From assembly GCA_951406725.2 (NCBI GenBank), contig OX597819.1:61132001-61196000 (forward strand): a DNA stretch of 64,000 nucleotides, given 5' to 3'. Made by a program: the position numbers and the translations under genes. The notes below the pieces were generated by a model. It saw nothing but the letters and a program-made list of their open reading frames with translations. It did not search any database and had not been told where the DNA came from. The number at the start of each line of letters is the position of its first letter. The first letter of the stretch is position 1. This document shows positions 1 through 64,000 of this stretch, one piece after another. This DNA comes from Octopus vulgaris (lineage: Eukaryota).

Positions 1-268
1 TGCTAAGCATTTCGCCCGTCGTGCTAACGTTTCTTATTTCTTTACTATCTACAAGGGGCTAAATACAGAGGGGACAAACAAAGTCAGACAAAGGGATTAA
101 GTCGATTACATCGACCCCAGTGCGTAACTGGTGCTTATTTAATCGACTCCGAAAAGATGAAAGGCAAAGTCGACCTCGGCGGAATTTGAACTCAGAACGT
201 AACGGCAGACGAAATACGGCTACGCATTTCGCCCGGCGTGCTAACGTTTCTGCCAGCTCCCCACCTTT
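1..268 (-). mobile_element. tRNA-derived SINE family A (Nin-like central domain); one copy joined to the head of a second
   Basis: Matches the recurrent window consensus GGCGGCGAGCTGGCAGAAACGTTAGCACG...GAGTTCAAATTCCGCCGAGGTCGACTTTGCCTTTCATCCTTTCGGGGTCGATAAATTAAGTACCAG, which has A-box and B-box-like motifs. Confidence 0.85.
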
Positions 269-299
269 GGTATTAAATTTATCGACTTCCAAAGGACGA

Positions 300-470
300 A
301 AGGCATTTCGTCAGTCTTTACGACCTGAGTTCAAATTCTGACGAGATCGACCTTTCCTTTCATCTTTTCGGGGTTGGTAAAATAAATACCAATTGAACAC
401 TGAAGTCAATGTAATTGACTTCACCCCTTTCCCGAAATTGCTGGCCTTGTGCCAAAATTTGAAACCAATA
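300..470 (+). mobile_element. SINE family A, diverged, alternative tail (GCTGGCCTTGTGCCAAAATTTGAAACC)
   Basis: B-box GAGTTCAAATTC followed by CCTTTCATCTTTTCGGGGTTGGTAAAATAAATACCA. Confidence 0.75.
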
Positions 471-551
471 TAATAATAATAATAATAAGTATGACGAAGT
501 AGCATTAGCATTACCTTTAATTCACATTTATATATAAATACAGTCTCAAGT

Positions 552-637
552 AGACCTACACGTGTTTCGACTGCATCGGTCAGTAACCGTTGCAGCTGCA
601 ACTATACAATGGCACCGTTGCAGTTTCTTCAGGCTCT
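552..637 (-). ncRNA. Degenerate minimal type I hammerhead ribozyme (PLE-type)
   Basis: Minus strand reads agagc CTGAAGA aactgcaacggt...accgatgcagtc GAAAC acgt GTA ggtct. Stem III is palindromic, stem I has one mismatch and stem II has an internal duplication. Confidence 0.6.
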
Positions 638-1089
638 TCACCGTAATACCCTTTGAGATTTAACTGGTTAACGTTTTATGTTATATAAACTTGTATGTAA
701 TCGATACGGTCAGCTACACGTGCTATATTTTCCAATAGAAGCGACTATAATGTATTAATTCATATTCCTCGTTGACTTCTAAACTTTGCTCGATGTCACA
801 ACTACACGCTCAAACCTATCAATGCCAGTTCAAGCCAAACGAATCGATATTTTCTTATTAATTTAATTATTGCCAAAGAATAAACAATAAATAGGATGGT
901 TAGGATTTGCAGGATCGAACACCGAAGATTTTAGTTGATAGGTAATTATGTTTAGAGGAATGATTGTTGTAAATTTTTTGAAATTATTTTAGCTAAATTT
1001 GTCTAATTTGCTTAATTGCCATTCATGGTAGTATCCTGATATTAGGCTTGTTTCAGGTTGCCCTTCTGTTTCAATGTCACTTTCGCTGT

Positions 1090-1296
1090 TGCACACAAAC
1101 ACACACACACAAATATATGCATACATATCTGTATGTATATATATATATACATACATACATAAGCATACATACACACATATATATATATAAATTTAAGCAC
1201 ACACATAAATATATGCATTCGTATATGTATGTATGAGTATATATTTATATATACATACATGTACATAAGCATACGTACACAGACATATACACACAC

Positions 1297-1339
<43 letters not shown>

Positions 1340-1560
1340 TGTGAGATGAACTTGGCACTCACTGGGCTATATAGCATTTCCGAATTTCCGGAATAACTAA
1401 TGTTACAAGACATTGAGTTTTTTCTTAGCATTATACGCACACTGCATCAAAACTATATTCATTTACACACACATACGCGCGCACACATACACACAAAACA
1501 AAACATGCACACACACATATATACACAGAATGAGAGAGAGAGAGAGAGAAAGAGAAACTG
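1090..1560. repeat. Compound (CA)n/(TA)n/(TG)n/(GA)n microsatellites
   Basis: Dinucleotide runs visible directly. Confidence 0.9.
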
Positions 1561-2307
1561 GGATTAAAAAAGAGATGTTCCTTCGCTGTGTCCTATTTAA
1601 TTTACACAGACATTGTTGTAACAGCACTAATTAATTTAATTAATTTAGAGTTTCTTATTCAGCACTTTCAGTGTGGAATACTTTGTGTTCAGTTCACTTA
1701 AGTTGTATATTTTGAAGCACATCTATCTATACATCTATACATTTAATTACATATATCGCTGACGAGTACGTCTCAAATACTTATAATTTTACATCTTAAA
1801 CAGTTAAGACCCTGAGAGGTTTTTAAACGGCTTCAGAAAGGCAACCGTTTTTGACCACAAATTTATTGCCTTTGTTTTATAGTTTCACCTCGCCCAGTTT
1901 TCTCCCTTGACTATTTCCGCAGCGGAAGATCTCACGTCAGAATGTGTTAAATATGGTTTTACACGCATAAATTTCGTTCAGTGTTGCTTCGTGCGACATT
2001 ATTCATACACACACACACACGTGTGTGTGTGTCTGTTGCTCATGAAACAGATATATTCTCAGTTATTTCATTTATTTGTACCCTGTGAAAGTATATGTAA
2101 ATGAAAATGCTGCAAATTTCTGCTTTGGTATAACAGAGAAACAAACAGCAGCGATACGGAATAATTACTTATGACAGTGTAAAATGAAACCAAAGAAAAT
2201 GCACAGGACGATCTCCACAATGAACATTCTACACAGTTAGGGATCCTGATCAAAGTAGAAACTAAAATTCTCTACTCTCACCACCACCACCACCACCACC
2301 AGTATAA

Positions 2308-2498
2308 GCACAGACATGGCTGTGCGGTTAAGAACCTCGCTTCTTTCGGGTTCAGTTCCACCGTGTCTTGAGTAAGTTTTTTCTGCTATAACCACATGCC
2401 GACCAATGCCTTGTGAGTGAATTTCATTGACGGAAACTGTGTGAATCCCGTCGTATCTATATATATGTGGGTGGGTGTATGTGTGTATTTGTGTGTGT

Positions 2499-2540
<42 letters not shown>

Positions 2541-2774
2541 ATGTCGTGTGAGTGTGTGCATGTCGTGTGTTTGTGTCTCCCACACCCCGCTTGTTTGTCT
2601 TGGGTTGTTTGCGTTCCCGTAAGTTAGCGGTTCGGCAAAAGAGTCTGATACAATAAATACCAGATATAAGATATAAGTACAGGGATCAATTTCTTGGCCT
2701 CAAATCGTTCAGGGTCGTACTCCAGGTTGGACGCAGTTCAATAACTGAAACAAGCAAACGATGAAGGATTAAAG
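2308..2774 (+). mobile_element. tRNA-derived SINE family B with internal microsatellite (diverged)
   Basis: Head TGGCTGTGCGGTTAAG...GGGTTCAGTTCC, then GCCTTGTGAGTG, internal (TG)n and tail ACTGAAACAAG. Confidence 0.8.
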
Positions 2775-2864
2775 AAGACATCCGTGATAAACGCGAACTA
2801 CAATATCATTTTTGATCCCTTCTTTAATCGCTTGCCTTCTTTTATACTCTGCCTTTACGTAATA

Positions 2865-3062
2865 AAGGCCAGCAATTTTTGATGGGAGGGAAAGTCGATT
2901 ACACCAACCTCCGTGCTCAACTGGTACTTATTTTATCTCTCCTGAAAGGAAGAAAAGCAAAATCGAGCTCGGTTGCATTTGAACTTAGAACATAAAGTAC
3001 CGGAAGCAATGTTGCTATGCATTTTGTCCGGCATAATAACAGTTCTGCCGAATCTCCGCCTT
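2865..3062 (-). mobile_element. SINE family A, diverged
   Basis: CTGGTACTTATTTTATC...GAAAGGAAGAAAAGCAAAATCGAGCTCGG. Confidence 0.7.
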
Positions 3063-4090
3063 CACTGCATATTGTTAATATGCTTTGTTCGTATAATGAG
3101 TTACCTCAAATCGAGTAGGTTCTTGTTTGCAAACTGCAGAAATAATAACATTTATAAGACATTACAATAGATAACATTCGGACATACTGACACATACAAA
3201 CATGCACATACACACATATTATGCTGAATTTAAAGTACAAAGAACCCAAGAATGAAAGTAAACCCCAATAATATAGTACGGATATAATTTGGCAAATGTC
3301 TTTCATATATGGACGTTGTAAATAACATAGCATCATTTTGATTTACGAAATATCTACAAAATGTAGATAGATTAATAGCAATGGTAGACGTATCATCAAT
3401 CTTCATGACAAGTATGTAGGGGAAATCCGTTGCGGAAAACAAGTTTAATAATCAAGAATAAACACTCAAACGATTACATGGAAATTGAGATAGTTAAATA
3501 GATAGATAGATATATAGATAGATTCAAAAATATATAAATAGATAGACTGATAGGTAGATACACAGACAGATTGATAAGTAGATAAATGTAAAGAGGGCAG
3601 CAGAGAGAGAGACAGACAAATCAAATAAAAACGATATTTATAATAATAAATCTACAATAGGCCACTGTGCAATTTACTAGAAAGGAAAACAAACGGAACA
3701 AATAATTCTATTAAACAACTGTTCATTAAATAAATATCTACAGCCACAAATGCATCAGAAACAAAAACATTGCATGCATAACTAATTATATCTACACAGC
3801 CATAACTATATTAAAGAACAGAAATAAAGTAAAATTCAATAACGCGAGAGTCCATGAAAAACCAATACAACACAAGGCAAAAATAAATAAATAAATGGAG
3901 AAACAGAGAAATAAATAAATAAATAGCTAGATAAATAAAACAAAAAACAACGGCCACTAATCTTTTCAAAATGGATTCTCTCGTGAGAATGTTATTTATA
4001 TACTGGTGAGGATAAGAGATGAGCTGTTGAAGAAACTGCGAAGCTCCAGACTAAATGTCTTATTGTATCTAATGATTCGATCCCTTTAGT

Positions 4091-4390
4091 GAAGGCGGCG
4101 TGTATTTAATGGTTAGTGTATTTGGCTCACGGTTTAGAGTTCGATTCCCGGCGGTGCTTTGTGTCCTTGGGTAAGACACTTTATTTTGCGTTGCTCCCAT
4201 TCACTCAGCTGGCAAAAATTAGCTGTAGCTGTATTTCAAATGATTAACCTTGTCACATTCTGTGTGTTACACTCGATCACTCTGAGAACTAAGTTAAAGT
4301 ACGTGTGTCTGTGGAGTACTCAACCACTTGCACATTAACTTTACGAGGAGGCTGTTCTGTTGATTGGATCAACTGGAGCACTCGTCGTCG
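4091..4390 (+). mobile_element. tRNA-derived SINE family C (V/CORE-like GTGTCCTTGGGTAAGACACTT body)
   Basis: B-box GAGTTCGATTCC; the tail GAGGCTGTTCTGTTGATTGGATCAACTGGAGCACTCGTCGTCG is shared with 53228-53415. Confidence 0.75.
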
Positions 4391-5027
4391 AGAGAAGAAA
4401 AGGACTGGACATAGTGGTTAGAGCGGAGCTGAGGGGTGATGGACACAACAAAGATAATGAGAGGTGGAGAGACGTGTGGGTTGGAGGAGTCGGAGGGGAG
4501 GTACAAGACCATTTATCTCTGTGGATTGTCTCGTGTATCTTCTCAATAGTGATAGAAAAGATTCAAAGAGGCTCCATGTTGGTCAGCGGCTGAAGCACGT
4601 CTTTTACAATAGCATAGTTAGAGTGTGTGCCACAGAACGCAACCCTTTAGTTTACCTCTCTCCCGGGGTCCCCAAGCGTATACAGGCTCGTATAGTAAAC
4701 CCAAAAGTGTCACCTCCATAAAAATGTCGCTCAGTGCAGACTGCTCCTCGCCTTCACCCTACTGCAAACATTCTGTTAGGGACTGAATGTCTATCAGTCG
4801 AGCGACCCCGCCCATGAAGCAGTCCAGCATATGTGTCTATAACATACCTATCCTAAAATCTATTATCTTATGGGACTGGGAGTTTACTTATCGGCAAGAA
4901 ATGGCGAGACTGACCTCGACAGAAACTGAAATCAAAACTCAGAGATCCAGATAGCAAAGTAATTTCTCTCCGACGCTTTGACGATTTTTCCTGTTCACAC
5001 ACACACACACACACACACACACAGCTT

Positions 5028-5066
<39 letters not shown>

Positions 5067-6214
5067 TTGTGTTTGTGCGTGTGAAAGTATGTATGTGCAT
5101 GTGTCAGTGTAAAACGACAGAAAAGAAGAGAGTGCAAGAAGACGAGAAGGGGAAAGAAAGTATGAGAGTAAAAAAGGAAAGAAAGAAGGATAGGTAGGGA
5201 AAGTAAATAATTGTATAAGTAGATAAATAGTTAATGTGATAACCAACAAGCATTATCAAATAAAAGCAAATAAATAAATAAATATACATCAAAGATGCAG
5301 CCTTAGATCTTGGCACTTCCGCTTTCAGCAGCTGACATCTTAGAAATCACCGTTACAACATAAATTTTCCAAAGATAACGCGATCCTTCTTTGATGATAT
5401 AACGAAATCTTATTCCATTTGGCTATATATTCTCAATTTACTTCAATTGATGTCTTAGTTCCAGCGAGAATATTGTGGATTTCCTGTCGATGGATTACTA
5501 TTGGTTTTCAATGAAATACAAGCCTTCCGGTTTTAGTTAGAATTTAACCCCAGAATCAAGATGAATTCATATGTAACTATTCCAGTATAATTATCTTTGA
5601 TATGTAATGTTTGATTGTGAAGTCTGTGTGATGTGTGTATTTATCTTTCATCTTTGTCGTGAAGTACTACCGCTTTCACAGTGATTTTACTTGACAAAAA
5701 GAAGCAGGTGCTGCAACCAGAGGCAGTAAATTACACACACATAAAGATACACACACATCTATATGTACATATGTTAAATGGAAATAAGGATCAGGTAGCA
5801 TGAACGGTTAATAGTTGAACTACTGTCAAATATCATTTATGGTCTTTCGTTTTTCGTCACGGTCGATGTCAGTAAAAAAAATTAATCCTACAACACACTG
5901 ATGGCCATAAAGTTGTCCATATCACTCTCAAGAAAACTGGTTGTATGCTAAAAAAATTAAACTATATCGAATTAGTCGGCTATTTACAAGACGTAACACC
6001 ATCTCTAAGTAAATGTATTCTACAACCCGGTTTCTTTTCTTGGTTGTTATTTCAGTTCATAGACAACATTAATGTCTTTATCAAAAGAAATATTTAATTA
6101 ATCTTATTTATCGTTAACTTAAAAAGATAAGGATTTTGTAACTGGTAAAAGCTATCAGTTACTAATCTAGAATGGCAGAAATGATAGATGTATTGTATTA
6201 GAACTCGCCTTTAT

Positions 6215-6578
6215 CACTTCTTTTACTTGTTTCAGTTACTGGACTGTGGCCATGCTGGGGCTCCGCTTTGAAGTGCTTAGTCAAACTAATGAACTTCGGT
6301 ACTTATTTTCAAAGTCTGGTACTCATTCTGTTGGTCTCTTTTACTGAACCACTGAGTTACGGGGGATGTAAACGTGTGTGTATGTGCGCGGAGAGAGAGA
6401 GAGAAAGAGAGACGGCGGGCCTACACGTCGTTTCCTCTTTACCAAATTCACTCACAAGATATTGGTCGACCTGGTGCAATACTAGAAGACATTTGCCCAA
6501 GGTGTCGTGCAGTTGATCAGAACCCGAAAACGCGTGGTTGCAAGAGAGCGTCTTAACCACACAGCTATGCATGCGCCT
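6215..6578 (-). mobile_element. SINE family B, diverged
   Basis: TTTTACTTGTTTCAGT...GGCCATGCTGG tail and TTGCCCAAGGTG...ACCACACAGC head. Confidence 0.8.
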
Positions 6579-6877
6579 GGTCTGTTAAACTATATAATTT
6601 ACTTTAATCATGCCTATTTAGATTTCTGAATCATAATCTCATTTAAGTAGATTTAATCTTTCAGCGTCCCAGGATCGATAAATTAGCGCCAATAATAGAC
6701 TTCGCTTGTTTCAGTTAACTGCGATACTCACTAACCAAAAAAAAAAAATAATAAAAGCTCATTGATCCTAGTTGTAAAATATCAAAGATATTAATTTGAA
6801 TATTGTTTTGTTTCGCTTTTAGTTATTAGTAGAATAAAGCGTGTGTTGACCAGCATATTACTAGAAACAACCTGGAA

Positions 6878-7075
6878 AGCGGCGAGTTGGCATAATCGTT
6901 AGCACACCGAGTGAGATGCTTAGCGGTATTTCGTCTGCTGCTGCTGCCTTCTGAGTTCGAATTCCGCCGAGGTCGACGTTGCCTTTCATCTTTTTGGGAT
7001 GGATAAATTAAGTATCAGTGAAATACTGGGGTCGATGTAATCGAGTAGTCCCTTACCCCTAAATTTCAGGTCTTG
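6878..7075 (+). mobile_element. SINE family A
   Basis: GCGGCGAGTTGGCATAATCGTTAGCAC...GAGTTCGAATTCCGCCGAGGTCGAC. Confidence 0.85.
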
Positions 7076-7189
7076 ACTGTCAAATCTAGAGAGTCTACTA
7101 GTGTAGATGCAAGCGCTAATATATGGTTTATAAAAACATGTGACATATTAATAAAAATCTGTAAATGTACAACCATCCAGATTTTTGAG

Positions 7190-7600
7190 TACTCTTTACT
7201 CTTTTTACTCTCTTTTACTTGTTTCAGTCATTTGACTGCGGCCATGCTGGAGCACCACCTTTAGTCGAGCAAATCGACCCCAGGACTTATTCTTTGTAAG
7301 CCTAGTACTTATTCTATTGGTCTCTTTTGCCGAACTGCTAAGTTACGGGGACGTAAACACACCAGTATCGGTTGTCAAGCAATGCTAGGGGGACAAACAC
7401 AGACACACAAACACACACCTATATATATACATATATACGACGGGCTTCTTTCAGTTTCCGTCTACCAAATCCACTCACAAGGCATTAGTCGGCCCGGGGC
7501 TATAGCAGAAGACACTTGCCCAAGATGCCACGCAGTGGGATTGAACCCGGAACCATGTGGTTGGTAAACAAGCTACTTACCACACAGCCACTCCTGCGCC
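7190..7600 (-). mobile_element. SINE family B, near-consensus full-length copy
   Basis: Highly similar to 13160-13576 and 25521-25910; has tRNA-like head, internal (TA)/(CA) tract and (GAGTAAA)-like tail. Confidence 0.9.
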
Positions 7601-7647
7601 TATTTCTTCTAATATATAATACCTGTACATCATCTCCAAACCTTCTA

Positions 7648-7702
<55 letters not shown>

Positions 7703-8222
7703 GGAATTCCTACAGGTAAAAATAGTTTATTCCTGATATAGTCAATTTACCATAGCCAAAAAATGGTCACATGTCGAAAAAGAATATACGGAAGTTTTCA
7801 TCAGCATTAAAACTACACAAACAGAAGCAAACTTTCTTGATTTTGGATGTTTCATACGTATGATACTTACGGCACAGAAACATCTCACTTTTCGCACGTT
7901 CATAGATGAATATATGTCTCATGTTCGGCGTTTAACACTTGGGTAGCTGATTGTACCACGCATTTACTGAAGGTTTATTGGCAGCCAATCAAACTTCGAT
8001 GACTATTTTTTCTGTATTTATGAATATTTATGAATATTTTTTTCTCCGTATACATTGTCATAGAGCATCACATTTTCAATCGTTTGAATAATAGCCAAAC
8101 GGAAGCACAGAGTGACAATTCAAGAAAAACCCGGTTCTGATAAAATGTCTTTCTTTCTTTCTTTCTTTCCCATACATAAACAGAAAAATAGATAGACTGA
8201 TGAACACGCATATAGATATAAT

Positions 8223-8255
8223 TATAAATGTATGCATGTATGTATATTCATATGG

Positions 8256-8303
<48 letters not shown>

Positions 8304-8420
8304 GTATGTATATTCATATGGAAATTAAAATATATATATATATATATAAATGTATGCATGTATGTATATTCATTTGGAAATTAAAATATATATATATATG
8401 TGTATATATATATATATATA
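8223..8420. repeat. Three copies of TGTATGTATATTCATWTGGAAATTAAAA, each followed by (TA)n
   Basis: Direct repeats visible. Confidence 0.8.
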
Positions 8421-9109
8421 CACATTTGTATATACATTTATACATACATGCTCATATATACATGCAAATGTATATGCATATACACGTGCTTATATATATG
8501 TACATACACACTTCTCTCTCTCTTTCTCTTTACTTACACAAACAAATGTGTGTGTATGCATGTGTGAACAATGTGTGTATGTGGTGTGTTTGCGTGTCTT
8601 TCTGTCTGTCTGTCCATCTGTGTACACATATTTATATTTATTTATGCATATATGTGAAACTTGAGTACCAATGCCGTCTCACTAAACTTTCTCGACTATT
8701 AGCAGTGATTAATTGATTTCCTGTCAGATCAATAACCTATCAATCTGTTGTAGCTCTTCCCTTCTTCCTTCGTCTACCCGCATTTTACTTCACCTCCTCC
8801 ACTGCCTTTCTCCTATCTCTATCTTATCTCCACGTCTTTCTTATCTTCTTCAGCTGTCTTCTTACCAAAATATATAGCATAAAAATTAGCAAATAGAATG
8901 AAATAAAATACAAGAAAATAGAAAATAAAGAACAAAGAAAAATAAGCATAGCATTTTACACATTTATTTGTTATTAATTATCTACCTGACCATGGTGATT
9001 TGCCATAGGGTCAGTGTGCCAGGCTGGTATCGAACTTGGGTCATTAATCACTCGCTTAGGCCTATTTCCCGCAATCACCCAATCTCTATCTTGTATTTCA
9101 AGCCAATAA

Positions 9110-10061
9110 GAAGAAATGAGAAGACGTAAAAGGAGGAGGGGGAGTGAGGGTGGGAGGAGGAGGAAGAGGCAGGCTGTGGTGGTAGCGGGTGGGGTGTACG
9201 GAGGTGTAATTGCTGATCAATTGTTGGCGTATATTGTATTAATTGTCATTGAGTGTTTTGATAAATTAGTTGAAAGAGAGTAATTGAGGGAGAGAGAGAG
9301 ACAGAGGGAGAGAGAGAGACAGAGGGAGGGGGAGAGAAAGAAAGACTGGAGGAAAGACTGAAAGAGAGAGAGAGAGAGTGAATGTGTGTGTGTGAGAGAG
9401 AGAGAGTGAATGTGTGTGAGAGAGAGAGAGTGAATGTGTGTGTGAGAGAGAGAGAGTGAATGTGTGTGTATGTGAGAGAGAGAGAGAAGGGGAGAGAAAG
9501 ATTGAGAGAGAAAGAGAGAGATAGAGAGAAAAATGAAGAAAAAATTGAGAGAGACAGAGAGAAAGGGAGAAAGAGAGAGGGAGAGAAACAGAAAGACTGG
9601 GAAAAAGATGAGAGAGAAAGATTGGAGGAAAGACTGAAAGAGAGTGAATGTGTGTGAGTGAGAGAGAGGGCGAGAGAGAAAGAAATACAAGGGGAGAGAA
9701 AGAAAGACAAGGGGAGAGAAAGAAAGACAAGGGGAGAGAAAGATTGAGAGAGAAAGACAGCGAAAAATTATTAATTGATTGAGAGGCTGAAGGAAAGTTT
9801 AGAAGAGAAACACTCAGGGAGAGAGGGGGAGCGAGAGAGAGAGAGAGAGATAAGGAAAGACTAAGAGAGTTTGAGTGAGACGTGGGATATTGATAGAACT
9901 GACTTAAGTGAATAAGACTTAAAGAAGGTGATTGTGAAGGGGAGAAGGAAAAGGGAAGGAAAAAGGTAGGCGAGAGGGAGAAGAGAGGAGGAGCGAGGGA
10001 GAGAGGGTTACATGAGACTCAAATAGATTGACAAATGTAATAAGATACACATACACACACA

Positions 10062-10106
<45 letters not shown>

Positions 10107-10660
10107 GAGCATAGAAAAAAAGAGTGGAAGGCAGAGTTGTGTCTGTGAAGGAGTGAAAATGATATAAAGGTAAACGAAGGGAGAAAACAATTACTAAGAG
10201 ACCTATAAAAGGAGGGAAAGAGAGAGGGGGAAGAGAGGGAACTAGAAAGAGAGAGAGAGAACTAGAGAGAGGCAGAGACAGAGAGTGACGAAGACTGAGA
10301 GAAAGAGAGGGAGAGAGATATGAGAAAATGAACACAGGAGAATGAAAGAGAGGGAGAGAGTGTGTGTGGAGAGTAGAAGGAAAAAGAGAAAGGTTTTGGC
10401 AAATATATGAAGATGGAAGGATGTGAGTGATAGAAGAATTTAAGAGGAGATAACGGTAAAGAAGGAACAAGGAAATCGTAACGATAAAAGATAGAAATTG
10501 ATATTAGTCGGAATAGAATGGGAAGGACATAAAATGGAATGAGAATGGTCGAAAGAATAAAGGATGGTTCTATGAGTGGGAGATATGATGTGGGGTGAGG
10601 TGGGGGAGCTGGCATAAGAGTAAATGTGCCAAAGAATTAAAGAAAGTAAAGAATATCCGA
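9110..10660. repeat. About 1.5 kb purine-rich (GA) low-complexity tract with minisatellite subunits
   Basis: GAGAGAGTGAATGTGTGTG units and three AAGGGGAGAGAAAGA units; strong purine strand bias. Confidence 0.85.
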
Positions 10661-10857
10661 TTGCAGAAGACTAGATATTTTTTCCCTTCAAATCTGCCAT
10701 GCGAAGCTTTTAGAAATTAAAAATAAAATATGACAAGATTTTTTCCCCCCCGTTTCTGGTATTGGCAAACTAAACTACTGACCTTTGACCCTTGACCTCG
10801 AAGCTAGCTGGGACATGGTTAAATCGTCGCCCCCCTCCCCCGAAAAGCGGTTTGTAA

Positions 10858-11065
10858 AGGCGTGTAGTCTTGTGGTTAGTTTGATGCACTCACGATCGCA
10901 AGAGCGTGGTTTCGGTTCCTGCACCAGGCAGTGCGTTGTGTTCCTGAGCACTCAGCTGTGAATGAATAGCCCTGCGAGAGACTAGCGTCCCGTTCAGGGG
11001 GGATGTGTTTTCTGTCACGTATATTCTATGGAAACCAGATAACTGGCCCTGTGACTTCGAGAACT
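10858..11065 (+). mobile_element. tRNA-derived SINE (V/CORE-like body, GACTAGCGTCCCGTTCAGGGG tail)
   Basis: GTGGTTAG A-box-like and CGGTTCC B-box-like motifs, body GTGTTCCTGAGCA; tail resembles 48281-48555 and 51530-51640. Confidence 0.65.
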
Positions 11066-11109
11066 CGAGACAATAGTGTCCAGTGGTTTGATGGTGATAA
11101 TGTATTTCT

Positions 11110-11610
11110 TCTGGCTCATTGCGTTCTGAGTTCAAATTCCGCCGAGGTCATATTTGCCTTTCACCCTTTCAAGATCGATAAGTAAAGTACCAGTTAAGTA
11201 CCAGGGTCGTTATCAATCGACTAACCTCCATACTTTAAAACAAATTGACCGAATCTTTAATGTATTGGACAAAATCATTAACGGTATTTCTTTCATTTCC
11301 TTACGTTCTGGGTTCAAATTCCCCGGAAGTCAACTTTGCTTTTCATCCATTTGGACTTTATAAATACGTACCAGCTGAGCACTGGAGTCAATGTAATCGA
11401 CTTAATCCTTTCTCTAAAACTGCCGGACTTGTGCCAAAATTTGAAACTGTTATTTTTATTATTAGGGCGGTAGACTGGCATAACTGTTAAGATCTCGGAA
11501 AAAATGACGCGGTATTTTGACTCTTTACGTTCTGAGTTCAAATCCCGCAAAGGCCAACTTTGCATTTTATCCTCAAAATTGCTGCCATTGTACCTAAATA
11601 AGAAACCGTT
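11110..11610 (+). mobile_element. Three stacked diverged SINE family A copies
   Basis: Three CGTTCTGRGTTCAAAT B-box segments at about 11122, 11305 and 11528. Confidence 0.75.
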
Positions 11611-13159
11611 GTTGTTGTTGTTGTTGTTTCCTAAAGAGTCAAATTGTTGAAGGTATCGCCAGGACTGAACGTCTGGTGATCTTGCTGATTCTAGAACGTA
11701 TTGGATGAACCAATTCCAGCTCTACACGAGCATTTGAAATCGGCTACCTAAGACCTCAGTAATTATTCTGAGAGAAGAATTTAAGAAAAGATAGTTGTAA
11801 AAGAAGAACAACGAAATGGTCAAGATGGAAATTGATACTGTTGATAGTGTGCGCCAATAATTTGGCCATAAACACAACACAAGCTCCTGGTGATAAAATA
11901 CGAAGTATTAACCTCTGAACCTTTCGTTTGTTATTCTACCATCTCGAACTCTCTCCGTAGTTTCATATGCTTACAAGAAGTTTAACGTTCTAATGATGAT
12001 GTGTTCTGAATTAAACTTATTGCCTTTCGAAGCGATTTTGTCAGCAAAACAGCAGCAGCAGCAGCAGTAGTAGTAATAGTAGTGTGTTTTTAGATTGGCA
12101 TAGACAAGTAACTGAATGGAAATTGATCGAATTTTAATTAAGTTTTGAGAAAATCATATTATATTCAATTAAATTATGTCCTTTGATTACTGGTTTTATT
12201 TCTATGACGGATTCGTAACCTTGAAATTCCAATATAGAAATATTTGGAACCTGGGTGAATCTATTGATTCTCAATTTACACTAAGTTACAATGTATATCG
12301 TATGAATATAATAAACGATTTCATATCGTGTTTATATACTACACCCCTATAACATGCAGTCTATCGGTTTCTGAGTATTACGTCCTTGCAGATTATTGAT
12401 TCGGTTTTAGCTTTTGTTAATCATCCTAGTTTAGTTCAGTCTAGTATATCATTCCAGAACTTTAGATTTGGCTTTAGATCCCGGGAATGTGAGTGATTAG
12501 ATTAAATGTGTTCTGTCTTACATAAATGGTTTCCAATATTAAATATATTTTGTATTATATGAATTATTGCTTACATTTAATGTACCAACATGTTACATAT
12601 GTTAGGTAATTCTTTAGATTGAATGTGACCTAAGTTGCACAATTCATGTGCAATCGAGTTGGATGAGCACAGCAAGGTTCTTATAGAAATTAAATACTTT
12701 ACTGCACAAAACATTTGTAGCATCTTCACATCTCTTTCATAGAAATATTTTGAAAAGTTCTAACCTGCCAAAGATCTAACGAGAAACTGAATTAAATTCC
12801 TAAAATAATGGAATGTAAAACTTTTAATCATAAGTTGAGTCAAAGTGTTAAGTGAAATTTATGTTTAAGTACTCTAGATATAAGATATGTATACATTGAT
12901 TTACATCCGGAATAAAGTGTGAGTATTATTTGAAATGTAGATTCTACGCATATACAAAAATACTCAAGGATCCAAAAGCATGTTCCGCATGTGCCAACTA
13001 ATAAGTGGAACAGTATGAAACGTTGTCGTTTGTAAGAGTCTTACGGTTGGTTACTTTTTATAAGATTCAAATCCAGTGTTTATTTATTAGCACTAATTAA
13101 CAACTATTGACCAAATGGTTCGGAAACTACAATAATAGTGTTTCGTTCTTTTCTTTTTT

Positions 13160-13374
13160 GTTTTTTTTATTCTTTTAATTGTTTCAGTCATTTGACTGCG
13201 GCCATGCTGGAGCACCGCCTTTAGTCGAGCAAATCGACCCCAGGACTTATTCTTTGTAAGCCTAGTACTTATTCTATCGGTCTCTCTTGCCGAACCGCTA
13301 AGTTACGGGGACGTAAACACACCAGCATCGGTTGTCAAGCGATGTTGGGGGAACAAACACAGACACACAAATAT

Positions 13375-13416
<42 letters not shown>

Positions 13417-13576
13417 CGACGGGCTTCTTTCAATTTACGTCTACCAAATCAACTCACAAGGCTTTGGTCGGCCCGAGGCTATAGAAGACACTTGCCCAAG
13501 GTGCCACGCAGTGGGACTGAACCTGGAACCATGTGGTTGGTAAGCAAGCTACTTACCACACAACCACTCCTGCGCC
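13160..13576 (-). mobile_element. SINE family B, full-length
   Basis: Near-identical to 7190-7600. Confidence 0.9.
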
Positions 13577-13599
13577 TAAATTTTACATAAAAAATTTTT

Positions 13600-13803
13600 C
13601 GACTATGAACACAAGGCCTGAAATTTTGAGGGTAGGAGAAATTGATTACATCGACTCCAGTGCTCAACTGGTACTTATTTTATCGACTCTGAGAGGATGA
13701 AAAGCAACGTAAACATCGGATAAATTTGAATCCAGACGTAAACCAGGGAGAAACGTCACTAAGTATTTGGTCCAGCTCGTTAACGATTCTGTCGGATCGC
13801 CTT
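13600..13803 (-). mobile_element. SINE family A immediately upstream of the family B head
   Basis: CTGGTACTTATTTTATCGAC...GGATGAAAAGC; TSD-like TAAATTTTACAT / TAAATTTCGCAT. Confidence 0.75.
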
Positions 13804-14494
13804 TAAATTTCGCATTTTAAAAGCATTCAATGATAAAGTACAAATTTAACACTCATATATTAAGAAACCAGCACACAAAGCTCTCCATAGTTGTTTTTCT
13901 CGTTGCTTAAAACCTAGAATAAGATCCATATTTCAACATTTTGATATGTTATGAACAAAGATTTGGTCATCGTTTACATTTAATTCGAAAAATTAATTAG
14001 ATTTACTTAAGTTAATCAATTAAAGCTAAAGTTCTACAGACATGGTGCAACAAGTTATTAATAAGATTCCCTTTGATTCCCATTCTAAACTCAATAATGA
14101 TTAAACCTATTTTTCTTCCCTTTGGGGATGTTGTCTTCATGCCTCCGGGACTCATGATTGCTTAAATTTGATTAAGACTATCGACTTTTTTTTTATGATT
14201 AGCTGCTTGGCTGGTTTAACTTGTTAGATTTAGGTTTGGTTGCTTCTCTATCAATTGGGTTACTGTGATTGGGAGTAGTAGCTGCATAATTATATTTTGG
14301 GTAGCTGGTTAATTAGTCAATACACTTATAGATTCGTTAATTAAACTAATTGATATGTGAATGATTGTTGCGTGTAGATTTTGAGTTAACTGCTACAGTT
14401 ATAGATCTGCGTTGGTTGGTTGGTCCGATATATTGTTGTTATCGTATAATATCTTACATTGCTTTAATGCCAGACTAGAAATGGAGGATTTTAC

Positions 14495-14910
14495 AGTGAG
14501 CTGGCAGAAACGTTAGCACGCCGGGCGAAATGCGTAGCCGTATTTCGTCTGTCGTTACGTTCTGAGTTCAAATTCCGCCGAGGTCGACTTTGCCTTTCAT
14601 CCTTTCGGGGTCGATTAAGTAAGTACCAGTTACGCACTGGGGTCGATATAATAGACTTAATCCGTTTGTCTGTCCTTGTTTGTCCTCTCTGTGTTTAGCC
14701 CCTTGTGGGTAGTAAAGAAATAGGTATTTCGTCTGCCGTTACGTTCTGAGTTCAAATTCCGCCGAGGTCGACTTTGCCTTTCATCCTTTCGGGGTCGATT
14801 AAATAAGTACCAGTTACGCGCTGGGGTCGATATAATCGACTTAATCCGTTTTTCTGTCCTTGTTTGTCCCCTCTGTGCGGAGCCCCTTATGGGCAGTAAA
14901 GAAATAAGAA
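14495..14910 (+). mobile_element. Dimeric SINE family A (184-bp second unit)
   Basis: Two near-identical bodies joined at GAAATAGGTATTTC; flanking direct repeat AGAAATRGAGGATTTT. Confidence 0.9.
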
Positions 14911-15553
14911 ATAGAGGATTTTGCTTTATCAGTGTTACCAGATTCTTAGATCAAATCCTATTAAGTTGAGCAGTGAAACTCTTCTTCTTGGTTTAAAGAA
15001 TGGTGGTTAAATGCCATAAGCAGATCAATGTGTTACATCTAATATACATAACCGATTTTCATATTCTATAACAAGATTATGAAATTATATATTTCTAAGT
15101 AAACATATTTAGTTCTAGGGAAATGGGAAATCATGGTCTCTATTTTTAATTTTTATCGGTCACTTAATATCAGGTCAGAACAACAGTATGTATTTAGACA
15201 TATTTAGATTGTAAGACTTGAACTCCCGATTACCCAGATGTTATCAAAAGGAGTTCATATGAAATTGGGGATGTTAGCACTAAAATTCTTTCCTAGCGAA
15301 GGTAACCGAGTTTATATACGACACCTTTACTTGGGATCTAATTTTAGGAAAACTTACCTAAATTTAATTTTACTAAACCATTTATTTCGAGTAACTAACT
15401 CTGGAATGACTGCTGTTTCAATCCTATTATAATTCTTTGAGAATTTATTATCTACCTTAAATAACTTTCTATTATCCGTGTTTATTTTTCTAGAAAACTG
15501 AACAAGATTAAGTAGCTATTTGAATCCATCCAACCATCCATTTACACACGTAC

Positions 15554-15598
<45 letters not shown>

Positions 15599-16921
15599 AC
15601 TCACATATGTATATGTATGCTTGTATGTATGTATACTTTTGTAGTTACGAACCTCTGTATGTATGTAAGTAACAGCCGAATTGTTAAGGCGTCGAATAGT
15701 ATGATTTTAAGTTCCACTGGGTCAACCTTGCTTAATTTTTCCTTTTATTATTTGGAGAGAAATAAATAAAGTAGCAGTCCTGCACGGAGATCGATTCTTT
15801 CTTTTATGCCTGAATCTCTCTCTTTTTGGAAAAAAAATCGTGGGCTCCACCAAATCTAGCAATGCAAAAAGTCACGACAGCGCCTCTACGCCTCCATCAG
15901 GCGTGCCCAACTTAAAATGTGATTTATGTATGTATATATGTATATATGCCAATATACGTATATGTGTGTATGTGCGGATGGGGGGGGGCACGCGCGAGCG
16001 TGTAGAATGGAATTTTGTTATGTCGGGTGAGATCGTCAATTGTGGGTTCATGTTAGGTCAGTTTGGGAAAAACAGGGTAGTTGTGTGTGTGTGTGTGTGT
16101 CGGTAATTGGAAAAAGGTTTGGTAGTGTAAATGCGGGAGCGTTCCTGTACTATCACAAACCTACACTTACATTGAATGACAGTAAGAAAGGACGTATTTA
16201 CTTCAGTTTTGTGGGTTATTATGTGAACTCAAGTTCATTGATGTACGTTTATACATTTTTATCGATATGTTGTTTACGTGCTCGTGCGAGCGTGTATTGT
16301 AAAAAACAAAAAAAATTGTTTATGTGTGAGTGTGTGTGTGTGTGTGTGTGTGCGCGCGTCTCTCTCTCTCTCTCTCTCTCTGTGTTTCAATGTATGTGTT
16401 TGACTTAAAAGGAGAAGTAGACATGACAGTTAATGTGAGGTTGCGTGAGTTAAAGTAAGTGCACCAACGATAGTGGTTTACGAAAGATATAGTTCATTAT
16501 AGCAATACCTGTCAATCATCAATGTGACACTTCCTTCTGAGCTGTCGTCGTTCATATTTTCCTCTCCTTCCCCTTTCTTCTACTTACAACCCCGCCTTTT
16601 TTTCATCCACTCTGTCTTGCCTTCTAACATACCATAATAATAAGACTGTCAGAAGTATGTCCCTCTTCTTAAGAGAAGACGAAACTCTTTATACTTCTCC
16701 CACGCCGTGTGTCTGCACGTCACCAGAACTTGTGGAAATGTTTACACAACGAAGTAAGTTGTTGACTCTCGAACAACAACCATACTAGATTCTGCGATGA
16801 GAAATGACATATTATATCGAACATACTTGATTGATAAATATTCGCCTGTATGCTTACTCCCTCTGTCCTAATCGTGGACACAGATGCAATATCAGCGAGT
16901 TCTACCATATGTAAACGTTAT

Positions 16922-17125
16922 TGAACTGGCAGAATCCTTACCGCACCGGACACAATGCTTAGCGGCATTTCTTCCGTCTCTTTGCGTTCCGAGTTCAAAT
17001 GCTGCCAAGGTCTACTCTACCTTTTATCCTTCGGGGTCGATAAAATAAAGTACCAGTCAAGTATTGGGGGGTTCATGTAATCAACTACAGTCTTAGCAAT
17101 TGCTGGCCTTGTGCCAAAATATAAA
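16922..17125 (+). mobile_element. SINE family A
   Basis: GAACTGGCAGAATC...GAGTTCAAAT...CCTTCGGGGTCGATAAAATAAAGTACCAG. Confidence 0.8.
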
Positions 17126-17581
17126 TCAATTGTTCGTAGTAAATTCTCTGAACGAATATGTTTATGTTTCCTTTCTTCACGTCACTCGAATATACTTTGT
17201 GTTTCTTCTGCTTTTCTGTTACCATTTTCGCTTTTCACTCTAGCCTAGTCAAACAACAACTGGTGCCCACGAATTCTCGTAATAACATTTTCGATGGTAG
17301 TTAACAATCATGTTTTATCTCCTACGCGAACAAAAAAACAAAATGAAAATCCTATAAATGACGAACTATATAATGTATCAATAGACCAAAATAAATGTAG
17401 AAAAAGCATGGATGCAATGCTTACAAGTTGCATCAAAGTATTTATTGGCTTATCACCATTTTGTAGATCTGTTCAAACAAGCTCAACATGACTATCCAGC
17501 AATATCTTTATAGGTTATAACTATCTTTAGAATGAAAAGCATAAAAACACAGCTTTCACATATAATTTATAATCTAATTGT

Positions 17582-17628
17582 CCTCTACAGCTGTTTCAAA
17601 GAGTAACAACACCACTACATCAGAGTTT
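17582..17628 (-). ncRNA. Degenerate hammerhead-like motif
   Basis: Minus strand reads act CTGATGT agtggtgttgttactcttt GAAAC agct GTA gag; A9 and the stems are decayed. Confidence 0.4.
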
Positions 17629-18514
17629 AAAGATGTGCTAATAAGTGAGCCTTTAAATACGGTGGATATATTTCGTGATGCTTATACATCAACACATTGG
17701 TAGATTATGATGATCTTTTGGCTTGAATGTCCTTCCAATTCAGTGGCGTGGCTAGAATGTATGCTGCCCAGGAAAACGCTTGAGTTTGCCACTCACAGGG
17801 TCCTCCAAGCCAATACAAGCTGATACGGCACATCCAAAAGTGCTGCTCCCATAAAAGCTTTGCACAGAGCGGGCTATACTTTGCCCTCACCAGTTACGCT
17901 ATTGTTCCAATAGAAAATATACTGTGTATTTCTAGATTATTCTAATCTTTCTTATTTTCAAACAGTCTTATTGCAGTTCGGAGACTGACAATGTCACCAT
18001 AATATTTTGCCTCATAAAAAAATAAAAAGTGGCCATAACTTAATATCCTAGTTTGCTGTTACGATGTTAAATGGATGAAATGTAGGAATGTATTGAATCA
18101 CATAGATATAAATATTTAATGCAATGAAACATCTTTAGCGATGTTCAGCGATCACAAAGAAAACCACTAACATCACCACTATATTTAATACCATCAGCTG
18201 CTGGCGTCTTGCAATGATCTCAAAATCATTAATTTACTGATCTCATGGCTTATCTATTCGCTCATTCTTCCTCTGAAGTAAGAGAGTGTGTATACATGTG
18301 TGGCTTAATCAAAAGAGGAAGGAAGGCATCTATGACCTTTTGCAGTACATCATAAACTGGAAGGTGGGTGGGGGGACTAAACTATGGCACATCGGTTATT
18401 GTAGTAGGAAGTAGTTTATCAAAAAGTCAGACTGGAAACCTTGTTCGGATGCTTGGACGTCGACGAAGCCAATCACGAGCTAAAGTAGCGTTTTAAAATA
18501 AGAGACGGTTTAGT

Positions 18515-18681
18515 AAGTATCAAGGCGTGGTTGTGTGGTAAGAAGGTCGCTTCCCAACCACATGGTTTCTGGGTTCAGTCCCACTGCATGGCACTTTGGA
18601 CAAGTGTCTTCTACTATAGCCTCGTCCGACCAAAGCCTTGTGAGTGGATTTGGTAGATGGAAACTGAAAGAAGCCAGTCGT

Positions 18682-18716
<35 letters not shown>

Positions 18717-19189
18717 CAGGGTGGCCCAAAAGTAGGTTTACAGTTATCATGTAGGCACTTAAAACTTATTTTAAAAAACATTTTATTTCTATCTCACAAA
18801 CTGATAAGGGCGGTTGACAAAATTAACTAAATTCGCTTAGAAAAATGGTTTCATATTTTAATATAATTAAGATCTAAACTATTAATATATGAATGCGAGA
18901 GAGATAGTTGAATAACTGTAGACCTACTTTTGGGCCATCCTGTTTATACACACACATACACACACATATATATATATATATATATATGCTTGTGTGTCTA
19001 TTTTTGTACCCCTCCGTCGCTTGGCAACCGATGTTGGTGTGTTTACGTCCCAGTAACTTAGCGGTTCGGCAAACCAGACCAATAGAATAAGTACTAGGCT
19101 TACAAAGAATAAGTCCTGGGGTTGATTTGTTCGACTGAAGGCGGTGCTCCAGCAGTCAAATGACTGAAACGAATAAAAGAATAAAAGAA
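18515..19189 (+). mobile_element. SINE family B interrupted by a Tc1/mariner MITE
   Basis: The 5' half (18515-18716) and 3' half (18943-19189) both match family B. Confidence 0.85.
18717..18942. mobile_element. Tc1/mariner-type MITE
   Basis: TIRs CAGGGTGGCCCAAAAGTAGGTTTACAGTT / AACTGTAGACCTACTTTTGGGCCATCCTG, inserted in a TA tract. Confidence 0.85.
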
Positions 19190-20115
19190 CATGCTAAAAT
19201 TCATAAAAGCATATTTCTAGTTCAGTGTGTGAGAGAGGTTTCCTTTAACCTGACACGATTTGAACCTAGAAGGTACAGAAACGAAATTAAATGAAACAAA
19301 AACGTCTACAACATTCATTTTGCTTGTTTGACTAGAATTTTGTTGATTTGTTAGGTCATTACTCAAAAGAACCGTCTTCGTTTAATGAGTGTGTCAAGTG
19401 AAAGTCGACTTCACTGACCTTATTTCTCTACAGGCTACTGACTTCGGCCGGAAAAGACAAATAGAGGAAGGAGAAAGTATAATGACACGGGAATATAATC
19501 TGAATTACAGACTCGCTATGCTAAGCTGAAAGAAAAAAACTTACAATTACTCTATTAAGTATCTTCCAGAAGCATAACATTGCTTCATGTTTAGTCCAAT
19601 CCACTGTGTTTCTCCCAAACTCGACAACGATCTCGTAAATTTAATAGAGAAAAGACACGCGAGTCAGTGGAGCTGATACGGAAATGATATTCTAAATAAA
19701 AGCTAATATGTCAGGTGACAGAAACCTGTGGGTATAGATTTCAAATAATAGCCCCATTAAGTCCTTACTGCCCACGATCATGATACAGGCACAAAATGAA
19801 ATGTCCAAAAAGAAACAGAGCTCTCCCCTATTTGAAAACAAACTGTTTCTAGATTTCTGTAACACAATATCCATCCATCCATGAATGTATGTATGTGTAT
19901 ACATACAAAAATATGTATAAAGGTATCATGCATGTATGTATGTATTACACATGTATATGCAAATATAAAAATAATACAATATTATTCTACCATTTTCGAA
20001 AAAAATTTGAGTAAACAAGCAGTTATGCACACTTATTTATATACATCAACACAAACACATATGTATAGATATATAAACACACGCTCATATATATATATAC
20101 ACGAATGTATGTATA

Positions 20116-20620
20116 CTTGCAGAGATACCCGGCTTTGCCCGTGTCACATGGAATTGAAGAATTAGATTTTTCTTTTATATTTTCTCTAACGAACTAGAAT
20201 ACCTATGATTCGAATTTCGTCAAAATTGGAGATTAAGAATTTTATTGGGGGCTCTTTCCCTCTTTACACCCTAACAAAAATTGTAATCATGACATTTATC
20301 CCATACTACTCATCTTTATGCACAGATTCCAAAATCCAAATCTTATAAAACCTATTGGTCCATGAAAAATGACTAAAATTTGGGGGGCCTTAGAATCACC
20401 CAAAGAAATGGAAATGTTGGGTAATTTTTAATTTATTTCTAATACCTATGGTTCAAATTCCATCAAAATCAAAAGCATATGAATTTTCACGGTGGATTCT
20501 GCCCCCACTTTAAACCCCTCAAAACTACGAAACATACGGCATTATCCTTCTCCCTGGGCATGGATTTTGTGTTCCAAATTTGAAGATCGCGCTTGAAGAA
20601 CTTCTCTAATACAAGACATA
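20116..20620 (-). mobile_element. Non-autonomous Helitron remnant (3' end at 20116; other end uncertain)
   Basis: Minus strand ends CACGGGCAAAGCCGGGTATCTCTGCAAG|T, a decayed hairpin plus CTAG like the end of 26088-26601; internal repeats of TTCRAATTYCRTCAAAAT. Confidence 0.55.
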
Positions 20621-21878
20621 AATAAAACCGGGTGAGTCAAATGGCATTGTTTAGTTTCCCTTGGACAGAACCATTCTTTGTAGTAATGGCTCAAAGTCTA
20701 AACAGAATAAGGTCGTCAGAATGCACAAAGTTAAAAACAGATTTTCGCGTCTTCAACTAAAAGATTTCATTAATCTCTCATGGAAGCTTTTGGCGGCTGG
20801 AGAGTTGCCAAATAAATTGCAAAAAAATAATAGGATTCATGCGCTAACAAATATCTCATTTTATGGGACGAATTCCAAGACATAAAAGAAATTAGCATGA
20901 TTCTTTGGACAAAGCAAATAATCATAAGATATTTAGGTGTAACAGAGAAATAGAAATTAAATAGGATAAATACGACAGGCGGTGGAACAAGAAAAGGACA
21001 TCAATATTAACCATAAAGAAATGAACTTGTAAGAACAGGGGTGGAGAAAATGCGAAAGAGTACACAGTAAAACAATAACGGAGAGATCTGGGGTTCCAAT
21101 TCTGTGGTGTTAAAGGAATGGATATTTGGCGGTTCTCGGATATATTTCGAAGGTTTGTACTCACACACACATATATGTATGGATGATTTGCGTATGTATA
21201 TATACTCAAATATTTTTATGTGTATTTCATATACATACATACACCCCTCCATCTATCTATCTACCTACCTACCTATTTCTCTATCAATAAGAGATTAAAA
21301 ATCTATAGACATGTGTATGTAAACTGATACCCCAAAGCCAAAAATATATGTATTTGTGCGTTCTAAACATGTCTTTTAGTGGTTGAACCAAAACATTGCA
21401 CTCGGAGATTAGAGATTTCAAATATATTATTAGATCCTTTTTAAACGCCATGTTTGATATTCCAAAATAACGTCTTGAAGTAGATCCCTAACTGATATGC
21501 CAATATATACGCATGCATGCATGTATGTGAGTGTTTGCATGTGTTTGTATCTTTGTATCGCCATCATTAATATTTCTGTATATCAGAGATTAATGCATGC
21601 ATTTAACCAAGATTTAAGTCAGAACCGTTCAAATAATATATATGTATGTATGTATGTATGTATATTCAGTTGTTCTATGTATTAATGTTTCTATGCACAG
21701 GTATATAAAACGCAGTTAAACATTAAAGTGAAGGGTTACTTAATACTTTTTCAATAAAGAACCGTATTTAGTCATACAAGGAAAAGCTTAAAAGTGGTTT
21801 CGAATTTTCGACTTCCTTGCTATTATTAGAATCTGTACAAAATATATGCGTGTATATCTATTTCTAAGAATAGTATTG

Positions 21879-21923
21879 ACAGTGACTTTCAATTTTCGGC
21901 CAGCTAAGCCATCATCGGATTGT
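21879..21923 (-). ncRNA. Minimal hammerhead-like motif with CCGATGA core
   Basis: Minus strand reads acaat CCGATGA tggc ttagctg gcc GAAAA ttgaaa GTC actgt. Confidence 0.55.
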
Positions 21924-22758
21924 GCATTAAATTAATCTTGGCTTTATTCAGTGTCTGTTGACAGAAATTTTTTTTTAAGATTGGCGAGGGTCTGTTGAAT
22001 GGTAAATAGGCTTTAAGATGGATTATGTTGAAGAGATGTTGTGAAGAAATCTTTATTGATTTAATTTGGGGTTATGTTATTGTTCAGAATTTATTCATGC
22101 ATATAGAACTTTGTAAACAATTGTGTATATTTAGGTGTGTCAGCTTAGGGTCATAGAATTGCCTTTTTTTTAAATAGTTCACAAAAAGGAAGTGGGTTGA
22201 TACCTACTTACTTCCTTCGTTGAAAAATATCTGTATGCAAGGGGTAAAGATGCATATTTATAACGAAAATATCATAGGCAGAATACGTGAGTTTAATATA
22301 TTTGAGAGAGTGTGATAAAAACTCATGGGTAACACTACAAAAGCAATCGTTATCGCTTTATGTGAGAGTTTGTGTATATTTATGTGTGCGCCTATGTGTG
22401 TAGGGAAGACTGTGTGTGTGACCATCTCACTGGGAATATATGTTTGAGATTATGCGTACATTTCTATACAAGTGCGCATGCGCTTGTACGTGTATTGTTT
22501 TGTTTGCTATTTTGAATATATGGATTGTCCCAACTTAAAACATGTGCTTGGAATAATAATATAAGCATTAGAAGTTTATAGCTTTTAGCAGTGTTACCGT
22601 ATGTATTTACCTGTAAATATGTGCATACGTGTGAGTACCTGTACGTGCATGCACATGTGTATATGTTCTTGTGTGTGTCAATAGTTAGCATAACCACTTG
22701 ATTAGAGCATACCGTAAGACGGTATGTGTGATTATGCGTGTTTGTATATGTATATATA

Positions 22759-22918
22759 GGTGCAGGGGTGGTTATGTGGTAAGTAGCTTGCTTACCAACC
22801 ACATGGTCCCGGGTTCACTCCCACTCCGTGGCACCTTGGTCAAGTGTCTTGTACTTTAGCCTCGGACCGACCAAAGCCTTGTGAGTGGATTTGGTAGGCG
22901 GAAATTGAGACGCCCACC

Positions 22919-22970
<52 letters not shown>

Positions 22971-23178
22971 GTCTCTGTGTTTGTCCCTCGCCATCGCTTG
23001 ACAACCGATGTTAGTGTCTTTACGTCCTCGTAACTTAGCGGGTTGGCAAAAGCGACCGACAGAATAAGTACTAGGCTTACAAAGAATAAGTCCTGGGGTC
23101 GATTTGTTCGGCTAAAAGTGGTGCACCAGCATGGCCACAGTCAGATGACTGAAACAAATAAAGGAATAAAAAAAGAAT
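22759..23178 (+). mobile_element. SINE family B, full-length with internal (TA)n
   Basis: Head, body and tail match the other family B copies. Confidence 0.9.
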
Positions 23179-23192
23179 GTATATATATATAG

Positions 23193-23427
23193 CATTATAA
23201 TATAATGCTGGCCCGCCTCGTCCGATCACTTTGTTGTCAATAATATATTTGCCAGTAATACATTGGGATTTATTTCCTGTTAGCACAACAAATTCTACAG
23301 TTCCATATGTGAGAGATGAGGAATTATGTACATTATTTATATTATTTACATTTGACGGGCATATGGCGAAGCGGTTAAGAGCCCGGGCTACTAACTCAAA
23401 GATTCCGAATTCAATTCCAGGTAGTGA

Positions 23428-23472
<45 letters not shown>

Positions 23473-23630
23473 TAACATCGGGAAAATACCTTAGGAATGA
23501 GAACCCAGGTTCGAAATTCCCTCAGGACACCTGATGAAGGCTGGAGAGTACATCAGCCGAAACGTGTGTTAACAACAAACAAGAGGAGGACGAATATCCG
23601 TCAAATGTAAATAATGTAAATAAAAAAAAT
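23193..23630 (+). mobile_element. PLE-derived insert: inverted 3' tail + tRNA-like head + (AAT)n + hammerhead
   Basis: Homologous to the 3' region of the PLE at 60787-61428; inverted repeat TTATTTACATTTGACGG (23342-23358) / CCGTCAAATGTAAATAA (23598-23614). Confidence 0.8.
23526..23570 (+). ncRNA. Minimal type I hammerhead ribozyme (cleavage-site nucleotide deleted in this copy)
   Basis: gacac CTGATGA aggctg-gagagtacat-cagcc GAAAC GT gtgtt. Confidence 0.75.
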
Positions 23631-23916
23631 TCTGTCTGCTCCCAATTACGTACACATTCACAAATACACACACACACAAACACAAATACGTATACATACA
23701 TGTTTGCATGTATATGCAAGTGTCTATATGAGTATAGGTGCGGATGGGTGAATACGTACCATCTGAATGATCACGCTGCCGGCGCCCGTGTATATATAAA
23801 AAATATTCTTATACATACACACATTTATACATACATACATACATACATACATATGTAAAGATAGATAGATAGATGAGTATAGACAAAACTAGAGAATGAG
23901 TGGCAGAGAGAGAGAC

Positions 23917-23953
<37 letters not shown>

Positions 23954-24406
23954 GACAAAGAGAGAGAGACACACACAGAGAAAGAGAGACAGAGAGAGAG
24001 AGAGAGACATAGAGAGAGAGAGACCGAGAGAGAGAGAGGAATATATGCAGCTGTTAAGTGCATGTTCGTGTAACCATTGATGGTTTGTTAAATGGAGGAG
24101 GAGAGATAATAAGCATGTAAATTGACGGGTAATTAAGTAATTAGGGAAATAAGACTGAGACATATATTGTGCCTTAGCTACTGTCAGTCGTTCGGGTAGA
24201 TAAGTTTAGAGGCAAAATATATGCTGAGAGAGAGAGAGAGAGAATTAAAGTTAAATACTGATAAAAGACAGTTAAATATATGTACGCGTGATAAGGTATA
24301 TACATACGTTATACATACACACACTATATATGTATGTGTATATACATACGTATATATTTTACGTATATACATATTTGTATGTATGCATGTTTATAAATGT
24401 ATATGC

Positions 24407-24437
<31 letters not shown>

Positions 24438-25063
24438 TGTATGTGTATATATATATCTATATATAAATATATATATGTAAGTGTGTGTGTGTATGTGTAT
24501 GTACGTATGTATGGTGCTATTTACGTTAGCACACAACCAATATTTAGAACTTCATGTACATCCTTATTTATCGAAAGATAAAAACTACAATGACAACTCA
24601 CGTATTACAATCCTAGTTTTCTTTCACTGGTCGCCACTGTTAGAAAGATCACACATTGCTTACAGACAGAACAAAGCTAGAGAGACGGTTCATAAATTAT
24701 ATGTCAACTTCCATGTATTTCAGTGGAGATAAAGTGCAGTATTGGTTTGAATCTCCGAGGAGGCGAAAATCTTGAAAATATACTTTGCCTGGATTGCACA
24801 TTTCGTTCAGTAGTAAGTCCTTGATAATATTGTTATCATTTCACTTTACCAAATTCCCATGCCCCTATGATAGACACATGCATAGCTATCTTCCATAGAC
24901 ATAAATAGTGCAACAGGTTTAGGAGGTTCCAACTAACTTGTAACTAAATACCCTATCTTGCATACATCATGCAGGGATTTGACTCCACAAAACTATCTGA
25001 AGCGTGACGCCCTCCAAGGAAGCTTGTTAGTCTACTGTAAATTCATTCACACTTCTGGGAATG

Positions 25064-25260
25064 TCTACTACAAATGTGGGAAATTCTGTCTGTGGGTGTG
25101 TATGTGAGGTTGTTAGCTAACTCCTACATCGGTTTATCGATTTTGATGAAACTTGACACGTGAGTAGAACTCATGTCAGGAAACCCCATGGCATATTCAG
25201 ATTGTTAATAGGGCCCCTGGAAGAGATCCTTATATATATATCTAATATATTTTATTTTAA
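25064..25260 (+). mobile_element. Possible Helitron 5' fragment
   Basis: TCTACTAC start, TGTCTGTG tract and AACTCC...CGATTTTGATGAAACTTG, a pattern typical of non-autonomous Helitron 5' regions. Confidence 0.35.
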
Positions 25261-25520
25261 AGACCAAGGGAAATTACACATTCGCCCCTGGAAGGGATCC
25301 TTATATTTGGTAAAAATCAAATTAAGTATGCTTATTTCTTAGTATTTGAACTGTTAGAATTATTTTCGCAATCTATCCAGTACAACCCTTAAACAAGTAA
25401 ATAGTATTTTCCTAAACAATAGATCCACTTATTTCGGTCAGTGATTTATTCACTAACATACAAACAAAAAATGATGACTATGGCGATGAAGATACTGTAT
25501 TTATTGCAAACGTATATATA

Positions 25521-25910
25521 GGTCAGGAATGGCTGTGTGGTAAGTAGCTTGCTTACCAGCCACATGGTTCCGGGTTCAGTCCCACTGCGTGGCACCTTGG
25601 GCAAATGTTTTCTACTATAGCCTCGGGCTGACCAAAGCCTTGTGAGTGGATTTGGTAAACGGAAACTGAAAGAAGCCCTTCGTATATATGTGTATATGTT
25701 TGTGTATCTGTGTTTGTCCCCCCAACATCACTTGACAACCGATGCTGGTGTGTTTACGTCCCAGTAACTTAGCGGTTCGGCAAAAGACACCGATAGAATA
25801 ATTACCAGGCTTACAAAGAATAAGTCCTGGAGTCGATTTGCCAGACTAAAGGCGGTGCTCCAGCATGGCCGCAGTCAAATGACTGAAACAAGTAATAGAG
25901 AGTAAAGAGA
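25521..25910 (+). mobile_element. SINE family B, full-length
   Basis: Near-consensus copy. Confidence 0.9.
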
Positions 25911-26087
25911 TCATCAGTAAATACTGTATTTGATGGCGTGCCCCACCACCAATTCCAATGACGCATATTCAGGGAAAGTGAGCGTCAGGGACAAAATCCG
26001 TTGATGGGAGGACGAGCTTTGTATTTACGACATGGGGAGATTTTTCGAGACATGTTTTTGGAAAAGGAGATCGCGCTATTATAAAAA

Positions 26088-26601
26088 TCTATATATATAT
26101 AACTGTAGTTGTGTGAGTGTCTGTCCCCTTCGATTTAGATTCCTAACTACTCCCACATTTTGCGGTGCAGTTTAACCAAATTCGGGTATCTTATAGTCGT
26201 GATTCATATCGAGCCCGTCTGAGTATTAGCGCGCGTCTACGATGAGTCTACGATTTAAAAAATAATTTAGCATAATTTTTTATTCCATTTTAATGCATAA
26301 TTTTTCGTGTGTCGATGGCGGCGGAGTTGGCGTCCATGGTCATACCTGCACCTGTGTTGCTTCTCCCCCTTCTTCCCTCCCTCGTGAAGCTGTGGGGAAG
26401 GGAGTGTAAGGAAATCAACGTCGTAAAGCGTTGTCAAGGAGACCAGCGTTGTTTTAGAAGAACGACTTCATGGCTTGAAGACACCAAAATAGAAATGGCT
26501 GAGAAAGCCCGAATTGGCATCTATAAGGGAAGTAACTCTCTAAAAATGCTTATATAGTTATTTCCCTTACAAACCCGAGCAACGCCGGGCGATACTGTTA
26601 G
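26088..26601 (+). mobile_element. Non-autonomous Helitron, apparently complete (514 bp)
   Basis: A|TCTATATAT 5' end; 3' hairpin CCCGAGCAACGCCGGG then TTAG|T (CTAG variant); sits between A and T with no TSD. Confidence 0.75.
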
Positions 26602-26789
26602 TAATAAATAAATCAATGAATATATGAATAAAGTACCGGTTTGGCGGTTAAGTAGTGTGTCTGATACCTATATGATTATTTCTGTTGCAGTCAGACAGTG
26701 AAATTTCATTATTGTTATTTAAAGAACAATTAAAAATCAAATAAAATCAGGAGCAATTCAGTGCATAAACTTCCACACCAATCCATATA

Positions 26790-27009
26790 CGCTGACACAC
26801 ATAAACGCACGCGCACACATACACTCGAACGCATGCATGCGAGCTCGCATACACACACAAACACACATATATGTATGTAAAACCTGTGGATAGCTGTGCA
26901 TATACATATGTAACCGTTTATATGGATGCGTGTATACATATATATACATACATATATATACATATATATATACATATATATGGATATATATATGTATACG
27001 TATACACAT

Positions 27010-27054
<45 letters not shown>

Positions 27055-27167
27055 CATTTGTAAATACATACGTTTGTGTACATACATCCACAAATACACT
27101 ACATATATGAATATAGACCAAGATGTAGACAACTGTATGTAAATAGATATGTATATATGTGCATTTA

Positions 27168-27211
<44 letters not shown>

Positions 27212-27470
27212 TGTATATATACATACGTATGTATGTATAAACGTGTACGTATGTACATATGTACGTATAAACGTGTACGTATGTACATATGTACGTATAT
27301 ATGTACATATATACATACGTATGTATATATGTACATATACGTATGTATATATGTACATATATATGAATACGTATGTATATATATGTATATATATATATAT
27401 GAATGTAAAAATGCATATACATAAATACGCATGTATATACGGAAATACATACATTCGTACACATATTTGT
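26790..27470. repeat. Degenerate (TA)/(TACA)/(TACG) microsatellite field
   Basis: Visible directly. Confidence 0.9.
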
Positions 27471-27956
27471 GTCTGTGTTTGGTGGCTGTGGGTGTATAAA
27501 CATGAAAATAATACCAAATGCGAGATTGCAAACAACAAGAAAAAAAATGAGAAAGAAGATGCTCAAATTATTCTCCATGCAAAGATCTTTACTTTCTCTC
27601 TCCCTTTTCGCAGACAAAATGATTTCTGGTCAGTTCTGCGGTTGACGCCAAACCAACTCAAGAGATTCTTCCTCACACTTCAAGTAGCCGTGCTTTCTGA
27701 CAGTTAATTATATCGATTTGCTCTTATTGATCTGCTTTGTTTAAACTCCAATCTCATTTTTCAGGCAGGTATATTATCTACACACACAGACACACACACA
27801 TATGTCTACATGCATAATCACACACATATATACTCATACAATCACACGCACACACAGTCACATATAGAAATATATATATATATATATGTATAAATATACT
27901 TTGTAAATATATACCTACATACGTATACATTCAAATAAATATATTCAAATATACTT

Positions 27957-27990
<34 letters not shown>

Positions 27991-28054
27991 GGTTTCGGCC
28001 AGTAAGGGCCCATATATATGCATCCATACATGCACTTACTTGCATATAGGCATA

Positions 28055-28098
<44 letters not shown>

Positions 28099-28484
28099 CA
28101 CACATATACACGTGTGTAGTGTGCGCGCGTGCGTGTGTGCATATGTGTGTACCTTACTGTTGCTGGTGGTTTATTCTTTTAGCCTTAAGTGATCTTCAAA
28201 AGCTGATGCGATTCACTTCAGTATTGGGGTCTAGAATATGTGATATGCCAGGTAGTGAATCTAATTGTTTTATATTTATTGTCTGTAATTCGGGAACAGA
28301 AATTACTGACAAGTCTTTGCTCAGTTGGAAAATAAAGGTTGGACGTAAATGATTGTACGTATATCTATTCCTATGTGTGCATGTATGCTTGTGTATATGT
28401 GTGTATATATGAAAGTAAGTATGTATGTATATACGTATGCATGATGTGTGTACATAAGAATGTATGTATTTAAGTGTTTATATA

Positions 28485-28642
28485 TCATCATCATCGTTTA
28501 ACGTCTGTCTTCCATGCATGCAAAGGTAGGATGGTTGATAGGAGCCGGCCAAGTAGAAAACTACCATAGGCTACCGTCTGTTTTGGCGGGGTTTTTGCAG
28601 CTGGATGCCCTTCCTAACACCAGCCACTCTGCAGTGTGGACT
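28485..28642 (-). mobile_element. SINE 3' fragment with Meta-like domain and (ATG)n tail
   Basis: Minus strand reads GGTGTTAGGAAGGGCATCCAGCTGCAAAAA...GTTAAACGATGATGATGA. Confidence 0.6.
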
Positions 28643-28646
28643 ATAT

Positions 28647-28935
28647 ATATTCATTGTTGTGTCTGGGGAGAATAATTTTCTTTTTTATGCCTTATAATTT
28701 AACACACTCACCGGTAAAATTTCCACTTATTTCTTATTTTGAAAGTCAAAACTATTGAAAAGGTTGCAAAACGCAACGGAAATTTTAGGAAAATAAAAAT
28801 AAAAAGCGGAAATTATACCGGTGAGTCTGTTAAAGTATAAGGCACAAAAAGAAAATGACTATCCCCTGACACAACAGAATATGCTTCCAACACACGAACT
28901 CATAAAGAATCTTGCAAACCAAATCCAAAAACGAA
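28647..28935 (+). mobile_element. Fold-back insert, probably PLE-derived (arms about 28647-28740 and 28790-28882)
   Basis: About 93-bp imperfect inverted arms, short TA tracts on both sides and a hammerhead-like spacer. Confidence 0.65.
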
Positions 28936-29148
28936 ATATATATACATATATATATGCGAATGTATGTTTGCATATATGTATGTATTAGTGTGTGTGTGTA
29001 TGTATGGGGTGGAAGGGGAAACCACTCTTTCTACTTATATTTATTTCACCATATTTTATGCAAATTCTTCATTTCATTCGGCCGAAGAAAAAAGTCTAAA
29101 AACTTTGCCATATTAAAAACGTACAAACATAAAATAATTCATATTATA

Positions 29149-29362
29149 CAATAATCCTTCGAATATCGCGGGTGTTACGTTCCAACCCGCGATATGTGAA
29201 ATTCCGCGAAGTAGAAACAGTACTGTATATATAAACATTTTAAAAAATATTTTTATAATTTGTATATATTTATTTTATTAATGCAAAACATCACGGAGGA
29301 ATCGACGTAAGCTTAAATAATAAACCGCGATAGGTGAACCACGATATGGCGAGGGATTACAG
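29149..29362. mobile_element. pogo/Tigger-type MITE
   Basis: TA|CAATAATCCTTCGAATATCGCGG ... CCACGATATGGCGAGGGATTACAG|TA: imperfect TIRs with TA TSD. Confidence 0.75.
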
Positions 29363-29377
29363 TATGCAATGCGTAAG

Positions 29378-29800
29378 ACGGCGAGCTGCCAGAATGGTTC
29401 GCATGCCTGACCTGGACAAGATACTTACGGCACAGACAGATTATGTAGATAAACAGACACCTGTCTTTACGTCTTGAGTTCACATTCCGTCAAAGTATGT
29501 GCCTAAAGTAGAAAGGTTTATTATATACAATGCATAAAGTCGCCTATGTTAGTGGTTATGGTGTTCAGCTTACAACCATAATGTCGTAGGTTCAAATCCC
29601 AGACCGGGTAGCTTATGCTCCTTAAGTAAGCTTGTTGCTCCAACCTTTTCAGCTGCAAATGAGTTCTCTACTGGAGCATCCCTCTCTCTCTCTCCCTCCA
29701 GCTGTGACACTATGTCAAAAGGGTCGACGAGTAACGAACGTGTTGGCAGCTAAAACAATTAGCGAAAGCATGGTACATGTTCATTCGCAGATGACTGCTG
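29378..29800 (+). mobile_element. Diverged family A SINE (29378-29515) followed by another tRNA-derived SINE (from about 29540)
   Basis: CGGCGAGCTGCCAGAATGG head; second head AGTGGTTATGG...AGGTTCAAATCCCAGACCGGG. Confidence 0.6.
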
Positions 29801-30615
29801 GCTTTTCCCTTCTGTATATGTCTAGTGACGCAAATGATACATACTTCAATACTACTGTTAATAATGGAAGTTTAGTGAATGTCAAAAAATAACAGAACCA
29901 TAGCTGAAATACCTTGAATTATCTATCCATCTCAGACCCGTGGGCTTATGTCGAACAGCTGCTGTCACGTGTTGGACGAGTCTGGTTGTCAACCGAGTGT
30001 ATCGTAAATATTGCCCCGTCACCTTTCTTTAACCGGGAAGGCAAGGCAGTTTTGATCGTAGTGGTAGCTATGGCGAAAGAATGTGTATGGTGGACTCGTT
30101 TGAAAGGCTTAGAGAAAATACTTTCCATTCTGGCTTACCTCTCATCAACTTTTTCAAGTATTACTTGAAAAGGAAGGTGAGAGTAGAGAGGGAAGTTTTA
30201 TCTACAGAAAAATTTAACAAAAGATGGGTGAATGCAACAAAGATGGTACGCATGAATGACGGATCCACTTTGAACATAAACCTATAAAACAAAAAGAGAA
30301 AGGGAATTTCGCAGGTTTTCCTTTCTACAGATAACCTTAGTCAGTGTTATATTTTGCTAAACTGGCAAAATGACCATTCCTAAATACAACATGTTAAAAC
30401 GTTATCTTGTTATTTCTTTGTGTACACGTCCCAAAACGTTTCGATCCTTATTAATCGGTTTTGAAAAGAAAAATTCTACATTGCATCGTCCCCTCTGCGT
30501 TTGGCTCTGCGTGACCTAATAAAGAAATCCATATGTGTGTGTGCCACTTAATATTTTGTCTAACATGCTAACGATTTTGCTAGCTCACCACCGGCTTCAC
30601 GGAATATAATATATT

Positions 30616-30831
30616 ATTTTCTACTCAAGGTATAAGGCCCGAAATTATTTATGGTGGGGGGAGGGGGCAGTCCATTAGATAGACCCCAGTACGCAACTTA
30701 ATTTATCGACCCCGAAAGGATGAAAGGCAAAGTCGACCTCGGCGGAATTTGAACTCAGAATGTAAAGGCAGACGTAATAGCGCTAAGCATTTTCGCCCGG
30801 CGTGATAACGTTTCTACCAGCTCGCCGCCTT
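30616..30831 (-). mobile_element. SINE family A with 14-bp TSD
   Basis: GAATATAATATATT at 30602-30615 and 30833-30846. Confidence 0.9.
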
Positions 30832-31227
30832 CGAATATAATATATTGATGTAAGCTAAGGTAATCTCAAGGTATGTTTCGGAAAAGATGAACGCAAGAAT
30901 GATGCGAACGGAAGGAATCGAGCTGGTGTAGCCAGTTCTGATGAAAAAAAGAAGAAAAAGAGGTGGGAAAAATGTGAAAACAACCGGCGGGTTGATTGGA
31001 ACCTCGATAACCAGTCATCCGATTCCATTGCATTCTATGCTTTCATTGCGATTTTTTTTTCCGATTTCATTCGATTTTATTTGTGAATTTTTAATCTAGA
31101 TTTAAATTGTAACAATCATCATATGTTGTGGTGTCCATGTTTGTCCCCCTCTATGTACGTCTTTTATAGACAAATAAAGAAAATATAAGCTAAGGTAAAC
31201 CTTTAAAAGCCGCATTAGATCTCGTTA

Positions 31228-31443
31228 GGCGGCGAGCTGGCAGAATCGTTAGCACGCCAAGCAAAATGCTTAGCGGCATTTCGTCCGTCTTTACCTTCTG
31301 AATTCAAATTCCACCGAGGTCGATTTTTGGATTTTATCCTTTCTTGATAAAATAAAATAAGTACCAGTTGAGTACTGGGGTCGATGTAATCTACTTATCC
31401 CCTCCCCTGAACTTGCTGGCCTTGTACCAAAATATAAAACCAA
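31228..31443 (+). mobile_element. SINE family A
   Basis: GGCGGCGAGCTGGCAGAATCGTTAGCACG head. Confidence 0.85.
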
Positions 31444-34039
31444 TATGTAATATTCCGTAAGAATGAACAGCAGTGGGACTCTAAAAACAACAGTACCAGG
31501 TTGCGTAAATCATTCTACGCTCGACGAATGAAGGCTGCTGCAGCATTATTTTTGATTCTTACAATGGAACTTTTGCAGCGATTAATTGAATTACTGAAGA
31601 TGAAATACAAATAATTAGTTTCTTTTTGTTTGTATGTTTTGTCTTTACTCTAACACGATAACATGCTTATCATTTCCAGTCATAATATATTCTCACAGAA
31701 CTTAGAATTCTTTCTTCTAAACAAAACTTTTTATATTCTTTTAATCTTGCCGGCGTCTTTTAATTGTCGGATGGAAACATTTGCATTGATTTTTCATTAT
31801 CCGGAATATTATTTCTATCTGGCGTTATTGTACACTAAAACTATAGTTAAAGCCTATCTCTAGTTACAGATGGTGAATTGTATAGAAGAGTTTTCATTGA
31901 AATTCAAACTGGTTAATTTCTGCAATGATGTAGCATGCTCGCGAGAAATAATCTCAATTGAAGAAGAAATTACCATTGCAAATGGGAAGAATTGTAATAA
32001 GGAAGCCTGAAATTTAAAAAAAAAACACTCCATACACAACTTGCATCAGGATATTTCAACAGCAAAAATAATTAAGCTATGTAATAAGGAAGAATAGTTC
32101 GTGCGTTCAATACCAAGTTCAGGTACCTGTTGGAAAGATGTATATTATGTTTCTTTTTTTTTTTCGTTATGAACTAATAGGACAGGGTTTAAAATAAGTT
32201 TAATTATGAACAGTGAAGTGACGGCTATAATTCCCTTTTTATCACTTTATCTAAATGCAAATAATCTGGCTGTTGCCTGACAAGCAATGGCGACTTTTGG
32301 AATTATTGTACATTCTAAAGTTGAATATAAATATATTTAAGAAAAATAGGCTAGGGTTTCGAAGACAAAACAGTAAAATATACATATAATGATAGAATAG
32401 AATATATAGAACTTAATTATATAGATTTTTAATCTCCTATTACGCGTAATATATAAATATACGCAACACAAATATACAAGCAAATATACACAAACACATA
32501 CATGAATATCATCACCGTGGCTTTCGATCATTGCTTTAATTTCCCAACATGACATGCAACAAGTGTATTAGTCCATTAATCATGTTCTTTAGCGATGTTT
32601 CAAGTCATTTCGGAATGTTGCTATTTACTGTCATTCAAGTTTAGAGTATTCTATTTTAGTTTCATATTCGCAATCAGCAAGGAATGGGAAATGAAAGTGG
32701 AGTAAGGGTAAGCTCTAAGAGTATCGGGTTCAGTTTGTCTTGCCACAGCTCTGTTAAATATATATTTCAATCAATCATAATGCCACATATGTAAAGCGGC
32801 AGAAAGGAAATACATGATAAATCGTGAATAACTTAAGAGACATGAATTTATGCTTCACTATAGGTAAATTATATTTTAGATCACGACAGATGCTGTTGGC
32901 AGATCTTTCCCAGACACACGTACGACAATACCGGAAGTAAGTTTTCTTAATCTAATCATCACGACTTGGAAATATAATAATACAAATCTATTTCTGCACA
33001 AGATCCCAATGCAAAGGAAATTCCAGTTCTCCAGCTGTCTTTCGTTTCTGTTTTACTCTTATTGTCAATCTTCACGATTATTATTATAGTAAATTCCCAT
33101 CAGTCTCACTTGTTTGACATTGATATTTGTCGAAACCGAAAGTACGAAAGCAATCCATAAAAACCAAACCAACCAACAGCACTCACTTGAAAGAAGTATC
33201 GAGAAGTGTTAAGCCCTCATCAATCAATTAAATCAGTCAATTTACTTGGTTTATTTAAGACAATACATAATAGGACAATATTAGAGATGTATATCGATGA
33301 AAAAAAAAAGGTGTATTAAAATTAAAAACAGAAAAAAGAAAACAAAATTTACTCTGGAATGGCTTGTAAAGGCATCATATCGAAAGTGTCTCATATAAAA
33401 TAAAAACGAATAGTGAATGTTATCGTAGGATTACATGATTCACATTCTCATCAGAATTCCGAGAAGAATCTTGCGTTTCAGCAAATGCTACTTATCTGCA
33501 CAGTATTGTAGGTACTTATCTATATATTATTTCTATAAATCTACTGGAAATCACTAAGTGTGTATGTAAACAGAAAGAAATGATGTCCGACCAATTCGAC
33601 TTAGGCATCCCCAAATAAAATTATACGTGTACACACACATATCCATCCACTCACAAACATATGTATGTATGTATGTATGCAGACACATACACACACGCGC
33701 ACAAATAAACACATATGCGTACCTGTATGTGCAAATATATATGTCTGTAGGTGCCTGCAGCGTGTGTTGTATATGAGTGTGTGCGCGCGTGGATGTGTGT
33801 ATACATGAACCAGTATCCAGACAACACTTAATAGTTGTTCGCTCTGACCACAAGCGCTATACAAACCAAGATGAAATAATCATTAAGAACACTTTAATTA
33901 GCCACTGTTTAAGTCTTTAAGAGTTATATTTAAAGACCTATCGGCTTTCGATCAGTAAAACCAGACAAGATAAACCAAAAAAGAAATTAAGATCGATAAG
34001 TGAACGGCATAAGTTTAAACGATGAATAATTCTTTCGAA

Positions 34040-34195
34040 TTTTGGCACAAGGCCAGCAATTTTAAGGGGAAAAGAATTTCGATTACATTGATCCCAGCAC
34101 TAAACTGGTACTTTATTTTAACGACACCGAAAACATAAAAGACAAAGTCGACCTCGGCAGCACTTGAAATAAAAACGTAGATAGACAAATGAAAA
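34040..34195 (-). mobile_element. SINE family A fragment
   Basis: TTTGGCACAAGGCCAGCAATTT...CAAAGTCGACCTCGGC. Confidence 0.7.
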
Positions 34196-35080
34196 TAAAG
34201 TTATAAATACCTGATTTTCTTTTCTTATTCTTTCTCGGTATTCCGTTTAGAGTCACGACTTGATTAATTATTCCTTACATTTTGGTAATCCAGTGCAAAG
34301 TCACTTGATGCCATTACCCCCATGCCCTGTTAATATGTTCACCGCAGGGTATTCTGTTTTTTTTTTCTTCTGTGAAATAAAACTATCACGTGACTATTAC
34401 CATAGCCTCAACTCTATAACAACATAATTTCATTGTAGTGAAACCCTGTTTTTCACCAGCATCGTACAAAACATATCTCGAGATGAATGACTCACAATTT
34501 TTTTTGTTTTTGTTATTAGCTTTATCTCGACTCCACTTTGTGCGCTCGTTTCTACGAAAGCCGGCTGCTGAATGTCGCACTTAAGTTATATATGTGTATA
34601 TATAAATGCTGTGGAAACTACACTTCATATTGTAACAGTCCTGTTTGACCCGAAGCGCAATTAAAATTTACACTTCTTAGGTCAATAATTCACATCTATA
34701 TTTATATATATATATATATTTCTACATATATATATAATGTGTGTGTTCATAAGCATTTCAGTTCAACTTGACATTTGACAACATCGCCCACTCACGTAGT
34801 GCTTCGGTAGAAAACATTTATAGCTCTACGTACCAACCAGCCAGTCCCGCCCATGAATTGTTTCAGACAGTTTGTAATTGCTTGTAGGTTCTTCACCTAA
34901 TGAAAATTATAATGTTTTAACGGAATTTTCATCCAACAAAACCACTTCTGTGACTCTAGTCAACGTCTCTGCACTTCAGTTGGTGTTTAGCCTCATTGTG
35001 ACTGCTACTATTAAAATTAGTCAGTTTGGCAATATTGGAGGATTTCTGCTCGTAAACTTCGTGTAAACTTGCATGCGCGC

Positions 35081-35115
<35 letters not shown>

Positions 35116-35332
35116 CATATTTATATATACACATATATCCCGAATTGTTAGGACGTGGGGCAAAATGCTTAGCAGCATTTTGTTTTCTGTTCTGAGTTCG
35201 AATTCTAGTGAAGGGTCGATGTAATCGACTTACCCCAACCTTCGATCTTACTGGCCTCGTGCCAAAATTTGAAACGAATACTCCTTCCGACAGTCAGCGC
35301 TAATGGTGCATATACACACACTCACATATATA

Positions 35333-35834
35333 TAGTAGTACCTCACTTTACAAGACTTCAGTTTTACGAATTTTATGTTTTGAAGTAGAAGATCCAAATT
35401 TTCTACTACCATATCAAATGCTTCTGCATATTACCGAGAAATTTATAGAGAGCGTAAAAAAAAAAAAGCTTCTTCTAAAGCAAACAACTCTAGACTTGTG
35501 TTTTTTAAAAAAGAAATCTAGAAGTCCGTCTACGAGTGCTTGTGAATCGGCGATTGCATCTACAAGCAATGATGTGCGCAAGTCTAGTGTGAGTAAAAGT
35601 GATTCAGAAAATGATTATAATAAAAATATTTTTACTATAAATATTCTTTACATTCTACTGTTTTCTTGCCATTTATTATACGAGGTTTATAAATTTTATA
35701 GCTAAAATATTTTTCTGGAAACGAATTACGATTTATAACATTGCTACTATGGGAAATTATTGCTTTGCTTTACGATTTTTCGCTTTACGAGCAGTATCCG
35801 GGAACAAGTTAACTCGTATATTGAGGCATTGCTG
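35333..35834 (+). mobile_element. Tigger/pogo-type non-autonomous DNA transposon
   Basis: TA|TAGTAGTACCTCACTTTACAAG ... CTCGTATATTGAGGCATTGCTG|TA imperfect TIRs; internal KKKK..KQTTLD resembles Tigger transposase C-termini. Confidence 0.65.
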
Positions 35835-35866
<32 letters not shown>

Positions 35867-36062
35867 CCGGAGTAAGCACATAGATGTGAAACAAGGTGGA
35901 AAAAGGAGTACTCAAATACCAGAGGTAGAGTAATATGCTTTATTTAAAAGCAGCAGAAATATAACAGAAATATAACATTTCGTTAAAACTGTCCGACGAA
36001 CGGGAACGTGAAACTCCGAGTCACAGCTTTTGTCATATTTCTGCTGCTTTTAAATAAAGTAT
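35867..36062 (+). mobile_element. PLE-derived fold-back insert within (TA)n
   Basis: Arms GCTTTATTTAAAAGCAGCAGAAATATAACA (35937-35966) / TGTCATATTTCTGCTGCTTTTAAATAAAGT (36031-36060), HHR in the spacer, (TA)n on both sides. Confidence 0.75.
35985..36031 (+). ncRNA. Minimal type I hammerhead with CCGACGA core
   Basis: aaaactgt CCGACGA acg-ggaa-cgt GAAAC tccga GTC acagcttt; stem III is near-palindromic. Confidence 0.75.
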
Positions 36063-36401
36063 ATATATATATATATACAGGGTGGCCCAAGATTATTCAA
36101 AGAAGAGTAGGTCAGACTGCAGAGAACGATGCAAACTCTGCACCAAGCATGCTGGAATTCAACCTGTTTGAACCTGACTTTTTGGTTTGTTGATACGTCT
36201 GTGGTGATAACCAGATAGGATTTTTATCTTAATAACTGTTTCGCAAGTGTAATTTTGTAATTTCACCGATTTTTATCTGAGCAATAATGAATAATGCACG
36301 TATTGTGTTAGATATTTATATTAAACATACATACAAACACATATATATATGTGCTTGTGTGTGTGTATATATATATATATACACACACACAAGCATACAT
36401 A

Positions 36402-36457
<56 letters not shown>

Positions 36458-36939
36458 CACATGCATACATATAGATGTGAAGAGGAAATGTAGGAAGGAA
36501 GATAACGAGATAGAAGGGAAAGAAAGAGAGGAGTTAAAGAAACACTCATAAGTGGCAGATATAATGAGAATGGGTCAAGCAAAAAAACTAATGAAAGAGA
36601 AAGGGAGGAAAAGTAAGAGGGAGACGAATAAACACTACACTAGAGGCTGTTAAGAATGGTTTTCTTCTTACATCAATAACACAGATTCTACACACGCACG
36701 TACAACCAAGTATACATACGCACAGTAGTAATATCTGTCACACAACATAGCGGGAATTAACTGAGTTAAAATTGAATCAGCCTCTTCAATTTACTGACAA
36801 CATAATCTTCATTAATATAGACTTATCCTAGGCTAAGTACAAATATCTTAAATTTTAAGAGGGAGTCAAAAGGGAATTTTGTTTTGACGTTCATTACTTT
36901 ACTAAAGATAATTGAAAATTCGCATAAATGGTGTGGTAT

Positions 36940-37175
36940 CGCCACGTGCTGGAATCGAAACCGAATTGGAGTATCTAAATTTGGGGAGTAGAGTGGAGGC
37001 TTATTTCTTACTTTATAGCGCTCATATCTTACTAAGATACATTAAAAGTGCGAACAAGTGATCTGATGCCGCCACGTAGCGGAATCGAAATCGAATCGAA
37101 ATATCTACATTTTTGGAGCTTGCTTCTTATTTTACAGCGCTCATATCAGATTAAGACACATTAAAATGCCAAGTG
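36940..37175. repeat. Diverged direct duplication, period about 130 bp
   Basis: CGCCACGT..GGAATCGAAA..GAAT..TATCTA...AGCGCTCATATC...ACATTAAAA at 36940 and 37070. Confidence 0.75.
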
Positions 37176-38274
37176 TCACAGGACCCCTACGGGAAGCAAT
37201 ATGTCCGACGTTTATTACTATTAAGAATATCATTAGATTGTTAAATAAAATGAGATGATAAGCACGATTAAATATTATTTATCTGAGACCAGTGCTGATG
37301 TTATTGCCATTAAATGTCGCTGGGACTTATTTACTTTAGAGTAATGATAATTATAGAATAATCCCAAGAATTCAAGAAAATAGCGATGGTCTCCGGTGAC
37401 ATGAATCAAGTCAGCATAAAGCATATTAAGTGAAGTGTTTCGGTTGATGTAGGAGACGGGATAGTTGAGTGGATCAGATAATAAAACATGTAATTTGTCA
37501 TGAGTTCGAATTCTTAACATTTATTTCGTTTTGCTCTTCTGGGCCAGATCTTTCTCAGACACACGCACCATTAGACCGGAAATAAGCCTTCTTAATTCCA
37601 CTATCATGACTCGGAAATGTAATAATACGAATCTGCTCTTGGGTGGGCAGGATCAATTCACTTAGCTCTGTAATGACTTCAATGAGCCGATGTGTGGTTT
37701 CCATTTTTGCTTGAAATAGCAACAAACTCTATCTCGATTTCTTTATTACCCACAAAGGGCTATACAAAGAATGTTACATGGACAAACACAAAGACAAACT
37801 CGGAGAATTAAAAATATAAAAGAAGATAAAATAGAAAAAATTAAAACAAACAAATGATAATATCATGAGAAGCATATAAAATGAGGCACAATGCCCACCC
37901 GATCCCCGAAATCGAGTGGTTACATTTGGACAGTTTTTTCTCTTTTTTTTTCTCATTCTTTTTCACAAAACATTCTCGACCGTTTTTTCTCAACATATTC
38001 TCAAAAAAAATCACAATTTTCTTCTTAACAGAAATAGTTCACATTTTTTCCACCAAAATAATAGCAAGAAACTATCTCCTACTAATCACGTACTACTGCT
38101 TTTAGAAAGAAAATAGAAGGAAATAGAGAATCATGAAACCATGCACTACAGAAAATATGGCATGGCCAGTGATGGAACGCATTCGATCATAGGCCAATAT
38201 TCGCATTCATATTCTCATCAAAATATGAAATTTTGCGAATCACCAAGTGCTACACATTGTACAGTATTGTAGAT

Positions 38275-39135
38275 ACTTGTGGCTGAGTGGTTAAGAAGCT
38301 CACTTTGGTACCACACGGTTTCTGGTTCAGTCCTACTGTGTAGCATCTTCTACTACAGTTCAAGACCCACCAGTGCCTTTTGAGTATATTTGGTAAACGA
38401 AAACTGTGTGGAAGCCTGTTGTATATAGGTGTGTGAGAGTGTGTGTGTGTCTGTGTTTATCACCACCCACCACCACTTGTCAATCGGTCGTGATATATTT
38501 ACGTCCCGTACTTAGCGGTTCAGCAAAAGAGATATGTGTATGCGTATCTGTTTGTCTCCCCGCTGCTTGAAAACTGGTGTCGGTTTGTTTATGCCTCCGT
38601 AACATAGCGGTTCGTCAACAGAAACGGACTGAATAAATGAATATTCGGGTCAATTTGTTCGACTAAACGGATCTTTTCGGTTTGAACGGCAGTTTTTTCT
38701 AGTGGTGTCATATGCAATTGTCACCCATAATTATGACCCTAGTATCGATCTATTGCATTTCAATCTGTTTTAGGGTTAGGGTTAGGGGTGGGGGGAAGGG
38801 TATATTTTTTTGCTTCACAAATGTAAATAAACTCAATCTGTTTCTTAAACGAGGGACATATTCATACGGCACAGAATGTTTTTTTTACCTCAATAGACGT
38901 CAGTGATTGGTTGAAATTGCAGAAATTGAAGAAAAAAAACAACAAATATCTTGCAAACTATAGAATTTTCTCAATAAAGCAAAGAGAAAAAGATGTTTTA
39001 TAAACACATTCTACCAGTATACGAAGTTAAAAATTTTTTAGTTACCTAGAAATTATGTTAAAAACTGCCGTTCAAACCGAAAAGATCCGACTAACTGTCC
39101 ATAGGAAGTCCCTGACTGAAACTAATAAAAGGATA
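38275..39135 (+). mobile_element. Diverged SINE family B interrupted by a Merlin-like MITE
   Basis: Head TGGCTGAGTGGTTAAGAAGC; the tail resumes after 39088 (TGACTGAAAC). Confidence 0.75.
38669..39088 (+). mobile_element. MITE with 28-bp GG-terminated TIRs (Merlin-like) carrying TTAGGG repeats
   Basis: TIR GGATCTTTTCGGTTTGAACGGCAGTTTT is perfect at both ends; flanks GACTAAAC / GACTAACT form an approximately 8-bp TSD. Superfamily is inferred. Confidence 0.85.
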
Positions 39136-39319
39136 ACTAAATCATGGACTAACACTGAACTATTTCTTGAATTCCTAGTGAGAAATTGATGGAAGGAGGG
39201 GAGGGAGATTGTGTGCCATGGATGCCTTTCCTCCAAAACACATTAGAGGCTGAGACGAAGTGAAATGATACCACCCAGGAATCGAAACTGCGTCGCGGAT
39301 TCGGTTTGGCAGGAAATTC

Positions 39320-39890
39320 TTTTATCTTTTACTTGTTTCAGTCATTGGACTGAGGCCATGCTGGGCTAACGCCTTCCGGAGTTTAGTCAAACAAGTCTTC
39401 CTCAGTACTTAATTTTTAAAGTCCGGCAGTCACTGTCGCTGAACTGCTAAATTATGGGGACGTAAACAAACCAGCACGGGTTAGCAAGTGGCGTGGATGG
39501 GGGTGAAAATAAACGCAAACACAAAGACTCTCGTACCCCTACACACACATATACACACACAGGGTGGCCCAAAAGTATGTTTACAGTTATCATGTAGGTA
39601 CTTTAAATTTCTTTTAAAACATTTTATTACATTTACATTTCTATATTACACCCTGTATATAAACCCCCTATACGCGCGCGCGCACACACATACACACACA
39701 CACATCTATCTCGATATACACACACACTACAGGTTCTACACATTTTCCGTCAACCAAATTCATTTAAAAGGCATAGGCCGACCTGCAGCTATAGCAGAAG
39801 TTACGTATCTAGGTGTCGCGAAGTAGGATGGAACGCAAAACCCCGTGGTTTCAACGCGAACTTCTTTACCACACAGCCATTCTTGCCTCT
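39320..39890 (-). mobile_element. Diverged SINE family B containing a deleted Tc1/mariner MITE
   Basis: Tail TTTTACTTGTTTCAGTCATTGGACTG and head TTACCACACAGCC. Confidence 0.75.
39560..39655. mobile_element. Internally deleted copy of the 18717-18942 MITE
   Basis: CAGGGTGGCCCAAAAGTATGTTTACAGTTATCATGTAGG...CACCCTG|TA. Confidence 0.75.
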
Positions 39891-40239
39891 ATTGTCTATT
39901 TCCTTGCCTTCTTTCTTTCGTTTTATTTTTTTTTATACACAAAACATTTTTTACTTCTGCGACCAAGAAATAGAGACCACCTAATGTTTCAATGTACATC
40001 ACTAGCCTGAGTATGGAAGGCTGGATGGACTTAAATCATAAACGTTAATTAAGACCTGTCTAGGTGGCAAATAGAGACGAAAATATTGGAGTTGTGCATA
40101 AATAGGTATTTACTTAAAAGATAAAATGATATATCCAAGTGTGGTAGGAGGAATATATTCCGTCTACTCTCACCATTGCCCACAATCAGTGAAAGTAAGT
40201 ATTGCCAACTAAAGTGAATGTATGAATTAACTCTACACT

Positions 40240-40483
40240 CACCTCTCTCTCTCTCATACGCTTATATATATATATACATATATATACATATATCCATACA
40301 TACATACATACATACATAGATAAATATATCCATCCGTACACGTATACATAAATACATATATAAAAATAATAATTACACACACACATATATATATGTATAT
40401 ATATATATATACATATATATATGCTTATATATATACCTACATACATATATATACATACATACATACACACACATATGTGTGTG

Positions 40484-40521
<38 letters not shown>

Positions 40522-40626
40522 TATATACATACGTACATATACACACACACATATATACATACATACATATATATATATATACACACACACACATATATAC
40601 ATACATACATAGGCATGTGTGTGTGT
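40240..40626. repeat. Compound TA/CA microsatellite
   Basis: Visible directly. Confidence 0.9.
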
Positions 40627-41107
40627 GGCTTTACTCCGAAGTTAAAACCATAACTATTTTTTTTCTGTACATGAACTGAAGTATTTTATAAGAAGTTGCC
40701 AGGTGTCACCGCTATTAAAAAGATGGAAATAAAGAAATCTGGCTGGCATCTGTACAAAATACCTCAGCTGATTTCAAGACAGATTCCTTATGTCTTGCCG
40801 CCAAAGTCAACTTGTTTAACAATGTCTGCCAAAACACCGCGAGGAATACTTATTCAATTGGTTGGTTCATTTAGTCACGTACGAGACTGATGTGAATGAT
40901 TTCCAACATTAAAAACGGTATCCATTTTAGTGCTTTAAACCACACACACACACACACAGCCAAAAACATACATGCATGCATGCATATATACATACAAACA
41001 TACATAGATAAATACATACATATGTGTGTGTGTTTGTGTATAAAACATATACATAAATCGCATGAGAAAATGTAGCATACCAATGTATGTATTTTAACTA
41101 TAATTAT

Positions 41108-41305
41108 GGTGCAGCTATGGCTGTGTGGTAAGAAGCTTGCTTTCCAACTATATGGTTCTGGGTTCAGTCCCCACTGCATGACACCTTCGGCTACTATCCT
41201 CTACTATAACTCCGTATCGATCAAACCCTTCTTAGTGTAGTCAGAAGATAGAAACTGAAAGAAGTCCTGCGCGTGCGCGTAAATATATATATACATAGAT
41301 ATGTA

Positions 41306-41345
<40 letters not shown>

Positions 41346-41570
41346 TGCACACACACATGTGTGTGTGTTTATTTGTCCTCCACCGCCGTTTGATAAACGG
41401 TTTTGGTTTGTTTATGTCCCCGTAACTTTTGGTTCGTCGAAAGACACCGACAGAATAGCTACCGGGCTTACAAAAAATGTAATGGGGGTCAATCTTCTCA
41501 GCTAAAACCCTTCGAGGCGACGCTCGAACATGGCTGCAGTCCAATGATTAAAACGCATAAACAATGAAAT
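41108..41570 (+). mobile_element. SINE family B, diverged
   Basis: TGGCTGTGTGGTAAGAAGCTTGC head, internal (TA)n and CATGGCTGCAGTCCAATGA tail. Confidence 0.8.
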
Positions 41571-41605
41571 ATACATGAGCAAACTAAATCTTCTGTCTGC
41601 ATGTG

Positions 41606-41652
<47 letters not shown>

Positions 41653-41655
<3 letters not shown>

Positions 41656-42346
41656 AATTGAGATAGGAGTTGTAAATGCAACCCTCCATGGGATAACATA
41701 TATCCAATATACTGCTAGTGAAGTACCCAACAAAGTTAATACATAAATGTTAAGGATTGCGATGCAATCAATTCATTTACTGTATTATATGGGCAAAGGT
41801 AAAATGATTTACCACAAATTACTAATACAAGATAAGAAAATGGAGAAATACATCTAAATCAAATATCAATTACCAGATAATACTCAATCACATACTTTAT
41901 TAAACCACCACATAAGAGACTGTAGGGTTAAACATAAAAAAGCAGAACAAATCAGTGTACACAAAGGAATGTACATAAAAAAGTGTACATAAAAGAGTAA
42001 TGTTGTATAATAAGTAGAATATATATAAAAAAGAGAATATAAATACAAGTAAATATAAATATAAGTATAGATTACATCTTACAGCTGTTTCGGCCATGTA
42101 GATAAGTATGTCTCATTTTACCAATATTAGCCTTTTATGGTAGGTCAATATATAGATATAAATGAGACATTTATACAACATTACTGTTTTATGTACACTT
42201 TTTTATGTACATTCCTTTATGTACACTGATTTGTTCTGCTTTTTTATGTTTAACCCAACAGTCTCTTATGTGGTGGTTTAATAAAGTATGTGATTGAGTA
42301 TTATCTGGTAATTGATATTTGATTTAGATGTATTTCTCCATTTTCT
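41653..42346 (-). mobile_element. PLE-derived fold-back insert between (TA)n tracts (arms about 41835-42010 and 42171-42346)
   Basis: About 175-bp near-perfect inverted arms; the minus-strand spacer holds a 3' half hammerhead, ggcc GAAAC agct GTA agat (42075-42095). Confidence 0.75.
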
Positions 42347-42370
42347 ATATATATATATATATATATATAT

Positions 42371-42486
42371 CTTGCTTCCCGACCACATGGTGCGTGACAC
42401 CTTGGGCAAGTGTCTTCTACTACAGCGTTGCGCCGACCAAAGCCTTGTGAGTGGATTTGATAGACGGACACTGAAAAAAGCCTGTC

Positions 42487-42529
<43 letters not shown>

Positions 42530-42662
42530 TGTGTGTCTGTGTTTGTCCCCCTACCATCGCTTGACAACTGATGTTGGTGTGTTTACGTCCCCGTAAAATG
42601 AGACCAATAGAATAAGTACTAGGCTTACAAAGAATAAGTCCTGGGGTCAATTTGTTCGACTG
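42371..42662 (+). mobile_element. SINE family B, truncated
   Basis: CACCTTGGGCAAGTGTCTTCTAC...AAGAATAAGTCCTGGGGTC. Confidence 0.8.
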
Positions 42663-43186
42663 CATGACATCCTAGAAAATAAAAAGAAATAATTTTCGAA
42701 GAGTACCAGTCTCCAAATTCTCTAGCATTAGAATTATTGTACGCGCGTGCACACACACACACACACACGCCTGCCTGCCTGCCTATTTATTTATGTATGT
42801 ATGTACCTGTCTATTTAGCTAGCTAGCTAGCTAGATAGATAGATAGCTTTACGTGAAGAATACAGAGAAGTAGAAAGCCGCTGTGAGAATCACAAACAGA
42901 ACCGGAAGCCACACATTTGTACATGTTCCTGACGGCATGTATAACCGAGATAAACTTAGGGTAAATGTCAAAGATTCATTTCCTGATTGAAACCCTTTCC
43001 TTTACGGCCCTTTACATTATTTGCTTGCATCTCTGTCAAACCAACGTTTGATTAATGAGAAATGGCAGCGAAATCTCCGTCAACTCACAATAGGACACTC
43101 TGGGCAGTGTCGTCCTAGATACACTATCTCTGGAAATCAAACGTGAAGATCACGTTGGAGCGCCAAGAATGACATCGTAGAGTACC

Positions 43187-43417
43187 TATTTCTTTACTAC
43201 CCACAAGGGGCCAAACACAGAGGGGACAAACAAGGACAGACACAGGTATTAAGTCGATTACATCGACCCCAGTGCGTAACTGGTACTTAATTTATCGACC
43301 CCGAAAGGATGAAAGGCAAAGTCGACCTCGGCGGAATTTGAACTCACAACGTAACGCAGACGAAATACCGCTAAGCATTTCGCCCGGCGTGCTAACGTTT
43401 CTGCCAGCTCGCCGCCT
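43187..43417 (-). mobile_element. SINE family A, full-length monomer with 12-bp TSD
   Basis: TCGTAGAGTACC at 43175-43186 and 43418-43429. Confidence 0.92.
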
Positions 43418-43903
43418 TCGTAGAGTACCCCGACTTGTTGAGGGTTGTTTCTAGACAGTATTGACGAGCAACCTATTTGTAAGTTTTCTTCGCGTTAAGA
43501 GCTCGATCTGGTTTCAATCCATAGTTAAAACTAATTAAATTCTTTTCTGTTGCTTATGTCCCTGAGAAATGCATTCACTATGCCCTATGCAAACTCTCGT
43601 CTTTGCACGTACGTATATGCATATGCGTGTTTATAATACACTCCCTATTTTTAGGTCACTTTAAAGAAAAACCTTTGATTCAAAAACACTCGATATAGAC
43701 TCGATATTTGGAATGACCAATTTTAAATAATGTTGGATATTACTCACAAAGTATTGGAATCTTACATGTATACCGTTCTGCCTGAAAAATGGATCTACAA
43801 ATTCAATATCCCGACATATCTCACATCTATTTTCTTTCCTCCATCTCACTCTCTATTTTGTATCATATCTAAATTAACTGTTACTTAACTATCCTCTCAC
43901 ATA

Positions 43904-43951
43904 GTCTCCGATGAAGGGATATAATAAATATCCTGGAAACAGATGTAAGAC
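43904..43951 (+). ncRNA. Minimal type I hammerhead with CCGATGA core
   Basis: gtct CCGATGA agggatat-aataa-atatcctg GAAAC agat GTA agac. Confidence 0.7.
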
Positions 43952-44012
43952 CTGTCTATAAAAGGCTATAAACTCAGCCTTGGTTTTTTATCTCATTACG
44001 AAAAAAAGTTTT

Positions 44013-44443
44013 GGATCTTTTCGGTTTGAACGGCAGTTTTTAACATAATTTCTAGATAACTAAAAAATTTTAAACTTCGTATACTGGTAGAATGTGTTTA
44101 TAAAATATCTTTTTCTCTTGGCTTTATTGAGAAAATTCTATAGTTTGTAAGATATTTGTTGTTTTTTTCTTCAATTTCTGCAATTTCAACCAATCAATGA
44201 CGTCCATTGAGGTAAACAACATTCTGTGCCGTATGAATATATCCCTCGTTTAAGAAACAGATTGGGTTTATTTACATTTGTGAAGAAAAAAAGATACCCT
44301 TCCTCCCACCCCACCCCTAACCCTAACAAACCTTAACCCTAAAATAGATTGAAATGCAATAGATCGATACTAGGGTTATAGTTATTGGTGACAATTTCAT
44401 ACGACACCGCTAGAAAAAACTGCCGTTTAAACCGAAAAGATCC
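44013..44443 (-). mobile_element. Second copy of the Merlin-like MITE, opposite orientation
   Basis: Same TIRs, internal CCCTAA repeats, flanks AAAGTTTT / AAATATTT. Confidence 0.85.
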
Positions 44444-44489
44444 AAATATTTATATTCATGTATATTAGTTTCGAGGATATTCAAGGAGA

Positions 44490-44902
44490 TAGGTTTGTTG
44501 ATTACATGGACCCCAGTAAGTGCTCTACTGGTACTTATTTTATCAACCTCTGATGGATGAAAGGCAAAGTCGACCTCGACGAAATTTGAACTCAGAACGT
44601 AATGACAGAGAAAATGCCACTAAGCATTTAACGGTTCTCTTACTTTACCGCCTTATGTGAATTTATATATATTTCTTTACTACCCACAAGGGGCTAAACA
44701 CAGAGGGGACAAACAAGGACAGAAAAAGTGATTAAGTTGATTATATCTACCCGAGTGCGTAACTGGTACTTAATTTATCGATCCCGAAAGAATGAAAGGC
44801 AAAGTCGACCTCGGCGGAATTTGAACTCAGAACGTAACGGCAGACGAAATACGGCTACGCATTTCGCCCGGCGTGCTAACGATTCTGCCAGCTCGCCGCC
44901 TT
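44490..44902 (-). mobile_element. Old family A SINE (44490-44654) plus young family A SINE (44671-44902) with 20-bp TSD
   Basis: CCTTATGTGAATTTATATAT at 44651-44670 and 44903-44922. Confidence 0.9.
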
Positions 44903-45395
44903 CCTTATGTGAATTTATATATTCAACTTTCGAAGCAGCTATACATTTGTACACATTTACATATCAACTGTGTGTATTTCTATTTAAAAAAGGAATAGTG
45001 ACTTATTGAGGCTCACTTTACCATCGAATACCCCTTCCCTTCCCTCAGTTGCAGTCTGGGAGTGACGGGTTCTAACGACAGGCTGTGATTTGTAATCAAG
45101 CCGTTCAAATAACGCTCTATAATTACCGTATGTTTGTTTCTGTGTGTGTGTCTGTATGTGTGTGTATTTTATCTAATGATTTAGTTTCGTGTGTTTTCGC
45201 CTTATAACCGAAGAATACTGTGCTTTATTTGCATTTCATAGTTCATTGACAAGTTAATTAAAGCGTGCCTGAAGTAACTTCTTTCGTTCCAGGTTGAGAC
45301 GGAGCCAAAAATTGAGAACAACACTTCCAAACATGTAACTTTATCATCTCCAACAACACTAGCGTGTTCTGTAGCGATATAATGGTTTCTATTGG

Positions 45396-45400
<5 letters not shown>

Positions 45401-45435
<35 letters not shown>

Positions 45436-45527
45436 TGTATGTATGTATATACGCATATATACGTGTATATATATGTATGTATGTATATATGTATGTATGT
45501 ATATATATATGTATGTATATATATATG

Positions 45528-45558
<31 letters not shown>

Positions 45559-45901
45559 GTATGTATATATATGTATATATATATATGTATATATATGTAT
45601 ATATATATATGTATATATGTATGTATATATATATATATGTATGTATATATATATATATGTATGTATATATATATATGTATGTATATATATATATATATGT
45701 ATGTATATATATATGTATGTATATATATATGTGTGTATGTATATATATGTATGTATATATATATATGTGTGTATGTATATATATGTATGTATATATATAT
45801 GTATGTATATGTATGAATATATGTATATATATATATGTATGTATATGTATGTATATGTATGTATATATATATGTATGCATGTATATATATGTATATATAT
45901 G

Positions 45902-45943
<42 letters not shown>

Positions 45944-46045
45944 CATATGTATGTATATATACATATGCATGTATGTATATGTATGTATGTATATGTATAT
46001 ATATATGTATATATATATATATGTATTTATATATATTTATGTGTG
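45401..46045. repeat. About 640-bp (TA)n/(TATG)n microsatellite
   Basis: Visible directly. Confidence 0.95.
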
Positions 46046-46249
46046 TCCTCATTGTTTTAGATGTTGTTGTTGGCGCTATCGTTGTTTTGCCTTAAGTCAG
46101 CTTCTTAGCTTTCCTATCTCAGTCTATATTATACAATATTTCAATCGTTTTTTTCTGAAGATGTTAGGTTATGTTATTTGAGGGTGATTTTGATGTTGAT
46201 ATTTAGCTCATCGGCTGATCACACTGAGGCTCAATACCGTTAGCTTAAA

Positions 46250-47023
46250 CTCGTTTTGGCAGAGTTGACCTCACCAAAGAGCTGGAGCAAATGCTAAAAA
46301 GCGTTTTTTCCCGTAGCTTCAATGATTCTGCCAGTGAGCCGCCTTGATAAACATGATTATTCGGTACAAAGACCAGGAAGTTGTTGGGGCTGGGGCTTAA
46401 GTCGATTACATCGATCCCAGTGTCCAACTGGTACTTATATTTATCGACCTCGAAAAGATGAATGGCAAAGTCAACTTCAGCAGAATTTGAACTCAGAACA
46501 TGAAGACGGACGAAGAACCGCAAATTGTTTTCCTCGGCGTGCTAATGATTCTAGTAGCTCGCTGTCTTTAAATATATCTTCTAAATACTTGACTATTCTT
46601 TTCTTATTTCTTTATTGCCCACAAGAGGCTAAACATAGAGGGGAAAACAAGGACAGACAAAGGGCTTAAGTCGATTATATCGACCCCAGTGTGTAACTGG
46701 TACTTAATTTATCGACCCCGAAAGAATGAAAGGCAAAGTCGACCTCGGCGGAATTTGAACTCACAACGTAGCGGCAGACGAAATACCTATTTCTTTACTA
46801 CTCCCAAGGGGCTAAACACAGAGAGGACAAACAAGGACAGACAAACGGATTAAGTCGTTTATATCGACGCCAGTACGTAACTGGTACTTAACTTATCGAC
46901 CCCGAAAGGATGAAAGGCAAAGTCGACCTCAGCGGAATTTGAACTCAGAACGTAACGGCAGACGAAATACTGCTAAATATTTCGCCCGGCGTGCTAACGT
47001 CTCTGCCAGCTCCTCGCCGCCTT
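46250..47023 (-). mobile_element. Stack of family A SINEs: two old copies plus a young dimer (46600-47023)
   Basis: Dimer junction GAAATACCTATTTC at 46780 with 184-bp period; TSD-like TAAATACTTGACTATT / TAAATATTTGAATATT. Confidence 0.85.
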
Positions 47024-47289
47024 TAAATATTTGAATATTGAGAAATATAATAAACTTTATTTTTGTGTTTTTTCATTTTATTTAGGAGATCTTTGGACAA
47101 AATGCCTAGAGATGTCAGCTGCCGCTCATTAGGTTTAGAGTTAATATCCCAACAAGATCCTTTTTCTTCTTGCGGAGGTAAATAAAATGAAGCACGAGTC
47201 AAGTTCCAGGATCGATTCAATTGATTACCAGCCTGTGCCAATGTGAAGAGGTTTGACACGGTATAGGGGATCCCAAACTCTCTCAGTTT

Positions 47290-47425
47290 TATTTTCTGAG
47301 TTCAAATAACGTCGAGGTCGACTTTGCCTTTCATTCTTTCGGGGTCGATAAAATAAGTACCAGTTGAACACTGGGGTCGATGTAATGGACTTAATCCGTC
47401 TCCCGCAAAATGTCAGGCCTTGTGC
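47290..47425 (+). mobile_element. SINE family A, 5'-truncated
   Basis: GAGGTCGACTTTGCCTTTCATTCTTTCGGGGTCGATAAAATAAGTACCAG. Confidence 0.85.
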
Positions 47426-47715
47426 TTATTTAAGAGTAGAAAGAATATTAGATTGATAAATTGGTTCAAATATTTGGAGCCGAGCCGAAAACCTTGAAAA
47501 CTCATTTTGACATTCATTGCAAATCATCTGGGAATCTTACCGTTGAAAAGCTGGCGCCATATTTGGGGGCCGAGAACTCACCCTTAAAAAGTTTCTGTGT
47601 TTTTTTGTATGTATTGAATTTCAAACTCCTCTATAACCATTTGTTATTAAATATGCATGTGATCAATTAAAAAAATCACACATACACACATACATAAGTA
47701 GGACACACATTCATA

Positions 47716-47764
<49 letters not shown>

Positions 47765-47875
47765 CTAGATAGATAGATATAGATATATACGTGTGCGTGC
47801 GTGTGTATGTTTATGTGCATGAATGTGTGTGTATATGTATTTATGTACCTGTATGTGGAGGTACTTATGAGCGTG

Positions 47876-47912
<37 letters not shown>

Positions 47913-48280
47913 GCTTGCGTGTGTGTGGGTGTATGTGTGTGGGTGGGTGGGTGTATGTGTGTGGGTGGGTGGGTGTGAGTGCACGACACCGGAAATGTCT
48001 CATTCAAAGCTTCCTTTAATTAGAAGCTAAAAAGTGGCCGGCCCTTGTGAGATGACTTGTGTTTTGTTGACTGCAATTAAAATTACTTGTGCACCAATCT
48101 GAAAGAAAAATGCAGTTATGCGTATCGGCAACATTAACTGAAAAGAATTATATATATAATATAATATAATATAATATAACATAATATTATATTATATTAT
48201 ATTATATATAAATATACATGCACACACACACATACACACATATAGGGACATATATACATGTGTGTGTGTGTATGCGTGCA

Positions 48281-48555
48281 TGATGATGCATGACCTAGTG
48301 GTTAGGATGTTCCAACCACTATCATAAGATTGTTGTTTCGATTTCTGGATCGGGCGGAGTGTTGTGTTCTTGAATAAAGTACTTCATTTCACGTTACTCC
48401 AGTTAACTCAGCTGTAAATTCACTCCTGCAAAAGTTGTGAAGCTGACCCTGCGCCAACTGGCGTTCCAATCAAGTGTGAGTGATGTAATTTCAGCCATTT
48501 ATAAGCCATGGAAACCGGGTTAAACCGCGACCTTATGAGCTGTAGGACTCATGAC
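48281..48555 (+). mobile_element. tRNA-derived SINE, diverged (V/CORE-like body)
   Basis: TAGTGGTTAGG head, GTGTTCTTGAATAAAGTACTT body and ATGGAAACCGGG tail. Confidence 0.6.
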
Positions 48556-48607
48556 AGAAATTAAGATGGATACTGTGTGTGTGTATTTGTATGTGTGTAT
48601 GTATATG

Positions 48608-48657
<50 letters not shown>

Positions 48658-48696
48658 TAAAAAATGGAGTTAACGCAGGTTTAAACAAGTATTTTT

Positions 48697-48782
48697 ACTT
48701 TCGACACATGTTTCGAAAATTCCACTGATACTATTCAAAAGAATAAATGGTATAAACAATGCAATCTTCTCTTCGGGAAAGT
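48697..48782 (-). ncRNA. Type I hammerhead, CCGAAGA core, long stem II (left arm copy)
   Basis: Reverse complement of 49607-49692. Confidence 0.75.
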
Positions 48783-48983
48783 GAAAAAAACGAAACTCGT
48801 CAATACGACATTTTAGCAAAAAATGATGGATTTGTATAGCGATAGACCGAACGCTATTAATATTGTTTAAAAAAACGTTATATAATATAACGTCATAAGT
48901 AGCTAACAGAAAGAGTAGGGATATTAATAGTGAATGTTAAATATAAAGGAAATTAAAGTTTAAATTATATATAATGATAGAGA

Positions 48984-49319
48984 CTACTTATATGCACTAA
49001 ATGTATGTTTCTGCCAATGCTTACATCTGTATGCTCGTTCTATAACCGTGTTTACTAGAGTATTTTTAGAAAAAATAATGAAAAATAGCTCAGAATTGCA
49101 GAGAAGACAGAATTTCTTGCCTTTGTCATATGGTATCGAAATTGAGAGGATCAACCATTCTAAATGAAATTGTTCATTGTGGTCTTTTAAATCCCAAATC
49201 AGTTTGCTGAGACCGGTACTATTCCGTTTATTTCTATCCCTAAATGTTGAGTAATGGATAGAAATTCTTTTAGATAACTCTAACGATGTGCTTCCAATGT
49301 AAAATCGTACTTTATTACT
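48984..49319 (-). pseudogene. PLE GIY-YIG endonuclease C-terminal fragment; 111 open codons with no start, absent from the ORF track
   Basis: Manual translation: SNKVRFYIGSTSLELSKRISIHYSTFRDRNKRNSTGLSKLIWDLKDHNEQFHLEWLILSISIPYDKGKKFCLLCNSELFFIIFSKNTLVNTVIERAYRCKHWQKHTFSAYK*. The YIG-T, R-x3-H, LS-x2-IW-x-LK and CxLC..CxH motifs resemble Neptune-type PLEs. Confidence 0.85.
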
Positions 49320-49606
49320 CTAAAAATACTCTAGTAAACACGGTTATAGAACGAGCATACAGATGTAAGCATTGGCAGAAACATACGTTTAGTGCATATA
49401 AGTAGTCTCTATCATTATATATAATTTAAACTTTAATTTCCTTTATATTTAACATTCACTATTAATATCCCTACTCATTCTGTTAGCTACTTATGACGTT
49501 ATATCATATAACGTTTTTTTAAACAATATTAATAGCGTTCTGTCTATCGCTATACAAATCCATCATTTTTTGCTAAAATGTCTTATTGACGAGTTTCGTT
49601 TTTTTC

Positions 49607-49692
49607 ACTTTCCCGAAGAGAAGATTGCATTGTTTATACCATTTATTCTTTTGAATAGTATCAGTGGAATTTTCGAAACATGTGTCGAAAGT
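49607..49692 (+). ncRNA. Type I hammerhead, CCGAAGA core, long stem II (right arm copy)
   Basis: actttc CCGAAGA gaagattgcattg...cagtggaattttc GAAAC atgt GTC gaaagt; perfect 6-bp stem I. Confidence 0.78.
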
Positions 49693-49888
49693 AAAAATAC
49701 TTGTTTAAACCTGCGTTAACTCCATTTTTTATTCATATTATTCAAAATATTCAACGTAAACACGAAGTTTCAACCTTTATAAACAAGGAGTTACAACATC
49801 TTTACTTGTGAGATTTTTGCTGCCCTGGTAACTATTTATTTATTTATTTTTCCGTGTTAATTGTTAACAAGGTAAAACTACACTCATC

Positions 49889-49926
<38 letters not shown>

Positions 49927-49949
49927 GCAGACTGGAGAGACGTAATGAA

Positions 49950-50130
49950 AGGCGGTGCTCTAGCGAAATCGGTAGCAAGCCGCCGGACAATTAAGCTTTA
50001 TCGCATTTCTCGCGGCTTTACGATCTGATTTCAAATTCCGCTCAAGTCAGCTTTAGTTTCCTCCTCCCTAGCAAGATAAAATAAGTACCAGTTGAGCACT
50101 AGTGTCGATGTAATAGATTAACCTTCTCCC
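49950..50130 (+). mobile_element. SINE family A, strongly diverged
   Basis: AAGGCGGTG...GATTTCAAATTCCG...GATAAAATAAGTACCAGTTGAGCACT. Confidence 0.65.
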
Positions 50131-50856
50131 TCGCTACCTTCCGTTACGTTAGCTTACACCTGTTTCATTGAAAATTATAGATGACTTCAACCATCCAGGT
50201 CAGGTAACTTTCCTAGGTATTTACATTATCATTGATTCGTATAGAATGTATGATACAAGTTAACTTTTCTTTATAAAAGAGATAAGTATGGGGAGTAGAA
50301 AAACATATTTGTCCTCGATTGCGTAATTAGGCTATAACAGTCACTGAAACACGTGTAAATGACGTAATCAAAGAATTTATGAACCTGCTCTCCAGTTTTC
50401 TTACTATATGTATTCTGTTGTGTGCGTTGTTTTGAACAATGGTTACCAGAGAAACAAAACTTTGAGCATGATACACGAGTTCACTTCTCAGTTTTCTCTT
50501 TCAATGTATATATACATATACACACACGCACGCACGCAAAACCCACCCACCAACACACATACACTCGCTCTCTCTCTCGCGCACACACACACACACACAC
50601 ATACACATACATATTTGAGTAGGAATGGATTCACTCGGAGCGACATTTTTACCGCTCAATTTTCGATACTTGCTAATCACATTAAACTTCCACCATTGCT
50701 TGATCACAAGAGACACAATGCAGTCTATAGCGTACGATAAAGAGTACATCCATAATTAGAGAAAGAAAATACACACACACACACGTTTAAGAGTTCGGTG
50801 AGGCATAGCAGTACAATTGCCTAGTTATTAGAATGCAATATACTTATGATTTAGAA

Positions 50857-51208
50857 TAGTGGATCTCAACCAGGGTCCGTATGGTCCCTTAGGGCCTATA
50901 TAAGATTTTTGGGGGTCTATGTAACAAAACAGTAAATTAGGGATCCACAATAGTATTTTAAGGGCCCCTGAAAAAAAATTCACTTTAGATATATATATAT
51001 TGGTGTGTATTGCAAAACACAACTGGGTTTCTTTCTCTAATATTTTACATGGTTCAACCAACACAAGTTGAAGTGTGAAAAGGAAATTGGGAATTTTGAA
51101 AGAAATTTTGTATAAAACTAGTTTTTAAACATGGAATGGCTAAGGAGTCCACCAGAATAAAATAGTAATCAAAGGGGTACATAGGTAAAAAATGGTTGAG
51201 AACTTCTG
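50857..51208. mobile_element. hAT (Charlie-like) MITE
   Basis: TIRs TAGTGGATCTCAACC / GGTTGAGAACTTCTG; 8-bp flanks ATTTAGAA / ATTTAGTG. Confidence 0.75.
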
Positions 51209-51371
51209 ATTTAGTGTAAATCATTAGCCGTACAGAACGTGATGTTAATTAATGACAAGAGATCAAGTGTCACGTAATTACATTCATTTGCTCACAGTTT
51301 GTTCTCTGCAGTAAAAAGCAATGAATTCAGAGCTGAATGCTTGTGCAGCATCCTATAGCTTCCTCGGAGCT

Positions 51372-51408
<37 letters not shown>

Positions 51409-51529
51409 ATGTATGTATTATGAATGCATGCATGTATGAATGTATTTATGCGTGCATGTATATATATATATATGTATTATGTATGCAGATATGTATGTAT
51501 GTATCTATGTATGTACGTATGTATGGGTC

Positions 51530-51853
51530 TAAAAACGTCGCCCTTTTCAAGCCTAGCCAAGCTCACGGGCCTGGTTTCCCGTTTTCTGTGGCGTATGTGT
51601 TTCCCCCCTTCCCCTACCAGCTGGACGGGACGCCAGACCATCGCAGCGTTATTCAAGAAACAGGAAGAGAGAGTGAGAGAAAGTTGTGGCGAAAGAGTAC
51701 AACAGGGATCACCACCACCCCCTGCCGGAGTCTCGTGGAGCTTTTAGGTGTTTTCCCTCAATAAACATACACACAACGCCCGGTCTGGAAATCGAAAACG
51801 CGATCCTCCGACCGCGAGTCCGCCGCCCTAACCACTGTGCTATTGCGCCTCCA
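51530..51853 (-). mobile_element. tRNA-derived SINE family E, tail type 1
   Basis: Head TGGAGGCGCAATAGCACAGTGGTTAGGGCGGCGGACTCGCGGTC; body shared with 53415-53607. Confidence 0.8.
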
Positions 51854-52166
51854 TGTATGGTTCTAGGGCTGAATAAATGTAAATGTATATTTGCCTAAAT
51901 TTAATTCTTACTTCTATGTGTGTGTGTGTTTGGATGGATGGATGGATGGAAGGATGGAAGGAAGGAAGCAAGCAAGCATGTATGTATGTTTGTGTTCCGA
52001 AGCGTGGTCGTGTTTCTGTCCTGTTCACAACAGACACGTGTTTCAATCCCCATAGGTGATTCGGTCCACTTTATTTTCCGTTGAAAGGGTATTGTTACGC
52101 AAATTATGCTTTGATTTGAGTGACTTCCCTTTATATAAAGGGAATGTGCATTTGATGATAAGAGAG

Positions 52167-52224
<58 letters not shown>

Positions 52225-52733
52225 GCCATTTTGAATAACCTACGCTGAATCGAGAATATCATGGCTAACACTATATAACGCTTTACTCTTTTGGACTATG
52301 ACTGGAAATTAGGTTCTTTGAATCAGGAATTGCACAACCGGTATTAACCAATGATTTTAATGAGGTGTTAGTTATTTACGTATAGTTCTGTTTGCATTTG
52401 AGCTTCTTAAGAATACTTATTTCCCAACTACTCAACGCTTCGAGAAAAACAAAACACACGTATACACAGACACACACAAACGCATGCACACATACACACA
52501 AACACATCCATACACACACACACGAGCACACTTATATTTATGTCATGATCATTTAGAAATTTCGAGAGAACGTGAAATAATCTGTTTTTAACGGCTGATC
52601 TCGAAACAGAAAAGCTGTAAATCATAGCGTCTAAATATTGGGTTAAAAATCCATTTGCATAAAGTTCGAAGTCTCCTCTTAGCATTCAAACCTACATATG
52701 CAAACATGATCAAAAACGAATTAATTTATCATA

Positions 52734-53102
52734 GGCGCATGCGTGGCTGTGTGGTAAGTAGCTTACTTACTAACCACATGGTTCCGGGTTCAGTCCCAAT
52801 GCGTGGCACCTTGTGCAAGTGTCCTCTACTATAGCCTCGGGCCAACCAAATCCTTGAGTGGATTGGTAGACAGAAACTGAAAGAAGCCCGTCCTATATAT
52901 ATATTCTGGTGTGTCTGTATTTGCCCCCCCCCCCCCCACACCATCGCTTGACAACCGATGTGTTTACGTCCCAGTAATTTAGCGGTTCGGCAAAAGAGAC
53001 TCATAGAATAAGTACTTGGCTTACAAGGAATAAATCCTGGGGTCGATTTGCTCGACTAAAGGCGGTATTCCAGCATGGCCGCATGACTGAAACAAGTAAA
53101 AG

Positions 53103-53103
<1 letters not shown>
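52734..53103 (+). mobile_element. SINE family B
   Basis: Near-consensus copy followed by (TA)n. Confidence 0.9.
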
Positions 53104-53176
<73 letters not shown>

Positions 53177-53227
53177 TTATACATACACATGTATTATATA
53201 CATGTATGTGTATGCATGCTGCGTGTC

Positions 53228-53607
53228 GTGACACTCCGTCGGTTACGACGATGAGGGTTCCAGTTGATCCGATCAACGGAACAGCCTACTCGTGAAATTA
53301 ACGTGTAAGTGGCTGAGCACTCAACAGACACGTGTACCTTTAACGTAGTTCTCGGAGAGATTCAGCGTGACACAGAGTCTGACAATGCTGACTCTTTGAA
53401 ATACAGGTACAACTGAAACAGGAAGAAAGAGTGAGAGAAAGTTGTGGTGAAAGAATACAGCAGGGTTCGCCACTACCCCTGCCGAAACCTCGTGGAGCTT
53501 TAGGTGTCTTCGCTCAATAAACACTCACAACGTCCGGTCTGGGAAGCGAAATCGCCATCCTACGACCGTGAGTCCGCTGCCCTAACCACTGGGTCATTGC
53601 GCCTCCA
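53228..53607 (-). mobile_element. tRNA-derived SINE with family E head and body and family C tail
   Basis: 53415-53607 matches 51657-51853; 53228-53415 matches the reverse of about 4225-4390. Confidence 0.8.
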
Positions 53608-54196
53608 CATATATTTGTATATATATGTTTGTCTACGTGTGTATGCGACATATTTGATCACCATTCAACTTCCTTATCTGAGTTGATAGTTTCTGTCATC
53701 CCTTATTAACTAAAGTCAGCACAGCCTTAATTTACTACATAACTAAAGCCTTCCCTTCTCCTTAAAGCCATAAATAAACTATTATCAAATAGTAATAAAA
53801 CTAGATATACAGTGAATACAGTAGCCAGCCTATATCAGTCGGAACTTTCTGGAAAGGCGTAAGACTGACAATATATGTATAAAATGACAAGCAGCGTTAA
53901 ATATTCCGACTCTTCTAAAATTAGATTTTTCAAAACTCCCTCATCTATCTTAATTAATTCTGGTAATAGCACTTGTTTTCAGAATAGAATAAGTTGATAA
54001 CTTGTAGCATTAGAAGTAATTGTGGTCATGATAATGCTAATGAAATTAAGAGGACGGTGACGATATCTGAGACAAGGGAGTACGAGACGACTTGTATTAC
54101 ATTATTATTTAGAGTTTTCCCGCTTTGTCTTCCTTCTTGGTTCCAAGTTCAAAACCCACACGGACAGAATTTATGTGTAACATTTTAAAGAGTTCG

Positions 54197-55138
<942 letters not shown>

Positions 55139-55599
55139 CAATTTGGTCTTGTACTTAATCAAAATATCTCTACATAATAACAACTGTATAAAAAAATAGA
55201 TTGGTTGGCTGATTTCTACAGGCACGTTTTACACCGTATAGAAAGATAGAGGAAGAGGATAATAGAGAAATAGAGAGAGAGAGAGAGTTGATACATGGTA
55301 GGTTTCGTTGCTGGCAATGCGTAAAGCAACGTTACTAACATACTTACCCAGCAAAAGAGAAAAGCTCAGACACAGAAGAGATGAGTGAGTAAATGACGCA
55401 GTAGTTATAATTTTGAGGAGTAGTATAAATGATAAATTTTTCTTTAATTTTATTTGAAGGTGATAATTTTTTTCTTTTGAAAATCTGTATTCATTTCATC
55501 CTTTTGGAAGAAAAGAGGATATTTGTTAACGTGAAATATGGATGAAGCAGAAGTGTCAATTCGTAAAGCATTTCAAATATCTCTATAGTTTTATTTCTA

Positions 55600-56016
55600 A
55601 TTTTGGCACAAGAAAAGCAATTTTGATGGGAGGGGCAAGACGATTACATTGACCCCAGTATTTCACTGGTACTTATTTTATCGACCTCGAAAGGATGAGA
55701 GGCAAAGCGGACTCCTGCGGAATTTAAACTGAAAACGTAAAGAACCGGAAGAAATACCACCAAGCAGCTCGCTGCCTTAATATTTCCATATATTCTTTTC
55801 TAAGGGGCTAAACACAGAGAGGACAAACAAGGATAGACAAACGGATTAAGTCGATTATATCGACCCCAGTGCATAACTGATACATATTTAATCGACCCCG
55901 AAAGGATGAAAGGCAAAGTCGACCTCGGCGGAATTTGAACTCAGAACGTAACGGCAGACGAAATACGGCTACGCATTTCGCCCGGCGTGCTAACGTTTCT
56001 GCCAGCTCGCCGTCTT
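55600..56016 (-). mobile_element. Old family A SINE (55600-55778) plus young family A SINE (55795-56016)
   Basis: TSD-like AATATTTCCATATATT / TATTTTCCCATATATT. Confidence 0.85.
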
Positions 56017-56892
56017 TATTTTCCCATATATTAGAAGTCAAAAAATGAATTCGATAAAGACTTCTTTCGTGTAGTAGTACGATAAACAGATCTAATTTCT
56101 TGGTATTTCATGATCAGAAATATCGAGCAATGAGTGACCAGCTTTGTTAACATCGCAGTGTTTCGAGAATTCCAAATACGTAAACTAACTACAAAATGCT
56201 AAAAGCAAGTTAAATAACAAACAACTTCAAAGAACCAAACACAAAATGTAAGTCGTGTTTTTTTTAAGAAAAATTTTAAAAAATTATAAATTGTAGACAA
56301 ACAAGAAGCCTTATCAACGCAAATCTCGTAGTTACTGGATGAGATTTGAAACGGGATCACTGAAACGGTAGACGAAAACTTATCGCTGAATCAGATGACT
56401 TAATAGAGTAACAGCTCAAATTATAGCACGATGAGTTCATTCGGAATTCTCAAGAATAAAATGGAGTACTCTGACGCGGAGTAGGTGTAAAATGGTGATG
56501 ACGATGGCGGGGGTGGTCGTGATGATGATGATGATTAATGTTAGGCTGTGTTCTACGAGGACCACCAATGGTTTTTCTCCGAATCACGTTTTCTCCTCCT
56601 CTTACCCTTTATTACGTTTGTGTATTTGCGCAGAAACATAATAAATGATCGTTGTCAACATTTGAAACTAAATAAGAACTGAAATGATAATCAATCATTC
56701 ATTTGTATAAAAAACATATTTCAACGAAAGCAATTGGTGGTTTGTTTTCTTAAAGCCGAAACAAAGCTGTTAATTCGCAGATAAAGTTTTGAAGTGATTT
56801 TATCAGGAAAACAATTTGTCTCTCGTGGGTTAAATTTAGCTGATGGTGACTGGCTGATAGCAGAACACAGCACGATGGCGGGTGTGGTTATT

Positions 56893-57156
56893 CTTTTATC
56901 TGTTACTTGTTTCAATCGTTGGACTGCGGCCATGCTGGAGTATCATTTGAAAGCGTTTAGGCGCACAAATCGACCCCAGGTCATATTTAGTTTGGTACTT
57001 ATTATATCGGGCTCTTTTTTTATATACAGAACTGCTATGTTACAGAGACATAAACAAACTAGCATCGGTTGTTAAGCAGTGTGTGCGGGTGTGTCTTTGT
57101 GCGTCTATTTACGTGTGTGTGTGTGTGTGTCTGGATAAACACAAACGCACACACAA

Positions 57157-57199
<43 letters not shown>

Positions 57200-57320
57200 T
57201 GTGTGTGTGTGTGTGTGTGTATGTATATAGTTTCTGTCTACCAAAACCACTAATAAGGCTTTGGTCGACCCGGGGCTATAACAGAAGACTCTTGCCGAGG
57301 GTGCTTCTTAACGGCACACT
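56893..57320 (-). mobile_element. SINE family B, diverged
   Basis: GACTGCGGCCATGCTGGAG tail, internal TG/TA tract and AAGGCTTTGGTCGACCCGGGGCTATA. Confidence 0.75.
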
Positions 57321-57842
57321 GAGGTTTGGTAGAACAAACAGGATGATTAGAGCACAACACGTGAGTATACTTACATACATACATACCTACATACATACAT
57401 ACATACATACTTAATATTATTTGTAATTGGCAGAATTTTAGAAAAGTGACTTAAGGCTGAGTGTTTCGTTCACGGTGCGTAACAAACCCAGCCAATTAGA
57501 GAAAGCTGAAATTCAAAATTCATTTGAGCGCCAATACCAGTATTGTTTGGAAAGCTGGCAGAGTCTTTAGTGAGAACATTTTGCCATATTTATCTCGACT
57601 ATATAGGCTCTAAGATAAAATCCGGTCGAGGTCTGCATTTTACCTTTCATCCTTCTCGATAAATTAAGTCAAAGTGAAGGACCATGAATTAAATGGAATG
57701 GTTACATGGTCACAGAAAATGCGTTGCAGTATCTGTTGTGAATCTGTGCATTCTGAGTTCAAATCTCGCCGTCTGCCACCAGAGAGAGAGAGTGAGAGAC
57801 AATAAAGTAAAATGATGATGCTTCCGACAACCAGATAGTATT

Positions 57843-57965
57843 TGTTTTCTACTCTAAGCACAAGGCCCCAAATAGTACTTAATTTATCGACCCCGAAAGA
57901 ATGAAAGGCAAAGTCGAGTTCGACGGAATTTAAACTGAGAACGTTTCTACCGGCTCGCCACCTTA
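57843..57965 (-). mobile_element. Internally deleted family A SINE with 16-bp TSD
   Basis: ACAACCAGATAGTATT on both sides. Confidence 0.8.
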
Positions 57966-58212
57966 ACAACCAGATAGTATTAGCAATTGAAAACTTCCTT
58001 TAGACGTTGACTTCGCGCGTTTAATTCCAGTGGTTTTCTTTTTGTATTTGATTTTGTTTTTGTTATCAGATGGCAGGATACAACCAGCTCTATCAGTATC
58101 TAATATATTTTCGTTCCTCCAAACTACATAGAGATGAAATTTTAGATACTTTAGTGATATTTCTGGTCTGAAACAAATAAATGTAGATTGATATATTCTG
58201 ACAAAATTTCTT

Positions 58213-58215
<3 letters not shown>

Positions 58216-58247
<32 letters not shown>

Positions 58248-58323
58248 GTAGATATATACAAATTATATATATATATATACGTAGATATATACAAATTATA
58301 TATATATATATACGTAGATATAT

Positions 58324-58354
<31 letters not shown>

Positions 58355-58365
58355 CGTAGATATAT

Positions 58366-58396
<31 letters not shown>

Positions 58397-58435
58397 CGTA
58401 GATATATACAAATATATATATATACGTAGATATAT

Positions 58436-58468
<33 letters not shown>

Positions 58469-58479
58469 CGTAGATATAT

Positions 58480-58515
<36 letters not shown>

Positions 58516-58611
58516 GTAGATATATACAAATATATATATACAATATATATATATATATATATACACGTAGATATATACAAATATATATGTATATACAATA
58601 TATATATATAT
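58216..58611. repeat. Composite minisatellite: nine CGTAGATATATACAAA units separated by variable (TA)n
   Basis: Counted directly. Confidence 0.9.
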
Positions 58612-58800
58612 TCTTTTCAGTTATTTCCCTGCGGCCATGCTGGAGCACCGCTTTTAGTCGAACAAATCGACCTCAGGGCTTATTGTATGTAAGCCTAGTA
58701 TATAGTAAAAGACACATGCCCAAGGTGCCATGCAGTGGGACTGAACCCGGAAACATGTGGTTGAGAAGTAAGCTACTTACCACACACCCACTTCTGCACA
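58612..58800 (-). mobile_element. SINE family B with central deletion
   Basis: Tail joined directly to head at GTAAGCCTAGTA|TATAGTAAAAGACAC. Confidence 0.8.
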
Positions 58801-60419
58801 CATATATATATATATTTGCATGTATGTGTATCCGTTTATTTATGTGCTTTTGTACATGTGCTCCTTTAATTACATGCGAGAATATATACATATGCGTTTC
58901 TGTTGGTTTTGAAATATATTCTTAGTGTGAGATTGCTGGCAATTAATCTATATTCATCAGTGTGTTGATAGGTGGTGGAGAAAATCGCTTTTGATTTATG
59001 TTTCTTTCGATATTTTGTTGTGGTAAACACTATTCTTCTCTTATTCACATACACACACACACAAGATCACACCCGTATATATATTTCACATTATACCAAC
59101 GCAGTGAAGTGAATGTGTATTCCCTAGACATAAACAAATGCGTATTTGAACTCAGATGTCTATACAAACTCAAATGTGTTTGGGTGTATGCATGAATGCA
59201 TATGCAAGTAAATGTATGTATGCATATGTAAGTATATGTACGTATATATATGTATGTGTGTGTGTGTGTGTGTTTATAAGCATCTATTTAGGTGGTAAGA
59301 AAGATGAATATGTATTTATCTAACCACCTGACCTCCATATGATTACGGCCGTTTCGCATGTAATAAAGTTTCAGCATGCAAGACATTATGCGCACATGTT
59401 TTCATTAATATGTATACTCAGTGTTACACAATACAATTGCATATTCACAGATTAGTGGAGGTAAAGAAAGCTAGCTCATGAGAACATCGGGATATCATGA
59501 TTACATGAACAATTCAACTCTGAATGCATACACAAAATTCACTCCCTTTGTACACAATGTAGGGAAAGCTGGAACTCGACAAAATTACACTGATTTAGTC
59601 AGGGTAAAGATATATTTTGTTACTATTATTATGGAAAAATTTCCTTTACACATACATGCACACACATGATTTCTTTTTAGTCAAATGAAAGGCGGTGCAC
59701 ATGATCTGTTTACAGGGTCTTCGAGACCGGTGAAAAAAAGATGTCTTCAGACCAAAGTGCTGATCAGAATTCTTGTAACAGATTGGACTCCTTTATAGGT
59801 ATTACTGATACTAGGTGGTGTTAAACTGGGCAACGTGCCAAGTCTTCTACCCCAGTAAGATTTGAACACAGAATACAAAGAGCCGGAAAAAATGCCGATA
59901 GGCAAATGGTCCGACGTTTTTATAGTTTGGTCAATCTACCGCCTAGTTTGCTGCATCTTTATCGACCTCGACCCACAAAATAAAAGCAGTTGACCTCAGC
60001 GTGATTTGAACTTAGACAACAGAAAGCCGGAATCATTACAGCAGAGCATCAGAGCATTCTGTCTGACGTTTTAGTGACTTTACCAAATCCTGTTGTGCGT
60101 GTATGTGTGAATGTATGTGTGCGTATGTATTCTGTGGTGGTTAAATAAGTATCCAGTTGCACTTGAAACATCCAAGACAGAATTCCAAAGCAACAATAAT
60201 GGCGAAACGCGCGTAGGAACTAATAATTGTATAAACTTGTGTTTCTCTTAATTTCTCCTACATTTGTTCTGTCTTACATAACTAAGTAATACTACAAAGT
60301 ATAGCAGTTACTTAACCACTTCACTGGAAGCATACAGGCATACGATAATGTACGTGGAGCTCTAAACATAACAGAAACGGCCGTAGATCTATTTGTACAC
60401 ACAAGATACGTTACACACA

Positions 60420-60716
60420 CACATCACGTGATCACGCAATAGATTGGATGTTACTATACATCGCTGATCACAATGCGATTTGTACCGTTTTAGCTTTCCA
60501 ATGACGCCACCCCGCTGGTTGGGCGAGCAGGCCAACATTCCCTCTGGTCGAAAGGGTAATCTGTCACAGGGTGTACCCATTTACAGTTGAGTAGACGGGA
60601 GCAACGTGAAATGAAGTGTTTTGCTCAAAAATACAACGCGCTGTTCGGTCCAGAAATCGAACACACGATATAGCGATTGTGAGGGCAACGAGGTAACCAA
60701 TAGGCCACGCGTCTTC
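60420..60716 (-). mobile_element. tRNA-derived SINE (V/CORE-like body, third tail type)
   Basis: Minus strand reads GAAGACGCGTGGCCTATTGGTTA...GTTCGATTTC...TTGAGCAAAACACTTCATTTCACGTTGCTCC. Confidence 0.7.
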
Positions 60717-60833
60717 ACACACACACGCACGCACACTCACACGCGCGCGCGCGCACACACACACACGCACATACATATACGTACATACATTATTTACATT
60801 TGACGGATATTTGTCCTCCTCTTGTTTGTTGTT

Positions 60834-60879
60834 AACACAACTTTTCGGCTGATAAACCCTCCTGCCTTCTTCAGGTGTC
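60834..60879 (-). ncRNA. Minimal type I hammerhead, same family as 23526-23570
   Basis: gacac CTGAAGA aggcag-gagggtttat-cagcc GAAAA GTT gtgtt. Confidence 0.7.
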
Positions 60880-61011
60880 TTGGGGAAATTTCGAACCTGG
60901 TCATTTTTCGATATAATTATTATTATTACTATTATTATTCAGGTCTCTGAATGGAATCGAACTCTGAAACTTGGGGTCAGTAGCCCACACTCTTAACCAC
61001 TACGCCAGGGC

Positions 61012-61404
61012 TTATAAATCTAATATTTTCCTATCCTTCTCTAATACCGGTTCCCATATGCTACTCATGTCAGCACCCGGTTTGCTTAGGAGGTTGTTGT
61101 GTCCTAACATATGTGCTGCTTCTTTTAGTTTTCGGATTTTCCAGTGGTATTCTCTATTATTTTAACTTCATCCCACAGGTGGATGTGGTCTCCGTTTTTC
61201 CATACATGATCAGCTATACCTGATTTATCAATATCTCCTTGTGTCACAGCTTTGCGATGTTCGTCTACTCTTATTTTGAGTGGGGCGGCATGTTTCGCCT
61301 TTGTATAACCAACCACAGCTGCATGGGATAGAGTACACGCAGTCTTTGGTCATATTCTCTTCTATTGGTGGTTTTACTCGGAGATATTTGCGAAGTGTTG
61401 AGTA
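61012..61404 (-). pseudogene. PLE (Penelope/Poseidon-like) GIY-YIG endonuclease fragment with two frameshifts
   Basis: STLRKYLRVKPPIEENMTKDCVYSIPCSCGWLYKGETCRP/LKIRVDEHRKAVTQGDIDKSGIADHVWKNGDHIHLWDEVKII/REYHWKIRKLKEAAHMLGHNNLLSKPGADMSSIWEPVLEKDRKILDL*. Contains the VY-x-IPC-x-C, GET-x-R, EH, DH and KEA motifs of PLE endonucleases. Confidence 0.88.
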
Positions 61405-61428
61405 ATACAACACTTCACAAATATCTCA

Positions 61429-61518
61429 TCGGTTGTCAAGCGATGGAGGGGAACAAGCACACACACACATACATACATACATACATACATACATACATAC
61501 ATACATACATACATACAT

Positions 61519-61557
<39 letters not shown>

Positions 61558-61750
61558 CACTATATATATATATATATATATTACACACAATGGGCTTCAT
61601 TTAGTTTCCGTCCACCAAATCCACTCACAAGGTTTTGATCGGCCCGAGGCTATATTAGAAGAGACTTGTTCACAGTATCACGCAGTGGGACTGAACCCAG
61701 AACCATGTGGTTGGGAAGCAAGCTTTTCACCACACAGCCACTCCTGTGTC
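61429..61750 (-). mobile_element. SINE family B lacking its 3' tail, abutting the PLE
   Basis: ATCGGTTGTCAAGCGATG...CCACACAGCCACTCCTG. Confidence 0.85.
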
Positions 61751-62569
61751 TGCTCATATATAGTTCTATGTATGTATGTATGTATGTATGTATGTGGGCA
61801 TAATGCATTTAGGGGCAGTTCATATGTATGTATGTATGTATGTATGATTGTGGGCCTAATGCATTTAGGGGCAGTTCAAAATTTTATGAGGTTTCTTTGA
61901 TCAAAGGAAGTTGCAGTACTTGGACTGACAAAATACGATGAATAAATTGTTATATGCTTGAGGCTGGTAGTAAACAGGAAAATACTATCGTCCACAGACT
62001 GGATTAAAGGCGGGTTTAGAAGTTAATATGTCGTTTGAAGGCATTTGTTGTTGGCAGAGAATAGCTATAAGAAAGAACACAAGTACACTTCTAAATTCAT
62101 GTTAAACTGGGTAATTATACTGTGGGCGAGCAGTTATTTGATAAGCTAAATTGATGCTAATCATTTGAGAACTCACTAGAAATACATACAATCAGTCTTT
62201 ATAGAAATAAGGGAAAAGAAATAAATGAGAGCAACACTAGACGGGATCCTGTCGATACGGAATTGTCTACAGAAGATCGATACCAATTCGTTTATAGAGA
62301 TTAATAGTGGTGATAAACAAGTATGGGTCGATTAAAAATCACTGGTTCACTACATTTTTGTTGGCGAGAGTAAGAATGAATTTTTATTCGAAATACCAGC
62401 CTTTATATTTTTACCTGTTTTTCTCTACGATATACTACGCCAAAAAACACACCGATACACAGGCTCGTAATGTCCCCTCTTAGCTGTGCGCGCACACAAG
62501 TTTTACAATTAGCGCACAAAGGAAAACACAAGACTCCTTTTTATTCAGATAATTATCAAGCAATTCTCC

Positions 62570-63178
62570 TCGCCTGGAGAATTGCTAGAAAATATGAGAT
62601 GTATAGTGAAAACAAACTGGACGATAGTACCCTGTCACCAGCGCCAGATTCAGGACAAATGAGGCCCTGTGATGGTTAAGTTACGAGGCCCCTTATTTAG
62701 ACAGTCAGACATATATGCTCAGAAAATCCATAGTAATAAAATTTTGGGGTAGGAAGATGCCCTCCTCACTAGTCGCCAGGAGAACTCTTAGAAAATATGA
62801 GATGTATAGTGAAAACGAACTGGACGATAGTACCCTGTCACCAGCGCCGGATTTAGGACAAATGAGGCCCTGTGATGGTTAAGTTATGAGGCCCCTTATT
62901 TGGACAGTCAGACATATATGCTCAGGAAATTCGTTGTAAGAAAATTTTGAGGCAGAAATATGCCCTCCCCACTGGTCGCCAGGAGAATTGCTAGAAAATA
63001 TGAGATGTATAGTGAAAATAAACTGCACGATAGTACCATGTCACCAGCACAATATTTAGGACAAATGAGGCCCTGTGATGGTTAAGTTACAAAGTCCCTT
63101 ACTTGGACAGTCAGACATATATGCTCAGGAAATTCATTGTAAAAAAATTTGGGGGCAGGAAGATGCTCTCCCCACTGG
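62570..63178. repeat. Three tandem 203-bp units
   Basis: Units start with TCGCC at 62570, 62773 and 62976. Confidence 0.92.
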
Positions 63179-63232
63179 TCAACGGGACCCTGTGCTTAAG
63201 CATACCTAAGCACAATGGTAAATCGGGCACTG
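62639..63232. mobile_element. hAT-type MITE (about 188 bp) with triplicated left end
   Basis: Left TIR CAGCGCCGGATTTA (variants at 62639, 62842, 63045), right TIR TAAATCGGGCACTG (63219-63232), 8-bp TSD CCTGTCAC. Confidence 0.82.
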
Positions 63233-63341
63233 CCTGTCACCTAGTGAACGTTTTGTCACCAACAACATAACACATTGTACTGGATTACATAGTATCACTC
63301 AAACCGACTTGACACATGCATGAACATCATACACGCGCACG

Positions 63342-63400
<59 letters not shown>

Positions 63401-63669
63401 ACACACACACACACACTGTCTCACTAACATACAAACCCAAAGAATCCAACAAGAAGGTTACATTAAAAAGTAATAATCGAAAATACCTGAACGCTACATT
63501 AACATATTTCAATTTCTAGAGAAGACGCTATGAGGTCAAATGCTAAGGTTAAGAAATGCCCCAAAGAAAAGTGTCTAGGTTACTGGGTACAATCTCATTA
63601 TAATAAAAAAAAAAGCAACAAAAACTGCCGACATAATTATTTCGTATAACCAACATTACATTAACGAAT

Positions 63670-63713
<44 letters not shown>

Positions 63714-63779
63714 GTGTGTCGTGCGCATGACTAATAAACATCCTTGTTCTGTTCTCGCCTTCCTACGAAATGCATGACA

Positions 63780-63838
63780 CACCATCGCCATCGTTATCAC
63801 TATTAACAGCAACGCCATTATGGCAATCATAAATGTAC

Positions 63839-63873
<35 letters not shown>

Positions 63874-64000
63874 GCAGCAGCAGCAGCAGTCGTCGCCATC
63901 ATTATCATTGTCATCGTCGTCGTAATCAATATCATCATGACCAACACAATCATCACCATCATCACCCTCATAATCGTCGTCGTTGTCGCCGTTGTCGTCA
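63780..64000. repeat. Mixed trinucleotide low-complexity tract, (ACT)n(GCA)n(ATC/GTC)n
   Basis: Visible directly. Confidence 0.85.

What the first reader, a model, noticed from the sequence alone, without database searches (positions are those of the whole stretch)
21879..49692. Four unrelated hammerheads share a non-canonical CCGANGA (U4C) core
Seen: the HHR motifs at 21879-21923(-), 35985-36031(+), 43904-43951(+) and both arms at 48697-48782(-) and 49607-49692(+) have different stems but all read CCGANGA in place of CUGANGA. They keep GAAA, GUH and paired stems I and II. Established: U4 is a highly conserved core position. Inference: the same T-to-C change in four families, creating a CpG against the usual direction of decay and present in both arms of a young element, suggests a maintained variant core (attenuated, dimer-dependent or protein-assisted cleavage). 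Standard descriptors would miss it. I cannot say whether it has already been catalogued.
Basis: partly seen in the sequence, partly recalled or inferred. Interest (0 to 1): 0.72.

Follow-up and report, generated by a model that had tools for sequence, protein, structure and literature searches.

The report
Penelope hammerheads with inherited U4C core
Several large families of Penelope-type jumping genes in this animal genome pass on a self-cutting RNA motif with one normally fixed letter changed (C for U), likely because a slower cut costs them little; the change is known from viroids but was not found in print for these elements.

Summary
Confirmed. Five motifs at four loci read CCGANGA and have the build of Penelope-type (PLE) type I hammerheads. 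C4 is inherited, not sporadic: it is the majority letter in all four families (17 of 29, 21 of 25, 26 of 29, 494 of 627 copies). In two families a U4 and a C4 sister subfamily coexist; in family D the C4 branch nests inside U4 relatives. In 1.4 Mb of evenly spaced genome samples, 37 motifs were canonical, 15 U4C and 11 A6U. So U4C is the most recurrent core change but not the only one: an A6U family has at least 15,487 copies. No family was seen fixed for a change at G5, G8, A9 or G12-A14. Limits: the two arms are one insertion, the 21.9 kb copy is decayed, the window also holds two U4 copies, and no cleavage was tested. Best reading: still-constrained, dimer- and probably protein-assisted ribozymes in which U4C is tolerated because PLEs copy uncut RNA. 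U4C is published for viroids, and this scan found it before in phages; I found no PLE report, but one key paper was not available.

The parts
21879..21923 (-). Family A type I hammerhead, C4 at 21917, predicted cut after 21884; this copy decayed (stem I mismatch, palindrome broken). Near the 3' end of an old repeat.
   Evidence: 17 of 29 best family copies C4, family form has perfect stem I and a perfect 10-nt palindrome
35866..36062 (+). Family B short fold-back repeat between (TA)n runs, carrying the hammerhead on one arm
   Evidence: inverted arms 35933-35969 / 36028-36064; ends read from the sequence
35985..36031 (+). Family B hammerhead, C4 at 35994, short stem II with GNRA loop, near-palindrome in place of stem III, predicted cut after 36022
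   Evidence: 21 of 25 aligned best copies C4
43904..43951 (+). Family C hammerhead, C4 at 43909, 7-bp stem II, GUA site, predicted cut after 43947; palindrome has one private change
   Evidence: 26 of 29 best copies C4
48651..49760 (.). Family D young PLE insertion: 668-nt 3' piece on the minus strand joined to an inverted 5'-truncated copy on the plus strand, beside (TA)n
   Evidence: 96-97% identical to the 3' end of a copy with RT and C-terminal GIY-YIG-type frames (L151)
48697..48782 (-). Family D hammerhead, left arm, C4 at 48775
49607..49692 (+). Family D hammerhead, right arm, C4 at 49614, 6-bp stem I, long stem II, predicted cut after 49686; the element runs 52-74 nt past the cut site
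23526..23570 (+). Comparison: decayed canonical U4 hammerhead (family J), base 17 missing
60830..60880 (-). Comparison: second decayed canonical U4 hammerhead (family J); ends approximate

Best explanation
These are Penelope-type hammerhead motifs whose families inherit C at core position 4, and they likely still cut, more slowly and as dimers, with U4C tolerated rather than required. Shown: C4 is fixed in family masters; U4 and C4 sister subfamilies coexist; the palindrome in place of stem III is kept; D insertions include sequence past the cut site. Inferred: two pLTR motifs (one tandem transcript or two RNAs) pair through the palindrome to build stem III, probably helped by the element's protein; C4 weakens the CUGA turn and lowers the rate; because reverse transcription starts downstream of the cut site and uses uncut RNA, a slower ribozyme costs little, so this mild U-to-C transition reaches fixation again and again while catalytic and core-pairing bases stay constrained.
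For: Family spectra: A C17/T9 with G5 G19/A8, the symmetric CpG decay of a C4-G5 master; B C21/T4; C C26/T3. D: 494 of 627 exact matches C4, G5 changed in only 8; 22 of 24 T4 copies carry a separate linked haplotype; C4 copies nest within U4 relatives. F family: 11 C4 and 9 U4 copies split by an upstream site (8 of 11 vs 0 of 9), G5 intact in 20 of 20. In 29 C4 copies of D, the five changes shared by 9 or more copies fall in loop II, base 11.1 (G-C to G-U), the palindrome centre, base 17 (C to A) and outside stem I, none in the invariant core. In 1.4 Mb, single core changes cluster at positions 4 (15 hits, 7 groups) and 6 (13 hits); each other kind of change has at most 2 hits. Literature passages: natural U4C lowers activity in vitro yet supports viroid infection (PMC3088659) or is said not to affect cleavage (PMC9608096); PLE hammerheads are weak and dimeric (PMC4209133); a PLE hammerhead needed the element's protein, and catalytic mutants did not affect insertion in vitro (PMC11167929).
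Against: No cleavage or RNA-end data for any of these motifs. Five shared changes missing 10 core bases out of about 86 is expected about half the time, so the within-D test is weak. The descriptor only admits motifs with at most one core change, so doubly dead families are invisible. A6U, a change expected to be more damaging, is fixed in a family of at least 15,487 copies and A6G in a subfamily, which also fits loss of catalysis. C4 subfamilies outnumber their U4 sisters (494 vs 133; 11 vs 9), which would also fit selection. Copies of A, B and C were picked as best matches to the window copy, which favours C4; in the unbiased sample B was C8/T4 and the single A hit was T4. A coding region was tied to D, to C in only 1 of 30 loci, and not to A or B.
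Confidence: 0.6

Rival explanations
1. C4 is positively selected attenuation: slowing the 3' hammerhead spares the uncut RNA that serves as template, so C4 subfamilies out-copy U4 sisters.
For: C4 branch of D is the larger (494 vs 133) and spawned several later subfamilies. CpG decay keeps regenerating U4 copies (2 of 24 T4 copies have the C4 haplotype) yet C4 persisted. Insertions extend past the cut site. Uncut RNA is the dominant substrate in vitro.
Against: U4 is still the majority (37 vs 15; 5720 vs 219 in one slice that leaves out most copies of families A-D). Two sister comparisons are too few, and subfamily success can rest on linked changes. C4 copies were not significantly younger (1.0 vs 1.2 private changes per 125 nt, P = 0.10).
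Confidence: 0.2
2. The motifs no longer cut; the fold is kept as a structure (for example a protein-binding or dimerisation site) and the turn bases drift.
For: A6U and A6G are also fixed in successful lineages. Catalytic mutants did not impair insertion, and no RNA ends were found at the cut site for an anole PLE. Mutations in the CUGA turn gave low activity in a mutational scan (PMC9901934 passage). Naiad PLEs thrive without canonical hammerheads.
Against: G8, G12 and a non-G base 17 stay put while base 7 varies freely, even in the A6U family (base 7 C8/T7/A4/G2, neighbours 19-21 of 21 constant), which is the pattern of a catalytic core. U4C cleaves in viroids.
Confidence: 0.15
3. The window copies are sporadic mutants of U4 families, or chance look-alikes.
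For: U4 is the genome majority, and scattered C4 copies of U4 families exist (one search list).
Against: All four family majorities are C4; shuffles give 0.03 hits per window and no C4 hit in 3 shuffles of 1.4 Mb.
Confidence: 0.02
4. C4 arose once in an ancestor of all four families.
For: D and C are both tied to a similar GIY-YIG-type endonuclease (29% identity); coding regions of A and B are unknown.
Against: D's nearest relatives and four outgroup copies are U4; F has its own U4 sister.
Confidence: 0.03

Closest known systems
[quoted passage not shown]
   Same: Type I topology, short stem I, extra base after A9, palindrome at 15.2-16.2, location near the 3' end, inverted pairs 100-700 bp apart, dimer build.
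   Different: Their descriptor fixes 'cuganga' and all 56 representative motifs have U4; the only core variant reported there is U3-A8. Here whole families carry C4 (and others U6 or G6).
U4C (CCGA) hammerheads of viroids and viroid-like RNAs (passages in PMC3088659 and PMC9608096; the primary PLMVd paper was not held)
   Same: Same single substitution, natural, compatible with function.
   Different: There it is a rare variant in a quasispecies; here it is the majority state of retroelement families with hundreds to thousands of copies, about 30,000 copies genome-wide by rough extrapolation.
Protein-assisted hammerhead of the anole Poseidon PLE (PMC11167929, passages read)
   Same: PLE hammerhead upstream of the RT start sites; insertions copy RNA past the cut site.
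   Different: That ribozyme's position 4 was not checked here; the D element is a different, unassigned PLE lineage.
C-terminal EN+ Penelope-like elements (Craig et al. 2021, PMC8557442, passages read)
   Same: Family D: RT followed by a GIY-YIG-type domain, inverted 5'-truncated copy, 3' tail, (TA)n context.
   Different: Clade not tested; the endonuclease looks Nematis-like by recalled motif only.

Membership tests
Hammerhead ribozyme (type I) | Core C3-U4-G5-A6-N7-G8-A9 ... G12-A13-A14-A15.1 ... U16.1-H17 | tested here: not met
   All positions match except U4, which is C in all five motifs. U4C is an accepted natural variant, so they are filed as variant-core, not canonical, hammerheads.
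Hammerhead ribozyme (type I) | Stems I and II close the core | tested here: met
   B, C, D window copies; A only in the family form, the window copy has a stem I mismatch.
Hammerhead ribozyme (type I) | Site-specific self-cleavage after NUH | not testable with these tools
   No raw RNA reads were offered; no assay possible.
Hammerhead ribozyme (type I) | Rfam hammerhead model at gathering score | tested here: not met
   No match. The two U4 copies in the window were missed too, so the models do not cover these forms well.
PLE pLTR hammerheads (dimer type) | Palindrome in place of a stable stem III | tested here: met
   Family forms self-pair at -12.5 (A), -7.8 (B), -11.1 (C), -6.0 to -7.0 (D) kcal/mol.
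Penelope-like element, C-terminal EN+ | RT followed by GIY-YIG endonuclease upstream of the hammerhead | tested here: met
   Family D only: RT motifs read in the translation (YRDD) and downstream domain; Atlas hit to a GIY-YIG cluster at 0.95, family on 33% of members. Pfam gave nothing.
Penelope-like element, C-terminal EN+ | Same link for families A, B, C | tested here: inconclusive
   C: endonuclease remnant 1.3 kb upstream on the same strand in 1 of 30 loci (L109). A and B: none tied within 1.5 kb.
Penelope-like element, C-terminal EN+ | Inverted 5'-truncated copy, 3' tail, microsatellite target | tested here: met
   D at 48651-49760; many opposite-strand pairs; B is a fold-back between (TA)n runs.
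Nematis clade of PLEs | RT phylogeny and Zn-finger-like linker | not tested
   No reference sequences were fetched; resemblance is recalled.

The most novel reading that the evidence does not exclude
Penelope elements in this lineage repeatedly tune their ribozyme down by fixing changes in the uridine turn (U4C in at least six families, A6U and A6G in others), because a slower cut preserves the RNA template; about a third of the genome's intact hammerheads are then deliberate slow variants that the standard PLE descriptor cannot see.
Probability: 0.2. Interest if true: 0.75.

Novelty: new variant of a known kind. Interest (0 to 1): 0.5.

Why it matters
What PLE hammerheads are for is an open question. 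This genome offers natural matched pairs, U4 and C4 sister subfamilies almost identical elsewhere (D, F) plus a huge A6U family, that make the link between cleavage rate and transposition directly testable. It also shows that 'cuganga' searches undercount: 26 of 78 motifs in the sample were U4C or A6U, so some PLE groups scored as lacking hammerheads deserve a re-scan.

Tried and rejected
Rfam: the E-value scan listed only microsatellite-driven miRNA noise in the 150 rows shown of 308; gathering scan empty. The repeat finder and the ORF listing were swamped by microsatellites, apart from the D inverted pair. Pfam found nothing in the D frames or five homologues. An endonuclease hit near a B copy (L080) proved to belong to a neighbouring U4 element; hits near A copies were on the wrong strand or downstream. 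No RNA holder on record was listed, so expression and RNA ends are untested; contigs from four runs under other organism codes show both C and T at 49614 but say nothing on cleavage. Minimum-energy folds of single A, B, C motifs do not give the hammerhead fold, as expected for dimer-type motifs; not used as evidence. The idea that the U4 branch of D is older was not significant (P = 0.10); only tree nesting supports the direction, from FastTree without tested support. A binomial test left out the A6U hits and treats copies as independent; discarded. One search allowed only C4, so it gives no ratio. Papers not held: Lunse et al. on small PLE hammerhead variants, Ambros and Flores 1998, Seehafer et al. 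2011; the first could already report C4. Literature searches without a PLE U4C report. bioRxiv supplements were not seen; the Craig et al. supplement was cut when stored and only searched by term.
Full report
Setting. The window is non-coding, microsatellite-rich DNA of a 2.8-Gb animal genome (G000), probably a cephalopod: the only named homologue of the D-family protein is from Argonauta (41% identity), and the SINE resemblance is recalled. I call the four loci A (21.9 kb), B (36.0 kb), C (43.9 kb) and D (48.7-49.7 kb).

Observation. All five motifs read CCGANGA. A descriptor with position 4 free returned B, C and both D arms, against 0.03 C4 hits per shuffled window. A failed because this copy is decayed (stem I mismatch, broken 15.2-16.2 pair). 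The D arms are one insertion with 5 mismatches in 420 nt. Two decayed U4 hammerheads of another family also lie in the window, so C4 is 4 of 6 loci found (P about 0.06). The four families share no blastn similarity.

What they are. Each has the build described for PLE hammerheads: type I, short stem I, an extra base after A9, and a palindrome in place of stem III (PMC4209133). Family palindromes self-pair at -6 to -12.5 kcal/mol. [quoted passage not shown] C is tied to a similar endonuclease remnant in 1 of 30 loci. A and B are PLE-like by motif and context only.

Is C4 inherited? Yes. Among the 29 best-scoring other copies per family (of 1154, 437 and 3131 candidates, 40 scored each): A has C17/T9/A2/G1 at position 4 and G19/A8/T1/C1 at position 5, the symmetric decay of a CpG, against 14% background change; B has C21/T4 with 4 gaps; C has C26/T3. 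These samples favour likeness to the window copy. For D the count is free at position 4: 627 exact matches, 133 not C, so 494 C; G5 is changed in only 8, so the U4 copies are not mainly decay. 22 of 24 T4 copies carry their own linked haplotype and 2 carry the C4 haplotype. With 20 C4 copies taken from the list, the C4 copies nest inside U4 copies and four U4 outgroup copies (support untested; two C4 copies with foreign 5' sequence fall outside the clade). C4 copies were not significantly younger. Changes shared by 9 or more of 29 C4 copies avoid the invariant core, but five changes are too few to prove constraint. A fifth family, F, also splits into C4 (11) and U4 (9) copies with a linked upstream site.

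Is C4 special? In 140 evenly spaced 10-kb stretches (1.4 Mb), a descriptor allowing one core change found 78 motifs: 37 canonical (7 from one tandem array), 15 U4C in 7 groups, 11 A6U in one family, and at most 2 of any other kind; three shuffles gave about 2 hits each and none of these three kinds. In a genome-wide slice that leaves out most copies of A-D, U4 had 5720 matches, C4 219 and A6G 470, with controls of 65-79; the C4 list is led by one further family and the A6G list by one subfamily. The A6U family has 15,487 exact matches; in the first 100 listed, position 6 is U in 96 and position 7 is U44/A26/C19/G11 by hand count. So fixed changes cluster at turn positions 4 and 6. U4C recurs in the most lineages (A, B, C, D, F and the family), and none was seen fixed at G5, G8, A9 or G12-A14. 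The descriptor cannot see families with two or more core changes.

Mechanism. Shown: inheritance, repeated origin, kept palindrome, and insertions that run 52-74 nt past the cut site. From papers: PLE hammerheads cut weakly and as dimers; an anole PLE hammerhead cut only with the element's protein, its catalytic mutants did not affect insertion, and uncut RNA was the main template (PMC11167929 passages); natural U4C lowers activity in vitro but supports infection (PMC3088659), and another paper says it did not affect cleavage (PMC9608096); U4 contacts the phosphate between A6 and N7. Inferred: C4 weakens the turn and slows a dimeric, protein-assisted cut that the element needs only occasionally, so the mildest transition drifts to fixation (0.6). 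Rivals: selected slowing (0.2), non-catalytic relic (0.15), single origin (0.03), sporadic mutants (0.02).

Novelty. U4C is published for viroids, a CYGANGA descriptor exists (PMC13481778 passages), and earlier notes of this scan report it in phages (unchecked). The PLE catalogue of 56 motifs is all U4 and its descriptor fixes 'cuganga'; Craig et al. used the same string for core searches and also tried relaxed cores. Eight searches found no PLE U4C report, but the paper most likely to hold one was not available. Verdict: real, a new variant of a known kind, moderately interesting mainly for its scale and its natural sister pairs; activity untested.

Noticed in passing
G000, e.g. L177, L223, L245, L276; 15,487 exact matches: A very large family with a minimal hammerhead fixed for A6U; base 7 takes all four letters while the rest of the core is constant, and stem I co-varies with that of the related U4C family F. 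Possibly more surprising than U4C itself.
   Followed up: partly
G000, one search list: A subfamily fixed for A6G (most of the first 100 of 470 matches), with a canonical sister form.
   Followed up: no
G000, one search list (e.g. C1:2981341 and 2981888): A further C4 family in short tandem arrays of about 548-nt period, retrozyme-like.
   Followed up: no
L198 (359-nt period) and G000:C1:33099609-33105375 (545-nt period): Tandem arrays of canonical U4 hammerheads, retrozyme-like.
   Followed up: no
window 23526-23570(+) and about 60830-60880(-): Two decayed U4 hammerheads of a common repeat, not mentioned in the finding.
   Followed up: yes
L175, L230, L266 (family B): Loop II alternates between two GNRA tetraloops in a C4 family, a hint of kept structure.
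   Followed up: partly
window 54190-55140 and 45400-46050: Very long (TA)n-rich tracts, about 950 and 650 nt.
   Followed up: no
whole genome: Hammerhead density is high: 78 motifs in 1.4 Mb, roughly 150,000 genome-wide by extrapolation.
   Followed up: partly

What the first reader, a model, noticed from the sequence alone, without database searches (positions are those of the whole stretch)
23193..23630. Stand-alone tRNA-(AAT)n-hammerhead insert: candidate Penelope-mobilised SINE
Seen: this copy has no ORF sequence. Its sense part starts at about 23357, at the beginning of the tRNA-like head, and is fused to an inverted copy of the element's own 3' tail beside a (TA)n tract, the same fold-back geometry as other PLE inserts here. 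Inference: a start coinciding with the predicted Pol III start suggests the template was a short Pol III transcript copied by PLE reverse transcriptase, making it a SINE-like derivative that depends on a PLE and not a LINE. The closest known analogues are schistosome SM-alpha (tRNA-related repeat with HHR) and metazoan retrozymes.
Basis: partly seen in the sequence, partly recalled or inferred. Interest (0 to 1): 0.78.

Follow-up and report, generated by a model that had tools for sequence, protein, structure and literature searches.

The report
Penelope retrotransposon with a tRNA head
This insert is a short piece of a Penelope-type jumping gene whose front end is a tRNA-like sequence, likely an RNA polymerase III promoter, and most copies that reach that head stop right at it, likely because the element's enzyme starts copying near the front of its own RNA and runs off the end, so they mimic a SINE with no sign of a separate SINE lineage.

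Summary
The tRNA-like head, (AAT)n tract, hammerhead and inverted tail are real. The insert is 23297-~23623; 23193-23296 is flank and the (TA)n belongs to a neighbouring repeat. The family is abundant (11,059 exact hits of one 19-mer). The predicted 5' peak exists: 74 of 90 arms holding the A box end at -11..+8, against 6-10% expected. But this is not a separate SINE. The unit is the pseudo-LTR of an autonomous Penelope/Poseidon-like element. The ORF's ATG lies inside it (23497), so hammerhead and tail are the first ~52 codons. Head-start and ORF-linked arms have the same majority sequence and intermix on a tree. At least four template-jump junctions land exactly on G-6, marking the RNA 5' end. 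Likely mechanism: transcription from the tRNA-derived head; reverse transcription starts internally (~+240 and ~+270) from both target strands, runs to the RNA start, and the two cDNAs join head-to-head. Pol III use is inferred (family A/B boxes intact; no TTTT on the 2.65-kb sense strand, weak). No RNA data could be examined. This copy looks dead. My searches found no report of a tRNA-headed Penelope element; Repbase/Dfam were not checkable.

The parts
23285..23296 (+). left copy of target-site-like duplication (7 exact, 10 of 12)
   Evidence: sequence; 16 of 41 tail-bearing arms showed 11-17 bp duplications
23297..23358 (-). short arm, about +209 to +270 of the unit, ending in the complete PLE tail
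23355..23358 (.). 4-nt overlap joining the two arms head-to-head
23357..23431 (+). tRNA-derived head (closest to tRNA-Arg among 35 tRNAs tested); A box 23364-23374, B box 23407-23418 (two G>A changes in this copy)
23432..23475 (+). (AAT)n tract in the inferred 5' UTR; variable length across copies
23497..23623 (+). start of the PLE ORF (ATG 23497); frame broken in this copy at the missing hammerhead base
23526..23570 (+). minimal type I hammerhead (core 23531-23537, extra A 23538, stem II 23539-43/23554-58, palindromic helix III); cleavage-site base absent in this copy
23598..23623 (+). end of the long arm at about +244, the inner of the two family 3' ends
23622..23633 (+). right copy of target-site-like duplication
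60786..61422 (-). second family copy: endonuclease-region ORF end (61422-61010) joined to head, AAT and hammerhead (61007-60786)

Best explanation
The insert is a head-to-head pair of pieces of the pseudo-LTR of an autonomous Penelope-like element whose unit begins with a tRNA-derived head, likely a Pol III promoter, and it likely arose when the element's reverse transcriptase copied the front of its own RNA. Shown: unit order head - (AAT)n - ATG - hammerhead - tail - rest of ORF - short 3' UTR - next head; two fixed 3' ends; target duplications; a sharp 5' peak at the head; jumps onto G-6; no separate SINE lineage. Inferred: (1) RNA starts at about G-6; (2) A/B boxes drive it through Pol III; (3) as in the anole element PAc, the protein nicks both target strands and primes internally at about +240 and +270; (4) each cDNA runs towards the RNA start, only 250-300 nt away, and most end there like strong-stop DNA; (5) the two cDNAs join by microhomology or snap-back; (6) a minority jump to an RNA 3' end or use tandem read-through RNA, giving ORF-linked and full-length copies. 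Solo copies would be mostly dead ends because they lack the ORF-start stretch that PAc needs for binding. The template may be full-length RNA or shorter RNAs from the same promoter.
For: Breakpoints: 74 of 90 A-box arms end at -11..+8, mode +1 (18); 41 of the 74 are joined to flank or to a partner arm far from the head, so snap-back does not explain them. Genome-wide exact 19-mer counts step at the head: 767 (about -200), 1,142 (about -30), 5,491 (+30), 11,059 (+186). ORF start inside the unit aligns with the N-terminus of P0008 (41%, E 1e-44); L420 is a real copy running from the head into the ORF. Jumps from ORF-start sequence onto G-6: L258, L267, L409/L411, L412. 3' ends: 41 of 99 at +265..269, 51 of 99 at +235..244, like the two PAc initiation sites (PMC11167929). 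Same majority base at all 226 positions in 60 linked and 144 head-start arms; tree 28 label changes versus 31.5 (25-35) in 200 shuffles. Family A/B boxes intact; no TTTT in 2,650 nt, 4.7 expected, P 0.009, whereas 62 related PLE loci have 292 versus 217 expected.
Against: No RNA evidence was obtained. TTTT depletion is weak: P 0.018-0.087 with codon-aware nulls, GGGG is also absent, and a related family without a tRNA head (L348, L352) also has none over 2 kb of ORF. An uncapped Pol III RNA would be a poor mRNA, so a second, Pol II or read-through, RNA may supply protein. 33 of 74 head ends are snap-back or head-to-head at a natural near-palindrome around the head start. 14 of 30 ORF-start arms end at +468..+535 (lower edge set by the query), which suggests short RNAs are common templates. 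A young SINE lineage could be hidden at 6-7% copy divergence. The internal-priming model is borrowed from PAc, not tested here.
Confidence: 0.62

Rival explanations
1. One reading: dedicated non-autonomous masters make a short Pol III RNA that the PLE enzyme copies in trans, a true PLE-dependent SINE.
For: Sharp 5' peak at the head; short copies dominate; tandem mini-units head..+503 exist (L409, L411).
Against: No diagnostic sites, the +64 A/G split is shared (14:32 versus 44:91, p 0.72); no clade; the unit holds the ORF start and the head sits in the autonomous element; no T-run terminator; the +503 junction has only 2 exact copies genome-wide.
Confidence: 0.15
2. The RNA is a longer Pol II or read-through transcript, and the peak comes from processing (RNase P-like cut at +1) or from the hairpin around the head start that stalls or folds back the cDNA; the tRNA head is then a processing or stop signal and not a promoter.
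For: Mode at exactly +1 (18 of 74); near-palindrome folds at -11.6 kcal/mol; 33 of 74 junctions are snap-back type; 5' palindromes and self-priming are described for rotifer pLTRs (PMC3846280); tandem read-through copies exist (L417, L421, L424).
Against: 35 of 74 ends extend upstream of +1 and jumps land on G-6, which a cut at +1 cannot give; the head does not fold as a cloverleaf; 41 of 74 junctions need no fold-back; both promoter boxes are kept in the family.
Confidence: 0.18
3. Ordinary random 5' truncation of PLE copies; the start at the tRNA head is coincidence.
For: A background gradient exists: 35 of 99 arms end inside the head or after the AAT tract; this copy's junction has a 4-nt microhomology.
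Against: 74 of 90 stop within about 20 nt where 6-10% is expected (binomial P below 1e-58 if independent); loss per base is 6-9 times higher across the head start than on either side.
Confidence: 0.02

Closest known systems
Penelope/Poseidon PLE of green anole (PAc; PMC11167929, parts 1-2 of 4 read)
   Same: RT 40% identical to an Anolis carolinensis protein; hammerhead overlapping the ORF start; two 3' ends about 30 nt apart (tail); insertions consistent with both target strands being extended.
   Different: No tRNA-like promoter is mentioned in the parts read; here the pLTR starts with A/B boxes and most copies end at that start.
Adineta vaga Penelope families (PMC3846280, passages) and D. 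virilis Penelope (PMC2377424, abstract)
   Same: pLTR includes first codons, head-to-head inversions, 5' palindromes, solo pLTRs, target duplications.
   Different: Promoters described as TATA/Inr or TATA-less LINE-like; none tRNA-derived in what I read.
Schistosome Sm-alpha / Sj-alpha (PMC2770079, passages; the 1998 paper was not held)
   Same: High-copy tRNA-related repeat with a hammerhead.
   Different: Described as SINE-like; no autonomous PLE carrying the same head is stated in the passages read. Whether Sm-alpha is the same kind of by-product was not tested.
Animal non-LTR retrozymes (PMC7229834 passages; bioRxiv 10.64898/2026.07.22.740005 part 1 of 5 and passages)
   Same: pLTR-derived, type I hammerhead, PLE-mobilised, no complete ORF.
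   Different: Defined as head-to-tail tandems giving circular RNA; here copies are mostly dispersed head-to-head pairs; 'tRNA' occurs 0 times in the preprint's main text.
TRIMp3: Cassandra, Helenus, Ajax (PMC10886601, passages)
   Same: Small-RNA-derived Pol III promoter inside a terminal repeat.
   Different: Non-autonomous LTR elements under 1.3 kb; here the promoter-like head belongs to a protein-coding 2.65-kb PLE unit.

Membership tests
EN+ Penelope-like element | single ORF with PLE-type RT | tested here: met
   Pfam RVT_1 E 1e-9; 148 homologues, named ones from sea urchin, lizard and others; 40% to Anolis protein
EN+ Penelope-like element | C-terminal GIY-YIG endonuclease | tested here: inconclusive
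   C-terminal region resembles that of P0008/P0043 by eye and some homologues carry PF01541, but Pfam gave no hit on the L079 fragment
EN+ Penelope-like element | pLTR with hammerhead, optional 30-40 nt tail, inverted 5'-truncated arm, target duplication | tested here: met
Penelope/Poseidon clade | phylogenetic placement; no Zn-finger linker between RT and EN | not tested
   no protein tree built; assignment rests on pairwise similarity only
Minimal type I hammerhead of PLEs | core, extra base between 9 and 10.1, G10.1-C11.1, palindromic 15.2-16.2 (PMC4209133) | tested here: met
   family level: 48 of 200 copies keep the whole core; same core with different stems in L335. The window copy lacks the cleavage-site base
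Minimal type I hammerhead of PLEs | self-cleavage | not testable with these tools
   needs in vitro assay
tRNA-derived SINE | tRNA-derived head with A and B boxes at the 5' end | tested here: met
tRNA-derived SINE | non-coding lineage that evolves apart from its partner | tested here: not met
   contains ORF start; no diagnostic sites or clade
tRNA-derived SINE | shares only a 3' tail with the partner element | tested here: not met
   the whole unit, head included, is part of the autonomous element
tRNA-derived SINE | Pol III transcription | not testable with these tools
   no RNA data available; only box motifs and weak TTTT depletion
Non-LTR retrozyme | head-to-tail tandem of short units, each with a hammerhead | tested here: not met
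   arms are mostly head-to-head pairs or single; a few partial tandems only
Non-LTR retrozyme | circular RNA | not testable with these tools
   no RNA data

The most novel reading that the evidence does not exclude
An autonomous, protein-coding retrotransposon captured a tRNA-Arg-like Pol III promoter and purged T-run terminators from its whole 2.65-kb sense strand, so Pol III makes the full transposition RNA (and perhaps an uncapped mRNA). Its strong-stop-like by-products, over ten thousand tRNA-hammerhead inserts, show a LINE-free route to SINEs and may explain Sm-alpha-type repeats.
Probability: 0.3. Interest if true: 0.8.

Novelty: new variant of a known kind. Interest (0 to 1): 0.58.

Why it matters
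PLE promoters and the PLE copying cycle are poorly understood. This family gives thousands of natural products whose two ends can be mapped: they fit the in vitro internal-initiation model, give a candidate RNA start to the base (G-6) and record template jumps. A tRNA-derived promoter in a protein-coding retrotransposon would extend the TRIMp3 idea to autonomous elements and makes a direct test possible of whether Pol III can supply a retrotransposon mRNA. Practically, such inserts will be annotated as SINEs although they behave as solo pseudo-LTRs.

Tried and rejected
Rfam and ARAGORN found neither tRNA nor hammerhead in the family or in related loci. Folding alone gives no signal (z -1.2 and +0.4). 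No expression data could be examined, so the proposed Northern/RT-PCR check stays open. Earlier scan notes: none. A shared mini-master at the +503 junction was rejected as a major source (2 copies). The 28 of 99 arms that begin at the AAT tract are not a second start peak: 5 rows (4 loci) have the head further upstream and many follow other repeats' tails. A second tRNA-headed PLE (L335) is inconclusive: only the B-box half scores (7.1 bits), it also has a TATA-like motif and two TTTT runs near its start; 21 of 22 related pLTRs score nothing. Negative blast starts of -13/-16 are alignment artefacts of the near-palindrome. Identity with octopus OR1/OR2 SINEs seems unlikely because passages class them as CORE SINEs, but their sequences were not compared.

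Full report
Numbering: +1 is the first G of the tRNA-like head (window 23357), no zero; positions past the AAT tract follow a working reference built in scripts from genomic copies. The window lies in a 2.8-Gb animal genome. Its repeats reminded me of octopus (recalled, confirmed by no call).

Observation. The plus strand reads head (23357-23431), (AAT)n (23432-23475), spacer, hammerhead (23526-23570) and a tail ending near 23623. A 62-nt minus-strand arm (23297-23358) carries the complete family tail and shares 4 nt with the start of the plus arm. A target-site-like repeat flanks the pair (23285-23296, 23622-23633). 23193-23296 matched nothing but itself, and the (TA)n ends a different repeat. 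Rfam and ARAGORN do not call the head. A profile from 35 tRNAs found in 30 loci of this genome does (family 20.2 bits, this copy 7.4; 0 of 500 shuffles at 3 bits or more). The four best pairwise matches among those tRNAs are tRNA-Arg (48-51 of 74 identical); the set is not the genome's full tRNA complement. The hammerhead fits the minimal PLE type described in PMC4209133 (passages); 48 of 200 copies keep the whole core, but this copy lacks the cleavage-site base and has a damaged B box, so it is probably inert.

What the family is. A second window copy (61422-60786, minus) has the same unit directly behind an ORF end. Walking upstream gave RT-bearing copies and a full-length decayed copy, L118: inverted arm, tail, ORF, head, hammerhead, tail. 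Homologues are PLE-type proteins, 40% identical to an Anolis protein; no tree was built. The ORF begins inside the unit at about +115 (window 23497): the reading frame through hammerhead and tail aligns with the N-terminus of P0008 (41%, E 1e-44), and L420 is a real copy that runs from -2 through the head into the ORF to +612. The unit is 2,652 nt and starts with the head.

Breakpoints. Sample 1: the first 100 of 11,059 exact hits of a hammerhead-tail 19-mer (first 21 Mb of C1) gave 99 distinct arms (one dropped, evidently as a duplicate): 5 extend upstream of -16, 31 end at the head start, 11 inside the head, 28 at the AAT tract (often split by later insertions), 24 after it. Sample 2: the first 90 of 2,038 exact A-box hits (10 more listed were not fetched): 74 end at -11..+8 (mode +1, 18), 16 continue, from -19 to beyond -1,000 (one ambiguous; three pairs look like segmental duplicates and were kept). 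Genome-wide exact counts of 19-mers are 767, 1,142, 5,491 and 11,059 at about -200, -30, +30 and +186; background loss predicts 6-10% stopping in that window. Of the 74, 29 have a partner arm that also ends near the head, 4 are mini snap-backs, 24 join a far partner and 17 join flank or other sequence. Both samples come from one chromosome and favour better-preserved copies. 3' ends are bimodal: 41 of 99 at +265..269, 51 of 99 at +235..244; 16 of 41 tail-bearing arms gave an 11-17 bp duplication with at most one mismatch.

RNA start. In L258, L267, L409, L411 and L412 ORF-start sequence ending at +485, +417, +503, +503 and +523 is joined, mostly through a few A's, to the head exactly at G-6. 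L409 and L411 share one junction, which has only 2 exact copies, so I count at least four events. The palindrome cannot make these, so they are best read as jumps off the RNA 5' end. Among 30 loci chosen for ORF-start sequence, 14 arms end at +468..+535 (lower edge set by the query) and 3 show ORF end - head - ORF start tandems.

SINE or by-product. 60 ORF-linked and 144 head-start arms have the same majority base at all 226 positions; sites with p below 0.01 are CpG, gap or end-repeat positions that I attribute to how the samples were picked; divergence is 6-7%. On a tree of the 147 arms with fewer than 50 gaps, the label changes 28 times against 31.5 (25-35) in 200 shuffles. There is no T-run terminator in the unit. 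So no separate lineage is visible, although a star-like tree has limited power.

Mechanism. Frangieh et al. (PMC11167929, parts 1-2 of 4) showed that the anole PLE protein cuts and extends both target strands, primes at two internal sites that bracket the tail and needs the first 172 nt of the ORF. Applied here (inference): an RNA that starts at the head is primed at about +240 and +270 from the two target strands; both cDNAs run 5'-ward, most reach the RNA start or stop earlier, and they join head-to-head. In the window copy one cDNA ran from +244 to -2 and the other from +270 to +209. Longer copies need a jump or tandem RNA (16 of 90 pass the head into the native upstream sequence). That Pol III makes the RNA is inferred from intact family A/B boxes (box motifs as in PMC10886601), a purine start just upstream of the head (typical Pol III behaviour, recalled) and absence of TTTT on the sense strand: 0 versus 4.7, P 0.009; codon-aware P 0.018 and 0.087; GGGG also 0; 15 versus 101 in 30 non-independent real copies; 292 versus 217 in 62 related loci, but 0 over 2 kb of ORF in a family with no tRNA head. 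This is suggestive only. No RNA data could be examined.

Relatives. Of 27 related loci given to, 22 had a recognisable hammerhead behind the ORF; 1 (L335) has a partial tRNA-like match, 7 have a TATA-like motif. The tRNA head therefore looks lineage-specific.

Literature. Searches (0 papers) listed no paper whose title or abstract start describes a tRNA-headed PLE. Passages read: PMC8557442, PMC13282606, PMC7229834, PMC4209133, PMC10886601, PMC2770079, the 2026 retrozyme preprint (part 1 of 5 and passages; 33, 90), PMC8967140, PMC4758252, PMC4824008, PMC3846280; abstract only: PMC2377424. Not seen: Ferbeyre 1998, Ohshima and Okada 1994, Repbase, Dfam, and all supplements, where such a family could already be listed.

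Verdict. Real feature; a new variant of a known kind. It works like a SINE at the level of insert shape but fails the SINE tests of independence. Best reading 0.62, processing or hairpin rival 0.18, true SINE 0.15, random truncation 0.02. Interest 0.58.

Noticed in passing
L241, L286, L049, L096, L123, L140: The family's (AAT)n tract is often split by later insertions; two contain LINE-like coding sequence that I recall as R4/Dong-type, others are AAT-tailed short repeats.
   Followed up: partly
L335:2815-3030: Intact tandem PLE (unit 2,791 nt) from a metagenome contig with a B-box-like stretch ending in CCA, short AAT run, hammerhead and ORF start in the same order; also a TATA-like motif.
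   Followed up: partly
window 22742-23191: A different tRNA-like short repeat with an internal (TA)n, present in about ten partial or whole copies in the window.
   Followed up: no
window 14540-14906 and 46605-46970: 184-nt tandem dimers of another abundant short repeat.
   Followed up: no
window 48651-49738: 420-nt inverted repeat at 98.8% identity with a 248-nt spacer.
   Followed up: no
window 38668-39089 and 44010-44446: Two 91%-identical elements of about 430 nt with 30-nt terminal inverted repeats, MITE-like.
   Followed up: no
window 62570-63180: Three tandem copies of a 203-nt unit.
   Followed up: no
window 61010-61007: The second family copy lacks about 30 nt between the ORF stop region and the A box.
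   Followed up: no
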